Virus record (IMG/VR): IMGVR_UViG_3300010430_000003
Location: 146,327 to 210,326 of that record
Strand: one strand, 5' to 3'
DNA length: 64,000 nucleotides
In this document: positions 1 through 64,000 of the stretch, one piece after another
Position numbering within the stretch: position 1 is the first letter of the stretch
How the letters are laid out: every line of letters starts with the position of its first letter
Position numbers and translations under genes: made by a program
Notes under the pieces: generated by a model
Told to the model about the DNA's origin: nothing
The model's database searches: none
What the model saw: only the letters and a program-made list of their open reading frames with translations

Positions 1-43
1 TAGGAATACAAATGCACCGATTCCATGAGAGATATCCAATACC

Positions 44-247
44 ATGAATAACAATAGATTGAATATCAATATGGTGATTGCAATCAATATCTGCGCATCA
101 GCAGACATTATGTATTTGAGAGAAAGAAAAGAAAAAGAAGTAAAGCTTAAAGGAAGACTTACAGTGATCAAAGCCCGCATTGCTTCTTTATTGTTATGGA
201 ATCGCTGTCGCTATTTCCATAGGCAATTCCCAGTTGATCATGAATAA
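44..247 (+). CDS. MNIN-family micro-ORF
   Basis: MNNNRLNINMVIAINI; C-terminus RYFHRQFPVDHE resembles those of the next two ORFs. Confidence 0.65.
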   Translation: MNNNRLNINMVIAINICASADIMYLRERKEKEVKLKGRLTVIKARIASLLLWNRCRYFHRQFPVDHE

Positions 248-467
248 CAATTCAATCAACATGTTCATTGCCGCTCATATCATTTCAAGCATTGATATAT
301 ATTACATTAAGCAGATAGGAGAGTTTATATACCCCAGAGGACATATCAACTCACAGAGATTCATATATTATAGAGAATATATACATCAAACTTGTCGAGC
401 CTTCGCCAAAATATATCCAATGGACTCAGAAAGGTCTAACATGTTCGACGAAGTAACAGTGCAATGA
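240..467 (+). CDS. MNIN-family micro-ORF (GEFIYPR subgroup)
   Basis: ATG at 240, MNNNSINMFIAAHII; clear paralog of 464-661. Confidence 0.75.
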   Translation: MNNNSINMFIAAHIISSIDIYYIKQIGEFIYPRGHINSQRFIYYREYIHQTCRAFAKIYPMDSERSNMFDEVTVQ

Positions 468-661
468 ATGATTCAAATATCAATATGTTCATCGGTTTTC
501 ATGTCTTTTCAGACACAAATATATATCACGTTGTTCGGATGGGGGAGTTTATCTATCCTAGAAGAAAAGCATACTCATATAGATTCTCATTTTATAAAGA
601 ATATGTATGGCAAGCAACGCGACGCTTCGCATCATCATATCCAATACAATGCCATGAATAA
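464..661 (+). CDS. MNIN-family micro-ORF (GEFIYPR subgroup)
   Basis: MNDSNINMFIGFHVF; ATGA overlap with upstream paralog. Confidence 0.75.
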   Translation: MNDSNINMFIGFHVFSDTNIYHVVRMGEFIYPRRKAYSYRFSFYKEYVWQATRRFASSYPIQCHE

Positions 662-950
662 TTCAGAAATCAATATTGAAATATGCAACAACTTCGTTTC
701 AAGAGCAAGCAATGGTTCTATAAGATTCTATATGCATAGAAGTTCAATGTATTATAGATTATATGGGTATCAGGTAAGAACGAACAAAATAACTATCTAT
801 ACAAGAATATTCTTTCAACCAATAATGAAGTATATGATGGAAGAGCATCCAACGGTTATTAAGCAGGATGCGGAATCACAGTATATACGGTGGAAGATGT
901 GGAAACTGACAGAGCGAGCAGAGAGGATTCTAAGAAAGTCATTCATTTAG
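654..950 (+). CDS. MNIN-family micro-ORF
   Basis: ATG at 654, MNNSEINIEICNNFV; overlaps upstream stop. Confidence 0.65.
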   Translation: MNNSEINIEICNNFVSRASNGSIRFYMHRSSMYYRLYGYQVRTNKITIYTRIFFQPIMKYMMEEHPTVIKQDAESQYIRWKMWKLTERAERILRKSFI

Positions 951-1085
951 ATAAGGGTTTATCTATAAGGTAGTGTGGAATGGATTGTGTGGGTGTGTGC
1001 TTGGTTAGAAGGGAACGACCGGAGGGAGTGTAGTAGTTGATTCTAGCACTGTAACTCAGGAACAAAGTAACTAGGAATAACAGAG

Positions 1086-1283
1086 ATGAAAAGAGACATA
1101 ATTAATCAAATAATAGCACAAACATTATTCGTAACCCACATTCAAGAAGTGTGGAAATATAGACTAACTTATCATAGAGGAACATATAAATATTATGAAG
1201 GGTTAGGTGATATCCTTCCTTTACCAAGAATAGCAGAAACAGTGTTAATTGATAAAGCCTCACACCTCAGAAGAAAACCATGA
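1086..1283 (+). CDS. MNIN-family micro-ORF
   Basis: MKRDIINQIIAQTLF. Confidence 0.6.
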   Translation: MKRDIINQIIAQTLFVTHIQEVWKYRLTYHRGTYKYYEGLGDILPLPRIAETVLIDKASHLRRKP

Positions 1284-1450
1284 TTGATACAATTGTAAAC
1301 TGTCATATTGGGGCATTGATATCATATCAGTTTTCGAGATCGCACATATTGCATGGCGATCTCCCCAGACCCAGATTAACACTATCCAGTTATTTTAATG
1401 TTAAGAGCAGAAGAAGCATGGGGTATCAATGGTTAGTGAGAGAATTATGA
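1280..1450 (+). CDS. MNIN-family micro-ORF (56 aa, not in ORF track)
   Basis: Hand-translated MIDTIVNCHIGALISYQ...WLVREL; ATGA overlaps at both ends. Confidence 0.55.
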   Translation: MIDTIVNCHIGALISYQFSRSHILHGDLPRPRLTLSSYFNVKSRRSMGYQWLVREL

Positions 1451-1611
1451 ACATTAATATCCAGATAATGAGTTTTATGGTTAGAGAGTTCTTCTTCTAT
1501 CCAAACACTGTGGTCTTTGAAAGATATGTATATTATGACTATGCAGATGTATTGGCATTCTATCAAATAGATATTAAAGATACTTTGATTAAGTATAGGA
1601 AATTAATGTGA
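1447..1611 (+). CDS. MNIN-family micro-ORF
   Basis: MNINIQIMSFMVREFFF; ATGA overlap. Confidence 0.65.
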   Translation: MNINIQIMSFMVREFFFYPNTVVFERYVYYDYADVLAFYQIDIKDTLIKYRKLM

Positions 1612-1781
1612 ATGTTGAGATAGCAATACGGTTTCTTGAACCACTAACAGATGCTACCATGTTTTTGAATAGTGCTAGCACACGATATTCATTATCAGAG
1701 CCTTGCCACTCAATAAGATCAGAGGAGGTGAGATTTTTTAAGAAAAGCTTGAAATATTACTATGAAGTGCAACAACAATGA
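1608..1781 (+). CDS. MNIN-family-like micro-ORF (57 aa, not in ORF track)
   Basis: GTG start, MNVEIAIRFLEPL...YYYEVQQQ; GTGA/ATGA overlaps. Confidence 0.5.
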   Translation: MNVEIAIRFLEPLTDATMFLNSASTRYSLSEPCHSIRSEEVRFFKKSLKYYYEVQQQ

Positions 1782-1954
1782 ATATTAACATTATGATAGC
1801 AAACTGTTGGTTGGGGCCATTCACATATTCCAGTATGTATTTGAACAATTGTTATAAGAAATATAGCATTATTCGTTATGGATCTGCCATCGCTGGACGC
1901 TTCTTAAGAGAGGTTAGATATCATTTAAATAACCTTTTGATAGCTGATAAATGA
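1778..1954 (+). CDS. MNIN-family micro-ORF (58 aa, not in ORF track)
   Basis: Hand-translated MNINIMIANCWLGPF...LLIADK; ATGA overlaps at both ends. Confidence 0.65.
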   Translation: MNINIMIANCWLGPFTYSSMYLNNCYKKYSIIRYGSAIAGRFLREVRYHLNNLLIADK

Positions 1955-2136
1955 ATATCAATCAAATGGTGGCATATGCATATATTCGATCTTATTGGTG
2001 GAGAAACATCAGACCTATCACTGATAGGTCGAGTTTACAATGGCAAATAGAATGGATAAATATAACTGACTACATCGAGGAAGTTGAGTACCATATTTCC
2101 TCATTACCTGATACCACTTACCCAGTACCCAGGTAG
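1951..2136 (+). CDS. MNIN-family micro-ORF
   Basis: MNINQMVAYAYIRSYWW. Confidence 0.65.
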   Translation: MNINQMVAYAYIRSYWWRNIRPITDRSSLQWQIEWINITDYIEEVEYHISSLPDTTYPVPR

Positions 2137-2200
2137 GGCTCGCCCACATGCGCACACGCATAACACACACACATACGCACATATGTGCAATAGGTGAACA

Positions 2201-2557
2201 ATGAAAAAGATATTAAAGAGCAAACAGAAAGGCGTTCATTATTCCAATCATAAGAGCACATATGAAGAAATCATAACATTAGTGGCCATTGATGTAAGCC
2301 ATGCAAACATTAATCTATTGATAACAGAGAAGTTCTTTAAATCAATGATCAATAATGGATCACTGTTTACTTCAAAGTTATTTCGTCCGCCCTATCCAAG
2401 ATATAATCCAGCTGCTATCATGAGACATCATAGTTATGCTTGGGCTTGGCAAACAATTATTAATGAGAATGTGCTACTTAATGTGCATTCCTGCGCCAGA
2501 ACAAATATTAACTATTTGCATAGGTTAGGAATTAATCAGAATTTATCTCATTGTTAA
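2201..2557 (+). CDS. hypothetical protein with internal MNIN-like motif
   Basis: Internal ANINLLITEKFF at about aa 35-46. Confidence 0.45.
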   Translation: MKKILKSKQKGVHYSNHKSTYEEIITLVAIDVSHANINLLITEKFFKSMINNGSLFTSKLFRPPYPRYNPAAIMRHHSYAWAWQTIINENVLLNVHSCARTNINYLHRLGINQNLSHC

Positions 2558-2711
2558 AAATCCATAGTTCCAAATGATATTGATATTCATTATCAAAATG
2601 TTTTTTCAGAAACCTCGAATCCTTTTTGAATTCCGCGCATCTTGCGCGCTCCTTAGATCACCCGAATCAAAACTGTGGCATTGATACCACGCAAATAAAA
2701 TGAGAATGACC

Positions 2712-2847
2712 GAAACCTTTTTGAGTTTCGAGACTCTTAACCTTGAAGCCGCGAAACACCGCACAAACACTGACCGAAACGGAGTGCAGAAAAAACGGAG
2801 AAAGTTAGAAACCTTTTCGAGTTTCGAGCACCTTAACACTGAGACCG
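2712..2847. repeat. two 40-bp imperfect direct repeats, each with an internal GAAAC-N8-GTTTC inverted repeat
   Basis: 2712-2751 GAAACCTTTTTGAGTTTCGAGACTCTTAACCTTGAAGCCG vs 2808-2847 GAAACCTTTTCGAGTTTCGAGCACCTTAACACTGAGACCG (32/40 identical); partial third copy at 2621-2635. Confidence 0.8.
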
Positions 2848-2913
2848 AGGGAACACGTTCCGAGGCTCAACAACCGCACAGGCTGCCAAGCCTACCAAAC
2901 AACGAGGTAAATC

Positions 2914-3561
2914 ATGGGAAAGAAGAACGAAGAGACGACCGAAGAGACGCCGAGCAACATGGAGCGCATTTCTTCTGCGCTGGCCCTGCTGGAGAACGTA
3001 CAGCCTCCTGCGACGTCAGACGAAGTCAAGTCGATCAAGGCCGAGTCCGATAAGCTGAGCAAGGCGCGTGAGGCGCTGAGCGCTGCTGGTCTCGACACTG
3101 ACGCGGTCGATGCGAAGATCGCGGAACTCGGCGAAGCGGAAGCGAAAGCGGACGCGGGTCGCTCGGAACTGGTTGTTGCGCTTGCTCATGTTGAGCGCTT
3201 CACCAAGATTCTGGGTCAACGGTGCTCCGGTGCTAGGGTGGAGAGTGTCCGGGAGAAGTTCGCCGGAATCATCGAGGCCGGAATTCCTGAGTTTCCGGGA
3301 CCGTGTGAAATGAAGACCCTCGCAAGCGGTAAGAAGCGGGCTGTCCACGGTGGACGGGCAACGCAGATCGTTACCGCTCTCCTCTCGATGTCGGAGAATG
3401 GTCGGCTGCGCGTCAGCATCGAAGCCATGGCGGAAGCCCTGCTGGACGTCGACGATACTTTCGGCGACCTCGAAGGTGCTGCCCAGCAGTGTCGCACGGT
3501 ACTTCAGAACTATGCCGACGTGTGGACGTCTGATAGTTCCTTCGTGTTCTCGCAGAATTAG
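2914..3561 (+). CDS. GC-rich hypothetical protein (helical N-terminal half)
   Basis: 215-aa ORF, GAGGT RBS upstream; two sampled lines are 35/60 and 39/60 G+C, against roughly one third elsewhere. Confidence 0.75.
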   Translation: MGKKNEETTEETPSNMERISSALALLENVQPPATSDEVKSIKAESDKLSKAREALSAAGLDTDAVDAKIAELGEAEAKADAGRSELVVALAHVERFTKILGQRCSGARVESVREKFAGIIEAGIPEFPGPCEMKTLASGKKRAVHGGRATQIVTALLSMSENGRLRVSIEAMAEALLDVDDTFGDLEGAAQQCRTVLQNYADVWTSDSSFVFSQN

Positions 3562-3775
3562 CGAGGACATACCCACCACGGGCATAGGGTATCGGGAGTT
3601 AATCAAATCTCCCGGCCCTTTGCCAAACATTCCAAACAAAACAAAAAGATCCATTAACAGGGGGGAGGGGTATCCCCCGGAATGTAAGTCGCCGTTATCC
3701 AAAATCGGCTTGTTCCTCCAACTAAGACCATTCAAAAAACTGCGCACATTATTTCTCAAAATAAGGGGGGAGGGG

Positions 3776-4513
3776 TTAATTGAGAGGTTTGAACAATAGG
3801 GGTTTGAGCTTCTTTAAACTCCTGCGAATTTGTTTCGTGGAGAGTCCTGTAATGTCACGGAGGTTTGCAAGCATTTCCTTTTTATGAGAAAAATCGCATT
3901 CAATGGGGTCATTGAGCCATGATATCAATGTTTTAAGGACTTTTACATGATTTCTCTTATAAGAGGTTATTAACAACGGAGACGACAGCAGGCGAGCTGC
4001 ATTCTGCTTGATGAGCTTCCCCACCTCGGCATTATATACTTGAGTGTGTTGAATGGGCTCTGTTTCAAAGGTATCCACGGATTGATATACAAGACGCTTG
4101 CCCTCCTTAAGCAGCTTTCTGTTCGCTGCCCAAAAGAAATAAATTGCGGATTGTTCAAAATACCGATACATCCTCTTATTCATTTTAATGGTTTGAAATG
4201 CCATAAATAGTTGGGATTTGCAATCTTGCCGATATTCGAATAATTCATTTGATGACGGCTTTATATTCCATCGCACATGTTCTTTTAACACTTGATCAAT
4301 GATTATATCAAAATATTCTTCCAATTGGAAATATAGTTTATTGCGCTTTGAATTTGATGATCTCAAAAATTCAATCACCAATTCATTAAAATTTTGATGA
4401 TCAAGAAACATAACAACTCGTGGACCACCAGTTACTTTAAGAACTGTGTGTTCTGTAAACAATCTTTCTGCTTCATCTGATGAAATAATGCAAAATTTAT
4501 CTTTTGATGGCAT
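3776..4513 (-). CDS. divergent sigma-factor-like / HTH protein, paralog of 62846-63556
   Basis: C-terminus KKEMLANLRDITGLSTKQIRRSLKKLKP aligns to KKAIYLHIRELTGLNTKQITRSIKKLHP. Confidence 0.6.
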   Translation of the reverse strand: MPSKDKFCIISSDEAERLFTEHTVLKVTGGPRVVMFLDHQNFNELVIEFLRSSNSKRNKLYFQLEEYFDIIIDQVLKEHVRWNIKPSSNELFEYRQDCKSQLFMAFQTIKMNKRMYRYFEQSAIYFFWAANRKLLKEGKRLVYQSVDTFETEPIQHTQVYNAEVGKLIKQNAARLLSSPLLITSYKRNHVKVLKTLISWLNDPIECDFSHKKEMLANLRDITGLSTKQIRRSLKKLKPLLFKPLN

Positions 4514-4522
4514 TACATCTCC

Positions 4523-4831
4523 TTAAATTGCTGCAATGGATTTAATTGCAATATCCCATTCAACATGGGCGTCTTTAACTTGACCGTTTTCAATTATGAA
4601 AACACGAATATCGAATGATTCGGTCTCCCAAGCAGAAAGTTTATCTCCGAAACAATTGCGGACATCATTCGTATCCCCAAATCCATAATCACTTCCATGA
4701 CCCCAATAACAAAAAATGAAATAAGGTTTGGTTGCAAGATTTAATTCCCAATCTGCAACCACTTGTTTTAAGTTGGCTTCGTCTTCAACGTCGATAAAGT
4801 TGTTAATCAGTTGATCAAAGATTGATTTCAT
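4523..4831 (-). CDS. hypothetical protein
   Basis: Acidic globular-looking ORF from MKSIFDQLINNF; the upstream extension in the ORF track overlaps a family micro-ORF. Confidence 0.55.
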   Translation of the reverse strand: MKSIFDQLINNFIDVEDEANLKQVVADWELNLATKPYFIFCYWGHGSDYGFGDTNDVRNCFGDKLSAWETESFDIRVFIIENGQVKDAHVEWDIAIKSIAAI

Positions 4832-5030
4832 AAATGAACCTCCATCTCCGCAAGCTTGACAAATAAGATTCAATCCAAATGCGTTGAATCGACTCATGTC
4901 GATGCATTGGATTCCATATTTCATTGCGTCCCAAACTAGTCTTGGTTTGAAAATGAAAAGATTGACGGCTTTCATTCCGCACCAAGCTTCTGACAAAAGC
5001 ATAATAAACAATCGGGGTGAGATCATTCAT
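4815..5030 (-). CDS. MNIN-family micro-ORF (YYxFVRSL subgroup)
   Basis: MNDLTPIVYYAFVRSL...WIESYLSSLRRW; paralog of 5027-5233. Confidence 0.7.
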   Translation of the reverse strand: MNDLTPIVYYAFVRSLVRNESRQSFHFQTKTSLGRNEIWNPMHRHESIQRIWIESYLSSLRRWRFIYEINL

Positions 5031-5233
5031 AACTGATACCATGTTCGGACGCTTTTCAAATAGCTATTGATCCAAGTGTGTTGAATATGACTTGAATAAA
5101 TAAGCGGATTAAATCTATCATTGCCAGGAACAAGAGTTCTTTTTTGAGAAATAATGAAAGTTCGATGAGCGGGATACCTCAACAAACTTCTCACGAAGGA
5201 ATAATAAATGAGCGTGTTGAGATTACCAGTCAA
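5027..5233 (-). CDS. MNIN-family micro-ORF (YYxFVRSL subgroup)
   Basis: MTGNLNTLIYYSFVRSL...WINSYLKSVRTW. Confidence 0.7.
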   Translation of the reverse strand: MTGNLNTLIYYSFVRSLLRYPAHRTFIISQKRTLVPGNDRFNPLIYSSHIQHTWINSYLKSVRTWYQL

Positions 5234-5579
5234 TGACGGAAGCCTTCAAATACGGCGAATCAAGATTTGAATCCGCCCAATCCGTATTATCCTCCCACCA
5301 TTTCAAGCCCCTAAATGTCCCCGTGTTCATATGGGGATCTCCAGCTTGTCTAAGAATGACTTCCATGATTGCTTCATCAACCTCCGTCATATCTTTGTGA
5401 TTGAGGATATACTGAAAATGCAAGGCCATCTCTCTGAACTCCTCATAAGATTGCACATCCCAGTCGGGGAAGGTTTTTGAAGAATGATGGGTTATTTCAT
5501 CATAAATGTTTTCGGGATCAAATGCGCGGTATGGGAATGCGATCGTTTTGACTCGCTTCGCGAGATCATCATAATTCAT
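5223..5579 (-). CDS. hypothetical protein
   Basis: 118-aa ORF in co-oriented run. Confidence 0.6.
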   Translation of the reverse strand: MNYDDLAKRVKTIAFPYRAFDPENIYDEITHHSSKTFPDWDVQSYEEFREMALHFQYILNHKDMTEVDEAIMEVILRQAGDPHMNTGTFRGLKWWEDNTDWADSNLDSPYLKASVIDW

Positions 5580-5764
5580 TGCTGCTCCAATCTTCGTTGT
5601 TCTCTTAACAATGTCTTAAGAGAATGAATATTATTGGTATTGAAAAGCCTCATATTTATGTGGTAATATGAATGTGGAAAAATAAAATTATCAACCCAGA
5701 AAGGGTTGAGGAAAAATCCAAGCCTTCGCAACATTGCACAATGTATTTTTTGATTGATATTCAT
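5576..5764 (-). CDS. MNIN-family micro-ORF
   Basis: MNINQKIHCAMLRRL. Confidence 0.7.
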   Translation of the reverse strand: MNINQKIHCAMLRRLGFFLNPFWVDNFIFPHSYYHINMRLFNTNNIHSLKTLLREQRRLEQQ

Positions 5765-6006
5765 TAGTAAGGGTAACGTGAAAAGGTTCTATAATTATCA
5801 AAATCAATCTTTTCTTCCATATTCCGCCACCGGGCATCATTCTCATTTCTCATTAATGTTAAATATGAATCCATCCAACCATTTGTGTATCTTGCATTCG
5901 GTTTAATATCATAATATGGTTTTATATAATATAAAGAATCAAAGTGACAACAAATCTGTGCCATCTTTTGTATCATTGCATATTTTATTATAAGATTGAT
6001 ATTCAT
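5764..6006 (-). CDS. MNIN-family micro-ORF
   Basis: MNINLIIKYAMIQKM...GWMDSYLTLMR. Confidence 0.7.
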   Translation of the reverse strand: MNINLIIKYAMIQKMAQICCHFDSLYYIKPYYDIKPNARYTNGWMDSYLTLMRNENDARWRNMEEKIDFDNYRTFSRYPY

Positions 6007-6012
6007 GTTGGG

Positions 6013-7708
6013 TTATTCATCTGGAATCTGATAACGCGAGAACTGCAATTCTGATGGGGAATCTTCAAAAGGGTAAGCATCATGGATAACCTTCACATGC
6101 CACCCTGCTTTCGTAAAGTCCTCAACAAGTCGATCAATATATAAGGTTAACTTGTATACATTAAAGGTCGAACATCCGCTCATGAGCCGTTGATTGACTT
6201 CCTTGACCACCTCTTCATAAGATGGTGCCAAATGTCGTTCCACTTCATCAGGAGTAACAGGTATGGGTTGGTTTTCTCGCTTTTGCGGTCGTTTTATGGG
6301 TTTGTTAAACATGCTTGTTTTCCCATGGCAGAGACCATCCGTAATCATCGCCTTCTTCAAACATGCGTTCTGGATCGAGATTTAGAACTTTGCATAACTC
6401 TTCTTCAATTCTTTCGGGATCTGGATCATGAACAACGTGTTCACTGACAGCATCTGCAATCCGTTCAACCAATTTGCGTGCTTCGTCGCGTTCTTCTTTT
6501 AATTGCGTCATATTGGCTTCATATTCTTTATGAAGTTCTTCGATATGATCGGCAACAACATCACCAACCCATCCCTCAACATAATTGCCAGCAAGCTCTC
6601 TTACCCAATCCGCATTCTGTTTATGTCGCTTGTTATCGCTCATTGAATGTCCTAGACTTGCATTCCCAAAGGATTCATGATGGTTAAAATTGTGGTTGTG
6701 ATCGCAAGCATTAGAATAAAAAGAAATACTGGTTTTGCCAAATTGGGTGCTTTCTTTGTGAAAAATTCATCGAGATATGCCACTATAATAAGAATTAGGG
6801 ATAACGAACAGATCACAGTGATGACAATCACAAAATACATAAAGAACATTAAAAGATCAATCATCACCACCTCTTTTTTCAAGACATCTGTGAGCACATT
6901 CAAGTTCATCTTTCAATCGATCAATCTCCATGACGCACTCTCCATACTCATTTGATAGATAGATAAATGCTTCATCAAGCAGTGCGATAGACGCAGATTG
7001 CTCCGCAATGATCTTATCTTTCTCATTGGATTCAAATAGCTTTGGATTCATTGCTTTCACACCTTCCCCGAAACAATCCAAACATAATTGAGTGGAGTAT
7101 GATGTAATCAAATATCGTGGCATCACATCTTCTCGATATTCTTTGCAGGACCTGCATGTTTTGAATTTGATTCGGTCAATCTCAAGACTCATTTTGATTC
7201 TAGAAATCATCAATAATCCGCGTTGTCGTTAAACCATTTCCAAAAGGAATCGGTTTTCAAACCATAAACTGCAAACACAAGAGCTTCAAAAGCATACTGG
7301 ACATGATCTCTGCCGGGATATCCATCATCAAGAATTGATTCATTCATCTCTTTAATGAATGATTTAAGACTCTTAACATTAACGTCTTTATCATCAACCA
7401 TTGTTGGTGGCCCATTTTCATTTCGCTTTTCTTTGAATGTGGCAATTTCCCGTAATTCTTCCGGAGTTAATTCATCTAAACTCTTTCTCAATAAAGTGTT
7501 GTATTCAAAAATGTCAGTCATCGTTTTCCTCCGGCAATAACACGCCCCAATATAGTGCGCACCATCCTTCCATTAACACCAACTCAATATCCTCACCGTA
7601 TTCATCAGCAAGCTGTTCGGCAATGTTTGCAAGCTCTTTGATGGTGATTCTATCCCACTCACTATCAGGAAGGTTTTTGTAAATTCGTTTCCATTTCGTT
7701 TTCTTCAT
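6013..7708 (-). CDS. run of six small hypothetical ORFs (6013-6360, 6305-6643, 6652-6864 two-TM, 6857-7213, 7210-7521, 7514-7708)
   Basis: Co-oriented, abutting or overlapping ORFs with normal E/D/K-rich composition; no recognisable motif. Confidence 0.55.
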
Positions 7709-7714
7709 ATAAAT

Positions 7715-7742
7715 ATTATATCAAAAATCTGTGCAGATTCAA
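7715..7742 (-). promoter_or_regulatory. sigma70-like early promoter TTGAAT-N16-TATAAT (extended -10 TG)
   Basis: Intergenic; hexamers read directly. Confidence 0.65.
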
Positions 7743-7763
7743 GAATAATTAAATATCGAATGT

Positions 7764-7973
7764 TTATGAGGTCGACGTTCGCCGGGCATTCGCGTCTGCA
7801 GCCCTTACACGACATGACAAAATATAGATAGTTCTTTCTAATTCTTGAAATTTAAAATTTTTAATATAATCAGTTCTATCTGCACACAACCTTTTGTGAC
7901 TTATAAAAGAACGAACCCAATTATTATCGATTGATGCAAGAAACATGTGAGTTAAAATCAAATTATGATTCAT
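7764..7973 (-). CDS. MNIN-family micro-ORF
   Basis: MNHNLILTHMFLASID. Confidence 0.55.
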   Translation of the reverse strand: MNHNLILTHMFLASIDNNWVRSFISHKRLCADRTDYIKNFKFQELERTIYILSCRVRAADANARRTSTS

Positions 7974-8130
7974 ATAAAATCTCGCATGCAACAGCGTTAT
8001 AATAAAGTTGAAGAGGTTGCTGTTTATGAAATCTATTATAGCTTCTTCTTAAGAGAAGATAATCTTGCGTTAATGCATATGAATCATTTATATACGCATA
8101 TGCCACAATTAAATTCACATTAGTGTTCAC
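7963..8130 (-). CDS. MNIN-family micro-ORF (55 aa, not in ORF track)
   Basis: GTG start, hand-translated MNTNVNLIVAYAYINDSY...ILYES. Confidence 0.6.
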   Translation of the reverse strand: MNTNVNLIVAYAYINDSYALTQDYLLLRRSYNRFHKQQPLQLYYNAVACEILYES

Positions 8131-8187
8131 ATTCTTTCACGGTGTATGTTAAAGTTGTTTCTCGTGTTTTGGGATCATCTCATCTCC

Positions 8188-8726
8188 TTAAAAAATTTCA
8201 TCATAATGATTGATTACAGGAAATCCTGCATCTGCTATCCTTCCTCGTATTTCAGCATAGAACAATATATCTTCTTTATTCCGTGCATTGCAGCCACCGC
8301 TATGATCGAGACCATCAGAAACCATTACAGCGGAGACATCCATATCAGCTTTCATCTTCCCATAATCACCATTCCAAGTCCCTTTTATGGGTTCAAATCC
8401 CATTACATAGATTGCGTAATCAGAATCAGGTGATTTTGTGATATATAGATTTTCTGTATCGTAATCTCCTCCGGGTGAATTGATTTCAATGTTGCAATCA
8501 AAATCATCAAAGAGATCAATAACTTCTTGTGTTTTCCATCGTTTCATTTTCTTCTCATACTTGAAATTAAAAAAGGCACCCCTGTTCCGGCCATAAGTAC
8601 AACTGTTAAAGCTGTGCGTTCACCAAAAGTGATTGCAAAGTCTGCAAAAAGAGCAATGATTGAAACCCCAATTATGCATGAAATAAGCGTTGTGAATAAA
8701 CCATCATTCTCATTTTCTTTTTTCAT
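8188..8726 (-). CDS. two hypothetical ORFs (8188-8547; 8544-8726 two-TM membrane peptide)
   Basis: ORF track; hydrophobic segments in the second. Confidence 0.55.
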
Positions 8727-8727
8727 C

Positions 8728-8937
8728 TCAAAGTCCCATGAAGATTTGCAATCTTGATCGTTTATTATGAAGAATCATAGAACAAAAATCACGATAAGCA
8801 TATTTTATTCTAATCTCACGATATGAATGATATTTCTGATAGAAATCCATTTCAACTTGAGTCTTCCATATTACAGGAACTCCTTGAATAACCATATTAT
8901 ACCCAACACACAAATTTATCATTGTATCTTTACACAT
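8728..8937 (-). CDS. MNIN-family micro-ORF
   Basis: MCKDTMINLCVGYNM; compare MNDTMINQYIA at 10178-10390. Confidence 0.55.
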   Translation of the reverse strand: MCKDTMINLCVGYNMVIQGVPVIWKTQVEMDFYQKYHSYREIRIKYAYRDFCSMILHNKRSRLQIFMGL

Positions 8938-9115
8938 TTATATTTTTCAATGTTCGCAAATAAGAAGTGAGCCAATTCTCAACTTTATTGTGATAAAAGA
9001 AGCTAGAACAAAAATATTTTGGCCAATAAAAACTATCCCATGATGTGAATCCGAGCACTTCTATTGTTGTCGTTCTTCTAAGAAAACGATCACGCACAAC
9101 TTTATTAATATCCAT
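8930..9115 (-). CDS. MNIN-family micro-ORF
   Basis: ATG at 9115, MDINKVVRDRFL...WLTSYLRTLK. Confidence 0.65.
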   Translation of the reverse strand: MDINKVVRDRFLRRTTTIEVLGFTSWDSFYWPKYFCSSFFYHNKVENWLTSYLRTLKNINV

Positions 9116-9302
9116 ATTTTTTAAAATGCCTAAAGAAGATTTGAGGACGAAAGCAATTATATTTAAGCATGGATTGATAATTATCATATGAACAGTAAAC
9201 ATCTTTCATTGAATAACATTCCAACGGTTCAAAGGGATAGGTAGGATGCCACCAATACCATATTAATCGGTTAGCAAGAATAGTATTAATATTTGAATTC
9301 AT
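9105..9302 (-). CDS. MNIN-family micro-ORF
   Basis: MNSNINTILANRLIW. Confidence 0.7.
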   Translation of the reverse strand: MNSNINTILANRLIWYWWHPTYPFEPLECYSMKDVYCSYDNYQSMLKYNCFRPQIFFRHFKKYGY

Positions 9303-9534
9303 TGATTTTCAACATATAATGTTCATACCATCTTTTTAACCACCGTTCACCACAATTAATAGGATCAGTATATTCTCTAAAAAATATCAAGAAGTGACTT
9401 CTACCTTTTCTTGGGTGACTTTCATAACCGACACCGGGAAAATTTCTATCACCTAAATTAAAATTGGGATTGCTAGGTGAATATAATTCCAAATATATTC
9501 GGCAGGCTAGAAGTTGATTGATGTTGGAATTCAT
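9286..9534 (-). CDS. MNIN-family micro-ORF
   Basis: MNSNINQLLACRIYL. Confidence 0.7.
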   Translation of the reverse strand: MNSNINQLLACRIYLELYSPSNPNFNLGDRNFPGVGYESHPRKGRSHFLIFFREYTDPINCGERWLKRWYEHYMLKINEFKY

Positions 9535-9540
9535 CGAATT

Positions 9541-9762
9541 TCAATTAGGGGAATGAAAAACAAAACAATAGTTAGGAATTGACCATATTGGTCCATCTTC
9601 ATAAACCCACGCATATGTTTCATTCCCTTCCATTATAAAGGAATCATATTGATATGTGATTTTAAAATCATGCCATGAAAACCATGTAGTTAAAAACTTT
9701 GCGGCAATGGCATAATTAATTTCTTGCGAGGTTGGATTATACTTTGGAAAGATGTTATACAT
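9541..9762 (-). CDS. MNIN-family micro-ORF with N-terminal extension
   Basis: ...SQEINYAIAAKFL. Confidence 0.55.
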   Translation of the reverse strand: MYNIFPKYNPTSQEINYAIAAKFLTTWFSWHDFKITYQYDSFIMEGNETYAWVYEDGPIWSIPNYCFVFHSPN

Positions 9763-9837
9763 CTGAACAAATCAGAATGATATAACAATTCCACAATTCT
9801 TTAACCCACTCATGTTCTTGAGGTGTTAAATCTTTCA

Positions 9838-10209
9838 TTATACTTCCGTAAGATTGCACATAATATCTTCTGCGAATCGCTTGTTGGAAATTACACTACA
9901 AATTTCAGTAATCTCATCACAAAAAACATCAAAAGCCTCTTCTCCTTCTTCCCAAAGATTGAGGAGAAGTTGGCTTGCTTCATTCCCAACAGATCGTGTG
10001 GGCCAAGCAATATCGTATGCTTCTAGGTGATCATGACCTTCATTCGCCGCATCAACAATAATTCGAGCAATGAGTTTAACATCGTCGAGCGATTTAATTC
10101 CAAATTCAAACGCTTCTACAGAACTTTTGTCTTGAATAGAATACGTTCCAAACTCCATATAAATGGGGAAAATATAATCAAGATATTCTTGTGTAGTTTT
10201 GATTTTCAC
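9838..10209 (-). CDS. hypothetical protein
   Basis: 123-aa acidic ORF. Confidence 0.55.
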   Translation of the reverse strand: MKIKTTQEYLDYIFPIYMEFGTYSIQDKSSVEAFEFGIKSLDDVKLIARIIVDAANEGHDHLEAYDIAWPTRSVGNEASQLLLNLWEEGEEAFDVFCDEITEICSVISNKRFAEDIMCNLTEV

Positions 10210-10390
10210 TTATTATTCCTCGCAGTTTCGTTTTGAGAAAATTAATCCAATTTGAATGCCAATTAATAGTTTCTATTGCTTGATAATATTCCCATGCGCA
10301 ATAACGCCGAGATTTCAGGTCAATATCATAATACTCTCCATCTCTAAAAAGCATAATAGCAATATATTGATTAATCATGGTGTCATTCAT
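10178..10390 (-). CDS. MNIN-family micro-ORF
   Basis: MNDTMINQYIAIMLF. Confidence 0.65.
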   Translation of the reverse strand: MNDTMINQYIAIMLFRDGEYYDIDLKSRRYCAWEYYQAIETINWHSNWINFLKTKLRGIISENQNYTRIS

Positions 10391-10391
10391 G

Positions 10392-10787
10392 CTAACTTGC
10401 TGATTCTAATGCCCAATAAACACACCGCCATAAATCTTCAACCCATTCTCGCTCATCTGCAGAAATGGCTTCATTGTCAGGATCAATTGCCATTCGGAAC
10501 CATTCGGGTTCAATATCTCCCCAACCTCTTTCTTCGAGCGTTTCATAAAAGGTTTGCAAGAAGATGTTTGTCTTTTCATTCATGTCAGGCTTAGGAACAT
10601 ACATCACCCATCGCTCTTTGGCAAAGAAAGCGAGTTTATCATTATCATTTCTTTTGCAATTAAAACCATTGGTTTCATGAACTTTTGTAAATTCAATTAA
10701 CATTGAACCTGATTCACCTTCATCAAGGGCAATAGAGAAAACATCACCAACTTCGAGATTTTCAAACTTTACTTTTTCCATTATCAT
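10392..10787 (-). CDS. hypothetical protein
   Basis: 131-aa ORF; KFENLEVGDVF suggests a small beta-barrel N-terminal domain. Confidence 0.55.
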   Translation of the reverse strand: MIMEKVKFENLEVGDVFSIALDEGESGSMLIEFTKVHETNGFNCKRNDNDKLAFFAKERWVMYVPKPDMNEKTNIFLQTFYETLEERGWGDIEPEWFRMAIDPDNEAISADEREWVEDLWRCVYWALESAS

Positions 10788-10845
10788 CCTTTTTCATAAG
10801 ATTTAAAATTACTTCTTCTTTTTTCATTTTAAAGCTCGCAAAGAT

Positions 10846-10919
10846 TGGATATCAACTGAGGGTTTCGAACCTTCATCCTCCCCATCACAGGGCACTTTAC
10901 CACTTAAGTTAAGTTGATA
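10846..10919 (-). tRNA. tRNA-His(GTG)-like RNA with shortened anticodon arm (pseudo-tRNA or mimic)
   Basis: TATCAACT/AGTTGATA acceptor, D-arm ACTT-AAGTGGTA-AAGT, loop CTGTGAT with only a 2-3 bp stem, T-arm GAAGG-TTCGAAA-CCCTC, then TCCA. Confidence 0.6.
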
Positions 10920-11006
10920 GACGGCAGGCAATCTTGTATCCTAGACAACGCCTGCCTAAGTTTAGTGTCTTTCAGCACTTCGCCACGTTTAAGTTGCATC
11001 ATTAGA

Positions 11007-11093
11007 TTAAAATCGTGCGTCCTTCCTTTAGACGACAGGAACATAAGAAAGAAAGTTCCCGGTGGGATTCGAACCCACATACATTGATTATTT
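11007..11093 (-). ncRNA. permuted tRNA-mimic module B (YrlA-like topology)
   Basis: T-arm GTGGG-TTCGAAT-CCCAC, then CGGGAAC, 12-nt loop, GTTCCTG (7-bp pair incl. one G-U), TC, D-arm GTC-TAAAGGAAG-GAC; flanks AATC/GATT can pair. Confidence 0.75.
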
Positions 11094-11161
11094 TGATGAA
11101 ACATTTGATGCGAAGATAACACTTGGTTGCTCAATTTTGGAGTAAGAATTTCATGTTAATA

Positions 11162-11249
11162 AAGAACTGACTGCTGCCTCTACCAATTGGGCTACCCGCC
11201 CCCAATTTATGGGCGGAGATGGATTCGAACCACCACTGACACAATCTTT
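11162..11249 (-). ncRNA. permuted tRNA-mimic module A (YrlA-like topology)
   Basis: T-arm GGTGG-TTCGAAT-CCATC, then TCCGCCC, 9-nt loop, GGGCGGG (7-bp pair incl. one G-U), TA, D-arm GCCCAATTGGTAGAGGC; flanks GATTGT/GCAGTC and AAAGA/TCTTT can pair. Confidence 0.8.
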
Positions 11250-11276
11250 AGTTGACAAGAAACTTGAGCTTGCTAT

Positions 11277-11310
11277 GTGCCTGCACCGATCTTTCGGTGG
11301 TCTTAGGCAC
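11277..11310 (-). other. GC-rich stem-loop immediately after the stop of 11318-12058
   Basis: GTGCCT...CACCGA-AAGA-TCGGTG...AGGCAC; no U-tract, so not a classic intrinsic terminator. Confidence 0.65.
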
Positions 11311-11317
11311 ACTCCAT

Positions 11318-12058
11318 TTATTGTCCGAAGACAAAGTTGAAAAGTTTATCACCAATCTTCTTGGTTTCCACTTCTGTTTCATTTGCATTGCAGCGAGCTT
11401 CTTTAACTGCAATTCGCAGTTTTGCAATCTTTTCAGTCCATGCTCGCTTTTGATTTTGTGTAATCCCTCCATGTTGCTGAATGGCAGTCCATACACCTTG
11501 GATCACATCTTCAGTGATAAGTTGTGTTTGCGCCGGATGTTCGGGAGTTGCATCGTAAAGGACAATTGCTCTCTGTACCTTTTTGGTGGAGTTTCGATGT
11601 TCCGGGTTGGAAACAAAGATCTTTTCATTGCTTGAGGATGGTGTCCATTCTCGATCTGTTCCCAACACAGGTGCGTGTCGAACAAATGTTTCAAGGTCTT
11701 CAAATTGCTTCTCAAGGAATAGCAATAGAGATACAGGACAATCGTGTACCAACGTCTCGCCTTCTACAACGATATCAGAAGAAGCCTTTACGTTACCATA
11801 GTCCTTAGACGCTGTGAGGTCAATAAGGCGCACTGTTGCCTCTTGAAAGTCTTCTACGGCGTCTTGCACCGTCATTTGAACCCTTGCTACTTCATCTGGC
11901 AATTGTTCGCCTTCTTCGTCCTTTGGTTCATATTTCCGAACCATGCCAGTGAACAGGGCTTCCTTTTGGAGTTTCTTATACAGTTCAGTCCTTGTCCTTT
12001 CAAGGCGTTTCTTTTCTGAACTTTCGACGGCTACAATTTGATGCAGTTTGCTTGACAT
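11318..12058 (-). CDS. conserved uncharacterised coiled-coil protein (MxKLxQIxAVE family)
   Basis: Motifs KLHQIVAVE, YEPKDEEGEQLP, LLFLEKQ, KKVQRAIVLYDATPEHPAQ match a family I recall from bacteria and phages; accession not verified. Confidence 0.75.
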   Translation of the reverse strand: MSSKLHQIVAVESSEKKRLERTRTELYKKLQKEALFTGMVRKYEPKDEEGEQLPDEVARVQMTVQDAVEDFQEATVRLIDLTASKDYGNVKASSDIVVEGETLVHDCPVSLLLFLEKQFEDLETFVRHAPVLGTDREWTPSSSNEKIFVSNPEHRNSTKKVQRAIVLYDATPEHPAQTQLITEDVIQGVWTAIQQHGGITQNQKRAWTEKIAKLRIAVKEARCNANETEVETKKIGDKLFNFVFGQ

Positions 12059-12110
12059 TTCAAACCTCTCTTGTTTTGATAAGTTTCAGTTTCATAATCT
12101 TGATAATAAA

Positions 12111-12138
12111 ATTATATTATTTTTTGAGCAAATTTCAA
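12111..12138 (-). promoter_or_regulatory. sigma70-like promoter TTGAAA-N16-TATAAT for the 11318-12058 gene and RNA cluster
   Basis: Hexamers read directly upstream of the gene. Confidence 0.65.
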
Positions 12139-12148
12139 TGACAATATA

Positions 12149-12409
12149 TTAATATCTTCTATTGGCATTGGCAATAATGATAGGACATGAGATCATTTCT
12201 GAATATGAAGAGGACTTGAAAAAAATTAGGTGATAATACCAGAAAATATCTCTTTTTTGAAATTTAGCCCAACCAGTTAAATTTCTTAATAAGAAGAAGT
12301 CATGATTTAAAGGTCGCAAACAAAAAATACTATAAATACTATATGATGATAAAACGGTGTTTTGCAATACACAATGAGCAATATATTTATTCACATAATG
12401 GTTATTCAT
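12149..12409 (-). CDS. MNIN-family micro-ORF
   Basis: MNNHYVNKYIAHCVL. Confidence 0.65.
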   Translation of the reverse strand: MNNHYVNKYIAHCVLQNTVLSSYSIYSIFCLRPLNHDFFLLRNLTGWAKFQKRDIFWYYHLIFFKSSSYSEMISCPIIIANANRRY

Positions 12410-12629
12410 AATTAACAGTTTTTATTTCACCATCCTTTGTGTCAAGCCAGTCCCACAGTCGATCATCACCACGCATTATTACCAAATACGGATCAATCCA
12501 ACCACATGTTAATTCTCCATATGTTCTAGCAACACAATAAGAATGAGTGTATTCCATGATTTTAAAAGTAAACATGGAACGAATCATTCTTGTAAGAAAC
12601 ATTTTATATATTTCTTTATTTAAGTTCAT
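12402..12629 (-). CDS. MNIN-family micro-ORF
   Basis: MNLNKEIYKMFL...GWIDPYLVIMRGDDRLW, similar to 5764-6006. Confidence 0.7.
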   Translation of the reverse strand: MNLNKEIYKMFLTRMIRSMFTFKIMEYTHSYCVARTYGELTCGWIDPYLVIMRGDDRLWDWLDTKDGEIKTVNYE

Positions 12630-12648
12630 GTCTTCATCTCTTAAATAA

Positions 12649-12676
12649 ATTATACTGTTTTCTGTACAGAATTCAA
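12649..12676 (-). promoter_or_regulatory. sigma70-like promoter TTGAAT-N16-TATAAT with palindrome TCTGTACAGA in the spacer
   Basis: Read directly; compare TCTGCACAGA in the 7715-7742 promoter. Confidence 0.6.
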
Positions 12677-12891
12677 GAACAGTATTTTATCAAACGGTGT
12701 AATGTATCGTCTTTAATAATTCTCGCCCACTCGTTTTGGTCTTTAATGTGAATTGAGGCGAACTTAAATCTTGTGTAAGGTCTTACCTTATCACTTTCGA
12801 GATGGGAGAAAATTCCGTAGAACTGGAAGACTTCGGAATAATAAAAATCTGCAAGAATATATCCTCTTGCTATTTGATTGACATTCATCAT
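12673..12891 (-). CDS. MNIN-family micro-ORF
   Basis: MMNVNQIARGYILADF. Confidence 0.65.
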   Translation of the reverse strand: MMNVNQIARGYILADFYYSEVFQFYGIFSHLESDKVRPYTRFKFASIHIKDQNEWARIIKDDTLHRLIKYCS

Positions 12892-13094
12892 CTTCTCTTT
12901 ACAATGGTGAGGTCTTTCGAATCAAAGAAAGGTATGGTTCCATATAATCTTTTAATCATTTCTTCATAATCTACACTGCGAACTGAAAAGGAAATTCTAT
13001 CACAGTTTAGATGATTTGTAAAACTATATAAAATTTGAGGTTCTGCCATAAGAATAAATCTGGCGATTTGCACGTTAATTTTAACAGCATTCAT
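12888..13094 (-). CDS. MNIN-family micro-ORF
   Basis: MNAVKINVQIARFIL. Confidence 0.65.
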   Translation of the reverse strand: MNAVKINVQIARFILMAEPQILYSFTNHLNCDRISFSVRSVDYEEMIKRLYGTIPFFDSKDLTIVKRR

Positions 13095-13528
13095 ACTTTA
13101 ATCTTTTCTGCTGCTCTATGAATTCTCTCCTCAAGATGATCATGGTCTTCATCTAAATCAAGAATAATTCCTTCTAATTCCTTCTTCTTTGTTCTCAACC
13201 TCTTTATTTCTTTTGCCCTTCGATCAAGAAGAATTGTGCGATACCACATATCCCTTTTTGGAACATAAACTTCTTTTTCTTCACCATCAATGAATCTTAT
13301 TGTATGGGTATGAGGAATGACTTCTTCGATTTTTTCCCATTTGTAATAATTACATGTTTTTTGTTTCTTTGTTTGCTGAATATCCCAAACAGGCGAATCA
13401 TGATCAAGATCAGCTATAGCAACTTCCATATCTTTTTGCCAAAGATATTCAATTATGGAGTAATTGAATAAAATAGATAATCCAAGCGCAGCGGCGAAAA
13501 CTGCAATTATGGCTATAATGAATAACAT
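13091..13528 (-). CDS. membrane-anchored hypothetical protein
   Basis: N-terminal TM helix, C-terminal coiled coil. Confidence 0.6.
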   Translation of the reverse strand: MLFIIAIIAVFAAALGLSILFNYSIIEYLWQKDMEVAIADLDHDSPVWDIQQTKKQKTCNYYKWEKIEEVIPHTHTIRFIDGEEKEVYVPKRDMWYRTILLDRRAKEIKRLRTKKKELEGIILDLDEDHDHLEERIHRAAEKIKV

Positions 13529-13536
13529 TTATACCC

Positions 13537-13956
13537 TTAATGGTTTGGGAAATCATTTAAATTGAAATCTTTAAAATCAACTAAATCTAAAGAAGAAATA
13601 GACACTTTTTTATTCAATGGTTTTCTCATTCGATTTCCACGTTTATCATATAAAACACGAACTTCCACAATTTGTTCTTTATCATTTGTACAGGTATACC
13701 ACCAATGCTGATTTTGTCTTACATAAGCTTCCCCAAACCATCTTGCTTTATGGTTACTTCTAACCTCTTGACCCCACACTAAAGGTTTGTGTGGAATCCT
13801 TTTCAGAGAGGAAACAGCATAACTTAATTCAGATTCTATATCATGTGATATGAGAGTGTATTGGAATTCGCATGACCGATTATTTGAAACCCACCTTTCT
13901 CCAAGAAATCCTCTTTCATACATTAAAAATGTATACGCAACCTTTTTATTAATCAT
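13537..13956 (-). CDS. MNIN-family member with extended C-terminus (139 aa)
   Basis: MINKKVAYTFL. Confidence 0.55.
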   Translation of the reverse strand: MINKKVAYTFLMYERGFLGERWVSNNRSCEFQYTLISHDIESELSYAVSSLKRIPHKPLVWGQEVRSNHKARWFGEAYVRQNQHWWYTCTNDKEQIVEVRVLYDKRGNRMRKPLNKKVSISSLDLVDFKDFNLNDFPNH

Positions 13957-14147
13957 TTAAATTTAATCAATTTTGAAGAACTGTGTGTTAAAAATGTATG
14001 TACATTTTTATACATAATGTCAGACATATACTTACGAGTAAGAGTTGTATGACTAATTGTCAATCTACCGGGACTTGGAGTTGACGACCAAATATATTCC
14101 CACTCTGATGAGATCATCATGAAAGCCACTTGAAAATTAATTTTCAT
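13953..14147 (-). CDS. MNIN-family micro-ORF
   Basis: MKINFQVAFMMI. Confidence 0.65.
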   Translation of the reverse strand: MKINFQVAFMMISSEWEYIWSSTPSPGRLTISHTTLTRKYMSDIMYKNVHTFLTHSSSKLIKFK

Positions 14148-14346
14148 TTTGAGTCAATCTCAAATTATTTGTATATTCTTGCATAAAATGCATCATATAT
14201 ATCTCGAAAAAGGTAGAGGAATGATTAGTGTAGAGAAAAGAAATAGAGTGCTCCAAAAAGAGCTTTGAACCAGCCATCGCTACATTATGATGATTCGAAT
14301 GAAATGTTATAGAATACATTACTTTTATTCGAATTATCTTATTCAT
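14137..14346 (-). CDS. MNIN-family-like micro-ORF
   Basis: MNKIIRIKVMYSI; same composition and coupling, motif weak. Confidence 0.45.
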   Translation of the reverse strand: MNKIIRIKVMYSITFHSNHHNVAMAGSKLFLEHSISFLYTNHSSTFFEIYMMHFMQEYTNNLRLTQNEN

Positions 14347-14352
14347 CTGAAT

Positions 14353-15420
14353 TCACACCCACGCAGAGGTATATAGAGAACTTGCATAGCCTCTTCGTGT
14401 GAAGGTAACCTTTACACCCTCTTCAGAAAGATAGGTATATGTGTATTTGTCATCATTGATATCAGAAAGATTGGAAGGATATAGAATGACTGACTCACTG
14501 TGACCCCAATAACCTTCTCGAACATCTTCAGCTTTTTCATTCCATTGAAGAAAGATATCTATCTCTCCATTAAAAATATCTCCGTAATGTGATGTCTCAC
14601 GGTAAACTCGCCCGTCTTTCTCAGCAAGAATTTTGTAACTATATTCTTGATTGCCAAAGGAAACGTTCAACATGTCCAAAACTTCTTTGGCAGTTTCATT
14701 ATATCGGTTCATTTCTTCAACCATTGCTTGAAGCATATCAAAGTTGAATTTCCCGTTAATTTTTGCAAGGCGAAGAATTGATTTAATTTCATTCTTATCA
14801 TTAAGGCGTTCATTGCAATATTCGAGAATCGCATCTTCTTCCAAACCTTTATAGTCAAGGTTATAAAACAAGCGACCGGGGCGATTATTCATATTTTTAT
14901 CAATGCCCCATTTATCATTGGCAGTCAAAAGAAACAGTCTTTTTCCTGTGAAAACTCCATCAAGAAGAGTTAGCATTGCTTCCTGTTCTTCCTTGTTATA
15001 AACCTTTTCAAATTCATCAAATAGAACAACAGCAGGTTCATCAATTGACGCAATGAAAGAGTTAAAGATCTCTCCGTGAAGAGCACCATTAACAACAATT
15101 GTTGATACCCCTTCTTGAGCCAATGCCACACTAATTTTCTTGGCAAGGAGGCTTTTGCCAGATCCCTTTTCACCAACCATTAATACTCCTGTACTTTCTG
15201 TACGAGAGTTAAATGTATTGATAATTCTGTCAGAGCGATCACAAATATTGCCATAAAACTTTTCAGGGAGTATGAAATCACTCATCTCTTCCAGATAGTA
15301 TTCACCTGAAATTGGATTAAACTTAACTAGATAGTTCCCGACGGGCAGCTTCTTGCGGATATCAATTGCACTATCAGGAGTTACTATAAAAGTGTTACCA
15401 TTCTTGATGTAATTTGTCAT
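14353..15420 (-). CDS. AAA+ family ATPase
   Basis: Walker A GEKGSGKS, Walker B VLFDEFEK, LLTAN sensor, RPGR arginine finger; likely start MTNYIK. Confidence 0.9.
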   Translation of the reverse strand: MTNYIKNGNTFIVTPDSAIDIRKKLPVGNYLVKFNPISGEYYLEEMSDFILPEKFYGNICDRSDRIINTFNSRTESTGVLMVGEKGSGKSLLAKKISVALAQEGVSTIVVNGALHGEIFNSFIASIDEPAVVLFDEFEKVYNKEEQEAMLTLLDGVFTGKRLFLLTANDKWGIDKNMNNRPGRLFYNLDYKGLEEDAILEYCNERLNDKNEIKSILRLAKINGKFNFDMLQAMVEEMNRYNETAKEVLDMLNVSFGNQEYSYKILAEKDGRVYRETSHYGDIFNGEIDIFLQWNEKAEDVREGYWGHSESVILYPSNLSDINDDKYTYTYLSEEGVKVTFTRRGYASSLYTSAWV

Positions 15421-15433
15421 TGTTTGTCCTTTT

Positions 15434-15826
15434 TTATAAACAATATACTTGTGATTCTTGGTTAGAAGCTGTTGAGTCAAAAATGAATGTCTCGCCATTA
15501 TCCCAACGAGTATCTCTCAAATACCGATCCACTTCTTCATCAATAAGCAAATCGTTAGGCACAACAGAGAGGTATTTTGCGATATCCACAACCTCTTTAT
15601 TCTTTAAGGCTCCTTCCTCAATTTTCTCTAATCCATTATAGGACCAATGATTTTGATGTAAAAGATAGTGTGTTGGAATCATCGCGTTGATTAATTCACA
15701 AAGCTTAACTTTATTGCTTGTTAGGGCACTATTGCCATTATTAGAAGCATATTGAATGCTCCGAAGAATTCCATTCCAAGTATAATAAAAATCATTGTCG
15801 CCGGTTACGATTGCAAGCTTTTTCAT
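15434..15826 (-). CDS. hypothetical protein
   Basis: 130-aa ORF downstream of a promoter. Confidence 0.55.
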   Translation of the reverse strand: MKKLAIVTGDNDFYYTWNGILRSIQYASNNGNSALTSNKVKLCELINAMIPTHYLLHQNHWSYNGLEKIEEGALKNKEVVDIAKYLSVVPNDLLIDEEVDRYLRDTRWDNGETFIFDSTASNQESQVYCL

Positions 15827-15846
15827 ATATCTCCTTTGTTGGAAAT

Positions 15847-15874
15847 ATTATATTAAAATTTGAACGAAAAACAA
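15847..15874 (-). promoter_or_regulatory. sigma70-like promoter TTGTTT-N16-TATAAT
   Basis: Perfect -10; TTG at the same offset as the other promoters. Confidence 0.5.
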
Positions 15875-15884
15875 CAAAACAATA

Positions 15885-16121
15885 TTAATGAAAAGCTTTA
15901 TAAGAAAGCTCGCAGAAAAGACCTTTATGAGTACAATGATACATGGTGGGTTTTTTAAGTTTATTCATCATCTTTATTCTTGAAGATCTGTCACATAGAT
16001 ACTTGGAATGAATTTCAAATGAATGATGTTTGATCAATCCGAAGTGCGTGAAATGGTTCCAATCAAAATCGTCATGCATGAAAAACCCTGCAATCATTAA
16101 ATTAATGTAATTCATTATCAA
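15885..16121 (-). CDS. MNIN-family micro-ORF (DFDW subgroup)
   Basis: INLMIAGFFMHDDFDWNHF. Confidence 0.7.
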   Translation of the reverse strand: MIMNYINLMIAGFFMHDDFDWNHFTHFGLIKHHSFEIHSKYLCDRSSRIKMMNKLKKPTMYHCTHKGLFCELSYKAFH

Positions 16122-16305
16122 ACTGTCTCATTGCATGGATGCAAACTCTAATTGAACTGTGCAAATATCCCTCATACCATTCAATAAATGTTGTATATCG
16201 ATGATCTGATATACAAGAACCTTCTCTAGCAGAGTTGTTCTTAATATCAGGAAGTTCGTAATCTAATACAAAACAATTGGAGACCAACAAGTTAATGTGA
16301 TTCAT
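16102..16305 (-). CDS. MNIN-family micro-ORF
   Basis: MNHINLLVSNCFVLDY. Confidence 0.7.
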   Translation of the reverse strand: MNHINLLVSNCFVLDYELPDIKNNSAREGSCISDHRYTTFIEWYEGYLHSSIRVCIHAMRQFDNELH

Positions 16306-16508
16306 AACCCTTTAAATAAAACTTCATGTTTTGGATATTTATCTTTTATAAAGGAATACATTGAGAACTTTTCAGGCATTAGATACAAGCTTTCTCTTTG
16401 AGAAAAAGGTATAACCTCCTTATTGACACGGAAGTGAATCCAATCAAAATCATAATTTATAAAATATATACTTATCATTAAATTGATATTATCAATCTTG
16501 GCTTTCAT
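16302..16508 (-). CDS. MNIN-family micro-ORF (DFDW subgroup)
   Basis: ATG at 16508, MKAKIDNINLMISIYFINYDFDWIHF. Confidence 0.7.
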   Translation of the reverse strand: MKAKIDNINLMISIYFINYDFDWIHFRVNKEVIPFSQRESLYLMPEKFSMYSFIKDKYPKHEVLFKGL

Positions 16509-16815
16509 TGTCCCTCCATGGCAAAGGGTCAAATGTAGCCCAAGGTCTTTCCGCTTTAAGCAGCTCGTGAAGTTCTTCAGTATTTTGTTCAGCAATTTCC
16601 CTTGCCACCTTTAAGTCTTTTTCCAAGACCTTGATTCTGATTCCAGAAGATTGTTTATATTTGTTGTAATCATTTTCAATTTCATTGTGAACTCGAATCA
16701 TTTCATGCCAATTAACGACGGCAGCAACAAAATGCCCTCTCAATTCATCCTCAGACATATTATTAGCATCATTTTGAGTTTCTTTTAATAACTTGTCATA
16801 TTCTTCATCAGTCAT
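16492..16815 (-). CDS. coiled-coil hypothetical protein
   Basis: 107-aa helical ORF. Confidence 0.55.
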   Translation of the reverse strand: MTDEEYDKLLKETQNDANNMSEDELRGHFVAAVVNWHEMIRVHNEIENDYNKYKQSSGIRIKVLEKDLKVAREIAEQNTEELHELLKAERPWATFDPLPWRDNESQD

Positions 16816-17098
16816 GCTTTTCTCTTAGTAAAATTCTTACTTTCATATACACAATTGCCATATTTAGAATAATCAAATGCCATTCTAAACCACCTCAAAT
16901 AACCGCAATTTGTTCGAATTGTTCTCTCATTTAAAAAATGAAAGCGACGGCCTCTCCCCAACAAAAAATTCACGGAAAGCAGTAATGTATGTACTATACA
17001 AATATATTCTTATAAATTCAAGATTATGGTCAAGGCCGAACTCCTCAACTGTATTGCTAATTTTTGTTATGATTATTATATTAAAAAGTGCGGGATAT

Positions 17099-17326
17099 TC
17101 AATAAAGAATAAAAGGTCGGGTGTTAAGCGTTTCGTTCGAAACACCTGTAAGCATGACATCAATATTATTCCGTGGATATAAATCAATCCAACTAAATCT
17201 TATTTCTTTGTAAATTCGTTCGAAGGTGTAGAATATATTAACAGAATCATGAAGCAAATAGGCATAGTTATGTCCTCTCAAGGCGCTTCTATGAAAAAAG
17301 AAAGAAATCTGTTTATTTATATTCAT
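17099..17326 (-). CDS. MNIN-family micro-ORF
   Basis: MNINKQISFFF. Confidence 0.65.
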   Translation of the reverse strand: MNINKQISFFFHRSALRGHNYAYLLHDSVNIFYTFERIYKEIRFSWIDLYPRNNIDVMLTGVSNETLNTRPFILY

Positions 17327-17844
17327 TTGATAAGTTGCTTATAATTTGCGGCGACCAAGTCGGAATTTTCTCCGCAAAGCCAAACTTCAGCCGTTGCTTG
17401 AATTGTTTCTTCACCAGCAGGTTTCCAACCCTTAACTCGAATTTTAGCTTCAAAGCTCAGTCTACCATTTTCATGACTTACAATAACATCCGATAAATCA
17501 AGTCTTGGGGAAGTCGTCCAGTGACCTTCATCATATGATGCAATTGTTAAATCACCAATTATAAGCCAAGCTTTTGAGACCCAGTCTAAATTCCATGTAA
17601 GTGAAGCTAAATGTATGCTGCCATCAAACTCATCCCAATGCTCAGGTGCATCTGTCCACATCTTTGTCTCAAATCTATTTTCAATAGGGAGTTTTATTGG
17701 AGTTTGTTGTGTGGTTGTTGTTAGAGTTTCAACAATAAGATCACAATATTCAAAATCGGGAGGATCGGGAGGATATTCAATAAAAGTAGAACCACAACTT
17801 GTTAGAAACAGTATTAATACAAATAACAATAATTTCCGAAACAA
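17323..17844 (-). CDS. putative lipoprotein
   Basis: Signal peptide MFRKLLLFVLILFLTSC with lipobox Cys. Confidence 0.65.
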   Translation of the reverse strand: MFRKLLLFVLILFLTSCGSTFIEYPPDPPDFEYCDLIVETLTTTTQQTPIKLPIENRFETKMWTDAPEHWDEFDGSIHLASLTWNLDWVSKAWLIIGDLTIASYDEGHWTTSPRLDLSDVIVSHENGRLSFEAKIRVKGWKPAGEETIQATAEVWLCGENSDLVAANYKQLIK

Positions 17845-17925
17845 ATGGTAAGCCTCTTATATATCCTTTTTAAATAGGATTTTTAAAAGACTTATATCGA
17901 ATATTTGTTTTACAATACCTTTAAA

Positions 17926-18171
17926 TCAACATGTATTGCAACCCTTTTTCATAAAATCGAGAACTTCGATTAAATAGGTATCAAAATGATTAAAATATCT
18001 ATCTCTTACCAAGTCTAAAGTTATACAAGATTCATGATGGCTATAATTATCAAGAAAAACAGCGTATGGGAAAGAATAGTATGCATTCATATGAACGTTC
18101 CATGATTCGCGAAATAATCTACCCTTAGTTCCACCTAAAAATCTCTTGCAAATTAAAAAATTTATATTCAT
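17926..18171 (-). CDS. MNIN-family micro-ORF
   Basis: MNINFLICKRFL. Confidence 0.7.
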   Translation of the reverse strand: MNINFLICKRFLGGTKGRLFRESWNVHMNAYYSFPYAVFLDNYSHHESCITLDLVRDRYFNHFDTYLIEVLDFMKKGCNTC

Positions 18172-19000
18172 TTATAACCTTTAAACCATCTTTCAAACCA
18201 TGTTGGTTGACGATCATGCCAACGAACCTCTATTTTAGAGATCTCATTAGGTTCCCACAATGTTTTATATATTTCTTTATAAGTCAAATTAACAGAATCA
18301 ACTCTCCACACAGGAATCTTAAGATAAGCCCCAAGAATTTCAAACATCTCTTCTTTGGAAAAGATTAGAATAGATTTCTGTTTAACCAAATAATATTTCT
18401 GTGGCAACTGAGAAGTCGGTCTGGGATCAAGAAATTTGAGTTTCTCGTGAGGGCCAAACATTGTTTTAAAATCACTTGTGCTTAGATATTCTTTTTGTAA
18501 AGTAACCATCATTCACCGATATTCAGAATCATGCCAGAACAGTTCAATATATTCCTCGTATTTATCTTTGTGAAGATATTTGCGAAGATTGGCTTTTCCT
18601 TTAGCCCTATCCCTCTTCACCCTTCCCCGCTTGTAACATTTTATGGATTTGCGTGTATGAGGACTCACTAATCGCTGCCCCCACCACCTACAAAGAACAG
18701 TAAGAGTGATAAAATTCCAAACCACCAAGACAATTCAATATTAAAGAAAACGATTGGTTCTCCATATAACCACATAATCATCCATCCAATGGCAAATCCG
18801 ATGGCAAATCTAATGGCGTACATTACAGCGGCAAAAAGGAGAACCGTAAGAAAAGCACCAACCCCGAAAAGTACTGCAAGAACAGGTGTGAAGTAAGGCT
18901 TCAGAAAATCATAACTGCGTTGATACCAAGTTCTAATGTGGTGCATAATTGTTATTCCTTTGAAAGAAGAATATAAGGTTTTCATAGTAAGTATTTCCAC
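18168..19000 (-). CDS. three hypothetical ORFs (18168-18512, 18513-18728, 18668-19000 multi-TM)
   Basis: ORF track; the last is strongly hydrophobic. Confidence 0.5.
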
Positions 19001-19157
19001 TCGCCGTAAAGTTTTTAACTATTGTTTCATAATAAATTGCAGAGTTTCTAAACTTATCATTTGATACGAACATTTTATCTGCTGTCAGGCGATGCCAGTT
19101 GCAAATGTAAAGGACATAGGTTCGTGCTATGATGATATTAATATCGTTTGATTCCAT
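18933..19157 (-). CDS. MNIN-family micro-ORF
   Basis: MESNDINIIIARTYV. Confidence 0.7.
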   Translation of the reverse strand: MESNDINIIIARTYVLYICNWHRLTADKMFVSNDKFRNSAIYYETIVKNFTASGNTYYENLIFFFQRNNNYAPH

Positions 19158-19353
19158 TTAATTTAGCCAGCAGTGATTTGTTTTTATTTCTCAATAACAG
19201 TGAAATATTGTGCTTTATATATTGAGGATATCTTTGGAGTTTCTTCAAAGCGGGACATGTCTTTCTTGAAAAGCCATGGGAACCATTTTTGTAAATCTTA
19301 TGACAACCGCTATATAGAAAAATATGAGCAACAAAAATATTAATATTATTCAT
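19138..19353 (-). CDS. MNIN-family micro-ORF
   Basis: MNNINIFVAHIFL. Confidence 0.7.
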   Translation of the reverse strand: MNNINIFVAHIFLYSGCHKIYKNGSHGFSRKTCPALKKLQRYPQYIKHNISLLLRNKNKSLLAKLNGIKRY

Positions 19354-19598
19354 AATATAATCTAAAATCTAAACAATTTGTTGAAATCAATTCAATTTCA
19401 AATTTAGGAATATAAGAAATGAATTGTTCTTGTCGCAATTCAATTAATTCTTTTTCAACAATTGTTCGCAATTCATAAATACCTTTAGTATTTGCTTGAA
19501 GCGCAGTACCATTTTTCCTCTTAAAGAGGAGATATTTGTTTAAAATTTGAACGAGTTGTGCATAAAGCTGTTTATAAGTTAAGAATGGACTTTTCATC

Positions 19599-19811
19599 CT
19601 AAAAAGAACCCGAAAAATCAAATATATTTGAGACCCACTCTTTACTATAATATATCAGTTGTTGATTTTCAAACAGTTGTTGATTATAACTTCCATTTTT
19701 ATCAAGCCACCACACCACACAATTTCCCGCATTATCAACTTCTTTGACATACATACAAATATCACGGTATTCTCTAAGACATACTTTATCTTTTTTATGA
19801 AAAATAATCAC
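19599..19811 (-). CDS. small beta-barrel protein, possibly YodC/DUF2158-like
   Basis: FHKKDKVCL...MYVKEV...CVVWWLD pattern. Confidence 0.35.
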   Translation of the reverse strand: MIIFHKKDKVCLREYRDICMYVKEVDNAGNCVVWWLDKNGSYNQQLFENQQLIYYSKEWVSNIFDFSGSF

Positions 19812-20128
19812 TCTTCGTTCTTCTTTTCAAAATATTTACTTAAGTATTTTCTAATATTTGTAGCCCCAACAGGATTAGCAGAATGAACACACCAAGTCAA
19901 ATCAGTTATGTCCAACTTTTTATCCATATCCTGTTTTACAAGCCATTTAGCGCAATCATAACCAGTTTTAGAATAACGACCAGTACCACCCAAATCATGA
20001 TCAAAGGAAATTCCAAGAGGAACACCATGTTCAGTGATGTAATCACAAAATTCCTCATATGAACGCACTGTCACCCAGTGTTCATATGGAGATTCTCTAA
20101 TATCATCAAGAAATAAATGGTAAGACAT
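19808..20128 (-). CDS. cyclic-phosphate-processing receiver-like (cREC) domain protein
   Basis: LFLDDIRE, ISFDHDLG, TGYDCAKWL, VHSANPVG motifs. Confidence 0.8.
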   Translation of the reverse strand: MSYHLFLDDIRESPYEHWVTVRSYEEFCDYITEHGVPLGISFDHDLGGTGRYSKTGYDCAKWLVKQDMDKKLDITDLTWCVHSANPVGATNIRKYLSKYFEKKNEE

Positions 20129-20700
20129 TTAAACCAAACCTCTAAGTCTTGAATTATCTTGACCCATTTCATTAACCAGTGATTCAAGAAGAATAGACCA
20201 CTCTTTAAGATTAGATTTTGCAGGGAAACATGAGCGGAGAGCACCAACCCTCATAATTTGAGGGTGAATACTATTATTTAGCCTCTTAAGAAGGAAATCA
20301 ACTCTCTCCCACCTTTTGAGCCGACATTCAAAATGAAGAATTGTAAAAAGAGTTTCCATCCGCTTTTGAAGGTTGGGGTCCATTATTCCTCCAGCGCTTT
20401 AATTACTTCAGCTTCAAACTCTAGAGATAGGGAGTCCAGTTCTCCCTTGAATGAGTCTTGCTGTTTGAGGTTCTTATCAAGACGCTCCAAGAGTAATTTA
20501 ATGTTGAATTTAGGTTGTTTCTTTTCGAACACCCAAACAGTCACAGCACTTTTTGTACTCTGTCCAGAGGCATTCACATAAATTTCAGACTGGAACGAAT
20601 TTTTGAATTCACATCTCTTTGTGAGTTCGCTAGATGGTGGCTCAAATTGTTTTGTGGTGATTGTAAGGAAACGATCATTCTCTCTAACATAGATAGCCAA
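20129..20700 (-). CDS. two hypothetical ORFs (20129-20383, 20383-20700)
   Basis: ORF track, co-oriented. Confidence 0.55.
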
Positions 20701-20726
20701 AATGCACTCCTGATATGTACAGTTTT

Positions 20727-20754
20727 ATTGTAGTTTTTCTTGGAAAAATCTCAA
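20727..20754 (-). promoter_or_regulatory. sigma70-like promoter TTGAGA-N16-TACAAT
   Basis: Read directly upstream of the 20700 start. Confidence 0.6.
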
Positions 20755-20831
20755 TACTAAAATATTACGAAGAATTGGGAGGAATTCGAAAAAAGACGTG
20801 AGTGCGAGAAACTCTAAATGACAAAAATGCA

Positions 20832-21440
20832 TTATGTCCTCAAGAAGATACCATGGTTGGTAGTAGAAAAGTCAAGTGAATAGTTTTTAATGTCAACTAA
20901 TCGACAGTAATCATCTATTTCTTCAAGAGTGAGACTTGTAAACCCACGTTTAACAGAACCAACCTGATTATCACATGGTAAGTGGATACACATTTTACCA
21001 GTTTCATTAAGAACTCTTTGAGTCTCTTCCATATAGGAGAGAATGATTCCTTTGTCGGCTCTCATTAAGGAATCAAGGCTAAATACAAAATCAACAGAAT
21101 TGTCTTCAATACCTTTAAGTTCGTCACCTTCTGTAAGATAGGTTTTGATTGGAGCGTCCGGCCATCTTTCAAGTAACCTTGAAAAACCCCCTTCATGGAG
21201 GTCAACACATATAATCTCTTTTGCTTCTAAACAGAATTGCGTCCACTTACCGTCTAAGGAGCCAATTTCAAGAACAACATTATTGTTGATGTTCGGAGTG
21301 ATAAACTCATTTTTGATTTTAAGATAATTCCCAAGCGGATCGTCTTCTCTGTTGGGGTCACCCCAACTATACCCATAGATGTCCTCTACAGGCATCTTAT
21401 TCATTTCATTGATCCAGCGCTGTGTAAACTCTTTACTCAC
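20832..21440 (-). CDS. class I SAM-dependent methyltransferase
   Basis: VLEIGSLDG motif I, CVDL, DNSVDFVFS; probable GTG start at 21440. Confidence 0.85.
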   Translation of the reverse strand: MSKEFTQRWINEMNKMPVEDIYGYSWGDPNREDDPLGNYLKIKNEFITPNINNNVVLEIGSLDGKWTQFCLEAKEIICVDLHEGGFSRLLERWPDAPIKTYLTEGDELKGIEDNSVDFVFSLDSLMRADKGIILSYMEETQRVLNETGKMCIHLPCDNQVGSVKRGFTSLTLEEIDDYCRLVDIKNYSLDFSTTNHGIFLRT

Positions 21441-21580
21441 AGTAAAATCTCCAACGACACATATTGTTCTGACAGCCAGAATAATAGGTAGAGCCCTCCT
21501 CAAATCAAGATTATTATTATATTTCTTTTTAATGATACTAGCTAATAATTACATTGACAGTTTATAAGAGTTAATAAAGC

Positions 21581-21850
21581 ATGAAAATTACCAATAAGAG
21601 AATGATGGAAATTATCAAAGAAGAAACTGATCGATTTCTACGAGAAGTGGAACTTGGAGATTCAAACGAAACTCGACAAAAACTTGACTTGTTTGTTAAT
21701 TCTCTTGAAGAGCAAATTGAACTAATTGGTGATGCAATACTCATGGCAGCACAAGAAAACCCCGATGAATCAGAAAAACTAACAAGAATTATAACTGTTC
21801 ACAATGCTTATATTAAATCCCTTAAAGAGTTATCAACTATTTTAAGATGA
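21581..21850 (+). CDS. putative head-associated small protein
   Basis: MKITNKRMMEIIKEE N-terminus typical of large-phage virion proteins as I recall them. Confidence 0.55.
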   Translation: MKITNKRMMEIIKEETDRFLREVELGDSNETRQKLDLFVNSLEEQIELIGDAILMAAQENPDESEKLTRIITVHNAYIKSLKELSTILR

Positions 21851-23100
21851 AGTTATTTAAAATTAAAAATGAAACAAGTCTTGACACTTCTGACTTTGAA
21901 GAGTTGGCAAATGTCTTTATTCCATACCATCAACAAGAGTTGCAGTGGAGAAAACCTGTTAATATTAATCTGATTTCAGATGAGGAGAACAGTTCTAATC
22001 CTCTCGGTAAAACTGCTTATTATGATCCCAATGAACAACTAATTGTCTTATATCTTGATAATCGTCACGTAAAAGACATTCTTCGTTCGTTAAGCCATGA
22101 GCTTGTTCATCACTTTCAAAATGGCAAGGGGATGTTAACACCAATACAAGGTGAAGATCCTAAATACGCCCAGAATGATGATAACCTTCGTAAATGTGAA
22201 GAAGAAGCTTATTTGGTTGGAAACATGCTTTTCCGTGATTGGGAAGATGATTATAAAAATTCAGAAAAGTTAAATGAGGGATTTGATTCTCCACGAATTG
22301 ATGATTATCGATTTCTTATAACATGGAATCATCCAAACGGAGATGAACTCATTGTTGTTGATTATCCCTCACATGCAGAGATTCCAGATGAGAATAACTT
22401 TCGATCAGGTGCTAAAGTATATCTGCGAAAATGGCTCCGTCGATTTCCTCATCGGGGTTCTTTAACTTTCTGGGAACTTGACAAAAGTGTGGACGACATC
22501 ACTGATATTTATCAACCTGGTGATGTTATTCCTGCTGCCGCGATTGATTTTTCTGTCGCTGGTGATTATAAGGTCCGTGCGACACAGGATACCATTTCCC
22601 AAAAAGATATGTTTAAAATTGTACAAGAAAGTGTAATGTCCTTTAAGGAAATGATGCCCGATAAATTAGAAACTGAAATAATTGGAAGTATTAATCTAAA
22701 TAAAACAACAACAAACCGAAAATGGATCGGAACGGTTATATATGGCAAGAATGAAATTACTGTTTCGTATTTTTGGACAACTTTGGGAACTAAGTTCTTT
22801 GTTGTTTCGAATTCGTCCTTATATGGCCCAGAAGTAATTGATTCTACTTTTGAAAATAAAAAGCAAGCACGTTCTTTTGCTCTTTTGAATATGAAAGAAA
22901 CTTCATATGAAACAGACGTTTTTCAAATGAGAACATATAAAGATTACAACAAAGAAAAACGAGATGACAAAGGATATACTAAAAAGCTTAAAAGTTATCA
23001 ATATGAATCAATTTCTACTCGGAAAGAAGAGCATAGAATTAAATTGGAAGAAAGGCTGTATAAACGATTCAATATTCATCATAAAATTGGAGAAGAATAA
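21847..23100 (+). CDS. zincin-like metallopeptidase-domain virion protein
   Basis: SHELVHHFQ (HExxH) plus downstream EEEAY; domain ends near KLNE. Confidence 0.75.
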   Translation: MKLFKIKNETSLDTSDFEELANVFIPYHQQELQWRKPVNINLISDEENSSNPLGKTAYYDPNEQLIVLYLDNRHVKDILRSLSHELVHHFQNGKGMLTPIQGEDPKYAQNDDNLRKCEEEAYLVGNMLFRDWEDDYKNSEKLNEGFDSPRIDDYRFLITWNHPNGDELIVVDYPSHAEIPDENNFRSGAKVYLRKWLRRFPHRGSLTFWELDKSVDDITDIYQPGDVIPAAAIDFSVAGDYKVRATQDTISQKDMFKIVQESVMSFKEMMPDKLETEIIGSINLNKTTTNRKWIGTVIYGKNEITVSYFWTTLGTKFFVVSNSSLYGPEVIDSTFENKKQARSFALLNMKETSYETDVFQMRTYKDYNKEKRDDKGYTKKLKSYQYESISTRKEEHRIKLEERLYKRFNIHHKIGEE

Positions 23101-23280
23101 ATGTCACGATTAAGAGTTAAACGAAGAAATATGGCCATTGAAGAGGCCGCTAAAAGCCCTGTAGTTGAAGATGAGGTTGTTGATGACACTCCCACTGCAG
23201 AAACTGTTGAAGAGGTTGAGGAGGCTCCTGCGTCTGTTGAGGAAGCCCCTAAGAAGAAGACAATCAAAAATAAGAAGTAA
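23101..23280 (+). CDS. small acidic/basic low-complexity protein (59 aa, not in ORF track)
   Basis: MSRLRVKRR...EEAPKKKTIKNKK, fills the gap between large genes. Confidence 0.6.
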   Translation: MSRLRVKRRNMAIEEAAKSPVVEDEVVDDTPTAETVEEVEEAPASVEEAPKKKTIKNKK

Positions 23281-23286
23281 TAAAAT

Positions 23287-26200
23287 ATGGGTGGTCTCGC
23301 TGGTCGTATCAAATATCTTTATGAAGGTGATTTAACCTTCAAAGAACTTAAAACTATTCTTGAAAATATTTCATTAAGTCACCTTCCTCTTTATGAAAAA
23401 GTGGATGGATTTAATTGCTATTTTTCTTGCAGAAGAGGTATGCCTGTAATGGCTCGAAATCTGACCGAAGCACGGTCAGGTGGTTTATCCATCATTGAAC
23501 TATCAAATCGAGAATTTAAAGGTGGCAAGAAAGTAAAGAAGGTTTTTATTGAAGCCCTCAAAAATTTCTCCAAAGATTTCAGACTCTTAGATAAGAAAAT
23601 TTTTGAAAGCGATGGGAATCAAGTTTTTTATAATTTTGAAATCGTTGACAAAAATACGAATCGTTTGTTTGAATATGATAGTAACGGTCTTGTCTTGCAC
23701 AACTCTGGTCATTTCTGCATTGTTGAAAATAATAAACATTTTGTCAATGGCGATGGTTTTAGAACAGGAACTATCGGAACCAAATATATTAAGCATAATT
23801 TCAAAACCTCTCTTAGAGAAAATTCATATTTTGATGGAAGTTCATTCATACAAAGAATTGATGAAGTAATGCAATCAGTTGGATTGTCTGAACTCAATTC
23901 AATTTCAGAATTGAAAGAGCAAGAGAGACTCAAAAAGATTCTTAATGAGTTTTCTAATAATTTAATAAACTCTCTTAAAAGTAATTTTGTTGACAGTCAA
24001 GAAGAAAAAGTAACTCAATTCAAAGATCGAGTCAAAGAAGCTGTTGATTGTCTCCTTGAATATTCAGGTCCAAATCGAGCACAGGTCGTTGAAAAAACTA
24101 TTCATTATTTAAATCAATTCCCTGCCATTGACTCAATCAACTCATGCATTGAAGGGGTTGTTTTTGAACATAATGGCGAAATGTATAAAATGACTGGTTA
24201 TTATAGACCAATAAATCAACTTTATGGCTTTTATCAAAAGACGCTAAAGGAATTCGATTCAGGTCGAATGTATCCCATTGAGCCAAGCTCTTATAATGTT
24301 GACGGTGTTTTGACACATCCTCAAGAAAAAACCATTGCAATCTTTCCTGGAAGTTTTAAACCGCCTCATGCGGGACATTATCGAATCATTGAGGAATTGA
24401 AAAAACTCAAAACTCCTGATGGTTTTCATATTTGTAATAAGATAATCATTTTAATTTCTAATAAGGCTAGAATGGCTCAATCTGATTCGAAAACGACATA
24501 TGTCACCGCTGAGATTGCTAAGGAGCTTTGGGATCTCTATGTGTCAAATGAAGATGCTCAAACTCGAATTGAAGTCCGAGTTGCAGATCACGACACTCCA
24601 ATTAAGTGTGTTTATGATATCATGCTTAATGAAATGTCTCCCGGCGAAACTTTGATGTTGGTCAAATCAGATAAAGACGCAAATTCAGATCGATTTAATG
24701 CTTTTTCAGATTTCTCGGATGAATATGACCTCGGTGTTAAGGTTATTGCAAAAGAAATGAATATCTTCTCTGCGGGAATTTCAGCTTCAAATATGCGAAA
24801 CTGGATTGCTGATGGAGATGAGGATAGGTTCAAGGGCTTCCTCCCAGATCACTTATCGTCAGAAGACCGCGCTCGTGGTTGGGAAATTGTTACCGGCGAA
24901 CAAGACGTTTCGTTATCGGAAGACGACTCTTTTTTTTTAAGTGAAGGGTATGACGCTCTTCTTGAAGGAGAAGGTGATAAACGTCTAAAGAGTGCCCTCC
25001 GGAAGAACCCAGATTATAAAGAACAAATTGAAGCTCTTGCTGCAGCTGATCCTTCCGGCAAAGGAAGGAAGCTTTTGCCTTGGATGGTTCGTGAGCTTGT
25101 GAAGTTTGATGGCGGGCGAACAAATGATATTATTGCTGTGATATCATTGTTTTGGCAATATCGGCAACGCTTTAAAGCAGCTTCCTATTCAACCGATGTT
25201 TTTTCATATTCCTTTGAAGAAATGTTGACTCTCCTTAAGAAATTAAGACTCACTCCTCGTTTTGATAAAATTAAGTCTCCTCTTCGAACATCCAATTATC
25301 CCGGTTCTTCTGTTGTGTATGAGGAAGAAGACTTTGCTGTGATCCGACCATATACCTTTGAAGCTTCATGCTATTTTGGAGAAGAGGGAAATTGGTGCAT
25401 CTCCACTGATGAGGGTCATTGGAATGACTATGTCGGAAATGAATCTGTTCATTATATCTTAATTAATGATTCAATTAAATTTGAAGAAGATGCTGATTCA
25501 AAAATTGATTTTGTTGTAAGACATGGTACAGTCATGGAGCTGTGGGATAAAGAAAATACTTCTCTTGATGAAGATTATGTGGAAGAGCTTCTTGGAGAAG
25601 AACTCTATAACAAAATTGAACAAGCAATTTTAACAGATTATGAACGTGATCCTGATAATGAAGAAACAGGTAATCGCAAAGAGTGGATTGAACTTCAATC
25701 TGAAATCGAAGCTGATTGGGATGATCGAAAATATATCACATGTGAGATATATGAATATGATTCGAATCAATTCCAGCTTCAAGCTTGGATTAATATTGAC
25801 TTCGATGAAACGAATATAAAATTAAAACCGCAAGAACGCTCTTGGCAAGCGTCTCAAAAATTTTCTCATGCAATTGAAGCAATTATTGATTATACAATCG
25901 AAGATGTTGAAGTTGATGGGAATACAATTCGTGGTAGAATATACCTTGATGATGTATTTACCCCTGATGACGCACAATATAGTTGGGAGCAATTAACAGA
26001 AAAAGATGATTATCTTCAAGGTGATGATCCCGATGACAACATTCGAGCCGTTGTTTATTCACTGTGGGAATATGATTTAATTGAAGGTGAAACAGAAAGT
26101 AAAATAGAAATCATCAAAAAGATTGATGAGCATGAGTTCAGATATCTTTTCGCCGATTTTGATGAAGATGAAGGGTTATCGGTTCAATTTACTCTCCACG

Positions 26201-29118
26201 ATTTAATGCTTCCCATTTTTCCAGAACAATATGTTGTTTACGAAGATAAAGGGGTGGATTCAATGCGTCCAAATCTTAGTACACAAAGTTTTCAAAATAG
26301 AGCAATTCGAAGGCAAACTTTCGAAGGTGCAGACATTAAAATGCACACTCAAGATTTCTTTAAAAAGTTTGGAATTCCCACTTCTCTTGTAACAGCATCA
26401 GAACATGAAGTTATTCTTGGAGAAAAAGCTTATGGAATTGTTAATAAGAATTTAGAAATGGAAACGTTTGCTATTAGAGATAATTCTGGTGTTGAAAACT
26501 ATAGAGATGTCGATGAAAAAGTAAGTTCTGTTGTTAAACAGGCCGGGAAGGATCCTGATTTCTTAGATGGTGGAATAATTGTTGAATATTTCTCGAAGGA
26601 TGGGAAACTTGTAAATTCTGTTCATTGCTTGATTAAATTCTATCTTTGGATTGGAATAGCAGATCTTTTATATATTGATGATGATGACATGGCTGGCTTA
26701 TTGGAAAAGCTTATTGAATTAGATTCAAGCGGTAAAATTGAAGATTTCCGAAACCAAATTAAAGATCTCATGCTCGGTAAAAGAAAGTCAATTATGCAAA
26801 ACGATCTCGGAAAGATTAAAGATAATATAGGCAGGAAGTTTATCAATAAATATTATCTATCTAACTTTTCCGTAACAGAATCCTTTACTGATCAAATTCT
26901 CGAAAAATGTGGTCCTGATAAAACTGTGATTGTTTGGAATTCTCCTAGATCCCAAAACACAGATCGATATTTCCTTGAGGCAAAGCTTGAAGCTATGAAT
27001 AGGGGGATTGATACGTCTGGACTATATTACGCTCCAGTTAATGAACTGTTCATGACCGAACATGGATTGATAGAAGAAGAGATTAACGGTGGCTCTTCTG
27101 ATCAGTTTGCTGTTGTTCCAAAGATGAATACAAAGGCTCATTGGTATTTTAATAATTTAAAATCAGAAAATCAATTGGCTTCTCATTCATTGGGACAGTT
27201 TCATCTGTTAATGGAAAATCGGGTTGATTTCTTGCAAAAGACATATCGTGAGAAAATCTTCAATAAACTGATCAATAGTCTTTCAACACTCTATATGGCA
27301 GAAATAGACCACTTAAATTGGAAGTGGCTTGGACCTCACATTGTTGCCGCTTATAATAAGGTAATGGAAGACCCAGCCGTCGGGAAAGAATTCCTTTCAA
27401 GTATTGAAGAAGACGACATTGAAAGACTTAAAGACCAAGCATTTGAATTCTTTATTGAAACTGATCCTTCTAAAAAGAAAAAGTTTAGCCAATGGTTGAT
27501 CTTTAAGTTCATTAAAGATGACGAACGCATTGAAGATATCTGGAGTTCGGCGGGTGATCTTGAGCTTTTCGAACAGCTTGTTGAACGAAGAATTATTATA
27601 GGTGTTGATATCAACAAACTTTCATTAAAAGAACTTAAGGAAATTGTTGATGAACATGAAGGTCAGTTATCTGCTCGACAGAAGGCTGGTAAAGGAAATG
27701 AAAAAGAGCAAATCATCAAGAATGAAATGGACGTTCTCTTTCAAGAGGGTGAATATGTGATGGCTCTCCCAAAAACACAAAGAGCTTCATGTCTTCTTGG
27801 TACAGAAACACATTGGTGCACCGCTTCTCGTGGTGATCGCAACATGTTCGACATGTATTACGAAGACGGCCCGTTGATTGTGTTTATTACTCCTGCCGGA
27901 AAGTGGCAGCTTCACATTGAATCAAAACAATTTATGGATAAGAATGATTCTCCTATTGATTTATTACCTTGGATTGATTCCAATGAAATTTTCAAGGAAC
28001 CATTTTTGAAATTCTTGCTCGATAATGAATGGGATAAAAAGCTCGATCAAACCGATATATATAGCCAATATTTTTCAAATTCGGGAATGTTGAGAGATCT
28101 CTCCATTTTTATATTCCAAGAAACATTAACAGAAGAAAAAGCATTGGATATCATTGAGAAAGGCTCCCGACCAAAGAATGCTACTCACGTTGATTTTGGA
28201 ACCAAAAACTCATTTGGTGGGGAAATCAAGAATAAAATGTTATTCGATATCTTATGGAATTCAGAACATAAGAAGTGGTGGAAGCTTAAGAGACGTTGGG
28301 TTAGAAAACTTGTAGAAGCTTATGAAAATGGGGTCGTTCCCGTGGGTCAAATAAGAAAAGATATGGTGAATAACTTTATCAATCTAATGCCTCCCAACGA
28401 TTTCAAAGAAATCTTCATGCCAACTTTTATAAGTGAAAATTATCCAACATCCAGAGAGATGTTTTTGAAAACAATTGCTATTGATGCGCTCGGTTTGAAA
28501 ATTGGATTCAATACAGAGAAAGGAGCACAGAATTTTCTAACAATCCTCGAAAGAATAATTAAAAATGAGGGTGAGTCTAATCTTGCATGGAAATCATATC
28601 AAAATTCCATCGAACCAAAAGGTTGGGTGTTAGAGATGCTTAAAAGACCAAATCTTAAAGAATGGTATTCTCAAAAATTTGAAGAATTAGATTATGCTCA
28701 AAGAACCGCCGTAGCCTTCGATATGCTTAAAACAGGTAAGAAAAACAATGATCAAATGTCAGGCTCCTCAAATGTTGAATTCGTTGACGATAACTCCCCA
28801 ATTACCAAGTTCTTCATTCCAAGACTCAAAAAAGGAATTTCGGGATCAAAAAAATATAATGACTTCCCAAAATTGGGAGGTTATTTATCGCAATGGGAAG
28901 AGATTAACAAACTTGATCCAGAGATTACCGATATTTGGGTTGATACATTCTTAAATGCAGTGGAAAATGGAAAGGATAGTGATTCAAAAGAAAGGCAAAT
29001 GTCATGGATGTACGGTAACATTACTGATAAACATGGGAATCCTATTAGATATGGACCACCTCAATTCAAACAGTTGATTGAACCATTGAAAAAAGCACTT
29101 GGGCGAGATCATGATTGA
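23287..29118 (+). CDS. 1943-aa multidomain (polyvalent) protein: ligase-like nucleotidyltransferase + HxGH cytidylyltransferase-like + two copies of a DPS...ASC..G..WC module
   Basis: EKVDG, EGVV, YKMTG (ligase motifs I/IV/V); FPGSFKPPHAGH...ISASNMR; WC-module repeats near aa 590-750 and 1390-1560. Confidence 0.75.
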   Translation: MGGLAGRIKYLYEGDLTFKELKTILENISLSHLPLYEKVDGFNCYFSCRRGMPVMARNLTEARSGGLSIIELSNREFKGGKKVKKVFIEALKNFSKDFRLLDKKIFESDGNQVFYNFEIVDKNTNRLFEYDSNGLVLHNSGHFCIVENNKHFVNGDGFRTGTIGTKYIKHNFKTSLRENSYFDGSSFIQRIDEVMQSVGLSELNSISELKEQERLKKILNEFSNNLINSLKSNFVDSQEEKVTQFKDRVKEAVDCLLEYSGPNRAQVVEKTIHYLNQFPAIDSINSCIEGVVFEHNGEMYKMTGYYRPINQLYGFYQKTLKEFDSGRMYPIEPSSYNVDGVLTHPQEKTIAIFPGSFKPPHAGHYRIIEELKKLKTPDGFHICNKIIILISNKARMAQSDSKTTYVTAEIAKELWDLYVSNEDAQTRIEVRVADHDTPIKCVYDIMLNEMSPGETLMLVKSDKDANSDRFNAFSDFSDEYDLGVKVIAKEMNIFSAGISASNMRNWIADGDEDRFKGFLPDHLSSEDRARGWEIVTGEQDVSLSEDDSFFLSEGYDALLEGEGDKRLKSALRKNPDYKEQIEALAAADPSGKGRKLLPWMVRELVKFDGGRTNDIIAVISLFWQYRQRFKAASYSTDVFSYSFEEMLTLLKKLRLTPRFDKIKSPLRTSNYPGSSVVYEEEDFAVIRPYTFEASCYFGEEGNWCISTDEGHWNDYVGNESVHYILINDSIKFEEDADSKIDFVVRHGTVMELWDKENTSLDEDYVEELLGEELYNKIEQAILTDYERDPDNEETGNRKEWIELQSEIEADWDDRKYITCEIYEYDSNQFQLQAWINIDFDETNIKLKPQERSWQASQKFSHAIEAIIDYTIEDVEVDGNTIRGRIYLDDVFTPDDAQYSWEQLTEKDDYLQGDDPDDNIRAVVYSLWEYDLIEGETESKIEIIKKIDEHEFRYLFADFDEDEGLSVQFTLHDLMLPIFPEQYVVYEDKGVDSMRPNLSTQSFQNRAIRRQTFEGADIKMHTQDFFKKFGIPTSLVTASEHEVILGEKAYGIVNKNLEMETFAIRDNSGVENYRDVDEKVSSVVKQAGKDPDFLDGGIIVEYFSKDGKLVNSVHCLIKFYLWIGIADLLYIDDDDMAGLLEKLIELDSSGKIEDFRNQIKDLMLGKRKSIMQNDLGKIKDNIGRKFINKYYLSNFSVTESFTDQILEKCGPDKTVIVWNSPRSQNTDRYFLEAKLEAMNRGIDTSGLYYAPVNELFMTEHGLIEEEINGGSSDQFAVVPKMNTKAHWYFNNLKSENQLASHSLGQFHLLMENRVDFLQKTYREKIFNKLINSLSTLYMAEIDHLNWKWLGPHIVAAYNKVMEDPAVGKEFLSSIEEDDIERLKDQAFEFFIETDPSKKKKFSQWLIFKFIKDDERIEDIWSSAGDLELFEQLVERRIIIGVDINKLSLKELKEIVDEHEGQLSARQKAGKGNEKEQIIKNEMDVLFQEGEYVMALPKTQRASCLLGTETHWCTASRGDRNMFDMYYEDGPLIVFITPAGKWQLHIESKQFMDKNDSPIDLLPWIDSNEIFKEPFLKFLLDNEWDKKLDQTDIYSQYFSNSGMLRDLSIFIFQETLTEEKALDIIEKGSRPKNATHVDFGTKNSFGGEIKNKMLFDILWNSEHKKWWKLKRRWVRKLVEAYENGVVPVGQIRKDMVNNFINLMPPNDFKEIFMPTFISENYPTSREMFLKTIAIDALGLKIGFNTEKGAQNFLTILERIIKNEGESNLAWKSYQNSIEPKGWVLEMLKRPNLKEWYSQKFEELDYAQRTAVAFDMLKTGKKNNDQMSGSSNVEFVDDNSPITKFFIPRLKKGISGSKKYNDFPKLGGYLSQWEEINKLDPEITDIWVDTFLNAVENGKDSDSKERQMSWMYGNITDKHGNPIRYGPPQFKQLIEPLKKALGRDHD

Positions 29119-31576
29119 TTTAAAAGAAATAGAGCTAGCGCTCGAAAAGTATTATGATAAAGAAACAACTTTAGAGAACAATCTCTCTTCTTTTTATGAA
29201 AATTTGAGAGAAAATCCGAAGTTTTATTCTTATTCTGTCGCGAGAGAACAAAAAAGAGACCAATTATGCCCTGTGCGTGATCAAAATGACTGGCTTAGAG
29301 AGGAATTCACTCACAGTTCCCCCAATAGCTATTCAGAAGCCATAGAAACCACTGTAAGGTCATTAAAAGAGATTTTGGAGGCACTCTTCCTTGCCTCGCA
29401 AGAAGACTTTAGAGTGGATTCTGTTCGGTCTGACATAATGCGTAATCTTTCGATAATTTTAAAGACAGTTTTGCGGTCAGCGAAGCTCCAAAATACTGCA
29501 AATGACCCTGATATCGTAAATATTGCGAAAAAGCTGCTCAAAATGTCTGATGAACGTATCGGCACCCTTGAGTCTTATGAGCCAGAGATGCCAGAACTTT
29601 TTTATGACACCGCAAAACTCGTATATCAAACAATATATGTGTTAACTGCAGAGATAATCAATAACCCAACTGATTCTAATGTTTTTGATTCTCGAAACTT
29701 ATCAAAGATGCTTGATAAACTTGCAACGGCTGTTCGCCATGGATTTTATGAAGAGGCCTTCAGTGAATTCAGTGAAGGAAGGAATATTCTTAATCCCCAA
29801 CCAGAAATCTCTCCAACTTTGATTGACAAAGCAATTAAATACGAGAAAGACCGTTCGCGAACCACAGATATGGAAGGTCTTTATAATATTGTGCTTGCAA
29901 ACCTTGAAGAAGACCCCGATCATTATAATTTTCTTTTGAAGGGCAATCTTGATGAAATGTCTTCAATGGGAGGTGGTGCAGTTGCCGGCGCCATGGGTGT
30001 GGGTTTCGATCCCGATCCAAAAAAAAAGAAAAGATATGAAAAGTCTTTAATTGGTGAAAATAAAAAGAAGCTTGGGCAATTTTCTGATTGGTTGAAGACT
30101 CCTTTTTTTGGGGGCACTATTTTTTCTGATAATCTCCTTCGACGGCCCGAGGAGTGGGTTGCTGTTCATCCTGATGGGGATCATTTTGTTGATTATCAAG
30201 ATAACGAAGTTAAAATAACAGATGAAAAGTTAAGCATAGTTAGACCTTGGATGTTAGATCCTTCAAAATCCCGAGAAAATTGGGATCCTCATGGTGTTTG
30301 GTCAGAATGGCTATCTGATTATGAAATTATTTATAATGATAAAATTAATAAATTTGAGATTATTGAAAATCTTAAAAATATAAAAGCAAATATTGAAAAC
30401 TTAAGAGCAATTTTTTTCATTAATGAGGAAGACTACAATTTATATTCTAATATACTCAAACCGAATGAATCTCTTCCAAAAGAAGTTTGGGACTCATGTT
30501 TGATTGAACCATACGCTATGAATTATTCAGGTTATCTTGAACGAGATTTTATGCTTGATGGGATTGGGAAAGAAAGTAATGATATCTATTCTTCAAAAAA
30601 GTATTCGGTGGAGCCATGGGCAGAAAAGCATGGTTTGGGCTCTGTTGCTCAATCACATATGTTAACACAAGTTTATTGTAAAGGAGAAATGACAGACTTA
30701 AAAAGAGAGTTATGTAAAAAACTTATTAATTTAAAACAAACTCTAAATAAAAATTTATCAGAACAACAAGAACATGATTTGAAAATCTTTGAAGATTATG
30801 AAGACTATTTTCGAAATATCCATAAAGAGATTTCAGGAGAAGGAAAGGCTCCCGCAAAATTCTGGAAAGACCCGTTTTGGGTGGGGGCGGTGTTCAGCAA
30901 TTCAAATGGCGATGAATTTATGCTCGAACCAGAATTTGATTTCATCAACATAAATTATGACACCATTGAAGTGCCTGATGATGAGATTTTGGAAATCAAT
31001 CCATATCTTAACATCGATAATAAATATAGCGAAATTCGGTCAGATTATGAAATCACAATGGTCAACACTTTTGTTCACTATGGAGGTTCAGGATATTCCA
31101 TCTTTCATAATGGTCAGGAAAGATACTTAAAAAGCTGGCATGGGGCATATGAGTATTTCATGAATGACAACGAAGAATATCATCATGATACCCACCCAGC
31201 CAAAATGTATTATATGACCCCCTCTTTTGATTTGAGCGAGCTTCAAGATCATGAATGGTTCAATCATGGAAAGAGTGTTTGTTTGGTTGATTTTCATCAT
31301 GAAACTGAAATTTGGTTTTATTTAACAAAAGACAAGTTCATTGATTATCTAATAGATTATAATTCAACTAATAAAAGAATCTCTTATTATGTCCCGAATG
31401 GCACAATAGTAGGTGGGTTGAGAGTGAGATATGATAAATCAGGAATTCCTGATGGAATCTTCAAAGGAAACAAAAAACATAAAGTTCCATTAAATGTCTA
31501 TGTTGAAAAACATGGACCCGTTCCGCAATATAGTGATCTCAAACAAATCGTGAACAAATACTTTTATAGAAAGTAA
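29099..31576 (+). CDS. large putative head-packaged protein
   Basis: 825 aa; LDEMSSMGGGAVAG linker and LxE motifs between segments. Confidence 0.6.
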   Translation: MGEIMIDLKEIELALEKYYDKETTLENNLSSFYENLRENPKFYSYSVAREQKRDQLCPVRDQNDWLREEFTHSSPNSYSEAIETTVRSLKEILEALFLASQEDFRVDSVRSDIMRNLSIILKTVLRSAKLQNTANDPDIVNIAKKLLKMSDERIGTLESYEPEMPELFYDTAKLVYQTIYVLTAEIINNPTDSNVFDSRNLSKMLDKLATAVRHGFYEEAFSEFSEGRNILNPQPEISPTLIDKAIKYEKDRSRTTDMEGLYNIVLANLEEDPDHYNFLLKGNLDEMSSMGGGAVAGAMGVGFDPDPKKKKRYEKSLIGENKKKLGQFSDWLKTPFFGGTIFSDNLLRRPEEWVAVHPDGDHFVDYQDNEVKITDEKLSIVRPWMLDPSKSRENWDPHGVWSEWLSDYEIIYNDKINKFEIIENLKNIKANIENLRAIFFINEEDYNLYSNILKPNESLPKEVWDSCLIEPYAMNYSGYLERDFMLDGIGKESNDIYSSKKYSVEPWAEKHGLGSVAQSHMLTQVYCKGEMTDLKRELCKKLINLKQTLNKNLSEQQEHDLKIFEDYEDYFRNIHKEISGEGKAPAKFWKDPFWVGAVFSNSNGDEFMLEPEFDFININYDTIEVPDDEILEINPYLNIDNKYSEIRSDYEITMVNTFVHYGGSGYSIFHNGQERYLKSWHGAYEYFMNDNEEYHHDTHPAKMYYMTPSFDLSELQDHEWFNHGKSVCLVDFHHETEIWFYLTKDKFIDYLIDYNSTNKRISYYVPNGTIVGGLRVRYDKSGIPDGIFKGNKKHKVPLNVYVEKHGPVPQYSDLKQIVNKYFYRK

Positions 31577-31604
31577 TTATAGCATAACAACTGGGTTAAA
31601 ACAA

Positions 31605-32426
31605 ATGATCGATAGAGAAAAACTTTTAACAGAAATCAAATTCAGAAAATTCGTTCGAGATCTTCTTGAAGAAAAAGATAAGAAGGAATCTTTCAAAGAA
31701 AAAATGCAAGAAGAGGTGAGGTTTCGAAACTTTGTTCGGCAAGTTTTAACAAAAGAACGAGACACCCAAAAACTCACTGAAGCGAAGACCAAAATCATTC
31801 CTTATGATTCCACTGGCATTGCCATTCTTGCAGATGTGATCAAAAAAGTTATCCCAATTATTAAAGATGATTATTTCTCTCTGACCACAGATATCAAACA
31901 AAGAAAATCATTTCGTGCACACATTGTGAATGCTGTTCGAAATTCCCTCGCTCCAATTAGGAACATCCAAGGGTATCCAGTTGATAACAGTGGTGGAGAT
32001 GGACAATTGCTATCAGCACCAGATATGGTTTCTTCGCCGCATCATCATTATGCTCAATCCGGAAATGGTGCAAATGGACCACATGATACTGGATCAGTCA
32101 ATGAACAGACCGATCTTGAAGACGTTGATCAAGATGGAATCGCTGATAAGGATGATCGGTATATCGATACCGATGATAAGCCGGCAAAAAAAGTTAAATC
32201 CTCTGATGAGGAGGATACTTTCTCTCTTCCGGGTGAAGATGGAACAGGCAGAAACCTTGCCCTCTTAACTTATCGACGAATTGAAAAGGTTATTATTGAC
32301 GGATATCAAACTCTTGATCGCAGAGAAGATCAAGAGGATTTCTACGACTATATTGTGGCAAACTTAAAGATCTATTTTGATCGGTGGGAAGAGGAACTTC
32401 AAAAGGAATTATCAGAACGGTATTAA
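31605..32426 (+). CDS. putative virion protein with repeated LxE segments
   Basis: LLTEIKFRKFVR / MQEEVRFRNFVR internal repeat, LTEAK, VNEQ. Confidence 0.6.
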   Translation: MIDREKLLTEIKFRKFVRDLLEEKDKKESFKEKMQEEVRFRNFVRQVLTKERDTQKLTEAKTKIIPYDSTGIAILADVIKKVIPIIKDDYFSLTTDIKQRKSFRAHIVNAVRNSLAPIRNIQGYPVDNSGGDGQLLSAPDMVSSPHHHYAQSGNGANGPHDTGSVNEQTDLEDVDQDGIADKDDRYIDTDDKPAKKVKSSDEEDTFSLPGEDGTGRNLALLTYRRIEKVIIDGYQTLDRREDQEDFYDYIVANLKIYFDRWEEELQKELSERY

Positions 32427-32686
32427 GACAATTTTACTGATCTGTTAAATGTTCTCCGTAATCCAAATATTAGTTCGTAATGGGTATAGTTGGCGTGGAA
32501 AAAACTACATTTCCAACTATGAACCGATATGTTCGTCGACAGTTTATCTGATTTAGCATGTATCATTATACAATTACTAATCAATAAATTGATAAATTGA
32601 TTATCATTAGGATCAATTACATATCCTCTAATTTTGGTCTTCAAATGATAATGGTACATGGTATTTAACGAAGCATTGAATTCCAA
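32423..32686 (-). CDS. MNIN-family-like ORF with internal motif
   Basis: ...NQFINLLISNCIMI. Confidence 0.45.
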   Translation of the reverse strand: MEFNASLNTMYHYHLKTKIRGYVIDPNDNQFINLLISNCIMIHAKSDKLSTNISVHSWKCSFFHANYTHYELIFGLRRTFNRSVKLS

Positions 32687-32807
32687 AGCAGTTCAAATTC
32701 TTCAACAAGAAGATCAACAATTCGTGAAATTTCATCAGGAAGGGAAGCTCCCGGTGTGATTATCAAGTCTATATCATAGACTTCAAAAGTACGCTCATAT
32801 AAATCTT

Positions 32808-33038
32808 TCATCCCGCTCCTCTTTTAATTTCTCTTAAATCCAAAAGACACACCCACAAAAGAAAATTCTCTATACAATATTCTCCAAAAACAATCAATTC
32901 TTCATGTTCGTAAGATTCTATCACAGATTGTTTGGGGTCTATTTCCCATATTTTGGGGTTATTAATATCAACAGTGAAGTTTTGATTATATTGAAGAACA
33001 AAACTAGCCTTCACCATTTTATTAACAAATGAATTCAT
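32808..33038 (-). CDS. MNIN-family micro-ORF (KAxFVxQ subgroup)
   Basis: MNSFVNKMVKASFVLQY. Confidence 0.7.
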   Translation of the reverse strand: MNSFVNKMVKASFVLQYNQNFTVDINNPKIWEIDPKQSVIESYEHEELIVFGEYCIENFLLWVCLLDLREIKRGAG

Positions 33039-33247
33039 TTATGTTCATTGGAGAATGATAAGTAGTAGTAGTTTACATCTTCTATACATCCAGAAATAAC
33101 ATGTTTTGAATATTCAAGTATAGATGCCATACTTGAATATAGCGCTACGGAATAGTGCTTTCCTGGTATGGACGTCCATAAGAACCGACCATGTTGACGA
33201 ACAAAGCCAGCTTTAATCAGATTATTTATTGTTGAATGTGAATTCAT
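33035..33247 (-). CDS. MNIN-family micro-ORF (KAxFVxQ subgroup)
   Basis: MNSHSTINNLIKAGFVRQH; the A of ATG is the tRNA discriminator base. Confidence 0.7.
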   Translation of the reverse strand: MNSHSTINNLIKAGFVRQHGRFLWTSIPGKHYSVALYSSMASILEYSKHVISGCIEDVNYYYLSFSNEHK

Positions 33248-33330
33248 AGCGGGAGAGGGATTCGAACCCTCGAAGCCTTAACGGCAAAAGGTTATGAGCC
33301 TTTTCACTTTAACCACTTGTATATCCCGCA
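33247..33330 (-). tRNA. tRNA with CAT anticodon (Met or Ile2) and long variable arm
   Basis: Acceptor TGCGGGA/TCCCGCT (U1-U72 mismatch), D-loop AAGTGGTTAAA, AAAGG-CTCATAA-CCTTT, V-arm GCC-GTTAA-GGC, GAGGG-TTCGAAT-CCCTC; no encoded CCA. Confidence 0.85.
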
Positions 33331-33335
33331 GCAAA

Positions 33336-33685
33336 TTTATGATTAAATGCTCCGATTCTTCAACCACCACTTATGCCAATCTCCATCCTTGCGGGGAGGA
33401 GCAACCTTTAAGGTTGAGACAATCAGCTTAAGTCTTCTAACGGTACCTATCCCCAAGGTTCAGGCCGATCACTCGATCTGCACGCACCTCACTTAATCAT
33501 AAAAGCAAATCCTACCCCGAAGTCTCTCACCAATTAATAATCAACCGCACGAAAATTATTAATGACTTCGATCTCTCAACCTATGGAGTATCATAGGTCA
33601 CCAGCTTTGTATCATTCAAGAGCGAAAGGACAACGACATGAATGAATGAATTTTGTCTGATTGTTTGAACACCCGCAGCACAAGT
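33336..33685 (-). ncRNA. candidate ~350-nt structured non-coding RNA
   Basis: No ORF; 14-bp stem 33336-33349/33490-33503, nested stems CGAAGTC/GACTTCG and ATTAATAAT/ATTATTAAT, hairpins ACCTATG/CATAGGT, CAACCT/AGGTTG, and a GCAA tetraloop. Confidence 0.6.
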
Positions 33686-33692
33686 TATTAAC

Positions 33693-33720
33693 ATTATAGT
33701 ATATGTTGCAATTTTCTCAA
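33693..33720 (-). promoter_or_regulatory. sigma70-like promoter TTGAGA-N16-TATAAT for the ncRNA-tRNA transcript
   Basis: Read directly. Confidence 0.65.
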
Positions 33721-33727
33721 GAGAAAT

Positions 33728-33928
33728 TTATTCATCAATCCAACCTGCTTGTGAAGCACACCATGTCTTGACCATTTCTCTTTCTCGATAACCTAATCTA
33801 TCCCAAATAGCATCAAGTTCATCAAGCAACTTTTCTACTTTAGGACGATGCGTAGCTGATAGCGGTTTCTCTTTGCACAACTCTTGTGCCTGTAAGAAAC
33901 GCTCTTTGTAAATCTCAATTGTTTCCAT
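33728..33928 (-). CDS. hypothetical protein
   Basis: 66-aa ORF with GGAG RBS. Confidence 0.55.
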   Translation of the reverse strand: METIEIYKERFLQAQELCKEKPLSATHRPKVEKLLDELDAIWDRLGYREREMVKTWCASQAGWIDE

Positions 33929-33971
33929 GGATTCCCTCCGCTATGAAATCATATAAACTTTAGTCAGAAAA

Positions 33972-34259
33972 TTAAGCTAAATATAAAAAGTAGTATGCGA
34001 TATTGGCACAATGGTATATCGCAAGAATCCCATACAAGAAATTCAAAAAGAAAAGTGTTTTCTTAGCATCACGGAAATGTTTCCACAAGATTCCGCACAG
34101 GATTGCCATTACAATTAACTTGAATGGTAAAAAGATACCAATATCGTATGCGAATTTCATTAAGGGGTTTAATTCCATACCAGAACCGAACTTAGTCAGG
34201 ATCCAGTACGTAACAAATGCATCGAAAGCGTTAAGAATATATAACAGAATTATGGACAT
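33972..34259 (-). CDS. small membrane protein, DUF5658-like
   Basis: LNAFDAFVTYWIL...ELNPLM plus 3 TM segments. Confidence 0.65.
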   Translation of the reverse strand: MSIILLYILNAFDAFVTYWILTKFGSGMELNPLMKFAYDIGIFLPFKLIVMAILCGILWKHFRDAKKTLFFLNFLYGILAIYHCANIAYYFLYLA

Positions 34260-34365
34260 TTAAAAAAAACCTTGAAATTTTGGAGTTTTTACCCCTTAAT
34301 AATCCCCCGGAGGGAGAGTCACTGTGAACTGTGATTCAATAATAGTTAGTATAAAGGAAATAGTA

Positions 34366-34731
34366 ATGATTAAAAAGAAATTCTATAGACAGAACAAATA
34401 TAAGTACTATAATAACAGTTACATTAAACACTTAGAAGAACAGAATATTCTTACTAATGATTTAAAGAACTTAATAAGAAAACTTACTTTAGAAGACTTA
34501 ATAGTGATTAAATTAGAATTAAGTAATGAAATACTGAAAGGTAGGAATTACAGTTTACCATTATGGTCTTCCATGACATCAATTGTACAGGAATCTCTAT
34601 TGAGATATAGTTTATCTTTTGCAGCATATTCTAGAGAGGTATATTCCTTCCTTGGAATGTCCAAAAATAGATACTGGGATATGATGAGAAAATATAACCT
34701 GTTCCGTCAGGATGATGAATCAGGTATTTGA
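34366..34731 (+). CDS. protein with C-terminal Fis-like HTH
   Basis: ...REVYSFLGMSKNRYWDMMRKYNL resembles the Fis HTH (A..LG.sR.tL..k.kky.l). Confidence 0.5.
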   Translation: MIKKKFYRQNKYKYYNNSYIKHLEEQNILTNDLKNLIRKLTLEDLIVIKLELSNEILKGRNYSLPLWSSMTSIVQESLLRYSLSFAAYSREVYSFLGMSKNRYWDMMRKYNLFRQDDESGI

Positions 34732-35502
34732 AAGAAAACTTTGAAGATCTCTGAGGGAAGTACCCATGCAGAATTCTTGAAATAGTCCTAATCTCCCAGA
34801 ATTCAATGCGACAACAGAGTGAATTACTCCAACAACTTGGTATGTATTGTTTCGTTTTACAAAAACAGGAGAACCAGATGAACCGGGAGCAATTCTAGCA
34901 GAATATAAATATCCAACCGTGTTTCCTAGTCTTCCAATCTTTACACGACCGTTAAACAAACCTCTGATGATTGGAACCGTTTCGAAGTGATCGTCAAATT
35001 GTTCCCAACCAACCGGAGTGCCAATTATCCAGATTTCTTCACTGACAGCAGGCTCATTCTTTGATACCTGTGCAACAGTAAGATAAATATCTTCAATAAT
35101 AAAAGAGGCGAGATCTGTTCGAGGATCTTTCTTTAAAACCTTAACTTTAAAAGTTTCATTAGTTGGAAGCTTGACTTTATAGATTAATTTAGTATCTTTA
35201 CTAAACATGAGTTCCATGGCAACCATTGGATTTGTATCAACACAGTGAAAATTTGTTACCCCGATGGTTCCTTTTCTTGAATGCTTTGCACTAAAAGCAG
35301 AACATGAAGAAACGACTTTAGACTCTGTGGGGGAGACTAAGTGAGTTTCAAATTTTAAGAAAGTTTCTGTTGGGATTGTGGATTTGTGCAGTCTTGGTCC
35401 TTCAAATTCTTTTGGCTTAACATTGAAGTTAATTCTCGTGCAAGAACATGAAGAAAAAATTAGAATAAAGAGTAGAAGAGCAAACTTAAGTTTTGTAATC
35501 AC
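34720..35502 (-). CDS. exported trypsin-like serine protease
   Basis: TNFHCV (His), TDLA (Asp), PGSSGSPVF (Ser); N-terminal signal/lipobox LIFSSC. Confidence 0.85.
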   Translation of the reverse strand: MITKLKFALLLFILIFSSCSCTRINFNVKPKEFEGPRLHKSTIPTETFLKFETHLVSPTESKVVSSCSAFSAKHSRKGTIGVTNFHCVDTNPMVAMELMFSKDTKLIYKVKLPTNETFKVKVLKKDPRTDLASFIIEDIYLTVAQVSKNEPAVSEEIWIIGTPVGWEQFDDHFETVPIIRGLFNGRVKIGRLGNTVGYLYSARIAPGSSGSPVFVKRNNTYQVVGVIHSVVALNSGRLGLFQEFCMGTSLRDLQSFLSNT

Positions 35503-35666
35503 ATATTAGCCTCATAAATACTGGTTCATATTAAGTATGGCAAAAAAAAGTGCTTAAGAAAATTTAAAATTAAAAATGTGACATTTTGTGAAAAACGTAA
35601 GATACTTAATTTGAATGCTATATCTATTCACACCATCACTACATTCCTTTTTGAGAGGTCCATTAC

Positions 35667-36932
35667 TTGAATAATTCTAATCGAGTAGTTTTAGACACTA
35701 GTGCAATTTTATTTGATCCCGAAATCCTATTTACAGACGAATATGAAACAATTTTTATGCCATATGAAGTCATTCAAGAGCTTGATAGAATCAAGTCGAA
35801 GAGTGATTTTTTGGGAGCTAAAGCTAGGAAAGCAATTAGAATTCTTTATAACAATTTAAACGACAAGGTTGAGTTTTTAGACCCAATATCGTTATCATTA
35901 AACGATGACTCGATTATTGAGGCTGCTCGTCAAACAGATTCTTTGTTGTTGACAAATGATTTCAACATTGTGCTGAAATGCCGAGGTCTTGGAGTTAAAG
36001 CAGAAATTTTAGATTCTGAAATGACAAACGAGTTCTCTGCTTCTGGAGATTTATTCACAGGACTCCAAGACGTCATGGTGGATGATGATGTTATTGATGA
36101 TCTTTATGCCGAAGAATCTGACTATATTGATAATATTGAATTTCAAGATCATGAAATCCACATGAATCAGTTTGTTCGATTAACTTCATTGACAAATCCC
36201 AAGAAGAAGATTTTCATGATGAAAAAGGGTGAATATCTTTTCAAGATTATTGATCTGAGCAAATCAATACAGGTTTGGGGTTTAGAGGCAAGAAATATTG
36301 AACAAAGGTTAGCTCTCGAATTGCTTATGGATCCAGATATTCAGTTAGTTTCGCTTATTGGTCTTGCTGGGTCTGGGAAAAGTTTGATGGCAACTGCAGC
36401 AGGTTTGCAACAAATCTTCACAAGAAAATTGTCAAACGGTGAAAAGGCAAAGAGATTTAAGAAAATGGTTATATCTCGTCCCATTCAAGTTATGGGTAAA
36501 GATATTGGTTATTTGCCCGGTTCTATGGAGGAAAAACTTGCACCATGGATTGCACCAATTATGGATTGTTTAGATTTTTTGGAAAACAGCAATAGTGTGA
36601 AGATTGGAAAGTGGTTTGAAGACGGTAAAATTCAAATTGAAGCCCCAACCTACATCAGAGGTAGATCAATCCCGGATTCCTTTATTATCATTGATGAATG
36701 TCAGAACTTGTCCATGCACGAGATCAAAACGATCCTGACACGAGCAGGCGAGAATTCCAAAATCGTTCTAACTGGTGACGTTGAACAAATTGATAATTCT
36801 AAGTTGAATAAATTCACAAATGGACTAACATATGCTATAGAACGATTGAAGGGGTATAATATCTCTGGTCACTTAACATTGCAAAAATCAGAGCGGTCAA
36901 AGCTTGCTGAAATTTGTGCAAAAGAATTGTAG
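35667..36932 (+). CDS. phoH: PIN-PhoH (PhoH2/YlaK-like) ATPase
   Basis: VVLDTSAIL PIN motif; GLAGSGKS, GYLPGSMEEKLAPW, YIRGRS, IIDECQNL, LTGDVEQID. Confidence 0.92.
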   Translation: MNNSNRVVLDTSAILFDPEILFTDEYETIFMPYEVIQELDRIKSKSDFLGAKARKAIRILYNNLNDKVEFLDPISLSLNDDSIIEAARQTDSLLLTNDFNIVLKCRGLGVKAEILDSEMTNEFSASGDLFTGLQDVMVDDDVIDDLYAEESDYIDNIEFQDHEIHMNQFVRLTSLTNPKKKIFMMKKGEYLFKIIDLSKSIQVWGLEARNIEQRLALELLMDPDIQLVSLIGLAGSGKSLMATAAGLQQIFTRKLSNGEKAKRFKKMVISRPIQVMGKDIGYLPGSMEEKLAPWIAPIMDCLDFLENSNSVKIGKWFEDGKIQIEAPTYIRGRSIPDSFIIIDECQNLSMHEIKTILTRAGENSKIVLTGDVEQIDNSKLNKFTNGLTYAIERLKGYNISGHLTLQKSERSKLAEICAKEL

Positions 36933-36938
36933 GCAAAG

Positions 36939-37565
36939 TTGATGAATTTTAAGACATACAAAGGTTGGTTTATTTCACAGACAGTGCCATTCACAAACAA
37001 TGAAATAGACTTATATGATGTCTTGGATAAAGTGAATGCCTCAATCCCTCGCCAATTCATTCTTGACATCGATGGAGTTTATGTTGTCAAAACAAAAGAA
37101 ATGGAGAGACGAAATATAAATGCTATTTTTGCCGACGGCATGATTTACGTATCACCAGAGCAAAGTAGCAATCAGGATTTATTGGATGATATCATTCATG
37201 AAATTGCTCACTCAATTGAGTCAAAGTATAAAGCTGATATTTATTATGATAATTGCATTGAAGATGAATTCATAACCAAGAGAACAATGTTGTCAAGATT
37301 GCTAACTAATCTTGGTTATGAAATTCCTGTTGAATTTACACACAATATTGACTATAATGAAGAATTAGATTATTTTCTTCACAATGAGGTTGGATATAAT
37401 ATTTTAGAAAAAGTAGTTAATGGCATATTTATAAATGCATATTCAGTGACATCGGTACAGGAATATTGGGCGGTAGCTTTTGAAAAATATTACCTCGGAG
37501 ATTACCGGGAGGTTAAGAGACTTTCTCCAAGAACCTTCGAAAAAATTGAGTCACTAATTTATTAG
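36939..37565 (+). CDS. zincin-like metallopeptidase-fold protein
   Basis: IIHEIAHSIE and downstream QEYWAVAFE. Confidence 0.65.
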   Translation: MMNFKTYKGWFISQTVPFTNNEIDLYDVLDKVNASIPRQFILDIDGVYVVKTKEMERRNINAIFADGMIYVSPEQSSNQDLLDDIIHEIAHSIESKYKADIYYDNCIEDEFITKRTMLSRLLTNLGYEIPVEFTHNIDYNEELDYFLHNEVGYNILEKVVNGIFINAYSVTSVQEYWAVAFEKYYLGDYREVKRLSPRTFEKIESLIY

Positions 37566-37575
37566 CGGGATAAAA

Positions 37576-37845
37576 ATGAAAATTGATAAAAATGCAAAAG
37601 GAAGTATCTTAACAGTTAAGATAACTTTGGCAAAAAATCCGAAAGGTACCCCTCCCCGAAAAATTACTACTTCTAATGTTATCAACCTCCCGCAGTTGGG
37701 AAGATATAATATATTATCAGTAATAACACAAGATGTTATTGTTTCATCTGAAGAATCAGAGGTGATTGGTGAGTGGACCTTCGAACTCAAAAGACAACCC
37801 AAACCGAAAAAAGTATCAAGAAAAGTGGCTAAGAAAGTGGAGTGA
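37576..37845 (+). CDS. hypothetical basic protein
   Basis: 89-aa ORF. Confidence 0.6.
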   Translation: MKIDKNAKGSILTVKITLAKNPKGTPPRKITTSNVINLPQLGRYNILSVITQDVIVSSEESEVIGEWTFELKRQPKPKKVSRKVAKKVE

Positions 37846-38656
37846 TTATCTCTATTCCATTGATAGAAAACTAACTAAAAGAATATCTTATTCACAACTC
37901 TATAATTGGTGTAAGTGTCCGCATTTACATTGGTTAATTTCCGTATCAAAGCAGATACCGTATAGTAGCAATACTTATACGGTTTTCGGCTATGCCATTC
38001 ATGAATCCCTAGAGTACCAGCTTCTCCAAAAAGCGGTAAGGGGTAATATTGACTTCTCAAGTACAAAACAATACTACATAAAAGCTCTTAGAAAAGAGGT
38101 TGATAGGAACATCGACAATGTTGACCTTTCAATTTTGCAAGAATTAAACAAAAAGATCAACATTATTCACAATAATGTAGAAAAGTTCTTGAAAGATAAA
38201 TACGGTGATTATACAATCATATCGATTGAGGACAAGATTGAAAGAGATGTTGTCTATGAATCTGACAAGTGGGAGTATAAGTTCATTGGATATATTGATT
38301 TGGTTTTGCGGGACGATGAAGGGAAATATCATTTAATTGATTTCAAGACATCCAAGAGTGGATGGACAAAATGGGACCGCCGAGATAAATCAAAGTATTA
38401 TCAACTTATTTTGTATAAATATTTTTGGTTGATGGATAAGAACATTCCAATCAAGGATGTTAAGGTTTCTTATGTCTTTCTGAAGAGAAACGGAAAAGTA
38501 TCATCATTCGATCCAACTTCTGGCAAGAAAAGAATGCAAAATTCCTTCGAGCTTTTGAAGAAGATGATCTGGAATGCTTATGAACGAGAATTTTACATTA
38601 AGAAAAAAGGCGAATGTAAATTTTGTGACTGTAAAGAATTTTATGGAAAAGTATGA
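37766..38656 (+). CDS. PD-(D/E)xK (RecB/Cas4-like) nuclease
   Basis: ISYSQL...CP, FGYAIHESLE, GYIDLV, IDFKTSK, C-terminal CKFCDC; start uncertain. Confidence 0.88.
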   Translation: MVSGPSNSKDNPNRKKYQEKWLRKWSDYLYSIDRKLTKRISYSQLYNWCKCPHLHWLISVSKQIPYSSNTYTVFGYAIHESLEYQLLQKAVRGNIDFSSTKQYYIKALRKEVDRNIDNVDLSILQELNKKINIIHNNVEKFLKDKYGDYTIISIEDKIERDVVYESDKWEYKFIGYIDLVLRDDEGKYHLIDFKTSKSGWTKWDRRDKSKYYQLILYKYFWLMDKNIPIKDVKVSYVFLKRNGKVSSFDPTSGKKRMQNSFELLKKMIWNAYEREFYIKKKGECKFCDCKEFYGKV

Positions 38657-39951
38657 AAAAAATAACTAAGAAGAAACAGAACAAGACTGACAAGAAGATT
38701 AAAATTCTTACTTTAGGTGATTCACCCCTCTTGCCATCTGGTGTGGGAATCCAATCGAAATATATTTTTCAAGCACTCTTGGAATCTGGAAAATATCAAA
38801 TTTATTCTTTGGCTGGCGCTAGAGAACATAAGGATTACAATCCCGTTAAAACGGAGGAGTTTGGTGACGACTGGATTATCCATCCTGTTAAGGAATATGG
38901 AAACGCCGCTATCATGAGAGGGCTCTTAGCAGGATTCAAACCTGATGTAATCTGGTTCATGACAGATCCTCGTTTTTATGAATGGCTTTGGGATATTGAA
39001 GATGAAATTCGTGCAAATGTTCCTATGGTTTATTATCATGTTTGGGATAACTTTCCAGTCCCAGTGTTCAATAAAGGATATTATGAATCTACTGATGTCA
39101 TTCACAGTATTTCAAAAGTGACGAGAGATGTCGTCAATGAAATAATGGGTGAAGAATATGATCACAAACATGTCCCGCATTGCATCGACCAAGAGGTCTT
39201 CAGGAAATATCCCGCAGCAGATGTGGAAAAATTTCAGGAAGAGTTTATTACATCAAAATTAGGAGACCCTGATCGATTGGTTTATTTTTGGAACAACCGA
39301 AATGGTCGAAGAAAACAACCAGGTTCATTAATTTTCTGGTTTAAAGAATACCTTGACAAAGTGGGACATGATAAAGCAACGTTGATTATGCACACTGAAC
39401 CAAAAGATCAGTATGGGCAGGATTTATATAAGATTGTTGATCACCTTGGTTTGTCAAATGGGCAGGTTGTATTTTCAACTAACAAATATGAATCAAGAGT
39501 TCTTGCGTTAATTTATAACGCTGTTGATTGTACAATTAATATTTCTGACGCTGAGGGATTTGGTCTTTCTGTTTCTGAAAGCTTGAATTGTGGAACGCCT
39601 GTCATTGTAAATCTTACTGGTGGAATGACTGAACAAGTTTTTGATGGCGAAGAGTATTGTGGAATTGGAATCGAACCATCTTCGAAGGCAGTAATCGGAA
39701 GTCAAATTTGCCCTTGGATTTATGAAGACCGAATTTCAAAAGAAGATTTTGTTGATGCATTATTGAAATTCCATAATATGAGTCCTGAAGAAAGACAAGA
39801 ACTTGGTGAACGTGGAATTCGTCATATGGATAAGAATTTCAATTTCAAAGAGTTTAAGAAATTTTGGCCTAAAGAAATGCAAAGAATTCATAATAAATAT
39901 GGTTCGTGGCCGAATAAGAAATATAAGTCATGGGAGCTTAGAGAAGTATGA
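38653..39951 (+). CDS. GT-B (GT4-like) glycosyltransferase
   Basis: NNRNGRRKQ, SDAEGFGLSVSESLNCGTPVI (EX7E). Confidence 0.9.
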   Translation: MKKITKKKQNKTDKKIKILTLGDSPLLPSGVGIQSKYIFQALLESGKYQIYSLAGAREHKDYNPVKTEEFGDDWIIHPVKEYGNAAIMRGLLAGFKPDVIWFMTDPRFYEWLWDIEDEIRANVPMVYYHVWDNFPVPVFNKGYYESTDVIHSISKVTRDVVNEIMGEEYDHKHVPHCIDQEVFRKYPAADVEKFQEEFITSKLGDPDRLVYFWNNRNGRRKQPGSLIFWFKEYLDKVGHDKATLIMHTEPKDQYGQDLYKIVDHLGLSNGQVVFSTNKYESRVLALIYNAVDCTINISDAEGFGLSVSESLNCGTPVIVNLTGGMTEQVFDGEEYCGIGIEPSSKAVIGSQICPWIYEDRISKEDFVDALLKFHNMSPEERQELGERGIRHMDKNFNFKEFKKFWPKEMQRIHNKYGSWPNKKYKSWELREV

Positions 39952-41180
39952 AGAAACGAGTTCTAATAAGAGGGCCTCTGCTCTCTCAATCAGGTTATGG
40001 AGAGCAGGCAAGATATTTATATGATGCTTTAAAAGAATTTGATGATGTTGATTTGTTTGTTGAGAATACCAACTGGGGTTCGACTTCTTGGATTTCCGAT
40101 CAGCAGATTGAAGCATATATCAAGAAAACACAACATTATACAAACACCGGTGGCACATTTGATTTATTTGTGCAAGTTTCTATTCCAAATGAGATTGTAA
40201 AAAAGGCACCAATTAATATTCTATATACTGCCGGAATCGAAACTACAAAGATTGCTCCTGAGTGGCTTGAGAAAGTTAATGAAATTGACAAAGTTATTGT
40301 CGTGTCTGAGCATGCCAAATGGGGTTTTGATAACACAGAATATAAGATGCTTGAAAAAGAAAGCAATCGAGAGCTTGGAATGCTTCAATGCAATGTCCCT
40401 GTTGAAGTTCAAAACTATCCATGGCCCGGTCCAATTAAGTCAAAAAAGGTTGATTTGAAACTTGATTATGATTTCAATTTTCTATGTGTTGGGCAATGGA
40501 GTCCGAGAAAGAATCTTGGTGCGCTCATTTCATGGTTTATGGATGAGTTCAATGATGAAGAGGTTGGTCTTGTTTTAAAGACAAGCACACGGAAGCAATG
40601 TATTCTTGATAGAAATTATACCGAAAAGAAACTTCATAACTTGATTAAGAAGCATACAAACGATGAAACAAAATGTAAGGTTTATCTTCTTCATGGAAAT
40701 ATGACTCGTGCAGAAATGTATGGTTTATATAAACATAAAAAGATCAAAGCTCTTGTTTCAACTGCTCATGGTGAAGGTGCCGGATTGCCAATTTTCGAAG
40801 CAGCGCAAGCACAACTCCCAGTTATCGCCCCTGCATGGTCTGGTTATCTTGACTTCATGACTCATGAAGAGGAGGTTTTCTTTAAAGAGGTTGAATACGA
40901 GGTGAATTATGTGCAGCCTGAAGCCGTCTGGAAGGGCATCATTTTGCAAGATGCCATGTGGTGCTACCCTGATGAAGAGTCAACCAAGAAAGCCATGAGA
41001 GAGCTTTACAGTGACTCTAGTGAAGCTGAGGGAAAGGCAAAAGAATTAAAGAAAATTCTTCGAACAAAATTTGCCAAGAAGAAAATGTATCAGGAATTCT
41101 ATGATAAGACTGTTGGGATTCTTGAAGTTTCTAATGATGAGATTGAAGAGTGGTTGAATGATATTCAACTCTATGATTAA
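39948..41180 (+). CDS. GT-B (GT4-like) glycosyltransferase
   Basis: GYGEQAR, RKNL, AHGEGAGLPIFEAAQAQLPVI. Confidence 0.9.
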   Translation: MKKRVLIRGPLLSQSGYGEQARYLYDALKEFDDVDLFVENTNWGSTSWISDQQIEAYIKKTQHYTNTGGTFDLFVQVSIPNEIVKKAPINILYTAGIETTKIAPEWLEKVNEIDKVIVVSEHAKWGFDNTEYKMLEKESNRELGMLQCNVPVEVQNYPWPGPIKSKKVDLKLDYDFNFLCVGQWSPRKNLGALISWFMDEFNDEEVGLVLKTSTRKQCILDRNYTEKKLHNLIKKHTNDETKCKVYLLHGNMTRAEMYGLYKHKKIKALVSTAHGEGAGLPIFEAAQAQLPVIAPAWSGYLDFMTHEEEVFFKEVEYEVNYVQPEAVWKGIILQDAMWCYPDEESTKKAMRELYSDSSEAEGKAKELKKILRTKFAKKKMYQEFYDKTVGILEVSNDEIEEWLNDIQLYD

Positions 41181-41191
41181 GGAGATTTATA

Positions 41192-41882
41192 ATGAGTGAC
41201 GGAGATTGCATACACACATCCTCTTATGGTTATTGCCAACATAAAGATTGTACACATTATGGAATTCAGTGGTCAACAGGAACAACTTCAAACAATTGGC
41301 CTTTGACAATGGATAGTTCATATCTATATCCGTTTTATAATCCATATTATACGACCTTTAACTATAATGGAGTTCCAAATGAAATTGCAGATATGATTCA
41401 AAGAGTGGGAACAGAAAAAGTTAAACACTTTCTTGAGAAAGAACTTGAGAAGATTCAAAAAGAAATAGAGGAAGAAGATGAGTGAGCATGCTATAAATAA
41501 CGTATTACAGATTTTCACGACAAATCAGGAAGGTGTTGTTGCAATGACAACTTTTGATGGTGGAGAAACTTCTGAAGAATTCATGAAGAATTATGATTAT
41601 TCTCTCAAGAAACTTATTACGGTTGGAGAATTTGAAGTTTTAAAAGAAAACAAAGAAACATATTTACCACACGCAGTTTTTGGTCGAAGCAAAACTCCTG
41701 AAGTTTGGGAACCTTTTGTTGAGAAGGATTTGGAGCATTACAGCAATACAAAGATTGATCGTACTTATGTGATTGTGAGATGTTTCGAGAAGACTGACGA
41801 AGAAAAGTATCTTCCCATTCATGTTGACGTTGAAGATCATATTAAAATGCCTCAAATGGTTAAACATATTGAAGACTCATGA
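41192..41882 (+). CDS. two hypothetical ORFs (41192-41485, 41478-41882)
   Basis: ORF track, co-oriented. Confidence 0.55.
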
Positions 41883-42724
41883 AACTTTTATATATAGCTG
41901 ACTTCTTTTATCCTGAATCATTGGGGGGTGCCGAACAGTCTGATTTTGAACTTTTGAACATTCTTGCTGATGAAGGTTTTTTGATCAATAAAATTCGTTC
42001 AACAGATTTATCAGAAGAACAAGTTGAAAAGCACAAAGACGAACTTTGGTTTATCTCGAATTTTATGGGTTTGAGAAAGGTGGTAAAAGATTCAATTGTT
42101 GAATTGGTCAAGGATTATGTTATTGTCGAACATGACCACAAGTATCTCTATCACCGAGATCCCTCACCCCATCCAGATTATACTGCTCCCAAGCATGAAT
42201 TAGTTAATGTTGAATTATATCAGGGTGCAAAATATATTATAGTTCAGTCGAACCTTCATGACGAGATCATTCACAAAAATCTTGACAATATAACAACATA
42301 TAAGGTTGGTGGAAATCTTTGGACAGATGAATTACTGGAAAAAATAAAATCTCTGCCACCACCCCCCGATAATGGTGTAGCTTCCATTATGGTATCTGGC
42401 ATTGATCACAAGAATACCAAAGGCGCAGTTAGATATTGTCAGCACAAAGATATCGATTATGAATTGATAAGTCCTTGTGCTCCTGAATTGTTTTTTGAGA
42501 TGATTTCCAAAAATGAATATTTCTTGTTTTTGCCACAATGTGTTGAGACTCTTTCAAGGATTGTTGTCGAGGCAAAGATGCTTGGAGTTAAGGTTATAAC
42601 CAACAATAAGATTGGAGCGGCCTCTGAATCTTGGTTTAAAGAACTTCGCGGTGATGATTTGATTGACTATATGATGAATGATAAAAAGGAGGAGATTCGT
42701 GAATTCATCAGAGAGTTATATTAA
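41879..42724 (+). CDS. GT-B-like glycosyltransferase
   Basis: LGGAEQSD; ETLSRIVVEAKMLGVKVI. Confidence 0.75.
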   Translation: MKLLYIADFFYPESLGGAEQSDFELLNILADEGFLINKIRSTDLSEEQVEKHKDELWFISNFMGLRKVVKDSIVELVKDYVIVEHDHKYLYHRDPSPHPDYTAPKHELVNVELYQGAKYIIVQSNLHDEIIHKNLDNITTYKVGGNLWTDELLEKIKSLPPPPDNGVASIMVSGIDHKNTKGAVRYCQHKDIDYELISPCAPELFFEMISKNEYFLFLPQCVETLSRIVVEAKMLGVKVITNNKIGAASESWFKELRGDDLIDYMMNDKKEEIREFIRELY

Positions 42725-42965
42725 TCTTTTTTTAATGAATAAGCTTTATAGTTGTTTTTCACGGAGTACAACATATGAACAAGTTCATTTCATAAGTATG
42801 AATGGCTGTCCCCATCTACTTGGGGTTCTCCCGAATCTTTACGCACGCCTTAGAGATTACGGAGTGAAGATAAAATCCTCTTTTGCTCTTTTAAATATGA
42901 AAGGAAGTAATCTTCCACGGCATATTCAAAAATTCAAGGAAGAAATGAGGAGTTTATGTGATTAA
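42699..42965 (+). CDS. MNIN-family micro-ORF
   Basis: GTG at 42699, MNSSESYINLFLMNKLY; upstream GT stop lies inside ATT AAT. Confidence 0.6.
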   Translation: MNSSESYINLFLMNKLYSCFSRSTTYEQVHFISMNGCPHLLGVLPNLYARLRDYGVKIKSSFALLNMKGSNLPRHIQKFKEEMRSLCD

Positions 42966-43203
42966 CAATCTCGTTCGGAAAAAGATTTATTGGGAATTTA
43001 AATATGAAATGGCTCTTTTCCCAAGATTATCGGGGCCAATCCTTACAATACAAAATCAAACAGTTAAATATAGATTTCAAACGTATAATATGAAAAAATC
43101 CCTTCCTTGGCCTGTGGTAAAGTTTCGATATTTATGTTTAAGTAAAGAGTTTTTAAATGAAAATAATTATAGTAGCTCCAAAATTCTACGCAAGAAATAT
43201 TGA
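42958..43203 (+). CDS. MNIN-family micro-ORF
   Basis: MINNLVRKKIYWEF. Confidence 0.6.
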   Translation: MINNLVRKKIYWEFKYEMALFPRLSGPILTIQNQTVKYRFQTYNMKKSLPWPVVKFRYLCLSKEFLNENNYSSSKILRKKY

Positions 43204-44059
43204 TATTTCTTATTGGAACTTTTACTTCCCATTAAAAGATTTAGGGCATGATGTGTTGTTCTATGACACCTCTGTATATGGCAAAGAAGAAAGGTTTGAT
43301 AAGGTTTTCGAATCATTCAAACCTGATTTGATTTTCTGCTTACCAACTGGTGACAACAATATCTGCTCGTATGAACCATTTGAAGAAATCAGGAAAATTA
43401 CTGAAAGTGGTGTGTGCAATACTCTTGCATGGTTTTCCGATGATGTTTGGAGACATGAATGGTCAACAGAACTTTGTCATAACTTCAAGTGGTGCTCAAC
43501 AACAGAGCCACGAATGATTCAATCATATAAGGACGCGGGTTATGAGAACATTGTAGGCTGTCAGTGGCATTCAAATCCCGATTTCTATTCAGTGTATAAC
43601 GATGTTGCAAAGCTTTTTGATGTTACATTTGTTGGGTCAATTTATGGTGATAGAGAAGAGTCATTAAAATTTCTCCATGATAATGGAGTTACAGTCCAAA
43701 TGTTCACTGGTTTAACTTTTGAAGAGATGGTTAAGACCATGGCAGCCTCAAGAATATGTATTTCATTTATGAGAAACCCAAATGCTGATAATGGAATCCA
43801 AATGAAGGCTCGTCCCTTTGAAATTATTGCAACAAATACATGCTTGTTATGTGAAGAAAATGATGATATGGAAAACTACCTTGTGAAAAATAAGGAATAC
43901 ATTTCTTTTGAAAATAAAGAGCATCTCCTAATTCTGATTCAGAAAATTCTTGAAAAGCCGCAGTACATCATTAAAATAGCGGACAGTGCGACGAAGAGGT
44001 ATCAAGAAGAGCACACAAGCCAACTGCGCTTGAAGAAGTTACTTGAGGATATATTTTGA
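43157..44059 (+). CDS. CgeB-like glycosyltransferase
   Basis: AWFSDD, DVTFVGS..GDRE, MKARPFEI, EHT...RL. Confidence 0.8.
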   Translation: MKIIIVAPKFYARNIDISYWNFYFPLKDLGHDVLFYDTSVYGKEERFDKVFESFKPDLIFCLPTGDNNICSYEPFEEIRKITESGVCNTLAWFSDDVWRHEWSTELCHNFKWCSTTEPRMIQSYKDAGYENIVGCQWHSNPDFYSVYNDVAKLFDVTFVGSIYGDREESLKFLHDNGVTVQMFTGLTFEEMVKTMAASRICISFMRNPNADNGIQMKARPFEIIATNTCLLCEENDDMENYLVKNKEYISFENKEHLLILIQKILEKPQYIIKIADSATKRYQEEHTSQLRLKKLLEDIF

Positions 44060-44262
44060 ACGATAGTTTTGCGTTCTCAAAACTGTATCAAATAAAATTT
44101 TGTATGGAAACATTTGAGTTTATTTTGGGAACAAGAACAAGTATTTCTGTTTTCCCAATCTATCAAAGAAGAAGGTCGGTTTCTGAGAAACCTTCCCTGT
44201 CTGAGATCATGCTCTTTAAAAGGGCGCTAGAAAATGTGGAGTTTGTTTGTGACGAAGATTAA
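44056..44262 (+). CDS. MNIN-family-like micro-ORF
   Basis: TTGA overlap, MNDSFAFSKLYQIKF; motif weak. Confidence 0.4.
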   Translation: MNDSFAFSKLYQIKFCMETFEFILGTRTSISVFPIYQRRRSVSEKPSLSEIMLFKRALENVEFVCDED

Positions 44263-44680
44263 GGGAATCATTATAGAATGTAGGTTTGAATATGAAAATG
44301 ATTATGAATCTTATTATTCACACCCAAATGGAATTTCTTCTCTGAAAGAAATCATTGAATTCAATACTTTGGATGAATTTGAAAAGGTAGAGTTCGCTCT
44401 TCGTAATCATGGTCCCAAAGAAGATGGTTGGCCAAAATATAAGTTACTTAAGGTTGTTGATTCAACTGAAGAATCAATGAAGGATATTATTAATAAGGCA
44501 GTTGCCAAATATGAAAAGCAAAAGAAAACAGACGCCGCCCGCAAAAAGAAAGCGGCTGCCAATCGCAAGAAGAAAGCAGAAGAAAAGAAAAAGAAAGAAA
44601 TGCTGAAAAAGGCTATGGAAAGTCTCTCCCCTGAAGAGATCGAAAAGATGCTGAAAGACACGCCAATGGCAAAAGGATAA
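44234..44680 (+). CDS. hypothetical protein with Lys/Ala-rich helical tail
   Basis: ARKKKAAANRKKKAEEKKKKE. Confidence 0.6.
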   Translation: MWSLFVTKIKGIIIECRFEYENDYESYYSHPNGISSLKEIIEFNTLDEFEKVEFALRNHGPKEDGWPKYKLLKVVDSTEESMKDIINKAVAKYEKQKKTDAARKKKAAANRKKKAEEKKKKEMLKKAMESLSPEEIEKMLKDTPMAKG

Positions 44681-44683
44681 TTA

Positions 44684-45772
44684 ATGATTAATGCAATTGT
44701 AGGCTTGCAGTATGGTGATGAGGGTAAGGCAAAAATCTTTCACTCTCTACTGGAAGATTCTAAGCATAAAGAAAAATACGCCATCCGGTGGAATGGCGGT
44801 CCAAATGCAGGCCATACCGTATGGAAAGATGGCAAAAAATGCGTTTTCCACCAAGTCCCAAGTGGAGTTATTGTAAATGACTGTATCTCTATTATTGCTC
44901 GCGGGTGCGCTTTTGATCCTGACCAATATGAACGAGAAATGAATGAATTTGGTGGTGAGTGTTTAATTGATAAAAAATGCCCTGTGATTTTGCCAATGTT
45001 TGTTGAGAGGGATAAGCAATTTTATCAAAAAGGAATTGGAACCACCGCAAAAGGAATTGGACCAACTTTTTCATCATTCATTGCACGCGATGCTTTGCTT
45101 GTTGAAGATTTGTTGGATCATGAAAAGACATTGGGAAAACTTAAGAGATTAAGTTATCTCTTGCACTCATCACCTGATGAGGATTTAGAAACTCTTGCTA
45201 CAAAACTCCATCTTTTTGCTGTACGCAATGCTGATAGATTTATTGATGCAAAAACTTTAATCCATAATTTGATCAAAAGACATGAGGACAAATATATTTC
45301 TTTTGAAGGCTCGCAAGGATATTCCTTGGATCCATTCCTTGGAGATTATCCATTTGTGACCTCATCCGGCACCAACGTGTCATATCTTATGTGGTCCCTC
45401 GGACTGTCCAGAAAAACCCCAATGGAAGTCATTGGAGTAATGAAGCCATATGTAACGTATGTTGGAACTCGCAACTGGCCTGATGAATATGATCGTGAAA
45501 GGAGTGAAAAGATTCGAGAACTTGGTTCTGAATATGGTGCAACTACAGGAAGACCTCGCCGAATTGGCATGGTCAATTATGATGAGTTGAACGAAGCATT
45601 AACTGCGAATGGTGTGGATAAGATTGCTCTTACAAAAACCGATTTAATGGAAGAGGCAGTCGGGGAGAAGTTAATTGATTTTGAGGATGACATCTTTGAA
45701 AGAACAGGTGTGAACGTGACCATTGTATCAAATGGACCCGGAAGTGAAGATTGGTTTCAATATTTTAATTAA
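44684..45772 (+). CDS. purA: adenylosuccinate synthetase (short form)
   Basis: GLQYGDEGK, GGPNAGHTV, GIGTTAKGIGP, FEGSQG, EYGATTGRPRRIG, LTKTD. Confidence 0.95.
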   Translation: MINAIVGLQYGDEGKAKIFHSLLEDSKHKEKYAIRWNGGPNAGHTVWKDGKKCVFHQVPSGVIVNDCISIIARGCAFDPDQYEREMNEFGGECLIDKKCPVILPMFVERDKQFYQKGIGTTAKGIGPTFSSFIARDALLVEDLLDHEKTLGKLKRLSYLLHSSPDEDLETLATKLHLFAVRNADRFIDAKTLIHNLIKRHEDKYISFEGSQGYSLDPFLGDYPFVTSSGTNVSYLMWSLGLSRKTPMEVIGVMKPYVTYVGTRNWPDEYDRERSEKIRELGSEYGATTGRPRRIGMVNYDELNEALTANGVDKIALTKTDLMEEAVGEKLIDFEDDIFERTGVNVTIVSNGPGSEDWFQYFN

Positions 45773-46036
45773 ATGCAGCTAAAGCCAATTAATATGTGGA
45801 GTTTTTTTAATACTGCTCAAGACACAAGACTGACAGGAATTTTAATGTCAGGACATTCAGTTATTACAACTGATATTTCTTTTATATGGGGTCGATTTGT
45901 GCAGACAAGGAATTCTGTATATTTTTTGGAAGAAGTGGACCCAACATATTTATCAATTCTAGATTTACCTAAAAATTGTGAAGACATAAGGGTAATCTGC
46001 GCCGCCATTACTAACCCCAAATTTGAAATCTTATGA
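45773..46036 (+). CDS. hypothetical protein
   Basis: 87-aa ORF; MQLKPINMW only weakly family-like. Confidence 0.5.
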   Translation: MQLKPINMWSFFNTAQDTRLTGILMSGHSVITTDISFIWGRFVQTRNSVYFLEEVDPTYLSILDLPKNCEDIRVICAAITNPKFEIL

Positions 46037-46263
46037 ATTCATCCCTTATAAACGAAAATATTGCCCTTTGTTTGATTGATTCTAATTTTCAAGATATTAA
46101 GGATCCAGCTTACCGTTACCCTAACATACATTACGTTCGAAATGTTCCTCGCAGCTCAAAAGCTAATCCTTCTTGGATGCGAGCAAGAGGTGTTTTGTCG
46201 ACATGGGCTAGATGGTATTTGAATGAAGATGATAGTTCTCTTCTTAAAAGAGGAAAGATATGA
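46033..46263 (+). CDS. MNIN-family micro-ORF
   Basis: MNSSLINENIALCLI; ATGA overlaps at both ends. Confidence 0.65.
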   Translation: MNSSLINENIALCLIDSNFQDIKDPAYRYPNIHYVRNVPRSSKANPSWMRARGVLSTWARWYLNEDDSSLLKRGKI

Positions 46264-47192
46264 GAAAGATTCTGGTAAGAGATTATGGTACGCTTGTCAA
46301 TGGCGCCGGCCATCATATTTATAATGGATACGCGAATGCGTGGGAGAAATTGGGATATGAAGTGGAGCGTTGGACAAATCTAGCTAACCATAAATTGGAA
46401 GAGTATGATGTTATGATGGCGTCCGGTGATATACAGAATGTATCGGATGTTGATAGGCTTTTAACTTTTCTTGAAAGACCACGAAAAATCTATATGTTTG
46501 TATCTCCAAACTATTTCCCGCTCCCATGGGGGAAGCATTTGAATTATGTTGATAATGTTTCCAAAAATAGAAAATTGGTTAAAAAACTAAATGAATTGGA
46601 TAATATTGTTTTCTGGTCATTTTGTGATACATCTTCAAGACCGGAATTTTGGGAAGATTGGCGAGAAGTTCACTATGTGCCATTAGCATTTGATAACATT
46701 GCTTATCAATCAGAAGATTGCGAAGATTCCAACTATGAATTTGATGTTGCTTATGTTGGGGGTTGGGCAAACAATGGTTTTGATACCAAAAAGAAAATTA
46801 TGATGGAGCATTTTGCTGCTTTCAAAGACTCTGGTTTGAAATGTGGTTTTTTTATTAACAAGAACTTAACACATGAACAAGAATTAAAGATTTTAGCAAA
46901 CTCAAAGATTTGCATTAATGTTCACGATGATTATCAAAGAATCATGAAGTTGGATACCAACGAAAGAACTTGGAAGGCATTGGGATTAAATGGAATACTT
47001 ATTAGCGATAATGTGGGCTCTGTTATTCCTGATCAACCTAATATTTATCAGGTTGAATCACCGGAAGAAATGGTCAAAACGGCGCAATGGGTGATCAATG
47101 GCATGGAAGGCTTTAATCGCAATACAACGAAAGAATTTGTTCTTGAGTATGAAACTTATGTGGAAAGATGCAAACAATTAGAGAGCATTTAG
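46260..47192 (+). CDS. CgeB-like glycosyltransferase
   Basis: VPLAFD, FDVAYVGG, KICINVH, NERTWKALG, ETYVER. Confidence 0.8.
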   Translation: MRKILVRDYGTLVNGAGHHIYNGYANAWEKLGYEVERWTNLANHKLEEYDVMMASGDIQNVSDVDRLLTFLERPRKIYMFVSPNYFPLPWGKHLNYVDNVSKNRKLVKKLNELDNIVFWSFCDTSSRPEFWEDWREVHYVPLAFDNIAYQSEDCEDSNYEFDVAYVGGWANNGFDTKKKIMMEHFAAFKDSGLKCGFFINKNLTHEQELKILANSKICINVHDDYQRIMKLDTNERTWKALGLNGILISDNVGSVIPDQPNIYQVESPEEMVKTAQWVINGMEGFNRNTTKEFVLEYETYVERCKQLESI

Positions 47193-47479
47193 TTAAAAAA
47201 CTTAAATATTACTGTAGGTATCATTATACCAATCATACCAATCCTGGATTAATAGACAGAATTTATCTAAAAATAATGTTTAAGATTCTCTCTAAAGAAA
47301 TTGAAAGAATGATAGATGACGGAGAGAGAGTTCCTGAATCTTTTTGGAAAAGATTATATTTCTATAACGAGAAGAGCAGAAACTGTAGAATAGGTCTAGT
47401 TTTAGGATTCGCCGGCGGAATAGGTTTAGCATATTTCTGGTTTTTGTATCAAACTTATAAATTATGGACACAAACCTGA
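47168..47479 (+). CDS. hypothetical protein with C-terminal TM
   Basis: IGLVLGFAGGIGLAYFWF. Confidence 0.5.
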   Translation: MQTIREHLVKKLKYYCRYHYTNHTNPGLIDRIYLKIMFKILSKEIERMIDDGERVPESFWKRLYFYNEKSRNCRIGLVLGFAGGIGLAYFWFLYQTYKLWTQT

Positions 47480-47709
47480 TGAAGAATGTAAATCAAATCA
47501 TTAGGATTTGCTTATTAGATGCAATGCCATGGCCGACGAGATCACCGCTGAATATTGATGGAGCGCTTCCATTAGTTACTGAGTGTACAAAGACTGCGAG
47601 TTTTATTTCTGGCAGTGGTTTGGATATAGTGTTGTATACGAGATATGTGCCGATTATAACGGAATATAAAAGATACTTGAAAGTGTGGTGGACACAAGGA
47701 AAACAATGA
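47479..47709 (+). CDS. MNIN-family micro-ORF
   Basis: ATG at 47479 (TGATG overlap), MKNVNQIIRICLL. Confidence 0.6.
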   Translation: MKNVNQIIRICLLDAMPWPTRSPLNIDGALPLVTECTKTASFISGSGLDIVLYTRYVPIITEYKRYLKVWWTQGKQ

Positions 47710-48473
47710 GCAGTTTAAAGGTCAGCATTATTGTACCAATTTATAACAATAAAGATTATTATAAGAGAGCAGTCGAGTCTGCTCTTTCACAAGACTATAT
47801 GGGATTAATTGAGGTGATTGCAATTGATAATGAATCAACTGATATAGATTTTAAGTCATTGCAGCAACAATTAAAGTTTGTTGAAGAAAGACTCTGCAAA
47901 AATTCGAAAGCGCCGCGCGCCCTTGTAACAGGTCAAGTGCCAAACGTTTATAAATATTCATGGCATGAACCAACCTTTGCTGGCATGGAAACAATGAAAG
48001 GTGATATTTTCCTGTTCCTCGGATCGGATGATTATCTTTCGCAGAATTATGTTTCAAACTGTGTTCGAATATTTAACATGAATGAGAGAATCGAAGCAAT
48101 TCAAAGTCATGTGCAAAATGTTGGTGCCCGTGCTGGGGTGGAAGGATATCATTATTCAAATGTTGAAGAGTTCAAGAAAATGTGCCTTGAGAGGTGCCCT
48201 GTTAAAACACCCTCTGTCGTCTATCGTAGGCGCTTGTATGACGATGGATTGATGGAGACCCATCCTGATAAGTATTTTGGAGCAGATGATTACTGGCGCG
48301 TCTGTAACCTCGCTGACAAAGGTGTGTTGATTGTGCCAGTGCCAAAATGGCTTGGGTATAACTATAATTGGCATGATGGGATGGCTACTGTTGCTATGCA
48401 TCGTGATATGGATGCACCCAACACTATTGATAAAATGATTCAAGAAGAGTGGCGAGAAAAATGGGATCTTTGA
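47685..48473 (+). CDS. GT2 family glycosyltransferase
   Basis: VSIIVPIYN, IDNESTD, FLGSDD, ADDY. Confidence 0.9.
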   Translation: MVDTRKTMSSLKVSIIVPIYNNKDYYKRAVESALSQDYMGLIEVIAIDNESTDIDFKSLQQQLKFVEERLCKNSKAPRALVTGQVPNVYKYSWHEPTFAGMETMKGDIFLFLGSDDYLSQNYVSNCVRIFNMNERIEAIQSHVQNVGARAGVEGYHYSNVEEFKKMCLERCPVKTPSVVYRRRLYDDGLMETHPDKYFGADDYWRVCNLADKGVLIVPVPKWLGYNYNWHDGMATVAMHRDMDAPNTIDKMIQEEWREKWDL

Positions 48474-48907
48474 ATTTAAAGATTTTGTTGCTATTCTTGG
48501 TAGTGCCATTTTTAAGTTGTGAATATGTAGGTCTGCCAAATTATACAGTTAGGGATCACATCAAAATCTATTGCCTTGATAACGACGAATGTCCTGATCA
48601 AAGTGAAGTAGAACAGTTTTTTGATATTGAAGAAGATATTTGGCAAGAAGAATGTAATGTGTCCATGGAAAGTGGTACTCAAAGATATAATAGACTTAAG
48701 ATTTCATTTTGGAGTCTGAGTGAATATCATCCAAATGTTCTTGGGCGTTATTTTCCTTCATGTAATTGTATTGATGTAGATTACCCAAATGAACTGTGGG
48801 TTGATGTACTTCGCCATGAGGTTGGTTTATCAGTAGCACATGCAGAGTTAGGAAACATTGGTGAAGCAGCAAAGGTTGAATGGTATCAGTGTCATCCGTT
48901 GCTATGA
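48449..48907 (+). CDS. putative lipoprotein
   Basis: KILLLFLVVPFLSC lipobox; Cys-rich body. Confidence 0.55.
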   Translation: MARKMGSLNLKILLLFLVVPFLSCEYVGLPNYTVRDHIKIYCLDNDECPDQSEVEQFFDIEEDIWQEECNVSMESGTQRYNRLKISFWSLSEYHPNVLGRYFPSCNCIDVDYPNELWVDVLRHEVGLSVAHAELGNIGEAAKVEWYQCHPLL

Positions 48908-48913
48908 GATAAG

Positions 48914-49654
48914 ATGGAAACAAATATACTTAAAACTTTTTTAGATATCGCTTTGAAAAAGAAGGCAGGCCATTTAGGATCATCCTTATCTGCAATGCCA
49001 ATTATGAATGCTCTTTATAAGAGGTATAATTTCAAAGATGATATTTTTGTATTGTCCAAGGGTCACGCGGCTCTTGGATTTTATACTATTCTGAGAGAGT
49101 ATGATTATATCTCTCAAGAGGAGCTTGATTCTGTATATCAGAACAACTCTAGATTTTATGGCCATGTAAGCAGAAATCCCGAGAAAGGGATTCAAGTCAC
49201 AGCAGGGTCATTGGGTCACGCTGCCTCGGTAGCTGTTGGTTTAGCTATGGCCAATAGAAATAAAAAGGTTTTTTGTTTATTGGGAGATGGTGAGTGTGAT
49301 GAAGGATCTGTGTGGGAAGCTTTCGCGTTTGCGGCAAGACATAAGATTAAAAATATATTTTTTGTTATTGATTATAATGGTTATCAAGGATATGATAAGC
49401 TCATTGAAAAAGAACTCCCAAGAAAAGTAGATTCTTTTGGTTTGCATGTTGAAAGTTGTTTAAATTACCAAAAATTTGAAGAGAAGTTGGATGGCCGCAG
49501 AATAGTAGAATTCAAACCTACCTGTTATTTGGTTTATTCTGATAAAACTGGTGGGTTTAGTTGTCTTGAAGGCTTGAGTTCTCATTATCGAAAAATGGAT
49601 GAAGATCTTTATTTGCAAATTCTAAAGGAGTTAGAAGGTGGTAACAGTATTTAG
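48914..49654 (+). CDS. transketolase N-terminal (ThDP-binding) subunit
   Basis: GHLGSSLS, SKGHAA, GSLGH, GDGECDEGSVWEA...IDYN. Confidence 0.92.
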   Translation: METNILKTFLDIALKKKAGHLGSSLSAMPIMNALYKRYNFKDDIFVLSKGHAALGFYTILREYDYISQEELDSVYQNNSRFYGHVSRNPEKGIQVTAGSLGHAASVAVGLAMANRNKKVFCLLGDGECDEGSVWEAFAFAARHKIKNIFFVIDYNGYQGYDKLIEKELPRKVDSFGLHVESCLNYQKFEEKLDGRRIVEFKPTCYLVYSDKTGGFSCLEGLSSHYRKMDEDLYLQILKELEGGNSI

Positions 49655-49892
49655 ATTTCTCTGTGTTTGGGAAGAAATGTCTCGTGAAGAAAAGGATTAT
49701 CTTATAGAAAATTTTCAATATTCAAAATATGGTCCGATAGTTGAGAAGACTAATAAAATTGAAGATTCCTTGATTTCAAAAGGAGTGATTGAAGCAGATT
49801 TTTATTATCGTAAGGAGGAATATCAGATTTCAATCTCTGATGGTTTTGTATGGATTTTTGAAGGGTTGAGGATTACCTCAAGAATTGGTTGA
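49638..49892 (+). CDS. hypothetical ORF between the transketolase halves
   Basis: 84-aa ORF overlapping both neighbours. Confidence 0.5.
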   Translation: MVTVFRFLCVWEEMSREEKDYLIENFQYSKYGPIVEKTNKIEDSLISKGVIEADFYYRKEEYQISISDGFVWIFEGLRITSRIG

Positions 49893-50794
49893 TGAGAAAA
49901 GCAATTTCTAAACATATTGATCAAGTAATGCAAGAAGACGAAGATATTATTGTTCTTCTTGGAGATCTTGGTTTTGGGATTTTTGACACCCTTCGCCTTA
50001 AATACCCCGAGCGCATTATCAACTGCGGAATTGCAGAGCAAAATATGATCGGGGTTGCGTCAGGGTTAGCTTTAGGTGGAAAGAAACCTGTTGTTTATTC
50101 CATTGCCCCTTTTGTAACATCAAGGGTATTGGAACAAATCAAAATAGACCTTTGTCAACAGAATGTTAATGTAACAATTATTGGTACTGGTGCTGGTTTC
50201 GCATATGGTAATCTTGGACCAACTCACCACTGCCTTGAAGATTTTGCATCACTTACATGTCTTCCTAATTTGCACTTTTTGCAACCTTTTGATCAGAATA
50301 GTTCTGTTGAGTGTTTAAAAAAAGCATTGCGAAATGATGGTCCATCTTATATTCGATTGACGGCTGATGGGGTAGACTTGTCAAGCTTTATTTCTGAAAG
50401 AAGGGAAATTACAAAAGATGTGCTTATTTTAGCAACTGGTGGAATTGCGAAAGATTGTGTTGATGTCGCTAGAAAGATTAAAGCAGAAGTTAGATTTATA
50501 ACAGAATTGAATTATATTCATTGTGAAGAAGCTGCCAAACAAAAGACAGATTTTATAGGGCAATTTCATCAAGTATTCACGATTGAAGAAAGCTATTTAA
50601 GGGGAGGTTTTGGCTCTTCAATTGCTGAGCTTATTTCTGACCATGGCTTAAAGGTTAAATTAACTAGAATAGGAGTTAAATCTAAATTTCCCCGGTACGG
50701 AGGCACTTCCGATGAAATTAGAGAGCAAATGGGAATTGGAAAGAATAATATTGAATATTCCATTCTAGATACTTTAGGATTTCTAGAGGAATAA
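49889..50794 (+). CDS. transketolase C-terminal subunit
   Basis: NCGIAEQNMIGVASGLA, GPTHHCLED, GPSYIRL, IEE..LRGGFGS. Confidence 0.92.
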   Translation: MMRKAISKHIDQVMQEDEDIIVLLGDLGFGIFDTLRLKYPERIINCGIAEQNMIGVASGLALGGKKPVVYSIAPFVTSRVLEQIKIDLCQQNVNVTIIGTGAGFAYGNLGPTHHCLEDFASLTCLPNLHFLQPFDQNSSVECLKKALRNDGPSYIRLTADGVDLSSFISERREITKDVLILATGGIAKDCVDVARKIKAEVRFITELNYIHCEEAAKQKTDFIGQFHQVFTIEESYLRGGFGSSIAELISDHGLKVKLTRIGVKSKFPRYGGTSDEIREQMGIGKNNIEYSILDTLGFLEE

Positions 50795-50798
50795 ATGA

Positions 50799-51026
50799 TT
50801 GAAAGGAAAGGCAAGTAGTACAGTATGGAAAGAATGCCCACAATGCAAAGGAAGAGGGGAGATTCCTTTATTTAGATTTTATTGTGAGTGTCCAAAGTGT
50901 AAAGGGAGAGGTGAGATTCGAGTTCTTGAAATTATTAAAGAAAAAGAGAAAGAAACTGTTCACTCTGATCCCAACGATGAATATGGTTGGGTGATGTTTC
51001 CAACTTACAAGGTTGATGATGATTAA
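50799..51026 (+). CDS. small DnaJ-type zinc-finger protein
   Basis: CPQCKGRG...CPKCKGRG. Confidence 0.65.
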   Translation: MKGKASSTVWKECPQCKGRGEIPLFRFYCECPKCKGRGEIRVLEIIKEKEKETVHSDPNDEYGWVMFPTYKVDDD

Positions 51027-51864
51027 ATATAATGTTGTAATAACAGGCGGCTCTGGTTTTATAGGAAGTTCTATTAAAAAAATGTTGCCTCCCAAATTAG
51101 GTGAAGAGTGGATATTGCATTTTCCAACTTCCTCTGAGATGAATTTATTGGAGGAAAAATCTGTTAAAGAATATTTCAACTCTTTGAATACGCCCCCCGT
51201 TCTTACAATTCATTGTGCTGGGGTTACTCCGCAGAATTGGGCGGAACAAGAACCCGGAACAATGTTTAAAAATGTCTTAATGTTTGAGCATATCATGAAA
51301 TACAGCATGTTTGTTATCAACTTTAGTTCTGGTGCTGTGTTTGATCGGGGAAAGAGTATTAGTAGAGAGGAGCATCCTTGGTTGCCGATCCCAAAAGACG
51401 AATATGGTCTTTCAAAATTGATTATGGAGCGATGTGAGGAAGATGTTATTCATTTAAGGGCGTGGGGCATCTTTGGCCCTGATGAAAAAGAATCAAGAAT
51501 GATTAAGAGAAATATTTTGCGTTACAAAGAACGTGAGAAAATTGAGATTTATAAAGATGCAAAAATTGATTATTTCTCTGTATATGATTTAGTTGAGTTA
51601 TTGACATTTCTTATAGAAGAAAGTCATTATGAGGTATTTCCAAGTTTGGTTGATCTCAAGTATGTGAAGTATACAACTCTATCAGAACTTTCAAGAGTCA
51701 TTAATGGGTTATCAACTTACAAGGTTCCAGTTAAAGTGTTGGAGAATGGGTGGGGAAAATCATACTATGGCGATGATAGTGTGGAAACTTTAGTGGATAT
51801 TGATTTTTTAGGACTTGAAAAATCCATTCAAAAAATGTATAAGGAAATGAATGAACAAGCTTGA
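51013..51864 (+). CDS. NAD-dependent epimerase/dehydratase (SDR)
   Basis: VITGGSGFIG, FSSGAVF, YGLSK. Confidence 0.9.
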   Translation: MMMIKYNVVITGGSGFIGSSIKKMLPPKLGEEWILHFPTSSEMNLLEEKSVKEYFNSLNTPPVLTIHCAGVTPQNWAEQEPGTMFKNVLMFEHIMKYSMFVINFSSGAVFDRGKSISREEHPWLPIPKDEYGLSKLIMERCEEDVIHLRAWGIFGPDEKESRMIKRNILRYKEREKIEIYKDAKIDYFSVYDLVELLTFLIEESHYEVFPSLVDLKYVKYTTLSELSRVINGLSTYKVPVKVLENGWGKSYYGDDSVETLVDIDFLGLEKSIQKMYKEMNEQA

Positions 51865-53251
51865 AGAAATTAAAAGATTAGTGACTGAGTACATTCAGGA
51901 AAAGCGTGCAAGTGAAAAATTTATCCCTGGTGAATCTTTAGTTAATTATAGTGGTCCGTATTTTGACGAGAAAGAGTACAATGCAGCAATTGAAGTTCTT
52001 TTATCAGAATGGAATGTTCATGCAGATAAATGCAAGCAAGCAGAGAGAAACTTCCCAGCATTATTGGATAAGAAGTTTGGAGTATTAACAAATTCAGGGT
52101 CATCTGCAAATCTTTTGATGTTCGCAGCTTTGTCTTCCGAAGGGAACTTCGGTTCAAAATTTAAACTCCCAAAAGGGTCTAAGGTTTTAACTCCTGTTAC
52201 TTGTTTTCCTACAACAATTAGTCCTGCATTAGCATTGGGATTTGAGCCTGTATTTTGTGATGTTGAATTGCCATCCTTGAATCCAAATCTTGATGAAGTG
52301 GAAGAGATTCTAAAAGCCAATTATCATAAAGGCAGCATGGATAGAATTAGAATTTTCATTTATGCCCATGTGATGGGTAACCCTGTTGATATGGATAGAG
52401 TGAAATATTTGATGGATAAATATGATTGCATTTTTCTAGAGGATACTTGCGATGCCTTGGGTGGTTATTATGATGGGAAAAGGTTGGGTTCATATGGTTT
52501 GATGAGTAGTGTATCACTATATGTGGCTCATCACATTAGTGCAATTGAAGGTGGTGTAGTAGCAACTGATAACCCACAATTACTTCGCGTGCTTGATTCA
52601 CAGCGCTCTTGGGGGCGAGGATGTCATTGCTCCTGTCCAATTACAAATAACAATTTTGACGCAAGCAAAGGGGAAACAGCTTGTGCTAATAGGTTTGGAA
52701 AGTGGTTGGTTGGTGATGGAAAAGATATTACATATGATCATCGTTATGTACATGATGAAATGGCTTTCAACATCAAACCACTAGAGATGCAGGGTGCCAT
52801 TCTTCTTGAGCAAATGAAGAAACTCCCAGAAATGGAGCAGGCTCGCCGGGATAACTTCAAAGCTCTTGAAGAGATTTTTGTTAAACATGAGAAATATTTC
52901 CATCTTCCGAAGGCAACAGAGAAGTCTGATCCCTGTTGGTTTGGTTATTTAATGACAGTAAAAGAAGATGCTCCTTTTTCAAGAGATGAAATTACTGCAT
53001 TTTTGGAAAAAGAGAAAATTCAAACAAGAACTTACTTTACAGGAAATATCCTTTATCACAAAGGGTATTCTCATCTTGCTAAAGGATATGGTTCTATAAA
53101 AGATAGATTTAATGTGGCAGATTTTGTTACTAGAAATTCATTCTTCTTGGGCACCTACATTGGTTTAACTGATGAAAAGATTAAATATATTGGTGAGAAG
53201 GTGGATGAATTTTTTGAGAATTTAAATAGAAAAGATAAGGATAATAAATAA
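51851..53251 (+). CDS. rfbH: CDP-4-keto-6-deoxyglucose 3-dehydrase (E1, RfbH/DdhC-like)
   Basis: TNSGSSANL, EDTCDALG, YVAHHI (His at the PLP-Lys position), Cys-rich GRGCHCSC...C Fe-S segment, YDHRY. Confidence 0.88.
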   Translation: MNKLEEIKRLVTEYIQEKRASEKFIPGESLVNYSGPYFDEKEYNAAIEVLLSEWNVHADKCKQAERNFPALLDKKFGVLTNSGSSANLLMFAALSSEGNFGSKFKLPKGSKVLTPVTCFPTTISPALALGFEPVFCDVELPSLNPNLDEVEEILKANYHKGSMDRIRIFIYAHVMGNPVDMDRVKYLMDKYDCIFLEDTCDALGGYYDGKRLGSYGLMSSVSLYVAHHISAIEGGVVATDNPQLLRVLDSQRSWGRGCHCSCPITNNNFDASKGETACANRFGKWLVGDGKDITYDHRYVHDEMAFNIKPLEMQGAILLEQMKKLPEMEQARRDNFKALEEIFVKHEKYFHLPKATEKSDPCWFGYLMTVKEDAPFSRDEITAFLEKEKIQTRTYFTGNILYHKGYSHLAKGYGSIKDRFNVADFVTRNSFFLGTYIGLTDEKIKYIGEKVDEFFENLNRKDKDNK

Positions 53252-53252
53252 A

Positions 53253-53564
53253 ATGGAAAAGATTACATTAGAAGAATTTGAAGAAAAGGTCACTACAACA
53301 TCACATGAAAGTGTTATCGTTTTTAGTGCTGATTGGTGTGGCCCATGTAAACAACTCTCTAAAATGATTGGGACACTAGACCCACAAAATCAACTTAGAG
53401 TATATAAGATTGATGTAGATACTGAAGGAAAGTTGGCTGAGATGTTCAATGTTCGTTCAATTCCGTCTGTCTTTAAAGTTAAGGAAGGGGTCACAGTTGA
53501 TAGTTTCATTGGCCTTCCACAACCTCAAACTTTAAAAGAATTTTTAGGAGTCGAAGGGGAGTAA
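53253..53564 (+). CDS. trxA: thioredoxin
   Basis: FSADWCGPCK, VRSIP. Confidence 0.92.
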   Translation: MEKITLEEFEEKVTTTSHESVIVFSADWCGPCKQLSKMIGTLDPQNQLRVYKIDVDTEGKLAEMFNVRSIPSVFKVKEGVTVDSFIGLPQPQTLKEFLGVEGE

Positions 53565-54536
53565 ATGAAAGAATATGGTAATACTAAAATTGCGGTAGTA
53601 ACTGGTTGTTTAGGTTTTCTCGGAAAGCACTTAACTCATTATCTTTTGAACCGAGGGTGGAAAGTTCACGGCATTGATAAAATCTCATATTGTTCTGACA
53701 TGTCTGTTTTGGATCCGTTTTCACAATATGATTTTCAATTTCATCATGTTGATTTGAATGATATGAACTATTTGCCTGACGCAGATGTTGTCTTCAATAC
53801 GGCTGCAAGTACTCATGTCAGCAACTCTATAATTGATTCAAAACCTTTTATTAAAGATAATGTTGATGGGTTAAGAAATTTATTGGAGCTTATTAAAAAC
53901 AAACCTGATGGCCGTCAGAGTCATCTAGTTCATGTTAGTACAGATGAAGTATACGGAGATATTGAAGAGGGTGTGTTCACTGAATCATCTGGAATGAATC
54001 CATCAAATCCCTATTCTGCTTCAAAGGTGTCTGGTGATATGTTGATTAAAGCTTGGGCTAGAACTTACGGGATTACTTATAATTTGGTTCGTCCGGCGAA
54101 TTTTTATAGTGGGTTTATCGGTTTTGGACAATTTCCAGAAAAGTTGATTCCTCTTTCTGTCAAGAACCTTGATAGGGGGAAGAAGATTCAAATGCATGAC
54201 ATGGGCGAACCAGTTAGAACTTGGCTATGTGTATACGATGCGGTTAACGCTCTTGTCACCATTTTTGAGAAAGGTGAAAAGAATGAAGTATATAACATTT
54301 CAGGCGGCACAGAAAAGAAAAACAAAGAAGTCATTCAACTTCTTTTGAATGCATATTTTGATCGAGAAGTTGATATGAATGATTATGTAGATTTTTCATA
54401 CTCAAGAGAAGGTCAGGATGTGAGATACGGAATGGATGATTCAAAAATTCGTGAATTGGGTTGGGAACCATCTGCTAACTTTGAGAGTGAGATTGTAGAT
54501 ATTGTCAACTTCTTAAAGGGTAATAGTCACTGGTGA
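53565..54536 (+). CDS. rfbB: NDP-glucose 4,6-dehydratase (RmlB/RfbB-like)
   Basis: VTGCLGFLG, AASTHVSNSI, VSTDEVYG, NPYSASK, EKLIP, GQDVRYG. Confidence 0.88.
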   Translation: MKEYGNTKIAVVTGCLGFLGKHLTHYLLNRGWKVHGIDKISYCSDMSVLDPFSQYDFQFHHVDLNDMNYLPDADVVFNTAASTHVSNSIIDSKPFIKDNVDGLRNLLELIKNKPDGRQSHLVHVSTDEVYGDIEEGVFTESSGMNPSNPYSASKVSGDMLIKAWARTYGITYNLVRPANFYSGFIGFGQFPEKLIPLSVKNLDRGKKIQMHDMGEPVRTWLCVYDAVNALVTIFEKGEKNEVYNISGGTEKKNKEVIQLLLNAYFDREVDMNDYVDFSYSREGQDVRYGMDDSKIRELGWEPSANFESEIVDIVNFLKGNSHW

Positions 54537-55399
54537 ATAGATTCAAAGCAAAGACAATTAAGAATCAAAGAAACACTCATATTTTATTTGATTATCATGC
54601 CAATTATGCGGATCGAGTTATTGAAGAGAGATCTCCATATATGGTAGAAAACTGGAAGTCCTCTTCGCATTCGCCAGAAGCCCATATTTATGCAATTAAG
54701 AAGATCTTTAAAAAAGATATTAGATTTAAAAAATATGAATTGGATCCTGAGTTAAAGAAATTTATCAAAGGAAAACGCATTGCTTTTGTCGGTCCTTCTT
54801 CATCAATTAAAGAACTGGGTCTTGGCACAAAAATTGATTCCTATGATCTTGTTTTTCGAGCTAATCAACATTATGAATTGCCGGAAGAAGAAACAGAGGA
54901 TTATGGGCAAAAAACTGATGCAATCATTACTTGTTTAAATCAAACAACCTTTACTGAATTAAATTCTAATCTTGATTTTATTGATAAAATTAAATATATT
55001 ATTGGTGGAAATCTTCTACTGTGGGATCGCGAATCAGTCGAAGAGAATTTAGAATCTGTTGATACTAATAGTCATCTACCCACAGATGGAGAGATTCTAG
55101 CAATTGACAAAGAAGTCGGTACAATTTGTAATACTGGCTTTATGGGTATAATTTTGTTATTACGCTATCCGATTAAAGAATTATTCATTGCAGGAGTCGA
55201 CTTTTATGATTTTGGCGAAGCTGTTGGAAAGGAAAATGTATACAGTTCTTCGTATGAAGAATCGTCTAATCGATACCATGGAGATTTACGTCTTGACATT
55301 CATGATCAAGAAAGCCAAATGAACTATTTCTCTAGAGTGTTAGAAAAGTATGATAATATCTCTCTGGACCCGATTTTAGATGAGTATTTCAATGACTAA
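54533..55399 (+). CDS. GT29 (sialyltransferase)-like protein
   Basis: RIAFVGPS...IDSYDLVFRAN; NTGFMGI; LFIAGVDF. Confidence 0.6.
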   Translation: MNRFKAKTIKNQRNTHILFDYHANYADRVIEERSPYMVENWKSSSHSPEAHIYAIKKIFKKDIRFKKYELDPELKKFIKGKRIAFVGPSSSIKELGLGTKIDSYDLVFRANQHYELPEEETEDYGQKTDAIITCLNQTTFTELNSNLDFIDKIKYIIGGNLLLWDRESVEENLESVDTNSHLPTDGEILAIDKEVGTICNTGFMGIILLLRYPIKELFIAGVDFYDFGEAVGKENVYSSSYEESSNRYHGDLRLDIHDQESQMNYFSRVLEKYDNISLDPILDEYFND

Positions 55400-55545
55400 A
55401 AGAAACTTTAGTACAATAATGCTAGGAATTTCTTTAATCATGATTACTGTAATCGAGCTCTCGCCACCCTTAAAGGTGGCATTTGTCTTAATTGCCATCT
55501 CAATTTGGTTTTTTCAAGCAGCAATGTCAGAATAATGAGGCTTAA

Positions 55546-56763
55546 GTGAAGAAGATACATGATTTGAATACAATACGTGGATGGCATTATGAGGGTAAGA
55601 AAAGACTTTCCCGCAAGAAGCGTAAAATCATTGCCATGATTCCTGCCCGTTTAGGCTCACAGAGAATCCCAAAAAAGAATGTTAGATATCTTCACAACAA
55701 ACCATTAGTACAGTGGATTATTGATGCTGCTAAAGAATCTGGTATTTTTGATGAAATCTGGCTTAACACTGAAGATGATGGGTTGTTAGCTAAGATTGCC
55801 AAAGAATCAGACATCAAATTCTATTTGCGGGATATCAGCCTAGCAACTGATGGCGCAACCAACGATCAATTCTTAATGGACTTTGTTAAATCACGAAAAC
55901 TAAGAGATGAAGATTATATTGTTCAACTGCTTCCAACCTCACCTTTTATTAAGCCTGAAACTATTTCTGATTTCACAGAAGAATTGTTGGCAGTTGATAC
56001 GTTGATTTCTGTTGTCGAACACAAAATTGAATGTCTTAATTCTAAAATGGAGCCATTGAATTTCGATGTTCTTGATGACACTCTCCCTTCTCAGGATCTG
56101 AGACCTGTTTATTCATATGCGTGTGGGCTAATGGGGTGGAATGTTCTTTCATTAAAAGAAATTTATAATGAGGGTTGTTCTCCATATCACTCATATCATT
56201 CAAGAAAGGAAGTCTTCATTCTTGGGAATGAAGAGGCAATTGATGTTGACACTGAATCAGATTTTCAATTTGCGGAAAGTGTTGCTATGTCAATGCATTA
56301 TGATGAAATTAAGCCTCGATATTATGGAGAATATTCATCTGTTGAATATGATGTGAAACCTCTTCTTGAAAAAGACGGCATTAAAAGAACAGAAGCTTGG
56401 ACAACATCACCGTCAGTATTAAAACGGGTTAATGTGACAAGGATGGTGGAAGCGATGCCTGATTCATACGCTAAAACTCTTGTGAACTCTCCGTTCAATA
56501 GTGCAACTCTGATCCGGCAGAATGACGGGGAAGGAAATAGAAAACACTCACATAGTAACTGGGCTGAATGGTGGTTGATTCAGGAAGGTAAATGTGTGTT
56601 TGAATATTGGGAAAAAGAGAATAGAAGCTCACGAGCAATGGTATTGATTACTGGCGACCTGCTATACATCCCAGCAGGCATAGAACATAAGATCACCGCG
56701 AAGGGTGGGCCATGCACAAGATTGGCTGTATCTCGTTATGATGTGGCACATTTTTATAAATGA
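55546..56763 (+). CDS. acylneuraminate-type cytidylyltransferase (NeuA/KdsB-like) fused to a C-terminal cupin
   Basis: IPARLGSQRIPKKN, LLPTSPF, IDVDTESDF; HSHSNWAEWW...GDLLYIPAGIEH. Confidence 0.85.
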   Translation: MKKIHDLNTIRGWHYEGKKRLSRKKRKIIAMIPARLGSQRIPKKNVRYLHNKPLVQWIIDAAKESGIFDEIWLNTEDDGLLAKIAKESDIKFYLRDISLATDGATNDQFLMDFVKSRKLRDEDYIVQLLPTSPFIKPETISDFTEELLAVDTLISVVEHKIECLNSKMEPLNFDVLDDTLPSQDLRPVYSYACGLMGWNVLSLKEIYNEGCSPYHSYHSRKEVFILGNEEAIDVDTESDFQFAESVAMSMHYDEIKPRYYGEYSSVEYDVKPLLEKDGIKRTEAWTTSPSVLKRVNVTRMVEAMPDSYAKTLVNSPFNSATLIRQNDGEGNRKHSHSNWAEWWLIQEGKCVFEYWEKENRSSRAMVLITGDLLYIPAGIEHKITAKGGPCTRLAVSRYDVAHFYK

Positions 56764-56957
56764 CTGGTTTGATTAATTTAATAGTTAGACAAAAATTCGT
56801 TTATTCTATTAACGTGAGAGAAAATGGGTGGCCTCTCTCTCGTCATAATTGGGATTATCGAGAGTTTGACGATTATGAAGTATATTATGATATCTCTAAT
56901 GTTAAAATGTGGAAAGTGATCATTAAACAGAAGATTCATTCATATGAATTATCATGA
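56760..56957 (+). CDS. MNIN-family micro-ORF
   Basis: MTGLINLIVRQKFV; ATGA overlap. Confidence 0.65.
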   Translation: MTGLINLIVRQKFVYSINVRENGWPLSRHNWDYREFDDYEVYYDISNVKMWKVIIKQKIHSYELS

Positions 56958-57133
56958 ATATCAACCTTTCCATAGCTGAAAAGATTCTATATACCTACTC
57001 ACCATGGCCCTCTCACTACTATTATTTTTGTTATGATGCTGATGATTTTTCAAGAATAGGAACATTTGATAGTTTTCGACATAGTAGAGTTAGAGTCTAT
57101 AATCACCTACAATTAATGAAACGTTATGTATAA
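56954..57133 (+). CDS. MNIN-family micro-ORF (59 aa, not in ORF track)
   Basis: Hand-translated MNINLSIAEKILYTY...QLMKRYV; overlaps both neighbours. Confidence 0.7.
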   Translation: MNINLSIAEKILYTYSPWPSHYYYFCYDADDFSRIGTFDSFRHSRVRVYNHLQLMKRYV

Positions 57134-58235
57134 TAAATTTTCTAAAAATCATATTAAGGTTGACTTCAATCGAAGTCATGGTAATTGGGTTTATGATTTA
57201 AATACTGAAGAATTGTATCTTGATTTGCACAATTCATATTCATCAATGCCATTGGGATATTGCAAATTAGAGTCATCAGACATCTTAATGAAGAATTTAT
57301 CGATTTGTGAATATTCTTCATTATTGCATGATGAATTGTTTAAAGATTTTGAACAAAAAATGTTGACGGATAAATATGATTCATATCATCTTGCTCCAAG
57401 CGGCGGCATCGCCGTTGAGATGGCTTTGAAAGTTGCGTTGCAGTCAACGGGCAGAGAATTGTTTTTAACACTCCACGGTTCGTTTCACGGAGTCACAGGT
57501 ATGTCTGCGATGGTTACATCTTCTCATTTTGGCAAGAGGGTTCAATATGCAGATCGCACGAAAACTGTGGAAATTCCTGTAAATATTCCCAAACAATTGA
57601 TGAAAGACAGATTATATGAAGATATCCCATATGCAGCATGTATTGTTGTTGAACCAATCCAATGTTCATATGGTGATCGCTACCTTGATTGGGAATTCTT
57701 AAAAACATTGAGGGAATATGCCAAAGAGCTTCAAATACCTTTCATTGTTGATGAAATTCAAACTGGTTTTTATGCTACCGGAAAGAAATTTTATACAGAA
57801 GAATTAGAACCTGACATTATTATTTTTGGGAAAAAGACACAAATGAACGGCATTCTCGTTCATAAAGATTTATCACCAACACTTCACGAAATTTATGATT
57901 TAATTAGCATTACTCATGACGCTGACCTTGCTGACCTTGCTAGGTTTAAGATTGTAAGTGATTTTATTGAACAGAATGAAATTGAAGACTTCTCAAAAAG
58001 ATTCTGCAATATTAAATGCAATAAATTTAAAGATGTCCGAGGTGTTGGACACTTATGGGCAATTGAATTTCATACTGAGAAAGCATGCACAGAATTTTGT
58101 GAATTCTTATTTAAGAATGCTATTATTGTTAATAGAACTGGAAATAAAGTTGTTAGAATGAGACCTTCCTTTGTCTTCAAAGAAGAAGATATGCGGTATT
58201 TGAAAAATGTCATTAAAGATTATAATAATAGCTAA
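57126..58235 (+). CDS. class III PLP aminotransferase (Lat/GabT-like)
   Basis: YLDL, SFHG, VEPIQ, IVDEIQTG, FGKKTQ, VRGVG. Confidence 0.9.
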   Translation: MYNKFSKNHIKVDFNRSHGNWVYDLNTEELYLDLHNSYSSMPLGYCKLESSDILMKNLSICEYSSLLHDELFKDFEQKMLTDKYDSYHLAPSGGIAVEMALKVALQSTGRELFLTLHGSFHGVTGMSAMVTSSHFGKRVQYADRTKTVEIPVNIPKQLMKDRLYEDIPYAACIVVEPIQCSYGDRYLDWEFLKTLREYAKELQIPFIVDEIQTGFYATGKKFYTEELEPDIIIFGKKTQMNGILVHKDLSPTLHEIYDLISITHDADLADLARFKIVSDFIEQNEIEDFSKRFCNIKCNKFKDVRGVGHLWAIEFHTEKACTEFCEFLFKNAIIVNRTGNKVVRMRPSFVFKEEDMRYLKNVIKDYNNS

Positions 58236-58911
58236 TGGTCCAAATGCCTTGGATTTTAAAGCAGGGAAGTTAATTGACTCATTTGATATAGTAATAAGAA
58301 TGAATTGCTATCAAATAGAAGGGTATGAAGAACACATTGGAAGCAAGACGGACGTGTGGGTAACTACGAACGATTTTGATCGTTTTATATCTGAATATGA
58401 TAATCTCTTAGAAAAAAGAAAGGTTAATTCTTTTTTAGAAAATTGGACAACCGACACAAAGGATGTCGAAACTTTTGTAGAAAAACATAAAATTAAATGT
58501 GATGAAATTCATTTCATAAATATGTGGATTGCCTTTACAATTGGGCATGTATTTAAGGATAATGTTTTATATGAAAATAATGTCTGTTTAGAAACCTTTG
58601 ATTCAGGGGTTATGCGTTCACTGCCAAGAGGGTGCAAAATAAACATTAATGGTGCTCGCCGCACTATAAGACTTGGTGACGGGAGAAATTTATCAACAGG
58701 AATGCATACATTGGTTTATGCCATTTATAGATGGATTGGAGAAGATATTTACATTCATGGTTTTGACTTTTTCAAAAGCGGGAAAGAATATTTCTCAACA
58801 CCAGAAAATGTTTGGGAAATGAGACATGCCGCTGAAACAGAAGAAATTATTGTTAATAAGTGGGTTGAAGCAGGAATTATAAAGTTCTTTACTGGAGAAA
58901 AAAATGAGTAA
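58207..58911 (+). CDS. GT29 (sialyltransferase)-like protein
   Basis: IIANGP...IDSFDIVIRMN, IGSKTD, STG, IYIHGFDFF. Confidence 0.7.
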   Translation: MSLKIIIIANGPNALDFKAGKLIDSFDIVIRMNCYQIEGYEEHIGSKTDVWVTTNDFDRFISEYDNLLEKRKVNSFLENWTTDTKDVETFVEKHKIKCDEIHFINMWIAFTIGHVFKDNVLYENNVCLETFDSGVMRSLPRGCKININGARRTIRLGDGRNLSTGMHTLVYAIYRWIGEDIYIHGFDFFKSGKEYFSTPENVWEMRHAAETEEIIVNKWVEAGIIKFFTGEKNE

Positions 58912-59482
58912 GTTAGATTTAGATAACATGGAACAAAAATTTCATGACTGTCTTGAGACAGAAGATTGGGCGCGTTTTGTTGAGATGTTTAAAGCCGCTA
59001 CAGAAATTTATATTATTGGAAATGGTGGACAAGCATCCACAGCGCAACATGCAGCCTCAGACACAACTCGTTTAGTTGATAACAAGATTATTCGCTCTTT
59101 TGATAACATGAGTTATCTTACGTCTGTTGCTAATGATTATGGATATGAAACAGTCTTCCAACGTTGGATTGAGAAAGAAATCGGAAACACTTCTAGAGAT
59201 AAAGTGATGGTTATTGGTTTATCTTGTTCTGGCAACTCTCCTAACATTGTTGATGTTTTGGAATGGGCTGATCATCAGGGAATTAAAAGCGCCCTAATTT
59301 CAGGCACAAAATCGGTCAAGCTATCTCCACACATTAATGAAGTATGTATGTATACAAAGTACTTTCATTCATCAGAGCTTATTTCAATGCTTTTGATTTA
59401 TGAAGCTATTGGTGAGTGCGGTGGTCGATGCCCAACATTAGTTGAAGAAAATATTCGCAAGGGTTTTGATACGGATGAATAG
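58904..59482 (+). CDS. SIS-domain sugar phosphate isomerase (GmhA-like)
   Basis: IGNGGQASTAQH, LTSVANDYGY, SCSGNSPNI. Confidence 0.85.
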   Translation: MSKLDLDNMEQKFHDCLETEDWARFVEMFKAATEIYIIGNGGQASTAQHAASDTTRLVDNKIIRSFDNMSYLTSVANDYGYETVFQRWIEKEIGNTSRDKVMVIGLSCSGNSPNIVDVLEWADHQGIKSALISGTKSVKLSPHINEVCMYTKYFHSSELISMLLIYEAIGECGGRCPTLVEENIRKGFDTDE

Positions 59483-59690
59483 AATTCTTAGTGTTGATAA
59501 GAATCTTATTCTTGCTGACCGTTTTTTAGCAAATATTATTGAGGAAGATGATTTATTCTTCTCTATGATAATGCAGAAAGGCAGGGGCAGTGTTGCAGAA
59601 TATGATTTCTGGAATGACACAAAACAGTTTCATCATTTTTTGAAGATTGAGAGTGAATATAAAAGGAGATATCTCGATGTCTATTTATAA
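59442..59690 (+). CDS. hypothetical ORF
   Basis: Fills the gap between the SIS gene and fcl. Confidence 0.4.
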   Translation: MKKIFARVLIRMNRILSVDKNLILADRFLANIIEEDDLFFSMIMQKGRGSVAEYDFWNDTKQFHHFLKIESEYKRRYLDVYL

Positions 59691-60672
59691 TAATGTTTTA
59701 GTTTTGGGCGGCACTGGCTTTCTTGGCAAAAATTTGCAAAAAGTACGCCCTGATTGGATTTATGTCGGTAGGACTTCTTTTGTAGAAAATGGCATTGAAT
59801 GTTCTCTGGAGGACTTAAAAACTGCTTATGTTGGTAATGAAACTGATTATACCGATATTCATACTGTGGGTAATTTAATTGGTGTGTTTAATCCCGATGC
59901 AGTGATTAATCTTGCCGGTGATGTTGGAGGTATTGCTTACAACAATGTTAATCAACTCTCAATTTTTGAGAACAACATCATGATGAATACAAATATCATC
60001 AAGGTATGTCGAGAGTTGGAGATTGAAAGGGTCTTAAGTTGTCTGAGTACGTGTGCTTTTCCAGATTGTACACCAGCTTGTCCTATGAGTGAAGATGATT
60101 TATTTTGGGCTAGTGATCAATGGCAAGATACTCAAAACGCGCATCCATATAAAGGACACACAGGTTATGGTTGGGCTAAGAGAATGCTTCATATTCACAC
60201 AGAATTGGCAAGGGAAGCAGAATATAACTATTCAACATTCGCCCCGTCTAATTTATATGGTCCGCACGATCATATGGGAGAAATTGCTTCTCATTTTGTG
60301 GCAGCGTTAATTCACAAAGTTCACAAAGCGAAAGACGAGTTAAGATTGTATGGTGATGGAAAAGCACTGCGCCAGTTTCTATATGCCCCAGACCTCGCTG
60401 GTCTAATTCCCACCTTACTGGAAAAACATAATAGTGGTTCTCCATTGATTGTTGCACCCGAAGAAAACCTTTCAATTGATGAAATGGCAAGAATTGCTCT
60501 TAAAGTTGTTGAAAAAGATGTGAAGATTAAATATAGTGGAGAACATGCTGGACAGCATCGAAAAGACTGTTCAAACTCCCGACTTAAAAAGTTACTAAAT
60601 GATGATGTAATCTTCACTTCATTTGAAGAGGGATTCCGCGAAACATATAATTGGTATTTGGAGAATAAATGA
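59677..60672 (+). CDS. fcl: GDP-L-fucose synthase
   Basis: LGGTGFLG, NLAGDVGGI, LSTCAFP, YGWAKR, PSNLYGPHD, GDGKALRQFLY. Confidence 0.9.
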   Translation: MSIYNNVLVLGGTGFLGKNLQKVRPDWIYVGRTSFVENGIECSLEDLKTAYVGNETDYTDIHTVGNLIGVFNPDAVINLAGDVGGIAYNNVNQLSIFENNIMMNTNIIKVCRELEIERVLSCLSTCAFPDCTPACPMSEDDLFWASDQWQDTQNAHPYKGHTGYGWAKRMLHIHTELAREAEYNYSTFAPSNLYGPHDHMGEIASHFVAALIHKVHKAKDELRLYGDGKALRQFLYAPDLAGLIPTLLEKHNSGSPLIVAPEENLSIDEMARIALKVVEKDVKIKYSGEHAGQHRKDCSNSRLKKLLNDDVIFTSFEEGFRETYNWYLENK

Positions 60673-61730
60673 CATATAGAACACAGAAGGTTGCTGTAGT
60701 TTCCGGAGCAACTGGACAAACAGGAAGTTATTTGATTGACCTTCTTCTTGAAAGAGGTTATTATGTTATCGGTCTGAAAAGGCGAACATCGTTGATTTCA
60801 ACTGATCGAATCGATCATCAAATGAATAATAAAAATTTTAAGATGGTATATTATTCTTCTTTTGATCCCACAGTTACATATAGAATTATTCAAGAGTATC
60901 AACCTGATGAAGTATATAATATGGCATGTCAAAGTCATGTCAAAGTCAGTTTCGAAACTCCACAAGAAACCATGGATTCAATTATTCATGGTTGTTTATA
61001 TTGGCTTGAAGCAATTCGTATCTTAAATCCAAGAACAAAATTTTATCAAGCTAGTTCATCAGAAATGTTTGGCAGAAACACAGAGGTTCCTCTTAACGAG
61101 AAATCTGTTATGTTGCCCGCTTCACCTTATGCCTGTGCAAAATTGGCAGCGCATCACTTGGTTCAGAATTATAGAGAATCATATAATTTGTTTGCTGTGT
61201 CTGGGATTTTATTCAATCATGAAGGCCCCCGAAGAGGAGAAACCTTTGTCACAAGGAAAGTGACAAAGGCTGCCGCCAAAATTAAACTCAACCTTCAAAA
61301 ACAATTGGTGCTCGGTAATTTGGACGCTAAACGAGATTGGGGCTTCGCAGGTGACTATGCGGACGTGATTTGGAGAATGCTCCAGATTTCAAATGCTCAA
61401 GATTATGTTGTTGCAACTGGTGAGACACACACTGTTAGAGAGTGGGTTGAAGAAGTGTTTAAACATGCTGGTATGGAGATTGAGTGGCGAGGAATTGGTC
61501 TTGAGGAAAAAGGTTATATTAATGATGTGGAAACTATAGTGATAAGTGAGATGTATTACAGACCACAAGAAGTGCCCGTTCTCCTCGGAGACCCAAATAA
61601 GGCTTATAGAGATTTACAGTGGGATCCGAAAGTGAAGTTTTCAGATTTAGCGCAAATGATGTATAAAGCAGATTATGGTGAAGTTTTAGAGGAGAATGGA
61701 GGTTGGATTGAAGCATCCTTCTTTGATTAA
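60669..61730 (+). CDS. gmd: GDP-mannose 4,6-dehydratase
   Basis: GATGQTGSYL, QSHVKVSFETP, YQASSSEMFG, SPYACAK, GILFNHEGPRRGETFVTRK, GNLDAKRDWG. Confidence 0.97.
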   Translation: MTYRTQKVAVVSGATGQTGSYLIDLLLERGYYVIGLKRRTSLISTDRIDHQMNNKNFKMVYYSSFDPTVTYRIIQEYQPDEVYNMACQSHVKVSFETPQETMDSIIHGCLYWLEAIRILNPRTKFYQASSSEMFGRNTEVPLNEKSVMLPASPYACAKLAAHHLVQNYRESYNLFAVSGILFNHEGPRRGETFVTRKVTKAAAKIKLNLQKQLVLGNLDAKRDWGFAGDYADVIWRMLQISNAQDYVVATGETHTVREWVEEVFKHAGMEIEWRGIGLEEKGYINDVETIVISEMYYRPQEVPVLLGDPNKAYRDLQWDPKVKFSDLAQMMYKADYGEVLEENGGWIEASFFD

Positions 61731-61920
61731 TTTATGTATTAAAACTCATTTTTGTTATGCGGTATCAATAAGATTCTATAGTTCGTTTAAATATCGACTT
61801 TCCAATGTTAATAGTAAAATTATCACAAGACATACTTTTCAAAGAAACTATCACTTTTATGCTCATGAAGAAGAAATGATGAATTCCGTGCTTTCGCTAA
61901 TGAAAAAACATAAAACATAA
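61708..61920 (+). CDS. MNIN-family micro-ORF
   Basis: TTG at 61708, MKHPSLINLCIKTHF; gmd stop lies inside ATT AAT. Confidence 0.6.
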   Translation: MKHPSLINLCIKTHFCYAVSIRFYSSFKYRLSNVNSKIITRHTFQRNYHFYAHEEEMMNSVLSLMKKHKT

Positions 61921-61931
61921 AGCTTTTACAA

Positions 61932-62120
61932 ATGAAACAGAACTCTTTGATTAATATGAAACTAAGAAATATCATTTATAAATGGTTTTTATTTGAAGAT
62001 TTATTTGAATCACACCCAACACTTTATTGTAGAGATTCTTATACAAACAAAACAAATGGACGATATTTATTTATATCTGACTGTACAATCAAAATTAAAA
62101 AAATGATGAGGAAAATATGA
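61932..62120 (+). CDS. MNIN-family micro-ORF
   Basis: MKQNSLINMKLRNII. Confidence 0.6.
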   Translation: MKQNSLINMKLRNIIYKWFLFEDLFESHPTLYCRDSYTNKTNGRYLFISDCTIKIKKMMRKI

Positions 62121-62302
62121 AATTATCAGAACAAGCTACAATGACTATCGCAGTAATTCTTATGAAGTCATTAACAGAAGAAGCAAACGTGCAAGACTTA
62201 CTTGAAGAGCTTGACTTTGTTGAAGAGGAGGATGGGCAATTATATTGCACCAATCCACCAGTATCAATCAAGATGGGTGATGAAGAAAATGCCGACTTAT
62301 GA
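62117..62302 (+). CDS. small acidic conserved-looking protein
   Basis: MKLSEQA...LYCTNPP. Confidence 0.6.
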   Translation: MKLSEQATMTIAVILMKSLTEEANVQDLLEELDFVEEEDGQLYCTNPPVSIKMGDEENADL

Positions 62303-62528
62303 TTATTTTTGTGAATCCTGTCAAAAAAAATTTACTCTTAGACATTCTGTAAAAGAGGAAGTTAATGAGTGTAAGATTTGTCATGGAGAAATTAATAAGA
62401 TTGTTAACTTCTCTAACATTACAATATCTAAGAAGAATGAGAATCCTTCTAGTGAAAGTTTGAAAGAAGCTGAAAGAGACTTAAAAGAACTTAAAAAAGA
62501 AATTAAGAGAAAAAATAATGAGTTATGA
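62289..62528 (+). CDS. FmdB-family zinc-ribbon protein
   Basis: MPTYDYFCESC...CKIC. Confidence 0.85.
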   Translation: MPTYDYFCESCQKKFTLRHSVKEEVNECKICHGEINKIVNFSNITISKKNENPSSESLKEAERDLKELKKEIKRKNNEL

Positions 62529-62862
62529 ATTGATGTTTGGAGCGGTAATTGTTTCTGTAATATTGCTGTTTTTGTTTTTGTGTGTTGTCTTAATAATTTG
62601 CTTTATAGCAATTGGCGTTTTATTTAAGCGCTATGATTCACTTTATAAAGAGTATGAACAGTTTGTATCTGATACAGATGTATACGAAGATATTGAATCT
62701 GTTAGGGAGTCTGCTGGTGAACTTCATGAACATTGTGAAGTTATGCGAGGTGCGATTGAACACAGTGAAGAGATCTTATATCTAAATTTCAAGAATCATC
62801 TTGAAAGATTTTTATTCCAACTTCAAGTTATAAGAAATATTGGAGATGACGAAGTTGGTTAA
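62518..62862 (+). CDS. single-TM membrane protein
   Basis: N-terminal 30-aa hydrophobic stretch. Confidence 0.6.
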   Translation: MSYELMFGAVIVSVILLFLFLCVVLIICFIAIGVLFKRYDSLYKEYEQFVSDTDVYEDIESVRESAGELHEHCEVMRGAIEHSEEILYLNFKNHLERFLFQLQVIRNIGDDEVG

Positions 62863-63556
62863 AAAGAAAAAGAAAAAGAATTATTACTTTACACAAGATC
62901 ATGAAGATGCAATTGTAGAGTATGCACAGATTGAAGATGTAAAACGTCGAACTGAACTTTATATTGATTTTATTGAACCTGTATTTGAAGAATTAATTAA
63001 TAATATAATCTATACATTTAAATTTCAAGACTTACCAAACGTTGATTCTCTAAAAAATGAATGCAAAATCTGGGTTACAACAATCTTAGATAAGTTTGAC
63101 CCCGAAAAGGGCTCTGCAGCATTTGCCTTTTTTACTGTGGTTATAAAGAATTGGTTTATTGCACAGGTGAAGACGCGCAAGAAGAAGCTCCAGACCGAGA
63201 CCTCTTATGAAGATATTCAGGAGTTATTAGAACATCAATTAATTGTTGAAAATGAATATGAAACTTCAAGAGAGCATCGTGAATACATAACTTTTTTGAA
63301 GCAAGAAATAGACAGTTGGGATAAAGGTTGTCGAAAGAATGTTCTAGGGCATAATGATATAAAAGTCATTCATGCCCTTCAAGACTTATTTGATAGGGCA
63401 GACAGTATTGAAATCTTTAACAAGAAAGCGATATATCTCCACATTAGAGAATTAACAGGACTTAACACAAAACAAATTACACGATCAATTAAGAAATTGC
63501 ACCCAAGGTATGAAAAATTTAAGAAAGGATGGATTAGTGGTGAATTTGAATCTTAA
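62846..63556 (+). CDS. phage sigma-factor-like protein
   Basis: Region-2-like DKFDPEKGSAAFAFFTVVIKNWF; C-terminal HTH. Confidence 0.7.
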   Translation: MTKLVKKKKKKNYYFTQDHEDAIVEYAQIEDVKRRTELYIDFIEPVFEELINNIIYTFKFQDLPNVDSLKNECKIWVTTILDKFDPEKGSAAFAFFTVVIKNWFIAQVKTRKKKLQTETSYEDIQELLEHQLIVENEYETSREHREYITFLKQEIDSWDKGCRKNVLGHNDIKVIHALQDLFDRADSIEIFNKKAIYLHIRELTGLNTKQITRSIKKLHPRYEKFKKGWISGEFES

Positions 63557-63803
63557 AATAAAAGACTCATATTTCATATCTATTTCTGTTCCTCAAACTG
63601 GTGGCTATGGTTTTACTCCAAAAATATATTCATATGAATATGAAGAGAGGGTGAGCGCTCAACATAATCAAGGCTTCCCTTTAATATATTATGGTTTAAG
63701 AACTAATCCTTGGCTTTTAAATGTTGGTGAATATGATTTATGGTCGTTAACTTCTACATCGCAAATATATGAGAATATACTATGGCTCAACAAGAATCAA
63801 TAG
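63540..63803 (+). CDS. MNIN-family micro-ORF
   Basis: GTG at 63540, MNLNLKIKDSYFISI; overlaps both neighbours. Confidence 0.55.
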   Translation: MNLNLKIKDSYFISISVPQTGGYGFTPKIYSYEYEERVSAQHNQGFPLIYYGLRTNPWLLNVGEYDLWSLTSTSQIYENILWLNKNQ

Positions 63804-64000
63804 AAATTTTAAAAGAAGCTCTTAAGAATTTAAGAAAAGATAGAAAAGAGATTTATAATAGAATTAATGTTCTTACCAAAGAAAGTAAAACATATAGTCA
63901 ACCACAAAAAGAACTGTCAATCGCAAAATCAGTAGCAAAACTATTTGAAGTGTTGCAAAAAATCAATTCCGAAATAATTAAGATAAGCACGCAGATCGAA
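63782..64000 (+). CDS. hypothetical helical protein, truncated by window end
   Basis: MAQQESIEILKEAL... open to 64000. Confidence 0.65.
   Translation, partial: MAQQESIEILKEALKNLRKDRKEIYNRINVLTKESKTYSQPQKELSIAKSVAKLFEVLQKINSEIIKISTQIE

What the first reader, a model, noticed from the sequence alone, without database searches (positions are those of the whole stretch)
44..63803. A dispersed family of roughly 45-50 micro-ORFs with a shared N-terminal (I/V/L)N-x-x-(I/V) motif ('MNIN family')
Seen: many 55-100-aa ORFs on both strands, always co-oriented with their neighbours, begin MNIN, MNSNIN, MNNIN, MINxx, MDIN or similar. This is followed by a predicted amphipathic helix (N-x-x-I/V-x-x-x-F/Y/I-L/I). 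Their bodies are rich in Y/F/W/H/R/N and poor in A/G/E compared with the enzyme genes. The motif uses synonymous codons (ATC AAT, ATT AAC, ATA AAT, GTA AAC, GTG AAT), which points to protein-level conservation. Several members under 60 aa are missing from the ORF track (1280, 1608, 1778, 7963, 56954). Inference: this is a greatly expanded microprotein family with a common N-terminal docking or targeting helix and hypervariable C-termini, for example an arsenal of anti-defence or host-takeover peptides, or a selfish mini-gene that spreads into operon junctions. I know of no named family with this pattern.
Basis: partly seen in the sequence, partly recalled or inferred. Interest (0 to 1): 0.92.

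Follow-up and report, generated by a model that had tools for sequence, protein, structure and literature searches.

The report
Expanded orphan microprotein family in phage
An uncultivated ~210-kb phage carries about 47 copies in this window, and about 80 in the 113 kb examined, of one previously unseen family of ~65-residue proteins; they share only a short hydrophobic N-terminal helix and sit between conserved genes, an unusually large gene-family expansion for a phage, and its function is unknown.

Summary
The window is the last 64 kb of a 210,326-bp viral metagenome contig. About half of its small genes (43 of 88 tiled ORFs of 45-140 aa, against 2-2.5% expected by chance) begin with Phi-N-x-x-Phi-(A)-x-x-Phi-Phi. 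I curated 47 members: 27 are individually significant by leave-one-out HMM and about 20 are probable. Wobble positions are free, so the constraint is on the protein. The bodies have diverged almost to randomness but keep a weak residual similarity. They are basic (median pI 9.2) and rich in Tyr, Arg, His and Trp. The family continues upstream of the window (about 30-35 more in 49 kb). It is absent from about 700 kb of related phages' loci. It has no match in Pfam, PHROGs, NCBIfam, PADLOC, PDB, BFVD or 1.84 billion representative proteins. Upstream of the window, members fill junctions between conserved genes (e.g. DnaE-dUTPase) that are directly adjacent in relatives; in the window they overlap their neighbours' starts and stops. 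The helix is hydrophobic, not amphipathic. No mobile-element signatures were found. Function remains inferred; my best guess is diversified binder or host-interaction proteins built on a buried N-terminal helix. This is a new variant of a lineage-specific expansion.

The parts
44..247 (+). member, 67 aa (probable)
   Evidence: N-terminal motif; LOO HMM 5.7 bits; body similar to 240-467
240..467 (+). member, 75 aa
   Evidence: LOO 7.0 bits; body 50 bits to 464-661; AF2 model helix-hairpin-helix
464..661 (+). member, 65 aa
   Evidence: LOO 8.0 bits; tandem paralog of 240-467, dN/dS 0.68
654..950 (+). member, 98 aa (internal ATG of ORF 468-950)
   Evidence: LOO 6.8 bits
1086..1283 (+). member, 65 aa
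   Evidence: LOO 6.6 bits
1280..1450 (+). weak candidate, 56 aa
   Evidence: motif present by regex, LOO 0.5 bits
1447..1611 (+). member, 54 aa (internal ATG of ORF 1429-1611)
   Evidence: LOO 12.2 bits
1608..1781 (+). member, 57 aa, GTG start (probable)
   Evidence: LOO 5.3 bits; similar to 1778-1954
1778..1954 (+). member, 58 aa
   Evidence: LOO 18.0 bits
1951..2136 (+). member, 61 aa
   Evidence: LOO 17.7 bits; same protein on 7 contigs from several samples
2282..2557 (+). candidate, start uncertain (ORF 2201-2557)
   Evidence: internal motif, LOO 3.7 bits
5027..5233 (-). candidate, 68 aa, TTG start
   Evidence: LOO 4.7 bits
5576..5764 (-). member, 62 aa
   Evidence: LOO 9.1 bits
5764..6006 (-). 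member, 80 aa
   Evidence: LOO 9.3 bits; body 27.7 bits to 12402-12629
7764..7973 (-). candidate, 69 aa
   Evidence: LOO 4.1 bits
7963..8130 (-). member, 55 aa, GTG start
   Evidence: LOO 8.7 bits
8728..8937 (-). candidate, 69 aa
   Evidence: LOO 4.5 bits
8930..9115 (-). candidate, 61 aa (internal ATG of ORF 8930-9202)
   Evidence: LOO 5.0 bits
9105..9302 (-). member, 65 aa
   Evidence: LOO 12.5 bits
9286..9534 (-). member, 82 aa
   Evidence: LOO 10.8 bits
9541..9762 (-). candidate, 73 aa, motif 14 residues in
   Evidence: LOO 4.3 bits
10178..10390 (-). member, 70 aa
   Evidence: LOO 10.1 bits
12149..12409 (-). weak candidate, 86 aa
   Evidence: LOO 2.2 bits
12402..12629 (-). member, 75 aa
   Evidence: LOO 6.8 bits; body homolog of 5764-6006
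12673..12891 (-). weak candidate, 72 aa
   Evidence: LOO 1.8 bits
12888..13094 (-). candidate, 68 aa
   Evidence: LOO 4.9 bits
13537..13956 (-). member with long body, 139 aa
   Evidence: LOO 6.2 bits
13953..14147 (-). member, 64 aa
   Evidence: LOO 7.2 bits
15885..16115 (-). member, 76 aa
   Evidence: LOO 11.0 bits
16102..16305 (-). member, 67 aa
   Evidence: LOO 9.6 bits
16302..16508 (-). member, 68 aa (internal ATG of ORF 16302-16595)
   Evidence: LOO 10.3 bits
17099..17326 (-). member, 75 aa
   Evidence: LOO 14.0 bits
17926..18171 (-). member, 81 aa
   Evidence: LOO 8.6 bits
18933..19157 (-). member, 74 aa
   Evidence: LOO 7.9 bits
19138..19353 (-). member, 71 aa
   Evidence: LOO 11.8 bits; AF2 model mostly helical, pLDDT 69.7
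32423..32617 (-). member, start uncertain (ORF 32423-32686)
   Evidence: LOO 6.6 bits
32808..33038 (-). candidate, 76 aa
   Evidence: LOO 5.3 bits; weak similarity to 33035-33247 and 56760-56957
33035..33247 (-). weak candidate, 70 aa; its ATG shares a base with the 3' end of tRNA-Met
   Evidence: LOO 2.4 bits; tRNA at 33247-33330
42678..42965 (+). weak candidate in sugar cluster, 95 aa
   Evidence: LOO 3.3 bits
42958..43203 (+). weak candidate in sugar cluster, 81 aa, GTG start
   Evidence: LOO 2.3 bits
46033..46263 (+). candidate in the sugar/nucleotide cluster, 76 aa: after an 87-aa ORF that follows the adenylosuccinate synthetase gene, and before a 310-aa gene
   Evidence: strict motif; LOO 2.7 bits; 40.5 bits to full-length family profile
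47464..47709 (+). member in sugar cluster, 81 aa
   Evidence: LOO 10.1 bits
56760..56957 (+). member between cytidylyltransferase-cupin and aminotransferase genes, 65 aa
   Evidence: LOO 9.8 bits; 4-nt overlaps with both neighbours
56954..57133 (+). member, 59 aa
   Evidence: LOO 12.0 bits
59475..59690 (+). weak candidate, 71 aa (internal ATG of ORF 59442-59690)
   Evidence: LOO 2.9 bits
61696..61920 (+). candidate, 74 aa
   Evidence: LOO 4.2 bits
61932..62120 (+). weak candidate, 62 aa
   Evidence: LOO 1.4 bits

Best explanation
SHOWN. This is a lineage-specific, genome-wide expansion of one fast-evolving family of small proteins in an uncultivated ~210-kb phage. Members are 54-139 aa (median 68), mostly basic, and rich in Tyr, Arg, His and Trp. 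Purifying selection at the protein level keeps only a 10-12-residue hydrophobic N-terminal helix, Phi-N-x-x-Phi-(A)-x-x-Phi-Phi, with an invariant Asn. The bodies have drifted almost to randomness. The genes sit as intact ORFs that overlap their neighbours' starts and stops. Upstream of the window they fill junctions between conserved genes that are adjacent in relatives.

INFERRED. They are accessory proteins that work by binding. The buried N-terminal helix is the common element: either the folding core of a small helix-hairpin-helix domain, or a peg that enters one shared partner. The variable aromatic and basic surfaces give each copy a different target, such as host-takeover or counter-defence targets or nucleic acids. 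Copies arose by duplication (some are still tandem) and relocation into gene junctions, and they diversified quickly.
For: - Family is real and exceeds chance.
- Constraint is at the protein level: 3-periodic information with free wobble positions.
- Members look like coding genes: synonymous codon usage correlates with large genes at r = 0.89, and the annotated frame scores best in 46 of 47. ORFs tile with 4-nt overlaps.
- Bodies alone keep weak similarity: mean best hit 20.5 bits against 17.7 +/- 0.3 for shuffles, and 5 pairs at 25 bits or more against 0.05. This points to common descent, not shuffling of an N-terminal module.
- Evolution is fast: dN/dS 0.68 for the closest pair at dS 0.68.
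- Members are basic, with Tyr, Arg, His and Trp enriched; this differs from off-frame translation.
- The helix is hydrophobic with a low hydrophobic moment, so it is probably buried.
- AF2 predicts an N-terminal helix followed by a hairpin and a long helix, at pLDDT 74.
- The family is absent from relatives and from all libraries searched.
- Members lie in junctions that are closed in relatives.
- Precedent: Bacillus phage G has about 35 copies of a small zinc-ribbon protein, called 'unprecedented' (PMC7824862).
Against: - There is no functional evidence of any kind, no expression data and no identified partner.
- The AF2 models have modest confidence (pTM 0.35 and 0.48) and disagree on the middle of the protein.
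- Dispersal across replication, sugar-biosynthesis and small-gene operons is not what one co-regulated 'arsenal' would show.
- High dN/dS and near-random bodies also fit weak constraint rather than diversifying selection.
- About 20 of the 47 members are not individually significant.
- All sequence comes from one phage population at 99.9% identity, so purifying selection could not be tested on orthologs.
Confidence: 0.4

Rival explanations
1. The N-terminal helix is a targeting signal, like the capsid targeting sequence of T4 internal proteins. It would load many different small basic proteins into the prohead, or another phage compartment, so that they are delivered with the DNA.
For: T-even internal proteins are a diverse set that shares only a conserved N-terminal capsid targeting sequence (PMC3012670). 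Members here are small, mostly basic (median pI 9.2), and conserved only at the N-terminus.
Against: No conserved cleavage motif, such as a fixed Glu, follows the helix. The motif starts 0-14 residues from the Met. Bodies retain traces of common descent. Genes are scattered through replication and sugar operons rather than sitting near head genes. About 80 cargo species would be without precedent.
Confidence: 0.17
2. They are selfish mini-genes that spread into gene junctions (homing-like or addictive) and give the phage no benefit.
For: Members occupy junctions between conserved genes that are adjacent in relatives: the 315-aa gene to DnaE, and DnaE to dUTPase. There are about 80 copies dispersed over 113 kb.
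Against: No direct or inverted DNA repeats were found and no conserved DNA at gene borders. No nuclease or transposase domain is present, and no residues are conserved in the bodies. Copies share no DNA similarity, so there has been no recent spread. All copies are intact and overlap their neighbours' starts and stops, which suggests they are retained by selection.
Confidence: 0.13
3. They are small nucleic-acid-binding proteins, either specific regulators or structural DNA/RNA-binding proteins, expanded in the way the zinc-ribbon family is in Bacillus phage G.
For: Basic pI and an aromatic plus Arg/His-rich composition. Precedent: the phage G expansion was interpreted as transcription factors or structural DNA-binding proteins (PMC7824862).
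Against: No known DNA- or RNA-binding domain is detected by sequence or fold. 10% of members are acidic. Binding surfaces would be expected to show some conserved positions, and none is seen.
Confidence: 0.15
4. They are precursor peptides of modified peptides (RiPP-like): a conserved leader with a hypervariable core.
For: The layout is a conserved N-terminus with a variable C-terminus. Aromatic, His and Arg-rich cores resemble substrates of some cross-linking enzymes (my own knowledge).
Against: No maturase, leader peptidase or exporter was found among the roughly 30 larger window proteins scanned. The 'leader' is only about 12 residues and the 'core' is 45-90. There is no conserved cleavage site. 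Genes are dispersed rather than clustered with an enzyme.
Confidence: 0.03
5. It is an artefact: chance ORFs in AT-rich DNA whose starts look alike because A/T-rich codons are favoured after ATG.
For: Asn and Ile codons are A/T-rich, and N-terminal A-richness is common in AT-rich genomes (my own knowledge).
Against: Shuffles give 0.3-3 hits where 9-50 are seen. The motif extends to positions +8 and +9 and lies at a variable distance from the ATG. 1.03 Mb of other viral DNA and about 700 kb of relatives' loci lack it. ORFs of 55-100 codons tile end to end.
Confidence: 0.02

Closest known systems
Lineage-specific expansion of a small zinc-ribbon protein in Bacillus phage G (about 35 copies; Iyer et al. 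2021, PMC7824862)
   Same: Dozens of paralogs of one small protein in a single jumbo-phage lineage, with unknown function and a suspected role in binding.
   Different: No zinc-ribbon or any other known domain is present. The copy number is higher (47 in 64 kb, about 80 in 113 kb). Only a 10-12-residue N-terminal helix is conserved. Copies are dispersed into junctions between conserved genes.
T-even phage internal proteins sharing a capsid targeting sequence (PMC3012670)
   Same: A short conserved N-terminal element on otherwise diverse, small, basic proteins in a large phage, with a proposed counter-defence role.
   Different: There is no conserved protease cleavage motif after the element. 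There are tens of copies instead of a few. Copies are not in one locus. Bodies show traces of common descent. Packaging is untested.
Multigene families of large eukaryotic DNA viruses, such as the terminal families of asfarviruses and poxviruses (my own knowledge)
   Same: Virus-specific paralog families with many fast-diverging copies, thought to act on the host.
   Different: Those families are larger proteins clustered at genome ends. Here the proteins are microproteins interleaved with core operons of a bacteriophage.
Free-standing homing endonuclease genes of T4-like phages (seg, mob) (my own knowledge)
   Same: Optional genes inserted between conserved genes that are adjacent in relatives.
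   Different: No nuclease domain and no conserved catalytic residues are present. The proteins are 3-4 times smaller. There is no evidence of recent mobility.

Membership tests
Lineage-specific paralog expansion | Many paralogs within one genome that share descent | tested here: met
   47 curated in the window. The N-terminal HMM cross-validates. Bodies alone are more similar than shuffles. Tandem pairs are clearly homologous.
Lineage-specific paralog expansion | Absent or single-copy in related lineages | tested here: met
   No credible hit in about 700 kb of loci from phages that share the AAA ATPase (35-54% identity), the DUF7873 protein (39%) or DnaE (47-53% identity). Only this genome's own proteins are found among 1.84 billion representatives.
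T4-type capsid-targeted internal proteins | Short conserved element at the extreme N-terminus of otherwise diverse small proteins | tested here: met
   The motif starts 0-14 residues from the Met. Bodies are near-random.
T4-type capsid-targeted internal proteins | Conserved prohead-protease cleavage motif right after the targeting element | tested here: not met
   No position from +10 to +29 has a fixed acidic residue; the acidic fraction is 0.21 or less at every position.
T4-type capsid-targeted internal proteins | Presence in the virion | not testable with these tools
   Needs virion proteomics, and the phage is uncultivated.
Free-standing homing endonuclease or mobile mini-element | Nuclease or transposase domain | tested here: not met
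   No Pfam, NCBIfam or PHROGs match in any member. No residues are conserved in the bodies.
Free-standing homing endonuclease or mobile mini-element | Terminal repeats, target-site duplications or a conserved border sequence | tested here: not met
   No repeat family is associated with members. No information at gene borders beyond the start and stop codons.
Free-standing homing endonuclease or mobile mini-element | Insertion between genes that are adjacent in relatives | tested here: met
   The 315-aa gene to DnaE and DnaE to dUTPase junctions are closed in several relatives and hold 3 and 1-2 members here.
RiPP precursor peptides | Cognate modifying enzyme or leader peptidase in the neighbourhood | tested here: not met
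   None among the roughly 30 larger window proteins scanned with Pfam. The rest of the genome was not fully scanned.
Membrane-anchored or secreted small proteins | Transmembrane-length hydrophobic segment or signal peptide | tested here: not met
   Only 1 of 58 members has a 19-residue Kyte-Doolittle window of 1.6 or more.

The most novel reading that the evidence does not exclude
The phage maintains a repertoire of about 80-100 hypervariable microproteins built on one invariant N-terminal helix. This would be a viral 'binder library' whose members are seeded into nearly every operon junction. The seeding mechanism would leave no nuclease, transposase or repeat signature, so it would be a new kind of protein-coding junction-colonising element, or a new class of diversified phage effectors.
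Probability: 0.2. Interest if true: 0.85.

Novelty: new variant of a known kind. Interest (0 to 1): 0.68.

Why it matters
Phage genomes are full of small genes of unknown function, and these are usually treated as unrelated orphans. Here about half of the small genes of a jumbo phage are one family, recognisable only by a 10-residue N-terminal helix. The copy number is more than twice the largest small-protein expansion previously noted for a jumbo phage in the review cited here.

If the helix docks to one partner, a single pull-down could give function to about 80 genes at once. If the copies really colonise gene junctions, the family is a tractable model for how phage accessory genes are born, moved and diversified.

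The result also shows that short N-terminal profiles can link 'orphan' microproteins that full-length searches miss.

Tried and rejected
- **Megablast of 8 kb and 5.8 kb against INPHARED phages:** no match.
- **Family libraries:** scans of all members against Pfam, PHROGs, NCBIfam and PADLOC gave only scattered single hits with E above 0.03, or none.
- **Protein databases:** a word-indexed search of 5.8 billion proteins and a full HMMER search of 1.84 billion representatives with family profiles returned only this genome's own proteins plus one spurious repeat protein.
- **Structure:** a family profile against PDB sequences gave nothing. Foldseek of two AF2 models against PDB and BFVD gave nothing below E = 1.
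- **DNA pattern scan of IMG/VR for the motif:** it returned only single, evidently random matches. I used these as a 1-Mb background control.
- **Other samples:** contigs are 99.9% identical, with only 5 variable sites, so no test of selection on orthologs was possible.
- **Mobile-element and signal scans:** direct repeats, border motifs, and promoter or terminator scans showed nothing tied to members.
- **Membrane-anchor idea:** rejected.
- **Amphipathic-helix idea:** not supported.
- **A passing resemblance of one subfamily's Tyr-rich hairpin to GIY-YIG nucleases:** dropped, because there is no Pfam hit and no conserved catalytic positions.
- **Synteny test inside the window's sugar cluster:** it failed because only the phage itself was retrieved.

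Full report
**Where the window comes from.** The window has 35% G+C and is tightly packed with co-oriented genes. It is identical to the last 64 kb of a 210,326-bp metagenome contig, JGI Ga0118733_100000259, also held as IMG/VR UViG 3300010430_000003; window position 1 is contig position 146,327.
- Window genes include a PhoH-PIN protein, an AAA ATPase, a DUF7873 protein and two tRNAs.
- From about 38 kb onward there is a large sugar-nucleotide and glycosyltransferase cluster.
- Upstream of the window lie a sigma factor, a UvrD helicase, a DnaE-type polymerase, ribonucleotide reductase, dUTPase and a GroEL-like protein.
- This is an uncultivated jumbo phage. It has no close relative in INPHARED.

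- A loose regular expression already picks out about 30 small ORFs. Allowing internal start codons raises this further.
- I curated 47 ORFs that are co-oriented with their neighbours.
- Anchored on the Ile-Asn pair, the motif is Phi(0)-N(1)-x-x-Phi(4)-A/x(5)-x-x-Phi(8)-Phi(9), usually preceded by a polar Asn/Ser/Asp-rich cap. In the 58 members of the window plus 8 kb upstream, position 0 is Ile in 40, position 4 is Ile or Val in 48, and position 5 is Ala in 24. Positions 8 and 9 are 88% hydrophobic.
- The strict motif occurs near the N-terminus of 43 of 88 tiled small ORFs. The chance rate is 2-2.5%.
- An HMM trained on members below 10.4 kb recovers 9 hits of at least 8 bits in the remaining 53.6 kb, against 0.3 in Markov-3 shuffles. 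The HMM trained on all 45 anchored window members finds 10 in the 8 kb upstream of the window, against 0.
- In 1.03 Mb of unrelated viral contigs the density is 0.4 per 10 kb, against 7-12 per 10 kb here.
- Leave-one-out scoring makes 27 window members individually significant at 6 bits or more. About 20 further members rest on motif, position, size and context.

**Protein-level or DNA-level?** Protein-level. Information content around the anchor is 3-periodic and wobble positions carry almost none. Ile is ATT, ATC or ATA; Asn is AAT or AAC; Ala uses all four GCN codons. There is no conserved DNA upstream of the start or around the stop, and there are no DNA repeat families. The distance of the motif from the ATG varies from 0 to 14 residues, so it is not a start-codon context effect.

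**Are these coding genes?**
- The ORFs tile end to end, often with ATGA overlaps.
- Synonymous codon usage of the bodies correlates with that of large genes at r = 0.89. The annotated frame scores best in 46 of 47, although the lack of in-frame stops contributes to that figure.
- The composition is distinctive. Relative to large genes, Tyr is 1.8x, Arg, His and Trp about 1.7x, and Cys 1.6x; Gly, Glu, Asp, Val and Ala are at 0.54-0.71x. It is unlike off-frame translation: Tyr is 8.5% here against 3.0% off-frame.
- Median length is 68 aa and median pI is 9.2; 71% of members have pI above 8.

**One family, or a shared N-terminal module on unrelated bodies?** Pairwise similarity is weak. With the first residues removed, bodies still hit each other better than composition-matched shuffles: mean best hit 20.5 bits against 17.7 +/- 0.3, and five pairs at 25 bits or more against 0.05 expected. 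Clear pairs are partly tandem (240/464) and partly distant (5764/12402). This favours common descent followed by extreme divergence. For the closest pair dS is 0.68 and dN/dS is 0.68, which indicates fast protein evolution; other pairs are saturated.

**Structure.**
- The AF2 model of 240-464, built with the family alignment, gives helix 4-15, a hairpin at 21-23 and 28-30, and helix 40-58 (pLDDT 73.8, pTM 0.48).
- The model of 19141-19353 is mostly helical (pLDDT 69.7, pTM 0.35).
- Neither model matches anything in PDB or BFVD.
- The N-terminal helix is hydrophobic on most faces. Its hydrophobic moment (0.21) is lower than for shuffled residues (0.28). It is not of transmembrane length: only 1 of 58 members passes that test.
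- I read it as a buried helix with a conserved Asn near its start. It is not a surface amphipathic helix.

**Distribution.**
- The family has no match in Pfam, PHROGs, NCBIfam or PADLOC or in PDB sequences.
- Profile searches of 5.8 billion and 1.84 billion protein sets return only this genome's own proteins.
- Loci from relatives sharing the AAA ATPase (35-54% identity), the DUF7873 protein (39%) or DnaE (47-53% identity), about 700 kb in all, have no credible hit.
- Within the phage the family continues upstream of the window, with about 30-35 more candidates in contig positions 97-146 kb, interleaved with replication genes. The total is about 80 in 113 kb.
- The same proteins occur on contigs from several other samples at 99.9% identity, so the phage is a real and recurrent population. 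That identity is too high to test selection on orthologs.

**Junction position.** Relatives conserve the gene order 315-aa gene, DnaE, dUTPase, IMPDH, 116-aa gene.
- In several relatives DnaE and dUTPase are 7-60 bp apart, and the 315-aa gene abuts DnaE.
- In this phage the first junction holds four small genes, three of which carry the motif. The second holds one clear member and one possible member. Another member follows the 116-aa gene.
- In one relative (L033) the homologs of window genes 19808-20128 and 14353-15498 are adjacent. Here they are 4.3 kb apart, with six members and other small genes between them.
- In the window's sugar cluster, members overlap both neighbours by 4-25 nt: 46033, 47464, 56760 and 56954.

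**Interpretation.**
- Shown: an orphan, lineage-specific and very large expansion, with protein-level constraint confined to a short N-terminal helix, fast-diverging basic and aromatic bodies, and residence in gene junctions.
- Inferred, at about 0.4: these are accessory binding proteins. The buried helix would be the common core or peg, and the variable surfaces would provide different specificities.
- The T4 capsid-targeting analogy (PMC3012670) is attractive, but it lacks a cleavage motif and a dedicated locus.
- The selfish-element reading fits the junction pattern but has no mobility signature.
- A role as nucleic-acid-binding regulators, as proposed for the roughly 35-copy zinc-ribbon expansion of phage G (PMC7824862), fits the charge and composition but no known fold.
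- RiPP-precursor and artefact readings are unlikely.

**Verdict.** This is a new variant of a known kind (lineage-specific expansion), of notable size and with an unusual architecture. The function is open and is testable with a few pull-downs and one or two structures.

Noticed in passing
window 33247-33330 (-) and 33035-33247 (-): The ATG of a family candidate shares its first base with the 3' end of tRNA-Met. No room is left for a ribosome-binding site, so the ORF could be translated as a leaderless mRNA after tRNA processing.
   Followed up: partly
window 10850-10918 (-): Rfam finds a second tRNA (41.4 bits, above the gathering score) that ARAGORN did not report.
   Followed up: partly
window 11147-11261 (-): Sub-threshold Rfam match to the Y RNA-like family YrlA (24.2 bits against a gathering score of 69; E 0.01 in a 701-base search), in a G+C-rich stretch without ORFs next to the DUF7873 gene. 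It may be a tRNA-like structured RNA.
   Followed up: partly
window 38653-61730 (+): Large sugar-nucleotide and glycan cluster. It has several GT1/GT4 and GT2 glycosyltransferases, two GT29-like (sialyltransferase-type) genes, a cytidylyltransferase-cupin fusion, two aminotransferases, GDP-mannose dehydratase and epimerases. This suggests a nonulosonic-acid-type pathway encoded by a phage.
   Followed up: partly
window 48914-49654 and 49889-50794 (+): Transketolase-like enzyme split into an N-terminal gene and a C-terminal gene, separated by an 84-aa ORF (49638-49892).
   Followed up: no
window 44684-45772 (+): Phage-encoded adenylosuccinate synthetase (Pfam E 4e-76) inside the sugar cluster.
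   Followed up: no
window 36939-37565 (+): A 208-aa protein with a Pfam match to PF07737 that is below the curated cut-off (23.8 against 27.4 bits). I did not interpret it or pursue it.
   Followed up: no
window 23287-29118 (+): A 1,943-aa protein with no Pfam match. PHROGs hits include a cytidyltransferase-like stretch (residues 346-550). It is followed by an 825-aa protein with no match at all.
   Followed up: no
window 2600-3800: A stretch of 47% G+C in a 35% genome, with long overlapping ORFs on both strands and a repeated peptide motif in 2700-3053. Two of the five sites that vary between samples (2989, 3129) lie here. No Rfam match.
   Followed up: partly
L001:4079-4924, L175:4546-7953 and L174:7954-9561 (contig positions 97-146 kb): Just upstream of the window the phage encodes its own sigma-70-type factor, a DnaE-type polymerase and a GroEL-like chaperonin.
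   Followed up: no

What the first reader, a model, noticed from the sequence alone, without database searches (positions are those of the whole stretch)
9285..61731. Upstream stop codons repeatedly fall inside the family's Ile-Asn codon pair (AT|TAA|T)
Seen: in six junctions the upstream TAA lies within ATT AAT of the member's conserved IN: 9285-9290, 14136-14141, 16101-16106, 19137-19142, 42720-42725 (a glycosyltransferase stop) and 61726-61731 (the gmd stop). Most other members use ATGA/GTGA/TTGA overlaps (464, 1280, 1447, 1608, 1778, 1951, 5030, 12891, 13956, 16305, 33038, 46033, 56760, 56954). Inference: the 5' end ATGAAT...ATTAAT offers two built-in stop codons, so a module can join any upstream gene by microhomology at its stop and be translationally coupled at once. 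This suggests a spreading mechanism that needs no RBS or promoter.
Basis: partly seen in the sequence, partly recalled or inferred. Interest (0 to 1): 0.68.

Follow-up and report, generated by a model that had tools for sequence, protein, structure and literature searches.

The report
Stop codons inside small-gene starts
In this 210-kb marine-sediment phage, about 88 tiny related genes are packed so tightly that the preceding gene often ends inside their first codons, but this follows from AT-rich codon usage and ordinary gene packing and is not evidence of a special way of spreading.

Summary
All six junctions are at the stated coordinates. I found a seventh in the window (9104-9109) and four more elsewhere in the genome.

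The window is the last 64 kb of a complete 210,326-bp T4-like phage from marine sediment. The "family" is real: about 88 ORFs, median 67 aa, basic. They share an N-terminal motif (M-N-x-I-N-x-x-I-A-x-x-F) and have no detectable relatives outside this phage.

The stop-in-Ile-Asn geometry is not special to the family:
- Overlaps in that frame occur in 26% of family genes and 25% of non-family genes (p=0.89).
- The first stop in that frame lies a median 17 nt into both kinds of gene.
- The motif's Ile is ATT in 54% of members, the same as Ile-Asn pairs in other genes (53%).
- The member's own family-type ATG lies 5' of the TAA, so the DNA joint cannot be at that TAA.

What does distinguish the family is more ATGA overlaps (39% vs 14%), few gaps, and few Shine-Dalgarno-like sites. 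This fits translational coupling.

The closest paralogs are neighbours, which points to tandem duplication. No recent copies exist, and other samples are identical, so filled/empty sites could not be compared.

The parts
1..2136 (+). 3' part of the largest tandem array of family genes (genome 143,339-148,462). In-window members: 44-247, 240-467, 464-661, 654-950, 1086-1283, 1280-1450, 1447-1611, 1608-1781, 1778-1954, 1951-2136. Most are joined by ATGA/GTGA, and two by 8-nt overlaps.
8930..9115 (-). Family member (MDINK...). The upstream member's TAA lies inside its ATT AAT at 9104-9109.
9105..9302 (-). Family member (MNSNIN...). Junction 9285-9290: the TAA of 9286-9534 lies inside its I-N codons, giving a 17-nt overlap.
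9286..9534 (-). Family member upstream of 9105-9302. Its last five residues are read from the downstream member's 5' codons in another frame.
13953..14147 (-). Family member (MKIN...). Junction 14136-14141, 11-nt overlap.
14137..14346 (-). Unverified small ORF (69 aa, MNKIIRIK...) whose TAA falls in the I-N of 13953-14147. Possibly a degenerate member.
   Evidence: no Pfam hit
15885..16115 (-). Family member with start ATG at 16115 and the best profile score. Junction 16101-16106, 14-nt overlap.
16102..16305 (-). Family member. Upstream partner of 16115, and itself joined by ATGA to 16302-16508.
16302..16508 (-). Family member (MKAKIDNIN...). Overlaps the upstream non-family gene 16492-16815 by 17 nt; that gene's stop is a TGA outside the I-N pair.
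18933..19157 (-). Family member (MESNDIN...). Junction 19137-19142, 20-nt overlap.
19138..19353 (-). Family member (MNNIN...). Here the upstream gene's TAA falls in AAT AAT (8-nt overlap), not in the I-N pair.
12673..14147 (-). Run of members 12673-12891, 12888-13094, (non-family 13091-13528), 13537-13956 and 13953-14147, all joined by ATGA.
32808..33247 (-). Two members, 33035-33247 and 32808-33038, joined by ATGA. The first begins on the last base of a tRNA-Met gene.
33247..33330 (-). tRNA-Met (CAT). It abuts a family member.
41879..42724 (+). Non-family gene (281 aa, no Pfam hit). Its TAA lies in ATT AAT at 42720-42725.
42699..42965 (+). Weak or degenerate family member (GTG start, VNSSESYIN...), not called by JGI.
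46033..46263 (+). Single family member inside the sugar-biosynthesis cluster, with ATGA overlaps at both ends.
56760..57133 (+). Two members, 56760-56957 and 56954-57133, between a cytidylyltransferase gene and an aminotransferase gene. Joints are ATGA, ATGA, then an 8-nt overlap with the next gene.
60669..61730 (+). GDP-mannose 4,6-dehydratase. It has 14 residues beyond the last position aligned to solved homologues, against 5-7 in the two shown. By coordinates, its last 7-11 codons are read from the member's 5' region.
61696..61920 (+). Family member (start ATG 61696 or TTG 61708). Junction 61726-61731.
61932..62120 (+). Family member (MKQNSLIN...), 11 nt after the previous member.

Best explanation
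The window belongs to a complete T4-like phage that carries about 88 copies of a fast-evolving small-protein family found nowhere else so far. The proteins are roughly 67 aa, basic, and predicted to form a two-helix hairpin. They share a conserved N-terminal motif.

The genes grew mainly by local tandem duplication and then diverged (shown). They sit in long co-directional runs with almost no spacer and usually no Shine-Dalgarno site (shown). They are therefore most likely translated by termination-reinitiation from the gene in front (inferred).

The 'TAA inside Ile-Asn' junctions are a by-product. In this 35% GC genome Ile is mostly ATT and Asn mostly AAT. Almost any gene therefore has an off-frame stop within about 17 nt of its start. 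When the upstream gene has no stop of its own before the next start, it runs on to the first off-frame stop inside the next gene. That stop is ATGA in one frame. In the other frame it is the first xxT-AAx codon pair, which in about a third of members is the conserved I-N.

[quoted passage not shown] It needs no special joining mechanism.
For: Identity of the genome.
- 210,326 bp, direct terminal repeats, rated 100% complete.
- Baseplate wedge, large terminase, portal and GroEL; gp21-type prohead protease.
- The nearest cultured-phage terminase is 37% identical.

The family is real.
- 88 curated members, or 59 by profile.
- The open frame runs a median 67 codons, against 8-12 in the other two frames.
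- Full-length similarity exists within sub-clusters.
- AlphaFold2 on one 58-aa member gives a helical hairpin, pLDDT 77.

Geometry is not family-specific.
- Overlaps of 8, 11, 14... nt: 23/88 family vs 59/237 others, p=0.89. This holds under two other start-picking rules.
- JGI's own gene calls show such overlaps among enzyme genes.
- The first stop in that frame lies a median 17 nt in for both groups; 66% vs 63% have one within 20 nt.
- ATT at the motif's Ile in 34/63 (54%) vs ATTAAY in 53% of Ile-Asn pairs in other genes.
- 10 of the 30 members whose I-N pair is the first stop in that frame are actually used. That is the one-third expected from random frames.

Coupling.
- ATGA 39% vs 14% (p=4e-6); gaps 25% vs 54%.
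- SD-like 4-mers 23% vs 49-64%, with 12.5% at random positions.

Tandem origin.
- 14 of 19 significant paralog pairs lie within 1.2 kb, against a 4.7% background (p=3e-15).
- The best pair is 49% identical and adjacent.

Literature.
- Overlaps arise mainly by 3' elongation to the next stop, and long overlaps mostly fall in one phase, which by my reading of their definitions is this one (PMC3887535).
- ATGA/TGATG pairs are translationally coupled (PMC6728339).
Against: - ATGA junctions are about three times as frequent in family genes as in others. They remain more frequent among ATGA-capable starts: about 34/72 vs 33/122 (derived). Something beyond composition favours flush joints. I attribute this to selection for coupling and to inheritance of joints in tandem duplications, but neither was tested.
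- Single members sit inside unrelated enzyme operons (46033, 56760/56954, 61708). They got there somehow, and no data show how.
- My gene calls are home-made, so the starts of non-family genes are uncertain.
- No expression or ribosome data exist for this phage (one search found no RNA runs).
Confidence: 0.72

Rival explanations
1. The module's 5' end (ATGAAT...ATTAAT) lets it join any upstream gene by microhomology at that gene's TGA or TAA. This would be a way of spreading that needs neither RBS nor promoter.
For: - Members are flush with upstream genes far more often than other genes are.
- They mostly lack SD-like sites.
- Single copies lie between unrelated sugar-pathway genes.
Against: - The TAA class is equally common in non-family genes.
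- There is no ATT enrichment at the motif.
- The member's own ATG and family-type codons lie 5' of the TAA, so the joint cannot be at the TAA (sequence logic).
- The 3' ends overlap the next gene just as often.
- There are no recent copies, and the nearest paralogs are neighbours.
- No polymorphism was found in five other data sets.
Confidence: 0.06
2. The conserved 5' coding motif acts as a short patch of homology. It is 18-44 nt long and 80-94% identical between some members. The phage's recombination system would use it for unequal crossing-over and module shuffling, as a coding-sequence counterpart of the PeSL cassettes of T4-type phages. Arrays would expand and contract while keeping their joints.
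For: - Nucleotide similarity between members is confined to the first 18-44 nt.
- Members form tandem arrays with repeated joint types.
- Recombination between short conserved cassettes shuffles ORFans in T4-type phages (PMC2839356; PMC4122927).
Against: - Synonymous codons in the motif vary as in the rest of the genome, so there is no sign of ongoing homogenisation.
- No array-length variants appeared in contigs from four runs.
- No sequence is conserved upstream of the ATG.
- This model is compatible with the best explanation rather than opposed to it.
Confidence: 0.15
3. The small ORFs are not genes. The repeated 5' motif would be a DNA or RNA signal, and the open frames would be chance.
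For: - Coding scores are low (2-12).
- Amino-acid composition is odd, rich in C, H, M, Y, W and R.
- No homologues were found anywhere.
Against: - Frames stay open for a median 67 codons, against 8-12 in the other frames; only 3% of off-frame runs reach 45 codons.
- Conservation starts exactly at the ATG, with nothing conserved upstream.
- Later positions are also conserved, and paralogs are similar over their full length.
- The length range is narrow.
- JGI's gene caller calls them.
Confidence: 0.04

Closest known systems
[quoted passage not shown]
   Same: The upstream ORF ends at the first off-frame stop inside the next gene. Overlap lengths follow where that stop happens to lie. Long overlaps mostly fall in one phase, which by my reading of the paper's definitions is the phase seen here.
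   Different: Here the density is very high: 75% of family genes and 46% of other genes overlap their upstream neighbour. The downstream sequence is a conserved motif, so the same codon pair recurs.
Translational coupling by termination-reinitiation at ATGA/TGATG pairs (PMC6728339, PMC10666635)
   Same: Co-directional pairs with -4 and -1 overlaps, and downstream genes often without their own SD.
   Different: Coupling is untested here. The runs are much longer, up to about 9-10 consecutive overlapping small ORFs in the largest array.
PeSL cassettes that mediate modular shuffling of ORFans in T4-type phages (PMC2839356, PMC4122927)
   Same: A T4-like genome with plastic regions full of small ORFans, and a short conserved sequence at the head of each module.
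   Different: PeSLs are intergenic promoter-plus-terminator cassettes. Here nothing is conserved upstream of the ATG, the conserved stretch is coding, and no shuffling events could be observed.
T4 internal proteins with an N-terminal capsid targeting sequence (PMC3012670, found; details from my own knowledge)
   Same: Small basic proteins of a T4-like phage that share only a short N-terminal segment. The phage encodes a gp21-type prohead protease.
   Different: There are about 88 copies rather than three. The T4-type (L/I)xE cleavage motif is not enriched. No virion data exist.

Membership tests
Same-strand overlaps by 3' extension to the next stop | The upstream stop is the first in-frame stop inside the downstream gene, and its position distribution matches that of off-frame stops in general | tested here: met
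   The first stop in that frame lies a median 17 nt in for both family and non-family genes. Overlap-class frequencies are 26% vs 25%.
Same-strand overlaps by 3' extension to the next stop | The upstream protein carries extra C-terminal residues relative to its homologues | tested here: inconclusive
   gmd has 14 residues after the last position aligned to solved homologues, against 5-7 in the two shown. This lies within the normal length spread (335-381 aa), and only one gene was tested.
Translational coupling (termination-reinitiation) | Co-directional pair with a -4 or -1 overlap or a very short distance | tested here: met
   38 of 88 family junctions are -4 or -1, and 66 of 88 overlap.
Translational coupling (termination-reinitiation) | Downstream translation depends on upstream translation | not testable with these tools
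   No RNA or ribosome data for this phage.
PeSL-type mobile regulatory cassettes | A conserved intergenic cassette (sigma-70-like promoter plus stem-loop) flanking the modules | tested here: not met
   Base composition from -25 to -1 of members is at background level. 75% of members have no intergenic space at all.
PeSL-type mobile regulatory cassettes | Indels between close relatives have end-points in the cassette | not testable with these tools
   Only identical copies of the phage were found. The nearest other phages share 42-43% terminase or ATPase identity and lack the family.
T4 internal proteins with a capsid targeting sequence | A short shared N-terminal segment on otherwise unrelated small basic proteins | tested here: met
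   Motif; median pI 9.1.
T4 internal proteins with a capsid targeting sequence | (L/I)xE cleavage site after the targeting segment | tested here: not met
   17/87 members have it in the first 30 aa, against 18.8 +/- 3.6 in shuffles.
T4 internal proteins with a capsid targeting sequence | Presence in the virion and processing by the prohead protease | not testable with these tools
   The protease gene is present (PF03420, E 9.5e-31), but there is no proteome.
RiPP precursor families (shared leader, variable core) | A modifying enzyme encoded in the genome | tested here: inconclusive
   No radical SAM domain in the genome. Other enzyme classes were not searched. The predicted helical hairpin spans the whole protein.

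The most novel reading that the evidence does not exclude
The roughly 88 hairpin proteins are one phage's private arsenal. This is a hypervariable set of small basic proteins whose shared N-terminal dodecapeptide serves as a common address or handle. It could direct them into the T4-like prohead or to one shared partner. The proteins would be made as long ribosome-coupled trains, sometimes directly behind tRNA genes. The conserved 5' coding stretch would double as the recombination patch that lets arrays grow and seed single copies into other operons.
Probability: 0.12. Interest if true: 0.7.

Novelty: new member of a known kind. Interest (0 to 1): 0.33.

Why it matters
The junction pattern itself matters little. 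It shows how a conserved AT-rich N-terminal motif can make ordinary overlap formation look like a designed feature.

The gene family underneath is worth keeping. It makes up 27% of the genes and 9% of the DNA of a complete 210-kb phage, and a search of 1.84 billion representative proteins found no relative. The genes are packed in SD-poor overlapping runs.

If the phage or its host were cultured, it would be a natural system for two questions. One is how far termination-reinitiation can carry expression along a chain of short ORFs. The other is what such an expanded set of small basic proteins does during infection.

Tried and rejected
- **Megablast of 42 kb of the window against 50,697 phage records:** no match.
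- **Pfam and PHROGs on members:** nothing.
- **Word-indexed protein search with the 67-member alignment:** none at E <= 0.01.
- **Full HMMER scan of 1.84 billion representatives:** only five of the phage's own members and one spurious repeat protein. Only 5 of about 88 own members passed, so this search has low sensitivity and absence of relatives is not proven.
- **Family profile against five larger contigs of the nearest IMG/VR relatives and against L031:** nothing.
- **Degenerate DNA pattern for MNINIIIA in IMG/VR:** 12 hits, all chance.
- **Search for variants of the same phage:** ENA contig L032 (99.97% identical), JGI contigs L045-L047 and L030 (100%), and Logan contigs from four marine-sediment runs laid on the largest array. 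No indels or joints were found. This is contig-level and low-depth evidence, so rare variants could be missed.
- **Protein-language-model atlas:** no usable hit.
- **Foldseek against viral models:** nothing below E 2. A two-helix hairpin is uninformative in any case.
- **T4 (L/I)xE cleavage motif:** not enriched.
- **Radical SAM:** absent.
- **Literature search for comparable phage multigene families:** nothing relevant.
- **Not done:** a second structure model, a fold search against PDB, and a complex prediction. I make no binding claim.

Full report
**What the window is**

The window is bases 146,327-210,326 of a single 210,326-bp virus record. The record has direct terminal repeats and is rated 100% complete. 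Every public run that holds it is a marine sediment metagenome.

The genome encodes a gp6-like baseplate wedge protein, large terminase, portal and GroEL. It also encodes a gp21-type prohead protease (PF03420, E 9.5e-31). It is therefore a distant T4-like myovirus.
- The nearest cultured-phage terminase is 37% identical (Flavobacterium phage immuto).
- The nearest IMG/VR contigs are 42-43% identical.
- G+C is about 35%.
- The window also holds a sugar-nucleotide and glycosylation cluster. It includes gmd, epimerases, aminotransferases, a cytidylyltransferase, split transketolase, adenylosuccinate synthase, and a PIN-PhoH gene.

**The family**

It is roughly M-N-(0-4 residues)-[I/V]-N-x-x-[I/V]-A-x-x-[F/I/Y]-[L/I/V]. 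Weaker conserved aromatic positions follow later in the protein.

- A motif profile plus manual curation gives 88 members in the genome; 59 are recovered by a profile search. That search is circular in part, because the profile was built from them, and the invariant Asn was a selection criterion.
- Members make up 27% of my 327 gene calls and 8.9% of the DNA. All lie between 60 kb and the right end, with 44 between 140 and 160 kb.
- Median length is 67 aa and median pI 9.1, against 5.6 for other small proteins. C, H, M, Y, W and R are each 1.5-1.9 times as frequent as in other proteins.

They are genes rather than chance frames, for four reasons:
- The frame stays open for a median 67 codons, against 8-12 in the other two frames of the same DNA.
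- Conservation begins exactly at the ATG, and nothing upstream is conserved.
- Sub-clusters are similar over their full length.
- JGI's pipeline calls them.

AlphaFold2 on one 58-aa member, using the 67-member alignment, gives a two-helix hairpin with pLDDT 77.

No relatives were found by Pfam, PHROGs, the word search, the full HMMER scan of 1.84 billion representatives, the atlas, or Foldseek. None were found in the nearest related contigs either. The big scan recovered only five of the phage's own members. Its sensitivity for such short, divergent proteins is therefore low, and absence elsewhere is suggested but not proven.

**Checking the observation**

All six junctions are exactly as described. 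Three carry caveats:
- 14137-14346 is an unverified ORF.
- The member at 42699-42965 is weak and was not called by JGI. Its upstream neighbour has no Pfam hit, so calling it a glycosyltransferase is unconfirmed.
- The starts at 42699 and at 61696/61708 are ambiguous.

I found a seventh case in the window (9104-9109). Four more lie at genome positions 125,772, 129,269, 145,425 and 146,012.

**Is it more than chance?**

I called genes with a codon-usage model and tabulated every same-strand junction.

|---|---|---|---|---|
| Family (n=88) | 34 (39%) | 4 | 23 (26%) | 22 (25%) |
| Non-family (n=237) | 33 (14%) | 14 | 59 (25%) | 129 (54%) |

- ATGA is enriched in the family (p=4e-6) and gaps are depleted (p=2e-6).
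- The result holds when non-family starts are re-picked without any SD term, or simply as the first ATG.
- JGI's independent calls show overlaps of 8, 11, 13, 14 and 17 nt among the enzyme genes.

The 'built-in TAA' is not a family property:
- The first stop in that frame lies a median 17 nt into both family and non-family genes. It lies within 20 nt in 66% and 63% respectively.
- The motif's Ile is ATT in 34 of 63 members (54%). Ile-Asn pairs in other genes are ATTAAY in 53%, and ATT is 64% of all Ile codons. Nothing has favoured the stop-bearing codon.
- Of the 30 members whose I-N pair is the first stop in that frame, 10 are used by the upstream gene. That is the one-third expected if frames are random and the upstream ORF runs to the first stop.
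- Thirteen other members have the upstream stop in that frame somewhere else, for example in AAT AAx.

**A logical point against a joint at the TAA**

In each of the seven in-window junctions except 42699 and 61696/61708, the codons 5' of the TAA are the family's own N-terminus: ATG AAT TCA AAT AT..., ATG AAT TAC AT..., ATG AAA AT..., ATG GAA TCA AAC GAT AT... and ATG GAT AT.... That DNA belongs to the module.

The boundary between upstream DNA and module must therefore lie at or before the ATG. The upstream ORF reads into the module, and its last 2-6 residues are dictated by the member's codons in another frame. A microhomology joint at the TAA would have removed the member's start.

For gmd, the alignment to solved homologues ends 14 residues before its stop, against 5-7 in the two homologues shown. 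By coordinates, the member's possible starts fall in gmd codons 343 and 347. This fits a short 3' extension, although it lies within normal length variation.

**What is distinctive**

Members are flush with whatever precedes them, and they mostly lack SD-like sequences. The frequency is 23%, against 49-64% for other genes depending on the start rule, and 12.5% at random positions. Other genes show a clear G peak at -10 to -7 that members lack.

Their 3' ends also overlap the next gene often: 57% of family-to-non-family junctions, against 44% for non-family pairs. Tight packing is thus a property of both ends, not of the 5' motif.

The most economical reading is translational coupling along runs of short ORFs, as shown experimentally for ATGA/TGATG pairs in other organisms (PMC6728339). 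That step is inferred here.

**How the family grew**

- Members are very diverged. The best pair is 49% identical in protein and is adjacent; all other pairs are 41% or less over their full length.
- Nucleotide similarity between members is otherwise limited to the first 18-44 nt.
- Of 19 pairs with blastp E < 1e-3, 14 lie within 1.2 kb. Only 4.7% of all pairs are that close (p=3e-15).

Local tandem duplication followed by rapid divergence is therefore shown. Many ATGA joints in arrays may be inherited rather than independent events.

How the single copies reached the sugar cluster is unknown. Recombination between the short conserved 5' stretches would be a coding analogue of the PeSL cassettes of T4-type phages (PMC2839356, PMC4122927). 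It remains possible but has no direct support. Synonymous sites in the motif are not homogenised, and no array variants were seen.

Filled versus empty sites could not be compared. The only other occurrences are the same phage at 99.97-100% identity: one ENA contig, four JGI contigs, and Logan contigs from four runs laid on the 5.2-kb core of the largest array. None has an indel or joint. More distant relatives lack the family.

**Comparison with known systems**

- The junction geometry matches the general model of same-strand overlaps formed by 3' elongation to the next stop. By my reading of their phase definitions, that paper also notes that long overlaps mostly fall in this phase (PMC3887535).
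- The PeSL membership test fails on its defining intergenic cassette.
- The resemblance to T4 internal proteins is suggestive: small, basic, only the N-terminus shared, and a gp21-type protease present. However, the (L/I)xE cleavage motif is not enriched.
- A RiPP-leader reading has no support so far. There is no radical SAM enzyme, though other enzyme classes were not searched.

**Verdict**

- The proposed joining mechanism is not supported, and for the TAA class it contradicts the sequence itself.
- The part of the inference about coupling without an RBS is plausible.
- The underlying expanded ORFan family is the more interesting object. Its function is unknown. My working guess is a set of small basic helical proteins, made in coupled trains, that act on host or phage nucleic acid or protein targets. 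This guess is low-confidence inference.

Noticed in passing
window 33247-33330 (-) and 33035-33247 (-); genome 119694-119767, 129490-129566, 134166-134238, 141493-141567: tRNA genes sit inside the family arrays.
- The window's tRNA-Met shares its last base with the ATG of a member.
- tRNA-Leu is followed by a member after 1 nt.
- tRNA-Ile and a second tRNA-Met each have a member 5-6 nt before and 19 nt after.
- tRNA-Gln is followed by a weak member after 24 nt.

tRNA processing would leave these messages with little or no leader. In the window case it would cut into the start codon.
   Followed up: partly
window 10850-10918 (-): A second tRNA, found by Rfam (41.4 bits) but not by ARAGORN.
   Followed up: no
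window 2001-4000: This stretch is 46.8% G+C against about 35% elsewhere. Its ORFs (2914-3561 +, 3016-3759 -, 3350-3799 +) overlap on both strands and have no Pfam hit. It may be foreign DNA or a non-coding element.
   Followed up: partly
window 4815-5233 (-): Two adjacent ATGA-joined ORFs, 5027-5233 and 4815-5030. They share a variant N-terminus (...IYY[A/S]FVRSL...) that looks like a diverged sub-branch of the family.
   Followed up: no
window 23287-29118 (+): A 1,943-aa protein with no Pfam hit. It has weak PHROG matches that include a cytidyltransferase-like region at residues 346-550.
   Followed up: no
window 35667-36932 (+): PhoH-like ATPase fused to an N-terminal PIN domain.
   Followed up: no
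genome 114124-114375 and 114362-115969: A family member overlaps the start of the phage GroEL gene by 14 nt.
   Followed up: no
genome 143339-148462 (window 1-2136 is its end): About 27 family ORFs in a row. Overlapping joints run uninterrupted for up to 9-10 genes. If translation is coupled, this is an unusually long reinitiation chain.
   Followed up: partly
genome 46937-47764: A patatin-like phospholipase gene lies among the structural genes.
   Followed up: no

What the first reader, a model, noticed from the sequence alone, without database searches (positions are those of the whole stretch)
23287..29118. 1943-aa polyvalent protein joining ligase-like, HxGH-nucleotidyltransferase and duplicated WC modules
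Seen: KxDG/EGxV/K motifs (about aa 37-300), an HAGH Rossmann nucleotidyltransferase (about aa 350-540), and two copies of a ~200-aa module (DPSGKGRKLLPW...RPYTFEASCYFGEEGNWCIS at about 25048-25450; DPSKKKKFSQW...LPKTQRASCLLGTETHWCTAS at about 27463-27900; possibly PcfJ-like). Established: phage polyvalent proteins carry many counter-defence enzymes delivered at infection; RNA ligases repair nuclease-cut tRNA and NMNAT-type enzymes help restore NAD+. Inference: this is an injected RNA-repair or NAD-related package; substrates are unknown.
Basis: partly seen in the sequence, partly recalled or inferred. Interest (0 to 1): 0.62.

Follow-up and report, generated by a model that had tools for sequence, protein, structure and literature searches.

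The report
Jumbo-phage ligase–nucleotidyltransferase–PcfJ-like giant protein
A real 1943-residue protein of an uncultivated 210-kb phage joins an RNA-ligase-type enzyme domain, a second nucleotide-transferring enzyme domain and two copies of a very common but uncharacterised phage module; its parts are shuffled and fused in other large phages, but whether it is injected or what it acts on is still unproven.

Summary

- **aa 1-335:** folds confidently (pLDDT 82.5). Its best structural matches are RNA ligases (T4 Rnl2, Trl1, Rnl5, REL1, Rnl1; Z 8.9-7.9). K38 (KxDG), E118, E289-G290 and K301 are invariant across 17 relatives.
- **aa 336-560:** an HxGH/ISxxxxR nucleotidyltransferase at superfamily level only. 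No NMNAT equivalog is reached.
- **The ligase-NTase pair:** these two domains recur together in 750-950-aa proteins of other large phages, and in swapped order in Microcystis phage Mel-JY01.
- **The two "WC" modules (aa 575-781 and 1379-1576):** they belong to a phage-specific family of at least 8,500 50%-identity clusters. The family has no Pfam model and no solved fold. It is remotely PcfJ-like, and one member is a mass-spectrometry-detected virion protein of phage PA5oct.
- **The operon:** the gene sits in a conserved five-gene operon behind an HExxH (zincin-like) gene. Operon modules are fused differently in other phages.

"Polyvalent, injected" is only indirectly supported, because terminase and portal lie 120 kb away. 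An NAD+ role is unsupported. About 960 residues remain unassigned.

The parts
23287..29118 (+). Whole ORF, 1943 aa (P0001)
   Evidence: full-length relative P0002 (59% identity) and partial-architecture relatives P0003 and P0004
23287..24291 (+). aa 1-335: RNA-ligase-type covalent (lysine) nucleotidyltransferase domain, with a helical insert (about aa 185-275) between motifs IIIa and IV. Motif I EKVDGFN at 23395-23415, motif IV EGVVFE at 24151-24168, motif V YKMTG at 24184-24198.
   Evidence: AF2 pLDDT 82.5. Foldseek: T4 Rnl2, prob 0.99-1.0. VIA Z 8.9-7.9 to Rnl2, Trl1-LIG, Rnl5, REL1 and Rnl1, against 6.5 or less for DNA ligases and capping enzymes. Invariant K38, D40, G41, N43, R57, N58, E289, G290, K301 in 17 sequences.
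24292..24966 (+). aa 336-560: HxGH-class nucleotidyltransferase. PPHAGH at 24361-24378, ISASNMR at 24778-24798.
   Evidence: Pfam CTP_transf_like E 0.0019, below the gathering score. PHROG 395/3041 'cytidyltransferase'. Family profile against PDB: NaMNAT 1kam 6e-5, PPAT 3nd5 1e-4, NMNAT 1f9a 1.5e-4. TIGR00125 27.1 bits against a cut-off of 27.7. Invariant H361, H364, R504.
25009..25629 (+). aa 575-781: WC module copy 1, the diverged copy. It keeps the DPS...W, P-T, C, G and WC positions but lacks the Q-x-H positions.
   Evidence: Family HMM i-E 3e-32; alignment A4
25630..27420 (+). aa 782-1378: unassigned. aa 782-1189 occurs only in P0001 and P0002. aa 1190-1375 is also conserved in P0003 and P0004.
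   Evidence: No Pfam, PHROG, NCBIfam or PDB sequence match; conservation
27421..28014 (+). aa 1379-1576: WC module copy 2, the canonical copy (DPSKKK...W; LPKTQRASC...G...HWCTAS...Y...GP...QLH).
   Evidence: Family HMM i-E 7e-62. AF2 pLDDT 90.4. No PDB fold match. 8525 cluster representatives at E<=1e-3.
28015..29118 (+). aa 1577-1943: unassigned C-terminal region, shared with P0002 and P0003.
21847..23100 (+). Upstream operon gene, 417 aa. The N-terminal part is an HExxH (HELVH, aa 84-88, nt 22096-22110) zincin-like metallopeptidase module.
   Evidence: Weak Peptidase_M91, M76, DUF6782 and DUF6647 hits in 5 of 5 homologues. 50% identical to aa 603-697 of Flavobacterium phage immuto gp088, which also carries the same HxGH NTase subfamily. 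Conserved position in L015, L016 and the P0002 contig.
29099..31576 (+). Downstream operon gene, 825 aa, of variable size in relatives (725-1470 aa). It carries the linear motif EMSSMGGGAVAG...SLI at about aa 285-330.
31605..32426 (+). Last operon gene, 273 aa. It is homologous to the C-terminal domain of the 912-920-aa ligase-NTase proteins, and to the gene directly after the ligase-NTase gene in L014.
   Evidence: blastp 35% identity, E 7.6e-41 to L013 aa 674-901; 36%, E 4e-53 to L014. Atlas structural neighbour of 995 aa carrying CTP_transf_like.
21581..21850 (+). First operon gene, 89 aa, conserved in L015 and L016.

Best explanation
**Shown**
- The ORF encodes a modular giant protein of a ~210-kb phage with direct terminal repeats.
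- Its invariant 'head' (aa 1-560) is a two-enzyme cassette. The first domain is an RNA-ligase-type lysine nucleotidyltransferase with nucleophile K38. The second is an HxGH/ISxxxxR nucleotidyltransferase.
- This cassette is conserved as a unit in many large phages and occurs in both domain orders.
- In this clade the cassette is fused to two diverged copies of a ~200-aa helical plus alpha/beta module. That module belongs to a huge phage-specific, remotely PcfJ-like family. The remaining ~960 residues have no assignment.
- The gene is the centre of a conserved operon: 89 aa, an HExxH peptidase-like 417 aa, this protein, a variable 825 aa, and 273 aa. The operon's modules occur fused in other combinations elsewhere.

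**Inferred mechanism**
- The cassette self-nucleotidylates K38 and joins or nucleotidylates broken RNA ends.
- The HxGH domain makes or recycles the nucleotide-containing substrate, or modifies the same end.
- The PcfJ-like modules act as docking modules. They would place the enzymes either in the virion for delivery or on a host target. In other proteins they are mostly fused to LRR, ankyrin, HEAT or WG repeats.
- The set therefore behaves like a 'split' polyvalent counter-defence package against RNA-cutting host defences.
For: **Fold and catalytic motifs**
- Ligase-type fold and conserved motifs.
- NTase superfamily assignment and motifs.

**The cassette as a unit**
- It is found in 19 further protein clusters.
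- It occurs in Mel-JY01 in swapped order: ligase HMM 3.9e-74 at aa 238-638, NTase at aa 25-181.

**The WC family**
- Its size and phage restriction.
- PcfJ link.
- Fusion partners are mostly repeats, plus one PolyA_pol/CCA-type enzyme and one GNAT.
- The PA5oct WC-module protein EST35_0205 is flagged ESI-MS/MS virion protein.

**Fusion and fission links**
- WC modules lie in a separate neighbouring gene in L013.
- p273 is fused to the ligase-NTase protein there.
- The p417 HExxH module is fused to the same NTase subfamily in phage immuto gp088.

**Operon conservation:**
Against: - No activity, substrate or localisation has been measured.
- Motif V is K-x-T rather than the canonical K-x-K, and a ~90-aa helical insert interrupts the ligase domain.
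- No end-healing module (kinase, phosphatase or 2H) was found in the protein or its neighbours.
- The genome has a separate distant RNA-ligase-like ORF at genome 32495-33583, so tRNA repair may already be covered.
- The gene lies 120 kb from terminase and portal, among methyltransferase, PhoH, nuclease and glycosyltransferase genes. Iyer et al. place phage polyvalent proteins near virion genes.
- The PcfJ link rests on weak statistics: hhalign probability 9.7%, and no HMMER match to pCF10 PcfJ.
Confidence: 0.5

Rival explanations
1. This is an intracellular, not packaged, replication-cycle enzyme scaffold. The protein is made after infection and acts in the cytoplasm on phage or host RNA or nucleotides. 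The WC modules mediate assembly with the neighbouring operon proteins rather than virion incorporation.
For: - The gene sits among non-structural genes, 120 kb from terminase and portal.
- No MuF, portal-associated or other delivery domain was found.
- Operon partners are fused to the cassette in other phages, which suggests a complex.
Against: - A WC-module protein is in PA5oct particles.
- In Mel-JY01 the cassette gene lies between a 'structural protein' gene and terminase.
Confidence: 0.3
2. This is an NAD+ restoration enzyme. The HxGH domain is an NMNAT that rebuilds NAD+ depleted by host defence, as in NARP2, and the ligase-like domain is accessory.
For: - The family profile's best PDB hits include NaMNAT and NMNAT.
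- Phage immuto gp088, which has the same NTase subfamily, is annotated NMNAT/NadR by its depositors.
Against: - PPAT and FAD-synthase models score equally well. All equivalog models fall far below their cut-offs.
- No nicotinamide phosphoribosyltransferase partner was seen among the annotated neighbours.
- Obligate coupling to a ligase-type domain in both orders is not a feature of known NMNATs.
Confidence: 0.12
3. This is a virion structural or decoration protein whose enzyme-like domains are catalytically dead scaffolds.
For: - Large size.
- Variable module content between relatives.
- WC copy 1 has lost several family-conserved positions.
Against: The catalytic residues of both enzyme domains are invariant in relatives only 27-33% identical overall: K38, D40, G41, E289, G290, K301, H361, H364 and R504.
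Confidence: 0.06

Closest known systems
ATP-dependent RNA ligases (T4 Rnl2, T4 Rnl1, fungal Trl1 ligase domain, Naegleria Rnl5, trypanosome REL1)
   Same: The nucleotidyltransferase fold (Z 8.9-7.9, 177-212 residues aligned). Motif I KxDG lysine, motif III Glu, motif IV EGxV and a motif V lysine are all conserved.
   Different: - Only 9-15% identity, and no HMMER match to any solved ligase.
- Motif V is K-x-T.
- A ~90-aa helical insert lies before motif IV.
- There is no recognisable Rnl C-terminal domain.
- It is always paired with an HxGH nucleotidyltransferase.
HxGH (HIGH-motif) nucleotidyltransferases: NMNAT/NadD, PPAT (CoaD), FAD synthase, glycerol-3-phosphate cytidylyltransferase (Pfam PF01467, TIGR00125)
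   Same: The GxFxPxHxGH and ISxxxxR motifs, and the domain size.
   Different: It falls below every equivalog cut-off and marginally below the Pfam and TIGR00125 domain cut-offs. The acceptor substrate cannot be read from the sequence.
PcfJ-like domain (Pfam PF14284; pCF10 PcfJ, Herelleviridae 'PcfJ-like proteins')
   Same: - The core motif P-x9-G-x5-C, with [H/W]-C followed by Y...G...hydrophobic strand, aligns in hhalign.
- Weak Pfam PcfJ hits lie inside the WC alpha/beta half.
- 29 of 30 named Atlas neighbours are PcfJ clusters.
- Both families are phage or plasmid borne and of unknown function.
   Different: - WC modules have an extra N-terminal helical half (DP[ST]...W), W instead of H before the Cys, and a Q-x-H strand.
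- There is no HMMER-level match to pCF10 PcfJ.
- P0001 itself does not hit PF14284.
Polyvalent proteins of phages and conjugative elements (Iyer, Burroughs, Anand, de Souza, Aravind 2017, PMC5512222)
   Same: - A very large polypeptide combines disparate enzymatic domains.
- Module content varies between close relatives.
- An HExxH metallopeptidase-like module is linked by neighbourhood, and by fusion in phage immuto.
   Different: - None of the described hub domains (MPTase, ArdC-N, MuF, ART, SNF2, DdrB-ParB) is in this polypeptide.
- RNA ligase, HxGH NTase and PcfJ are not in that paper's text.
- The gene is not near virion genes.
Pseudomonas phage PA5oct EST35_0205 (482 aa)
   Same: It carries one WC module (family HMM 3e-62; 30% identity to aa 1349-1558).
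   Different: It has a single module with a different C-terminal part and no ligase or NTase domain. It is experimentally virion-associated, which is unknown for the window's protein.

Membership tests
Covalent nucleotidyltransferase superfamily, RNA-ligase branch | Nucleotidyltransferase (adenylyltransferase) domain fold | tested here: met
   AF2 pLDDT 82.5. Foldseek probability 0.99-1.0 to T4 Rnl2. VIA Z 8.9-7.9 to seven RNA ligases, ahead of DNA ligases and capping enzymes (Z 6.5 or less).
Covalent nucleotidyltransferase superfamily, RNA-ligase branch | Motif I KxDG with the nucleophilic lysine; motif III and IV acidic residues | tested here: met
   K38, D40, G41, N43, E118 (at least 90%), E289 and G290 are invariant in 17-18 sequences.
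Covalent nucleotidyltransferase superfamily, RNA-ligase branch | Motif V with two lysines (K-x-K) | tested here: not met
   The family has Y-K-[FLM]-T-G. K301 is invariant, and T303 replaces the second lysine.
Covalent nucleotidyltransferase superfamily, RNA-ligase branch | Formation of an enzyme-AMP adduct and strand joining | not testable with these tools
   This needs biochemistry.
HxGH nucleotidyltransferases (PF01467 / TIGR00125) | HxGH and ISxxxxR motifs in a Rossmann-like domain | tested here: met
   PPHAGH at aa 359-364 and ISASNMR at aa 498-504. H361, H364 and R504 are invariant.
HxGH nucleotidyltransferases (PF01467 / TIGR00125) | Curated model cut-off reached | tested here: inconclusive
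   PF01467 scores 18.8 bits against 21, and TIGR00125 scores 27.1 against 27.7, for this protein. Relatives P0017, P0018, P0021 and P0023 carry precomputed PF01467. The family profile hits PDB NaMNAT, PPAT and NMNAT at 6e-5 to 1.5e-4.
NMNAT (NadD/NadR/NadM equivalogs) | Equivalog-level model match | tested here: not met
   Best scores are 13-22 bits against cut-offs of 112-341 bits. PPAT and FAD-synthase models score the same.
PcfJ-like (PF14284) | Match to the Pfam model | tested here: inconclusive
   - P0001 gives no hit at E<=1.
- 6 of 65 module sequences hit, best E 0.0011.
- 2 of 36 long relatives hit at E 3.5e-7.
- A local PcfJ-core HMM hits inside WC modules in 95 of 177 proteins, against about 10 expected by chance.
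PcfJ-like (PF14284) | Profile-profile alignment of the conserved P...G....[H]C...Y...G core | tested here: inconclusive
   hhalign of A5 against A6 aligns 50 columns over exactly this core, with E 0.0033 but probability 9.7%. The single pCF10 PcfJ sequence gives nothing.
Polyvalent proteins sensu Iyer et al. 2017 | Two or more biochemically disparate domains in one polypeptide | tested here: met
   A ligase-type NTase, an HxGH NTase and two PcfJ-like modules.
Polyvalent proteins sensu Iyer et al. 2017 | Linkage to the domain network through hub domains (MPTase, ArdC-N, MuF and others) | tested here: inconclusive
   No hub domain is in the polypeptide. An HExxH peptidase-like gene is adjacent, and that module is fused to the same NTase subfamily in phage immuto gp088.
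Polyvalent proteins sensu Iyer et al. 2017 | Location near late or virion genes; delivery with the DNA | tested here: not met
   TerL and portal homologues lie at genome 49.5-53.2 kb and the gene at 169.6-175.4 kb. Its neighbours are non-structural. Delivery itself cannot be tested here.

The most novel reading that the evidence does not exclude
The ligase-type domain and the HxGH domain, obligately paired in both orders across jumbo phages, form a previously undescribed two-step nucleotide-transfer machine. One example would be building a dinucleotide such as NAD+ or an NpnN and then attaching it covalently to an RNA end or a protein (cap-like marking or RNAylation), rather than simple tRNA repair. 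The PcfJ-like WC module would then be a general phage 'cargo adaptor' that loads very diverse payloads (enzymes and LRR, ankyrin or HEAT binders) into virions.
Probability: 0.15. Interest if true: 0.8.

Novelty: new variant of a known kind. Interest (0 to 1): 0.55.

Why it matters
- It defines an RNA-ligase-like plus HxGH nucleotidyltransferase cassette that public records name only "cytidylyltransferase-like", "NMNAT" or "hypothetical". The cassette is conserved across large phages of cyanobacteria, of unknown hosts, and in huge metagenomic phages.
- It also flags a phage-specific domain family of at least 8,500 50%-identity clusters with a confident predicted fold, no solved relative and one virion-proteome member. 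That makes the family a good target for structure and function work.
- The fusion and fission links (ligase-NTase with p273; NTase with the HExxH module; WC modules separate or fused) give concrete, testable partnerships.
- If the cassette repairs or marks RNA during infection, it would add a new counter-defence or RNA-modification route in jumbo phages.

Tried and rejected
- **Megablast of the gene against 50,697 phage records:** no match.
- **tblastn of aa 1-560:** found only the NTase part in Lak phages.
- **Single-sequence and profile searches of the ligase domain against PDB sequences:** no ligase found. Only the fold search showed the relationship.
- **WC module against PDB:** sequence profile search, Foldseek and exhaustive VIA-align (best Z 5.3 on the helical half, 4.9 or less GNAT-like on the alpha/beta half) gave nothing convincing. 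A GNAT or hotdog assignment was rejected as a chance-level score.
- **hhalign and HMMER of the WC profile against the single pCF10 PcfJ sequence:** no match. The only apparent match, a short 'NWCTA' string at PcfJ aa 19-26 outside its C-terminal conserved core, was rejected as spurious.
- **Unassigned segments aa 800-1200, 1190-1380 and 1590-1943:** no Pfam, PHROG, NCBIfam or PDB-sequence match.
- **Window ORF 14353-15498 (-):** tested as the counterpart of the RNA_ligase gene seen in L015. It is not one.
- **Sigma-70 promoter scan of the operon:** fewer sites than in shuffled sequence, so uninformative.
- **The genome search 'relatives':** not available for a virus record.
- **tblastn of p273 against phages:** no match.
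Full report
**Setting.** The window is the last 64 kb (146327-210326) of a 210,326-bp IMG/VR virus record with direct terminal repeats. Its GC content is about 35%. Nothing in 50,697 GenBank phage records is close at the DNA level.

**Observation.** ORF 23287-29118 (+) is one open frame of 1943 aa.
- EKVDGFN at aa 37-43
- EGVVFE at aa 289-294
- YKMTG at aa 300-304
- PPHAGH at aa 359-364
- ISASNMR at aa 498-504
- DPSGKG...NWCIS at nt 25048-25404
- DPSKKK...HWCTAS at nt 27463-27828

The two ~200-aa modules align at 23% identity with E 1e-7. Both hit a family HMM independently, at i-E 3e-32 and 7e-62, and no other ORF of the genome does.

**Ligase-like domain (aa 1-335).**
- Sequence searches of PDB find no ligase.
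- A word search recovered 19 protein clusters of 684-947 aa that share the whole aa 1-560 region at 24-30% identity.
- In their alignment, K38, D40, G41, N43, R57, N58, E289, G290, V292, F293, Y300 and K301 are invariant. Y115, N116 and E118 are nearly so.
- An AlphaFold2 model built on this alignment has mean pLDDT 82.5.
- Foldseek ranks T4 Rnl2 first (probability 0.99-1.0). Rnl1, archaeal Rnl3, the Trl1 ligase domain and REL1 follow.
- The Foldseek-independent VIA-align search gives Z 8.9-8.4 for Rnl2, Candida and fungal Trl1, Naegleria Rnl5 and REL1, and 7.9 for Rnl1, with 177-212 residues aligned. DNA ligases and capping enzymes come only at Z 6.5-5.
- I therefore take the domain as a covalent lysine nucleotidyltransferase of the RNA-ligase branch. 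It has two peculiarities: motif V is K-x-T instead of K-x-K, and a helical insert (about aa 185-275) precedes motif IV.

**HxGH domain (aa 336-560).**
- Pfam CTP_transf_like is just under its threshold.
- PHROGs 395 and 3041 ('cytidyltransferase') match aa 346-550.
- A 17-sequence profile hits NaMNAT (6e-5), PPAT (1e-4) and archaeal NMNAT (1.5e-4) in PDB.
- H361, H364 and R504 are invariant.
- NCBIfam places it only in the generic TIGR00125 domain. NMNAT, NaMNAT, PPAT and FAD-synthase equivalogs all score 13-22 bits against cut-offs above 100.
- The superfamily is established. NMNAT specificity is not.

**The two enzyme domains are a unit.**
- They co-occur in all relatives.
- In Microcystis phage Mel-JY01 the annotated 'cytidylyltransferase like protein' (639 aa) has them in the opposite order. 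The NTase is at aa 25-181 and the ligase-type domain at aa 238-638, with HMM E 3.9e-74.
- Fusion in both orders argues for functional coupling.

**WC modules.**
- A 6-sequence profile searched exhaustively against 1.84 billion cluster representatives finds 8,525 proteins at E<=1e-3 and 4,186 at E<=1e-10. Many of them carry 2-5 copies.
- There is no Pfam model. PHROGs 17056 and 28193 are 'unknown function'.
- Conserved positions, in the numbering of aa 1375-1600, are D19, P20, W29, D67, P121, T123, A126, C128, G131, T134, W136, C137, T138, Y150, G154, Q167 and H169. Copy 1 has lost the Q-x-H and some Thr positions.
- The AF2 model of copy 2 is confident, at pLDDT 90.4. It has a helical N-terminal half and an alpha/beta half.
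- Neither Foldseek nor exhaustive VIA-align finds a convincing solved relative; the best Z is 5.3.
- In the ESM Atlas the nearest structures are phage-only clusters in which the module precedes WG, DUF4116 or LRR repeats.
- A Pfam census of 36 long relatives shows mainly repeat partners: LRR_5, LRV, LRR_8, WG_beta_rep, ankyrin and HEAT. It also shows one PolyA_pol/CCA-type enzyme and one GNAT.

**PcfJ link.**
- PcfJ is the Pfam family hit by the most module sequences, 6 of 65, with best E 0.0011.
- 29 of 30 named Atlas feature-neighbours are PcfJ clusters.
- Two of the 36 long relatives hit PcfJ at E 3.5e-7.
- I built a PcfJ-core alignment from pCF10 PcfJ and nine phage homologues. hhalign aligns it to the WC alpha/beta core with the same P-x9-G-x5-C spacing, at E 0.0033 but probability 9.7%.
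- A local PcfJ-core HMM gives weak hits that fall inside WC modules in 95 of 177 proteins.
- HMMER of the WC profile against pCF10 PcfJ itself finds nothing.
- I regard remote homology as likely but unproven. PcfJ has no known function either; the literature searches returned nothing useful.

**Virion evidence.**
- tblastn finds the module in Pseudomonas jumbo phage PA5oct and its relatives, in Salicola phage SCTP-2 (5 places) and in Caulobacter phage CcrBL9.
- The PA5oct gene EST35_0205 is annotated 'structural protein, ESI-MS/MS', and many of the annotated genes around it carry the same flag.
- The PA5oct paper reports 93 gene products linked to particles (PMC7318152).
- This is the only experimental hint of packaging, and it concerns a different protein.

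**Operon and fusion network.**
- The order 89 aa, 417 aa, giant protein, variable large protein, ~279 aa is conserved in three related contigs. It is flanked by a methyltransferase on one side and by Trypsin_2 and PIN-PhoH genes on the other.
- The giant protein ranges from 1341 to 2352 aa. P0003's gene call starts at M55, but the N-terminus with KxDG is in frame upstream.
- In the more distant 188.7-kb contig L013, two WC modules sit in a separate 1345-aa gene. It lies three short ORFs upstream of the p417-like gene, which in turn lies upstream of a 920-aa ligase-NTase protein. The C-terminus of that 920-aa protein is homologous to the window's 273-aa gene (E 7.6e-41).
- In L014 the p273 homologue directly follows the cassette gene.
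- The 417-aa upstream gene has an HELVH motif. It gives weak but consistent zincin-peptidase hits in 5 of 5 homologues.
- Its module is 50% identical to aa 603-697 of Flavobacterium phage immuto gp088. That 907-aa protein also contains the same HxGH subfamily (HMM E 1.2e-26) but no ligase-type domain.
- The 825-aa gene shares a 60-aa segment with P0004. It also carries the short motif E-M-S-S-M-G-G-G-A-V-A-G...S-L-I. The same motif marks the border between the NTase and the C-terminal domain in the 750-950-aa family. I noted a proteolytic processing site as one possibility but did not test it.

**Against the 'injected polyvalent protein' reading.**
- Iyer et al. 2017 describe MPTase, ArdC-N, MuF and similar domains as hubs, and place phage polyvalent genes near virion genes. 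Their text does not mention PcfJ, cytidylyltransferase/NMNAT or RNA ligases as components.
- Here no hub domain is in the polypeptide.
- Homologues of Mel-JY01 terminase and the adjacent gene lie at genome 49.5-53.2 kb, 120 kb away.
- The surrounding genes are metabolic or nucleic-acid enzymes: methyltransferase, PIN-PhoH, PD-(D/E)XK, glycosyltransferases, PurZ-like, aminotransferases and epimerases.
- A distant canonical RNA-ligase-like ORF exists elsewhere in the genome.

**Conclusion.**
- The domain anatomy is solid.
- The most likely function of the head cassette is nucleotidylation or joining of RNA ends, with a coupled second nucleotidyl transfer.
- The WC modules are best read as adaptor or docking modules of a vast phage family. 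Whether they dock to the virion or to host targets is open.
- I give about 0.5 to the RNA-end enzyme plus adaptor model as a whole. Within it, packaging is no better than about one in three. An NAD+-restoration role gets about 0.1.
- About 960 residues remain without any assignment.

Noticed in passing
window 44684-45772 (+): A 362-aa ORF matches PHROG 1211, '2-aminooxy adenylosuccinate synthetase' (PurZ-like), at E 2.9e-61. The phage may therefore replace adenine with 2-aminoadenine in its DNA.
   Followed up: no
window 38653-41180, 51851-54536, 57126-58235, 60669-61730 (+): Two GT4 glycosyltransferases, two aminotransferases and two nucleotide-sugar epimerases form a sugar-nucleotide gene cluster in the right arm of the genome.
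   Followed up: no
window 29951-30088 (aa ~285-330 of the 825-aa gene): The short linear motif E-M-S-S-M-G-G-G-A-V-A-G, then a K-rich stretch, then S-L-I. The same motif (E[MVA]S[SA]M[AG]GGxVxG ... LIREE) sits at the NTase/C-terminal-domain border of 13 related proteins. It may be a processing or docking site.
   Followed up: partly
window 36939-37565 (+): A 208-aa ORF has a weak Pfam ATLF (anthrax lethal-factor-type metallopeptidase) hit, E 4e-5, below the gathering score. It would be a second zincin-like candidate near the operon.
   Followed up: no
L015 9812-10000: The database gene call for relative P0003 starts at Met55. The upstream 54 codons, which include the KxDG lysine, are in frame and intact, so the real protein is about 1341 aa.
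   Followed up: yes
L017 7287-9206 (Microcystis phage Mel-JY01): The annotated 'cytidylyltransferase like protein' has the NTase first and the ligase-type domain second, the reverse of the window's order. It lies 2.6 kb upstream of the large terminase.
   Followed up: yes
L018 5195-7918 (Flavobacterium phage immuto gp088): This 907-aa 'NMNAT' contains three things: an N-terminal region with a GS...DxD pattern reminiscent of Pol-beta-type nucleotidyltransferases (by eye only), the same HxGH subfamily as the window's protein, and the p417-type HExxH module plus a second HEIEH motif.
   Followed up: partly
genome 32495-33583 (+), outside the window: An ORF distantly similar (21% identity, E 8e-12) to the Pfam RNA_ligase-bearing protein of contig L015. 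It is a possible separate RNA ligase.
   Followed up: no
L003 15874-17984 (plasmid pCF10): pCF10 PcfJ overlaps by 10 bp, on the same strand, a gene annotated 'Cas9 inhibitor AcrIIA9 family protein', which hints at an anti-defence neighbourhood.
   Followed up: no
window 17926-20700 (-) and 32423-34259 (-): Runs of small minus-strand ORFs (60-114 aa) flank the plus-strand operon on both sides. Transcription diverges from the operon near 21.5 kb.
   Followed up: no
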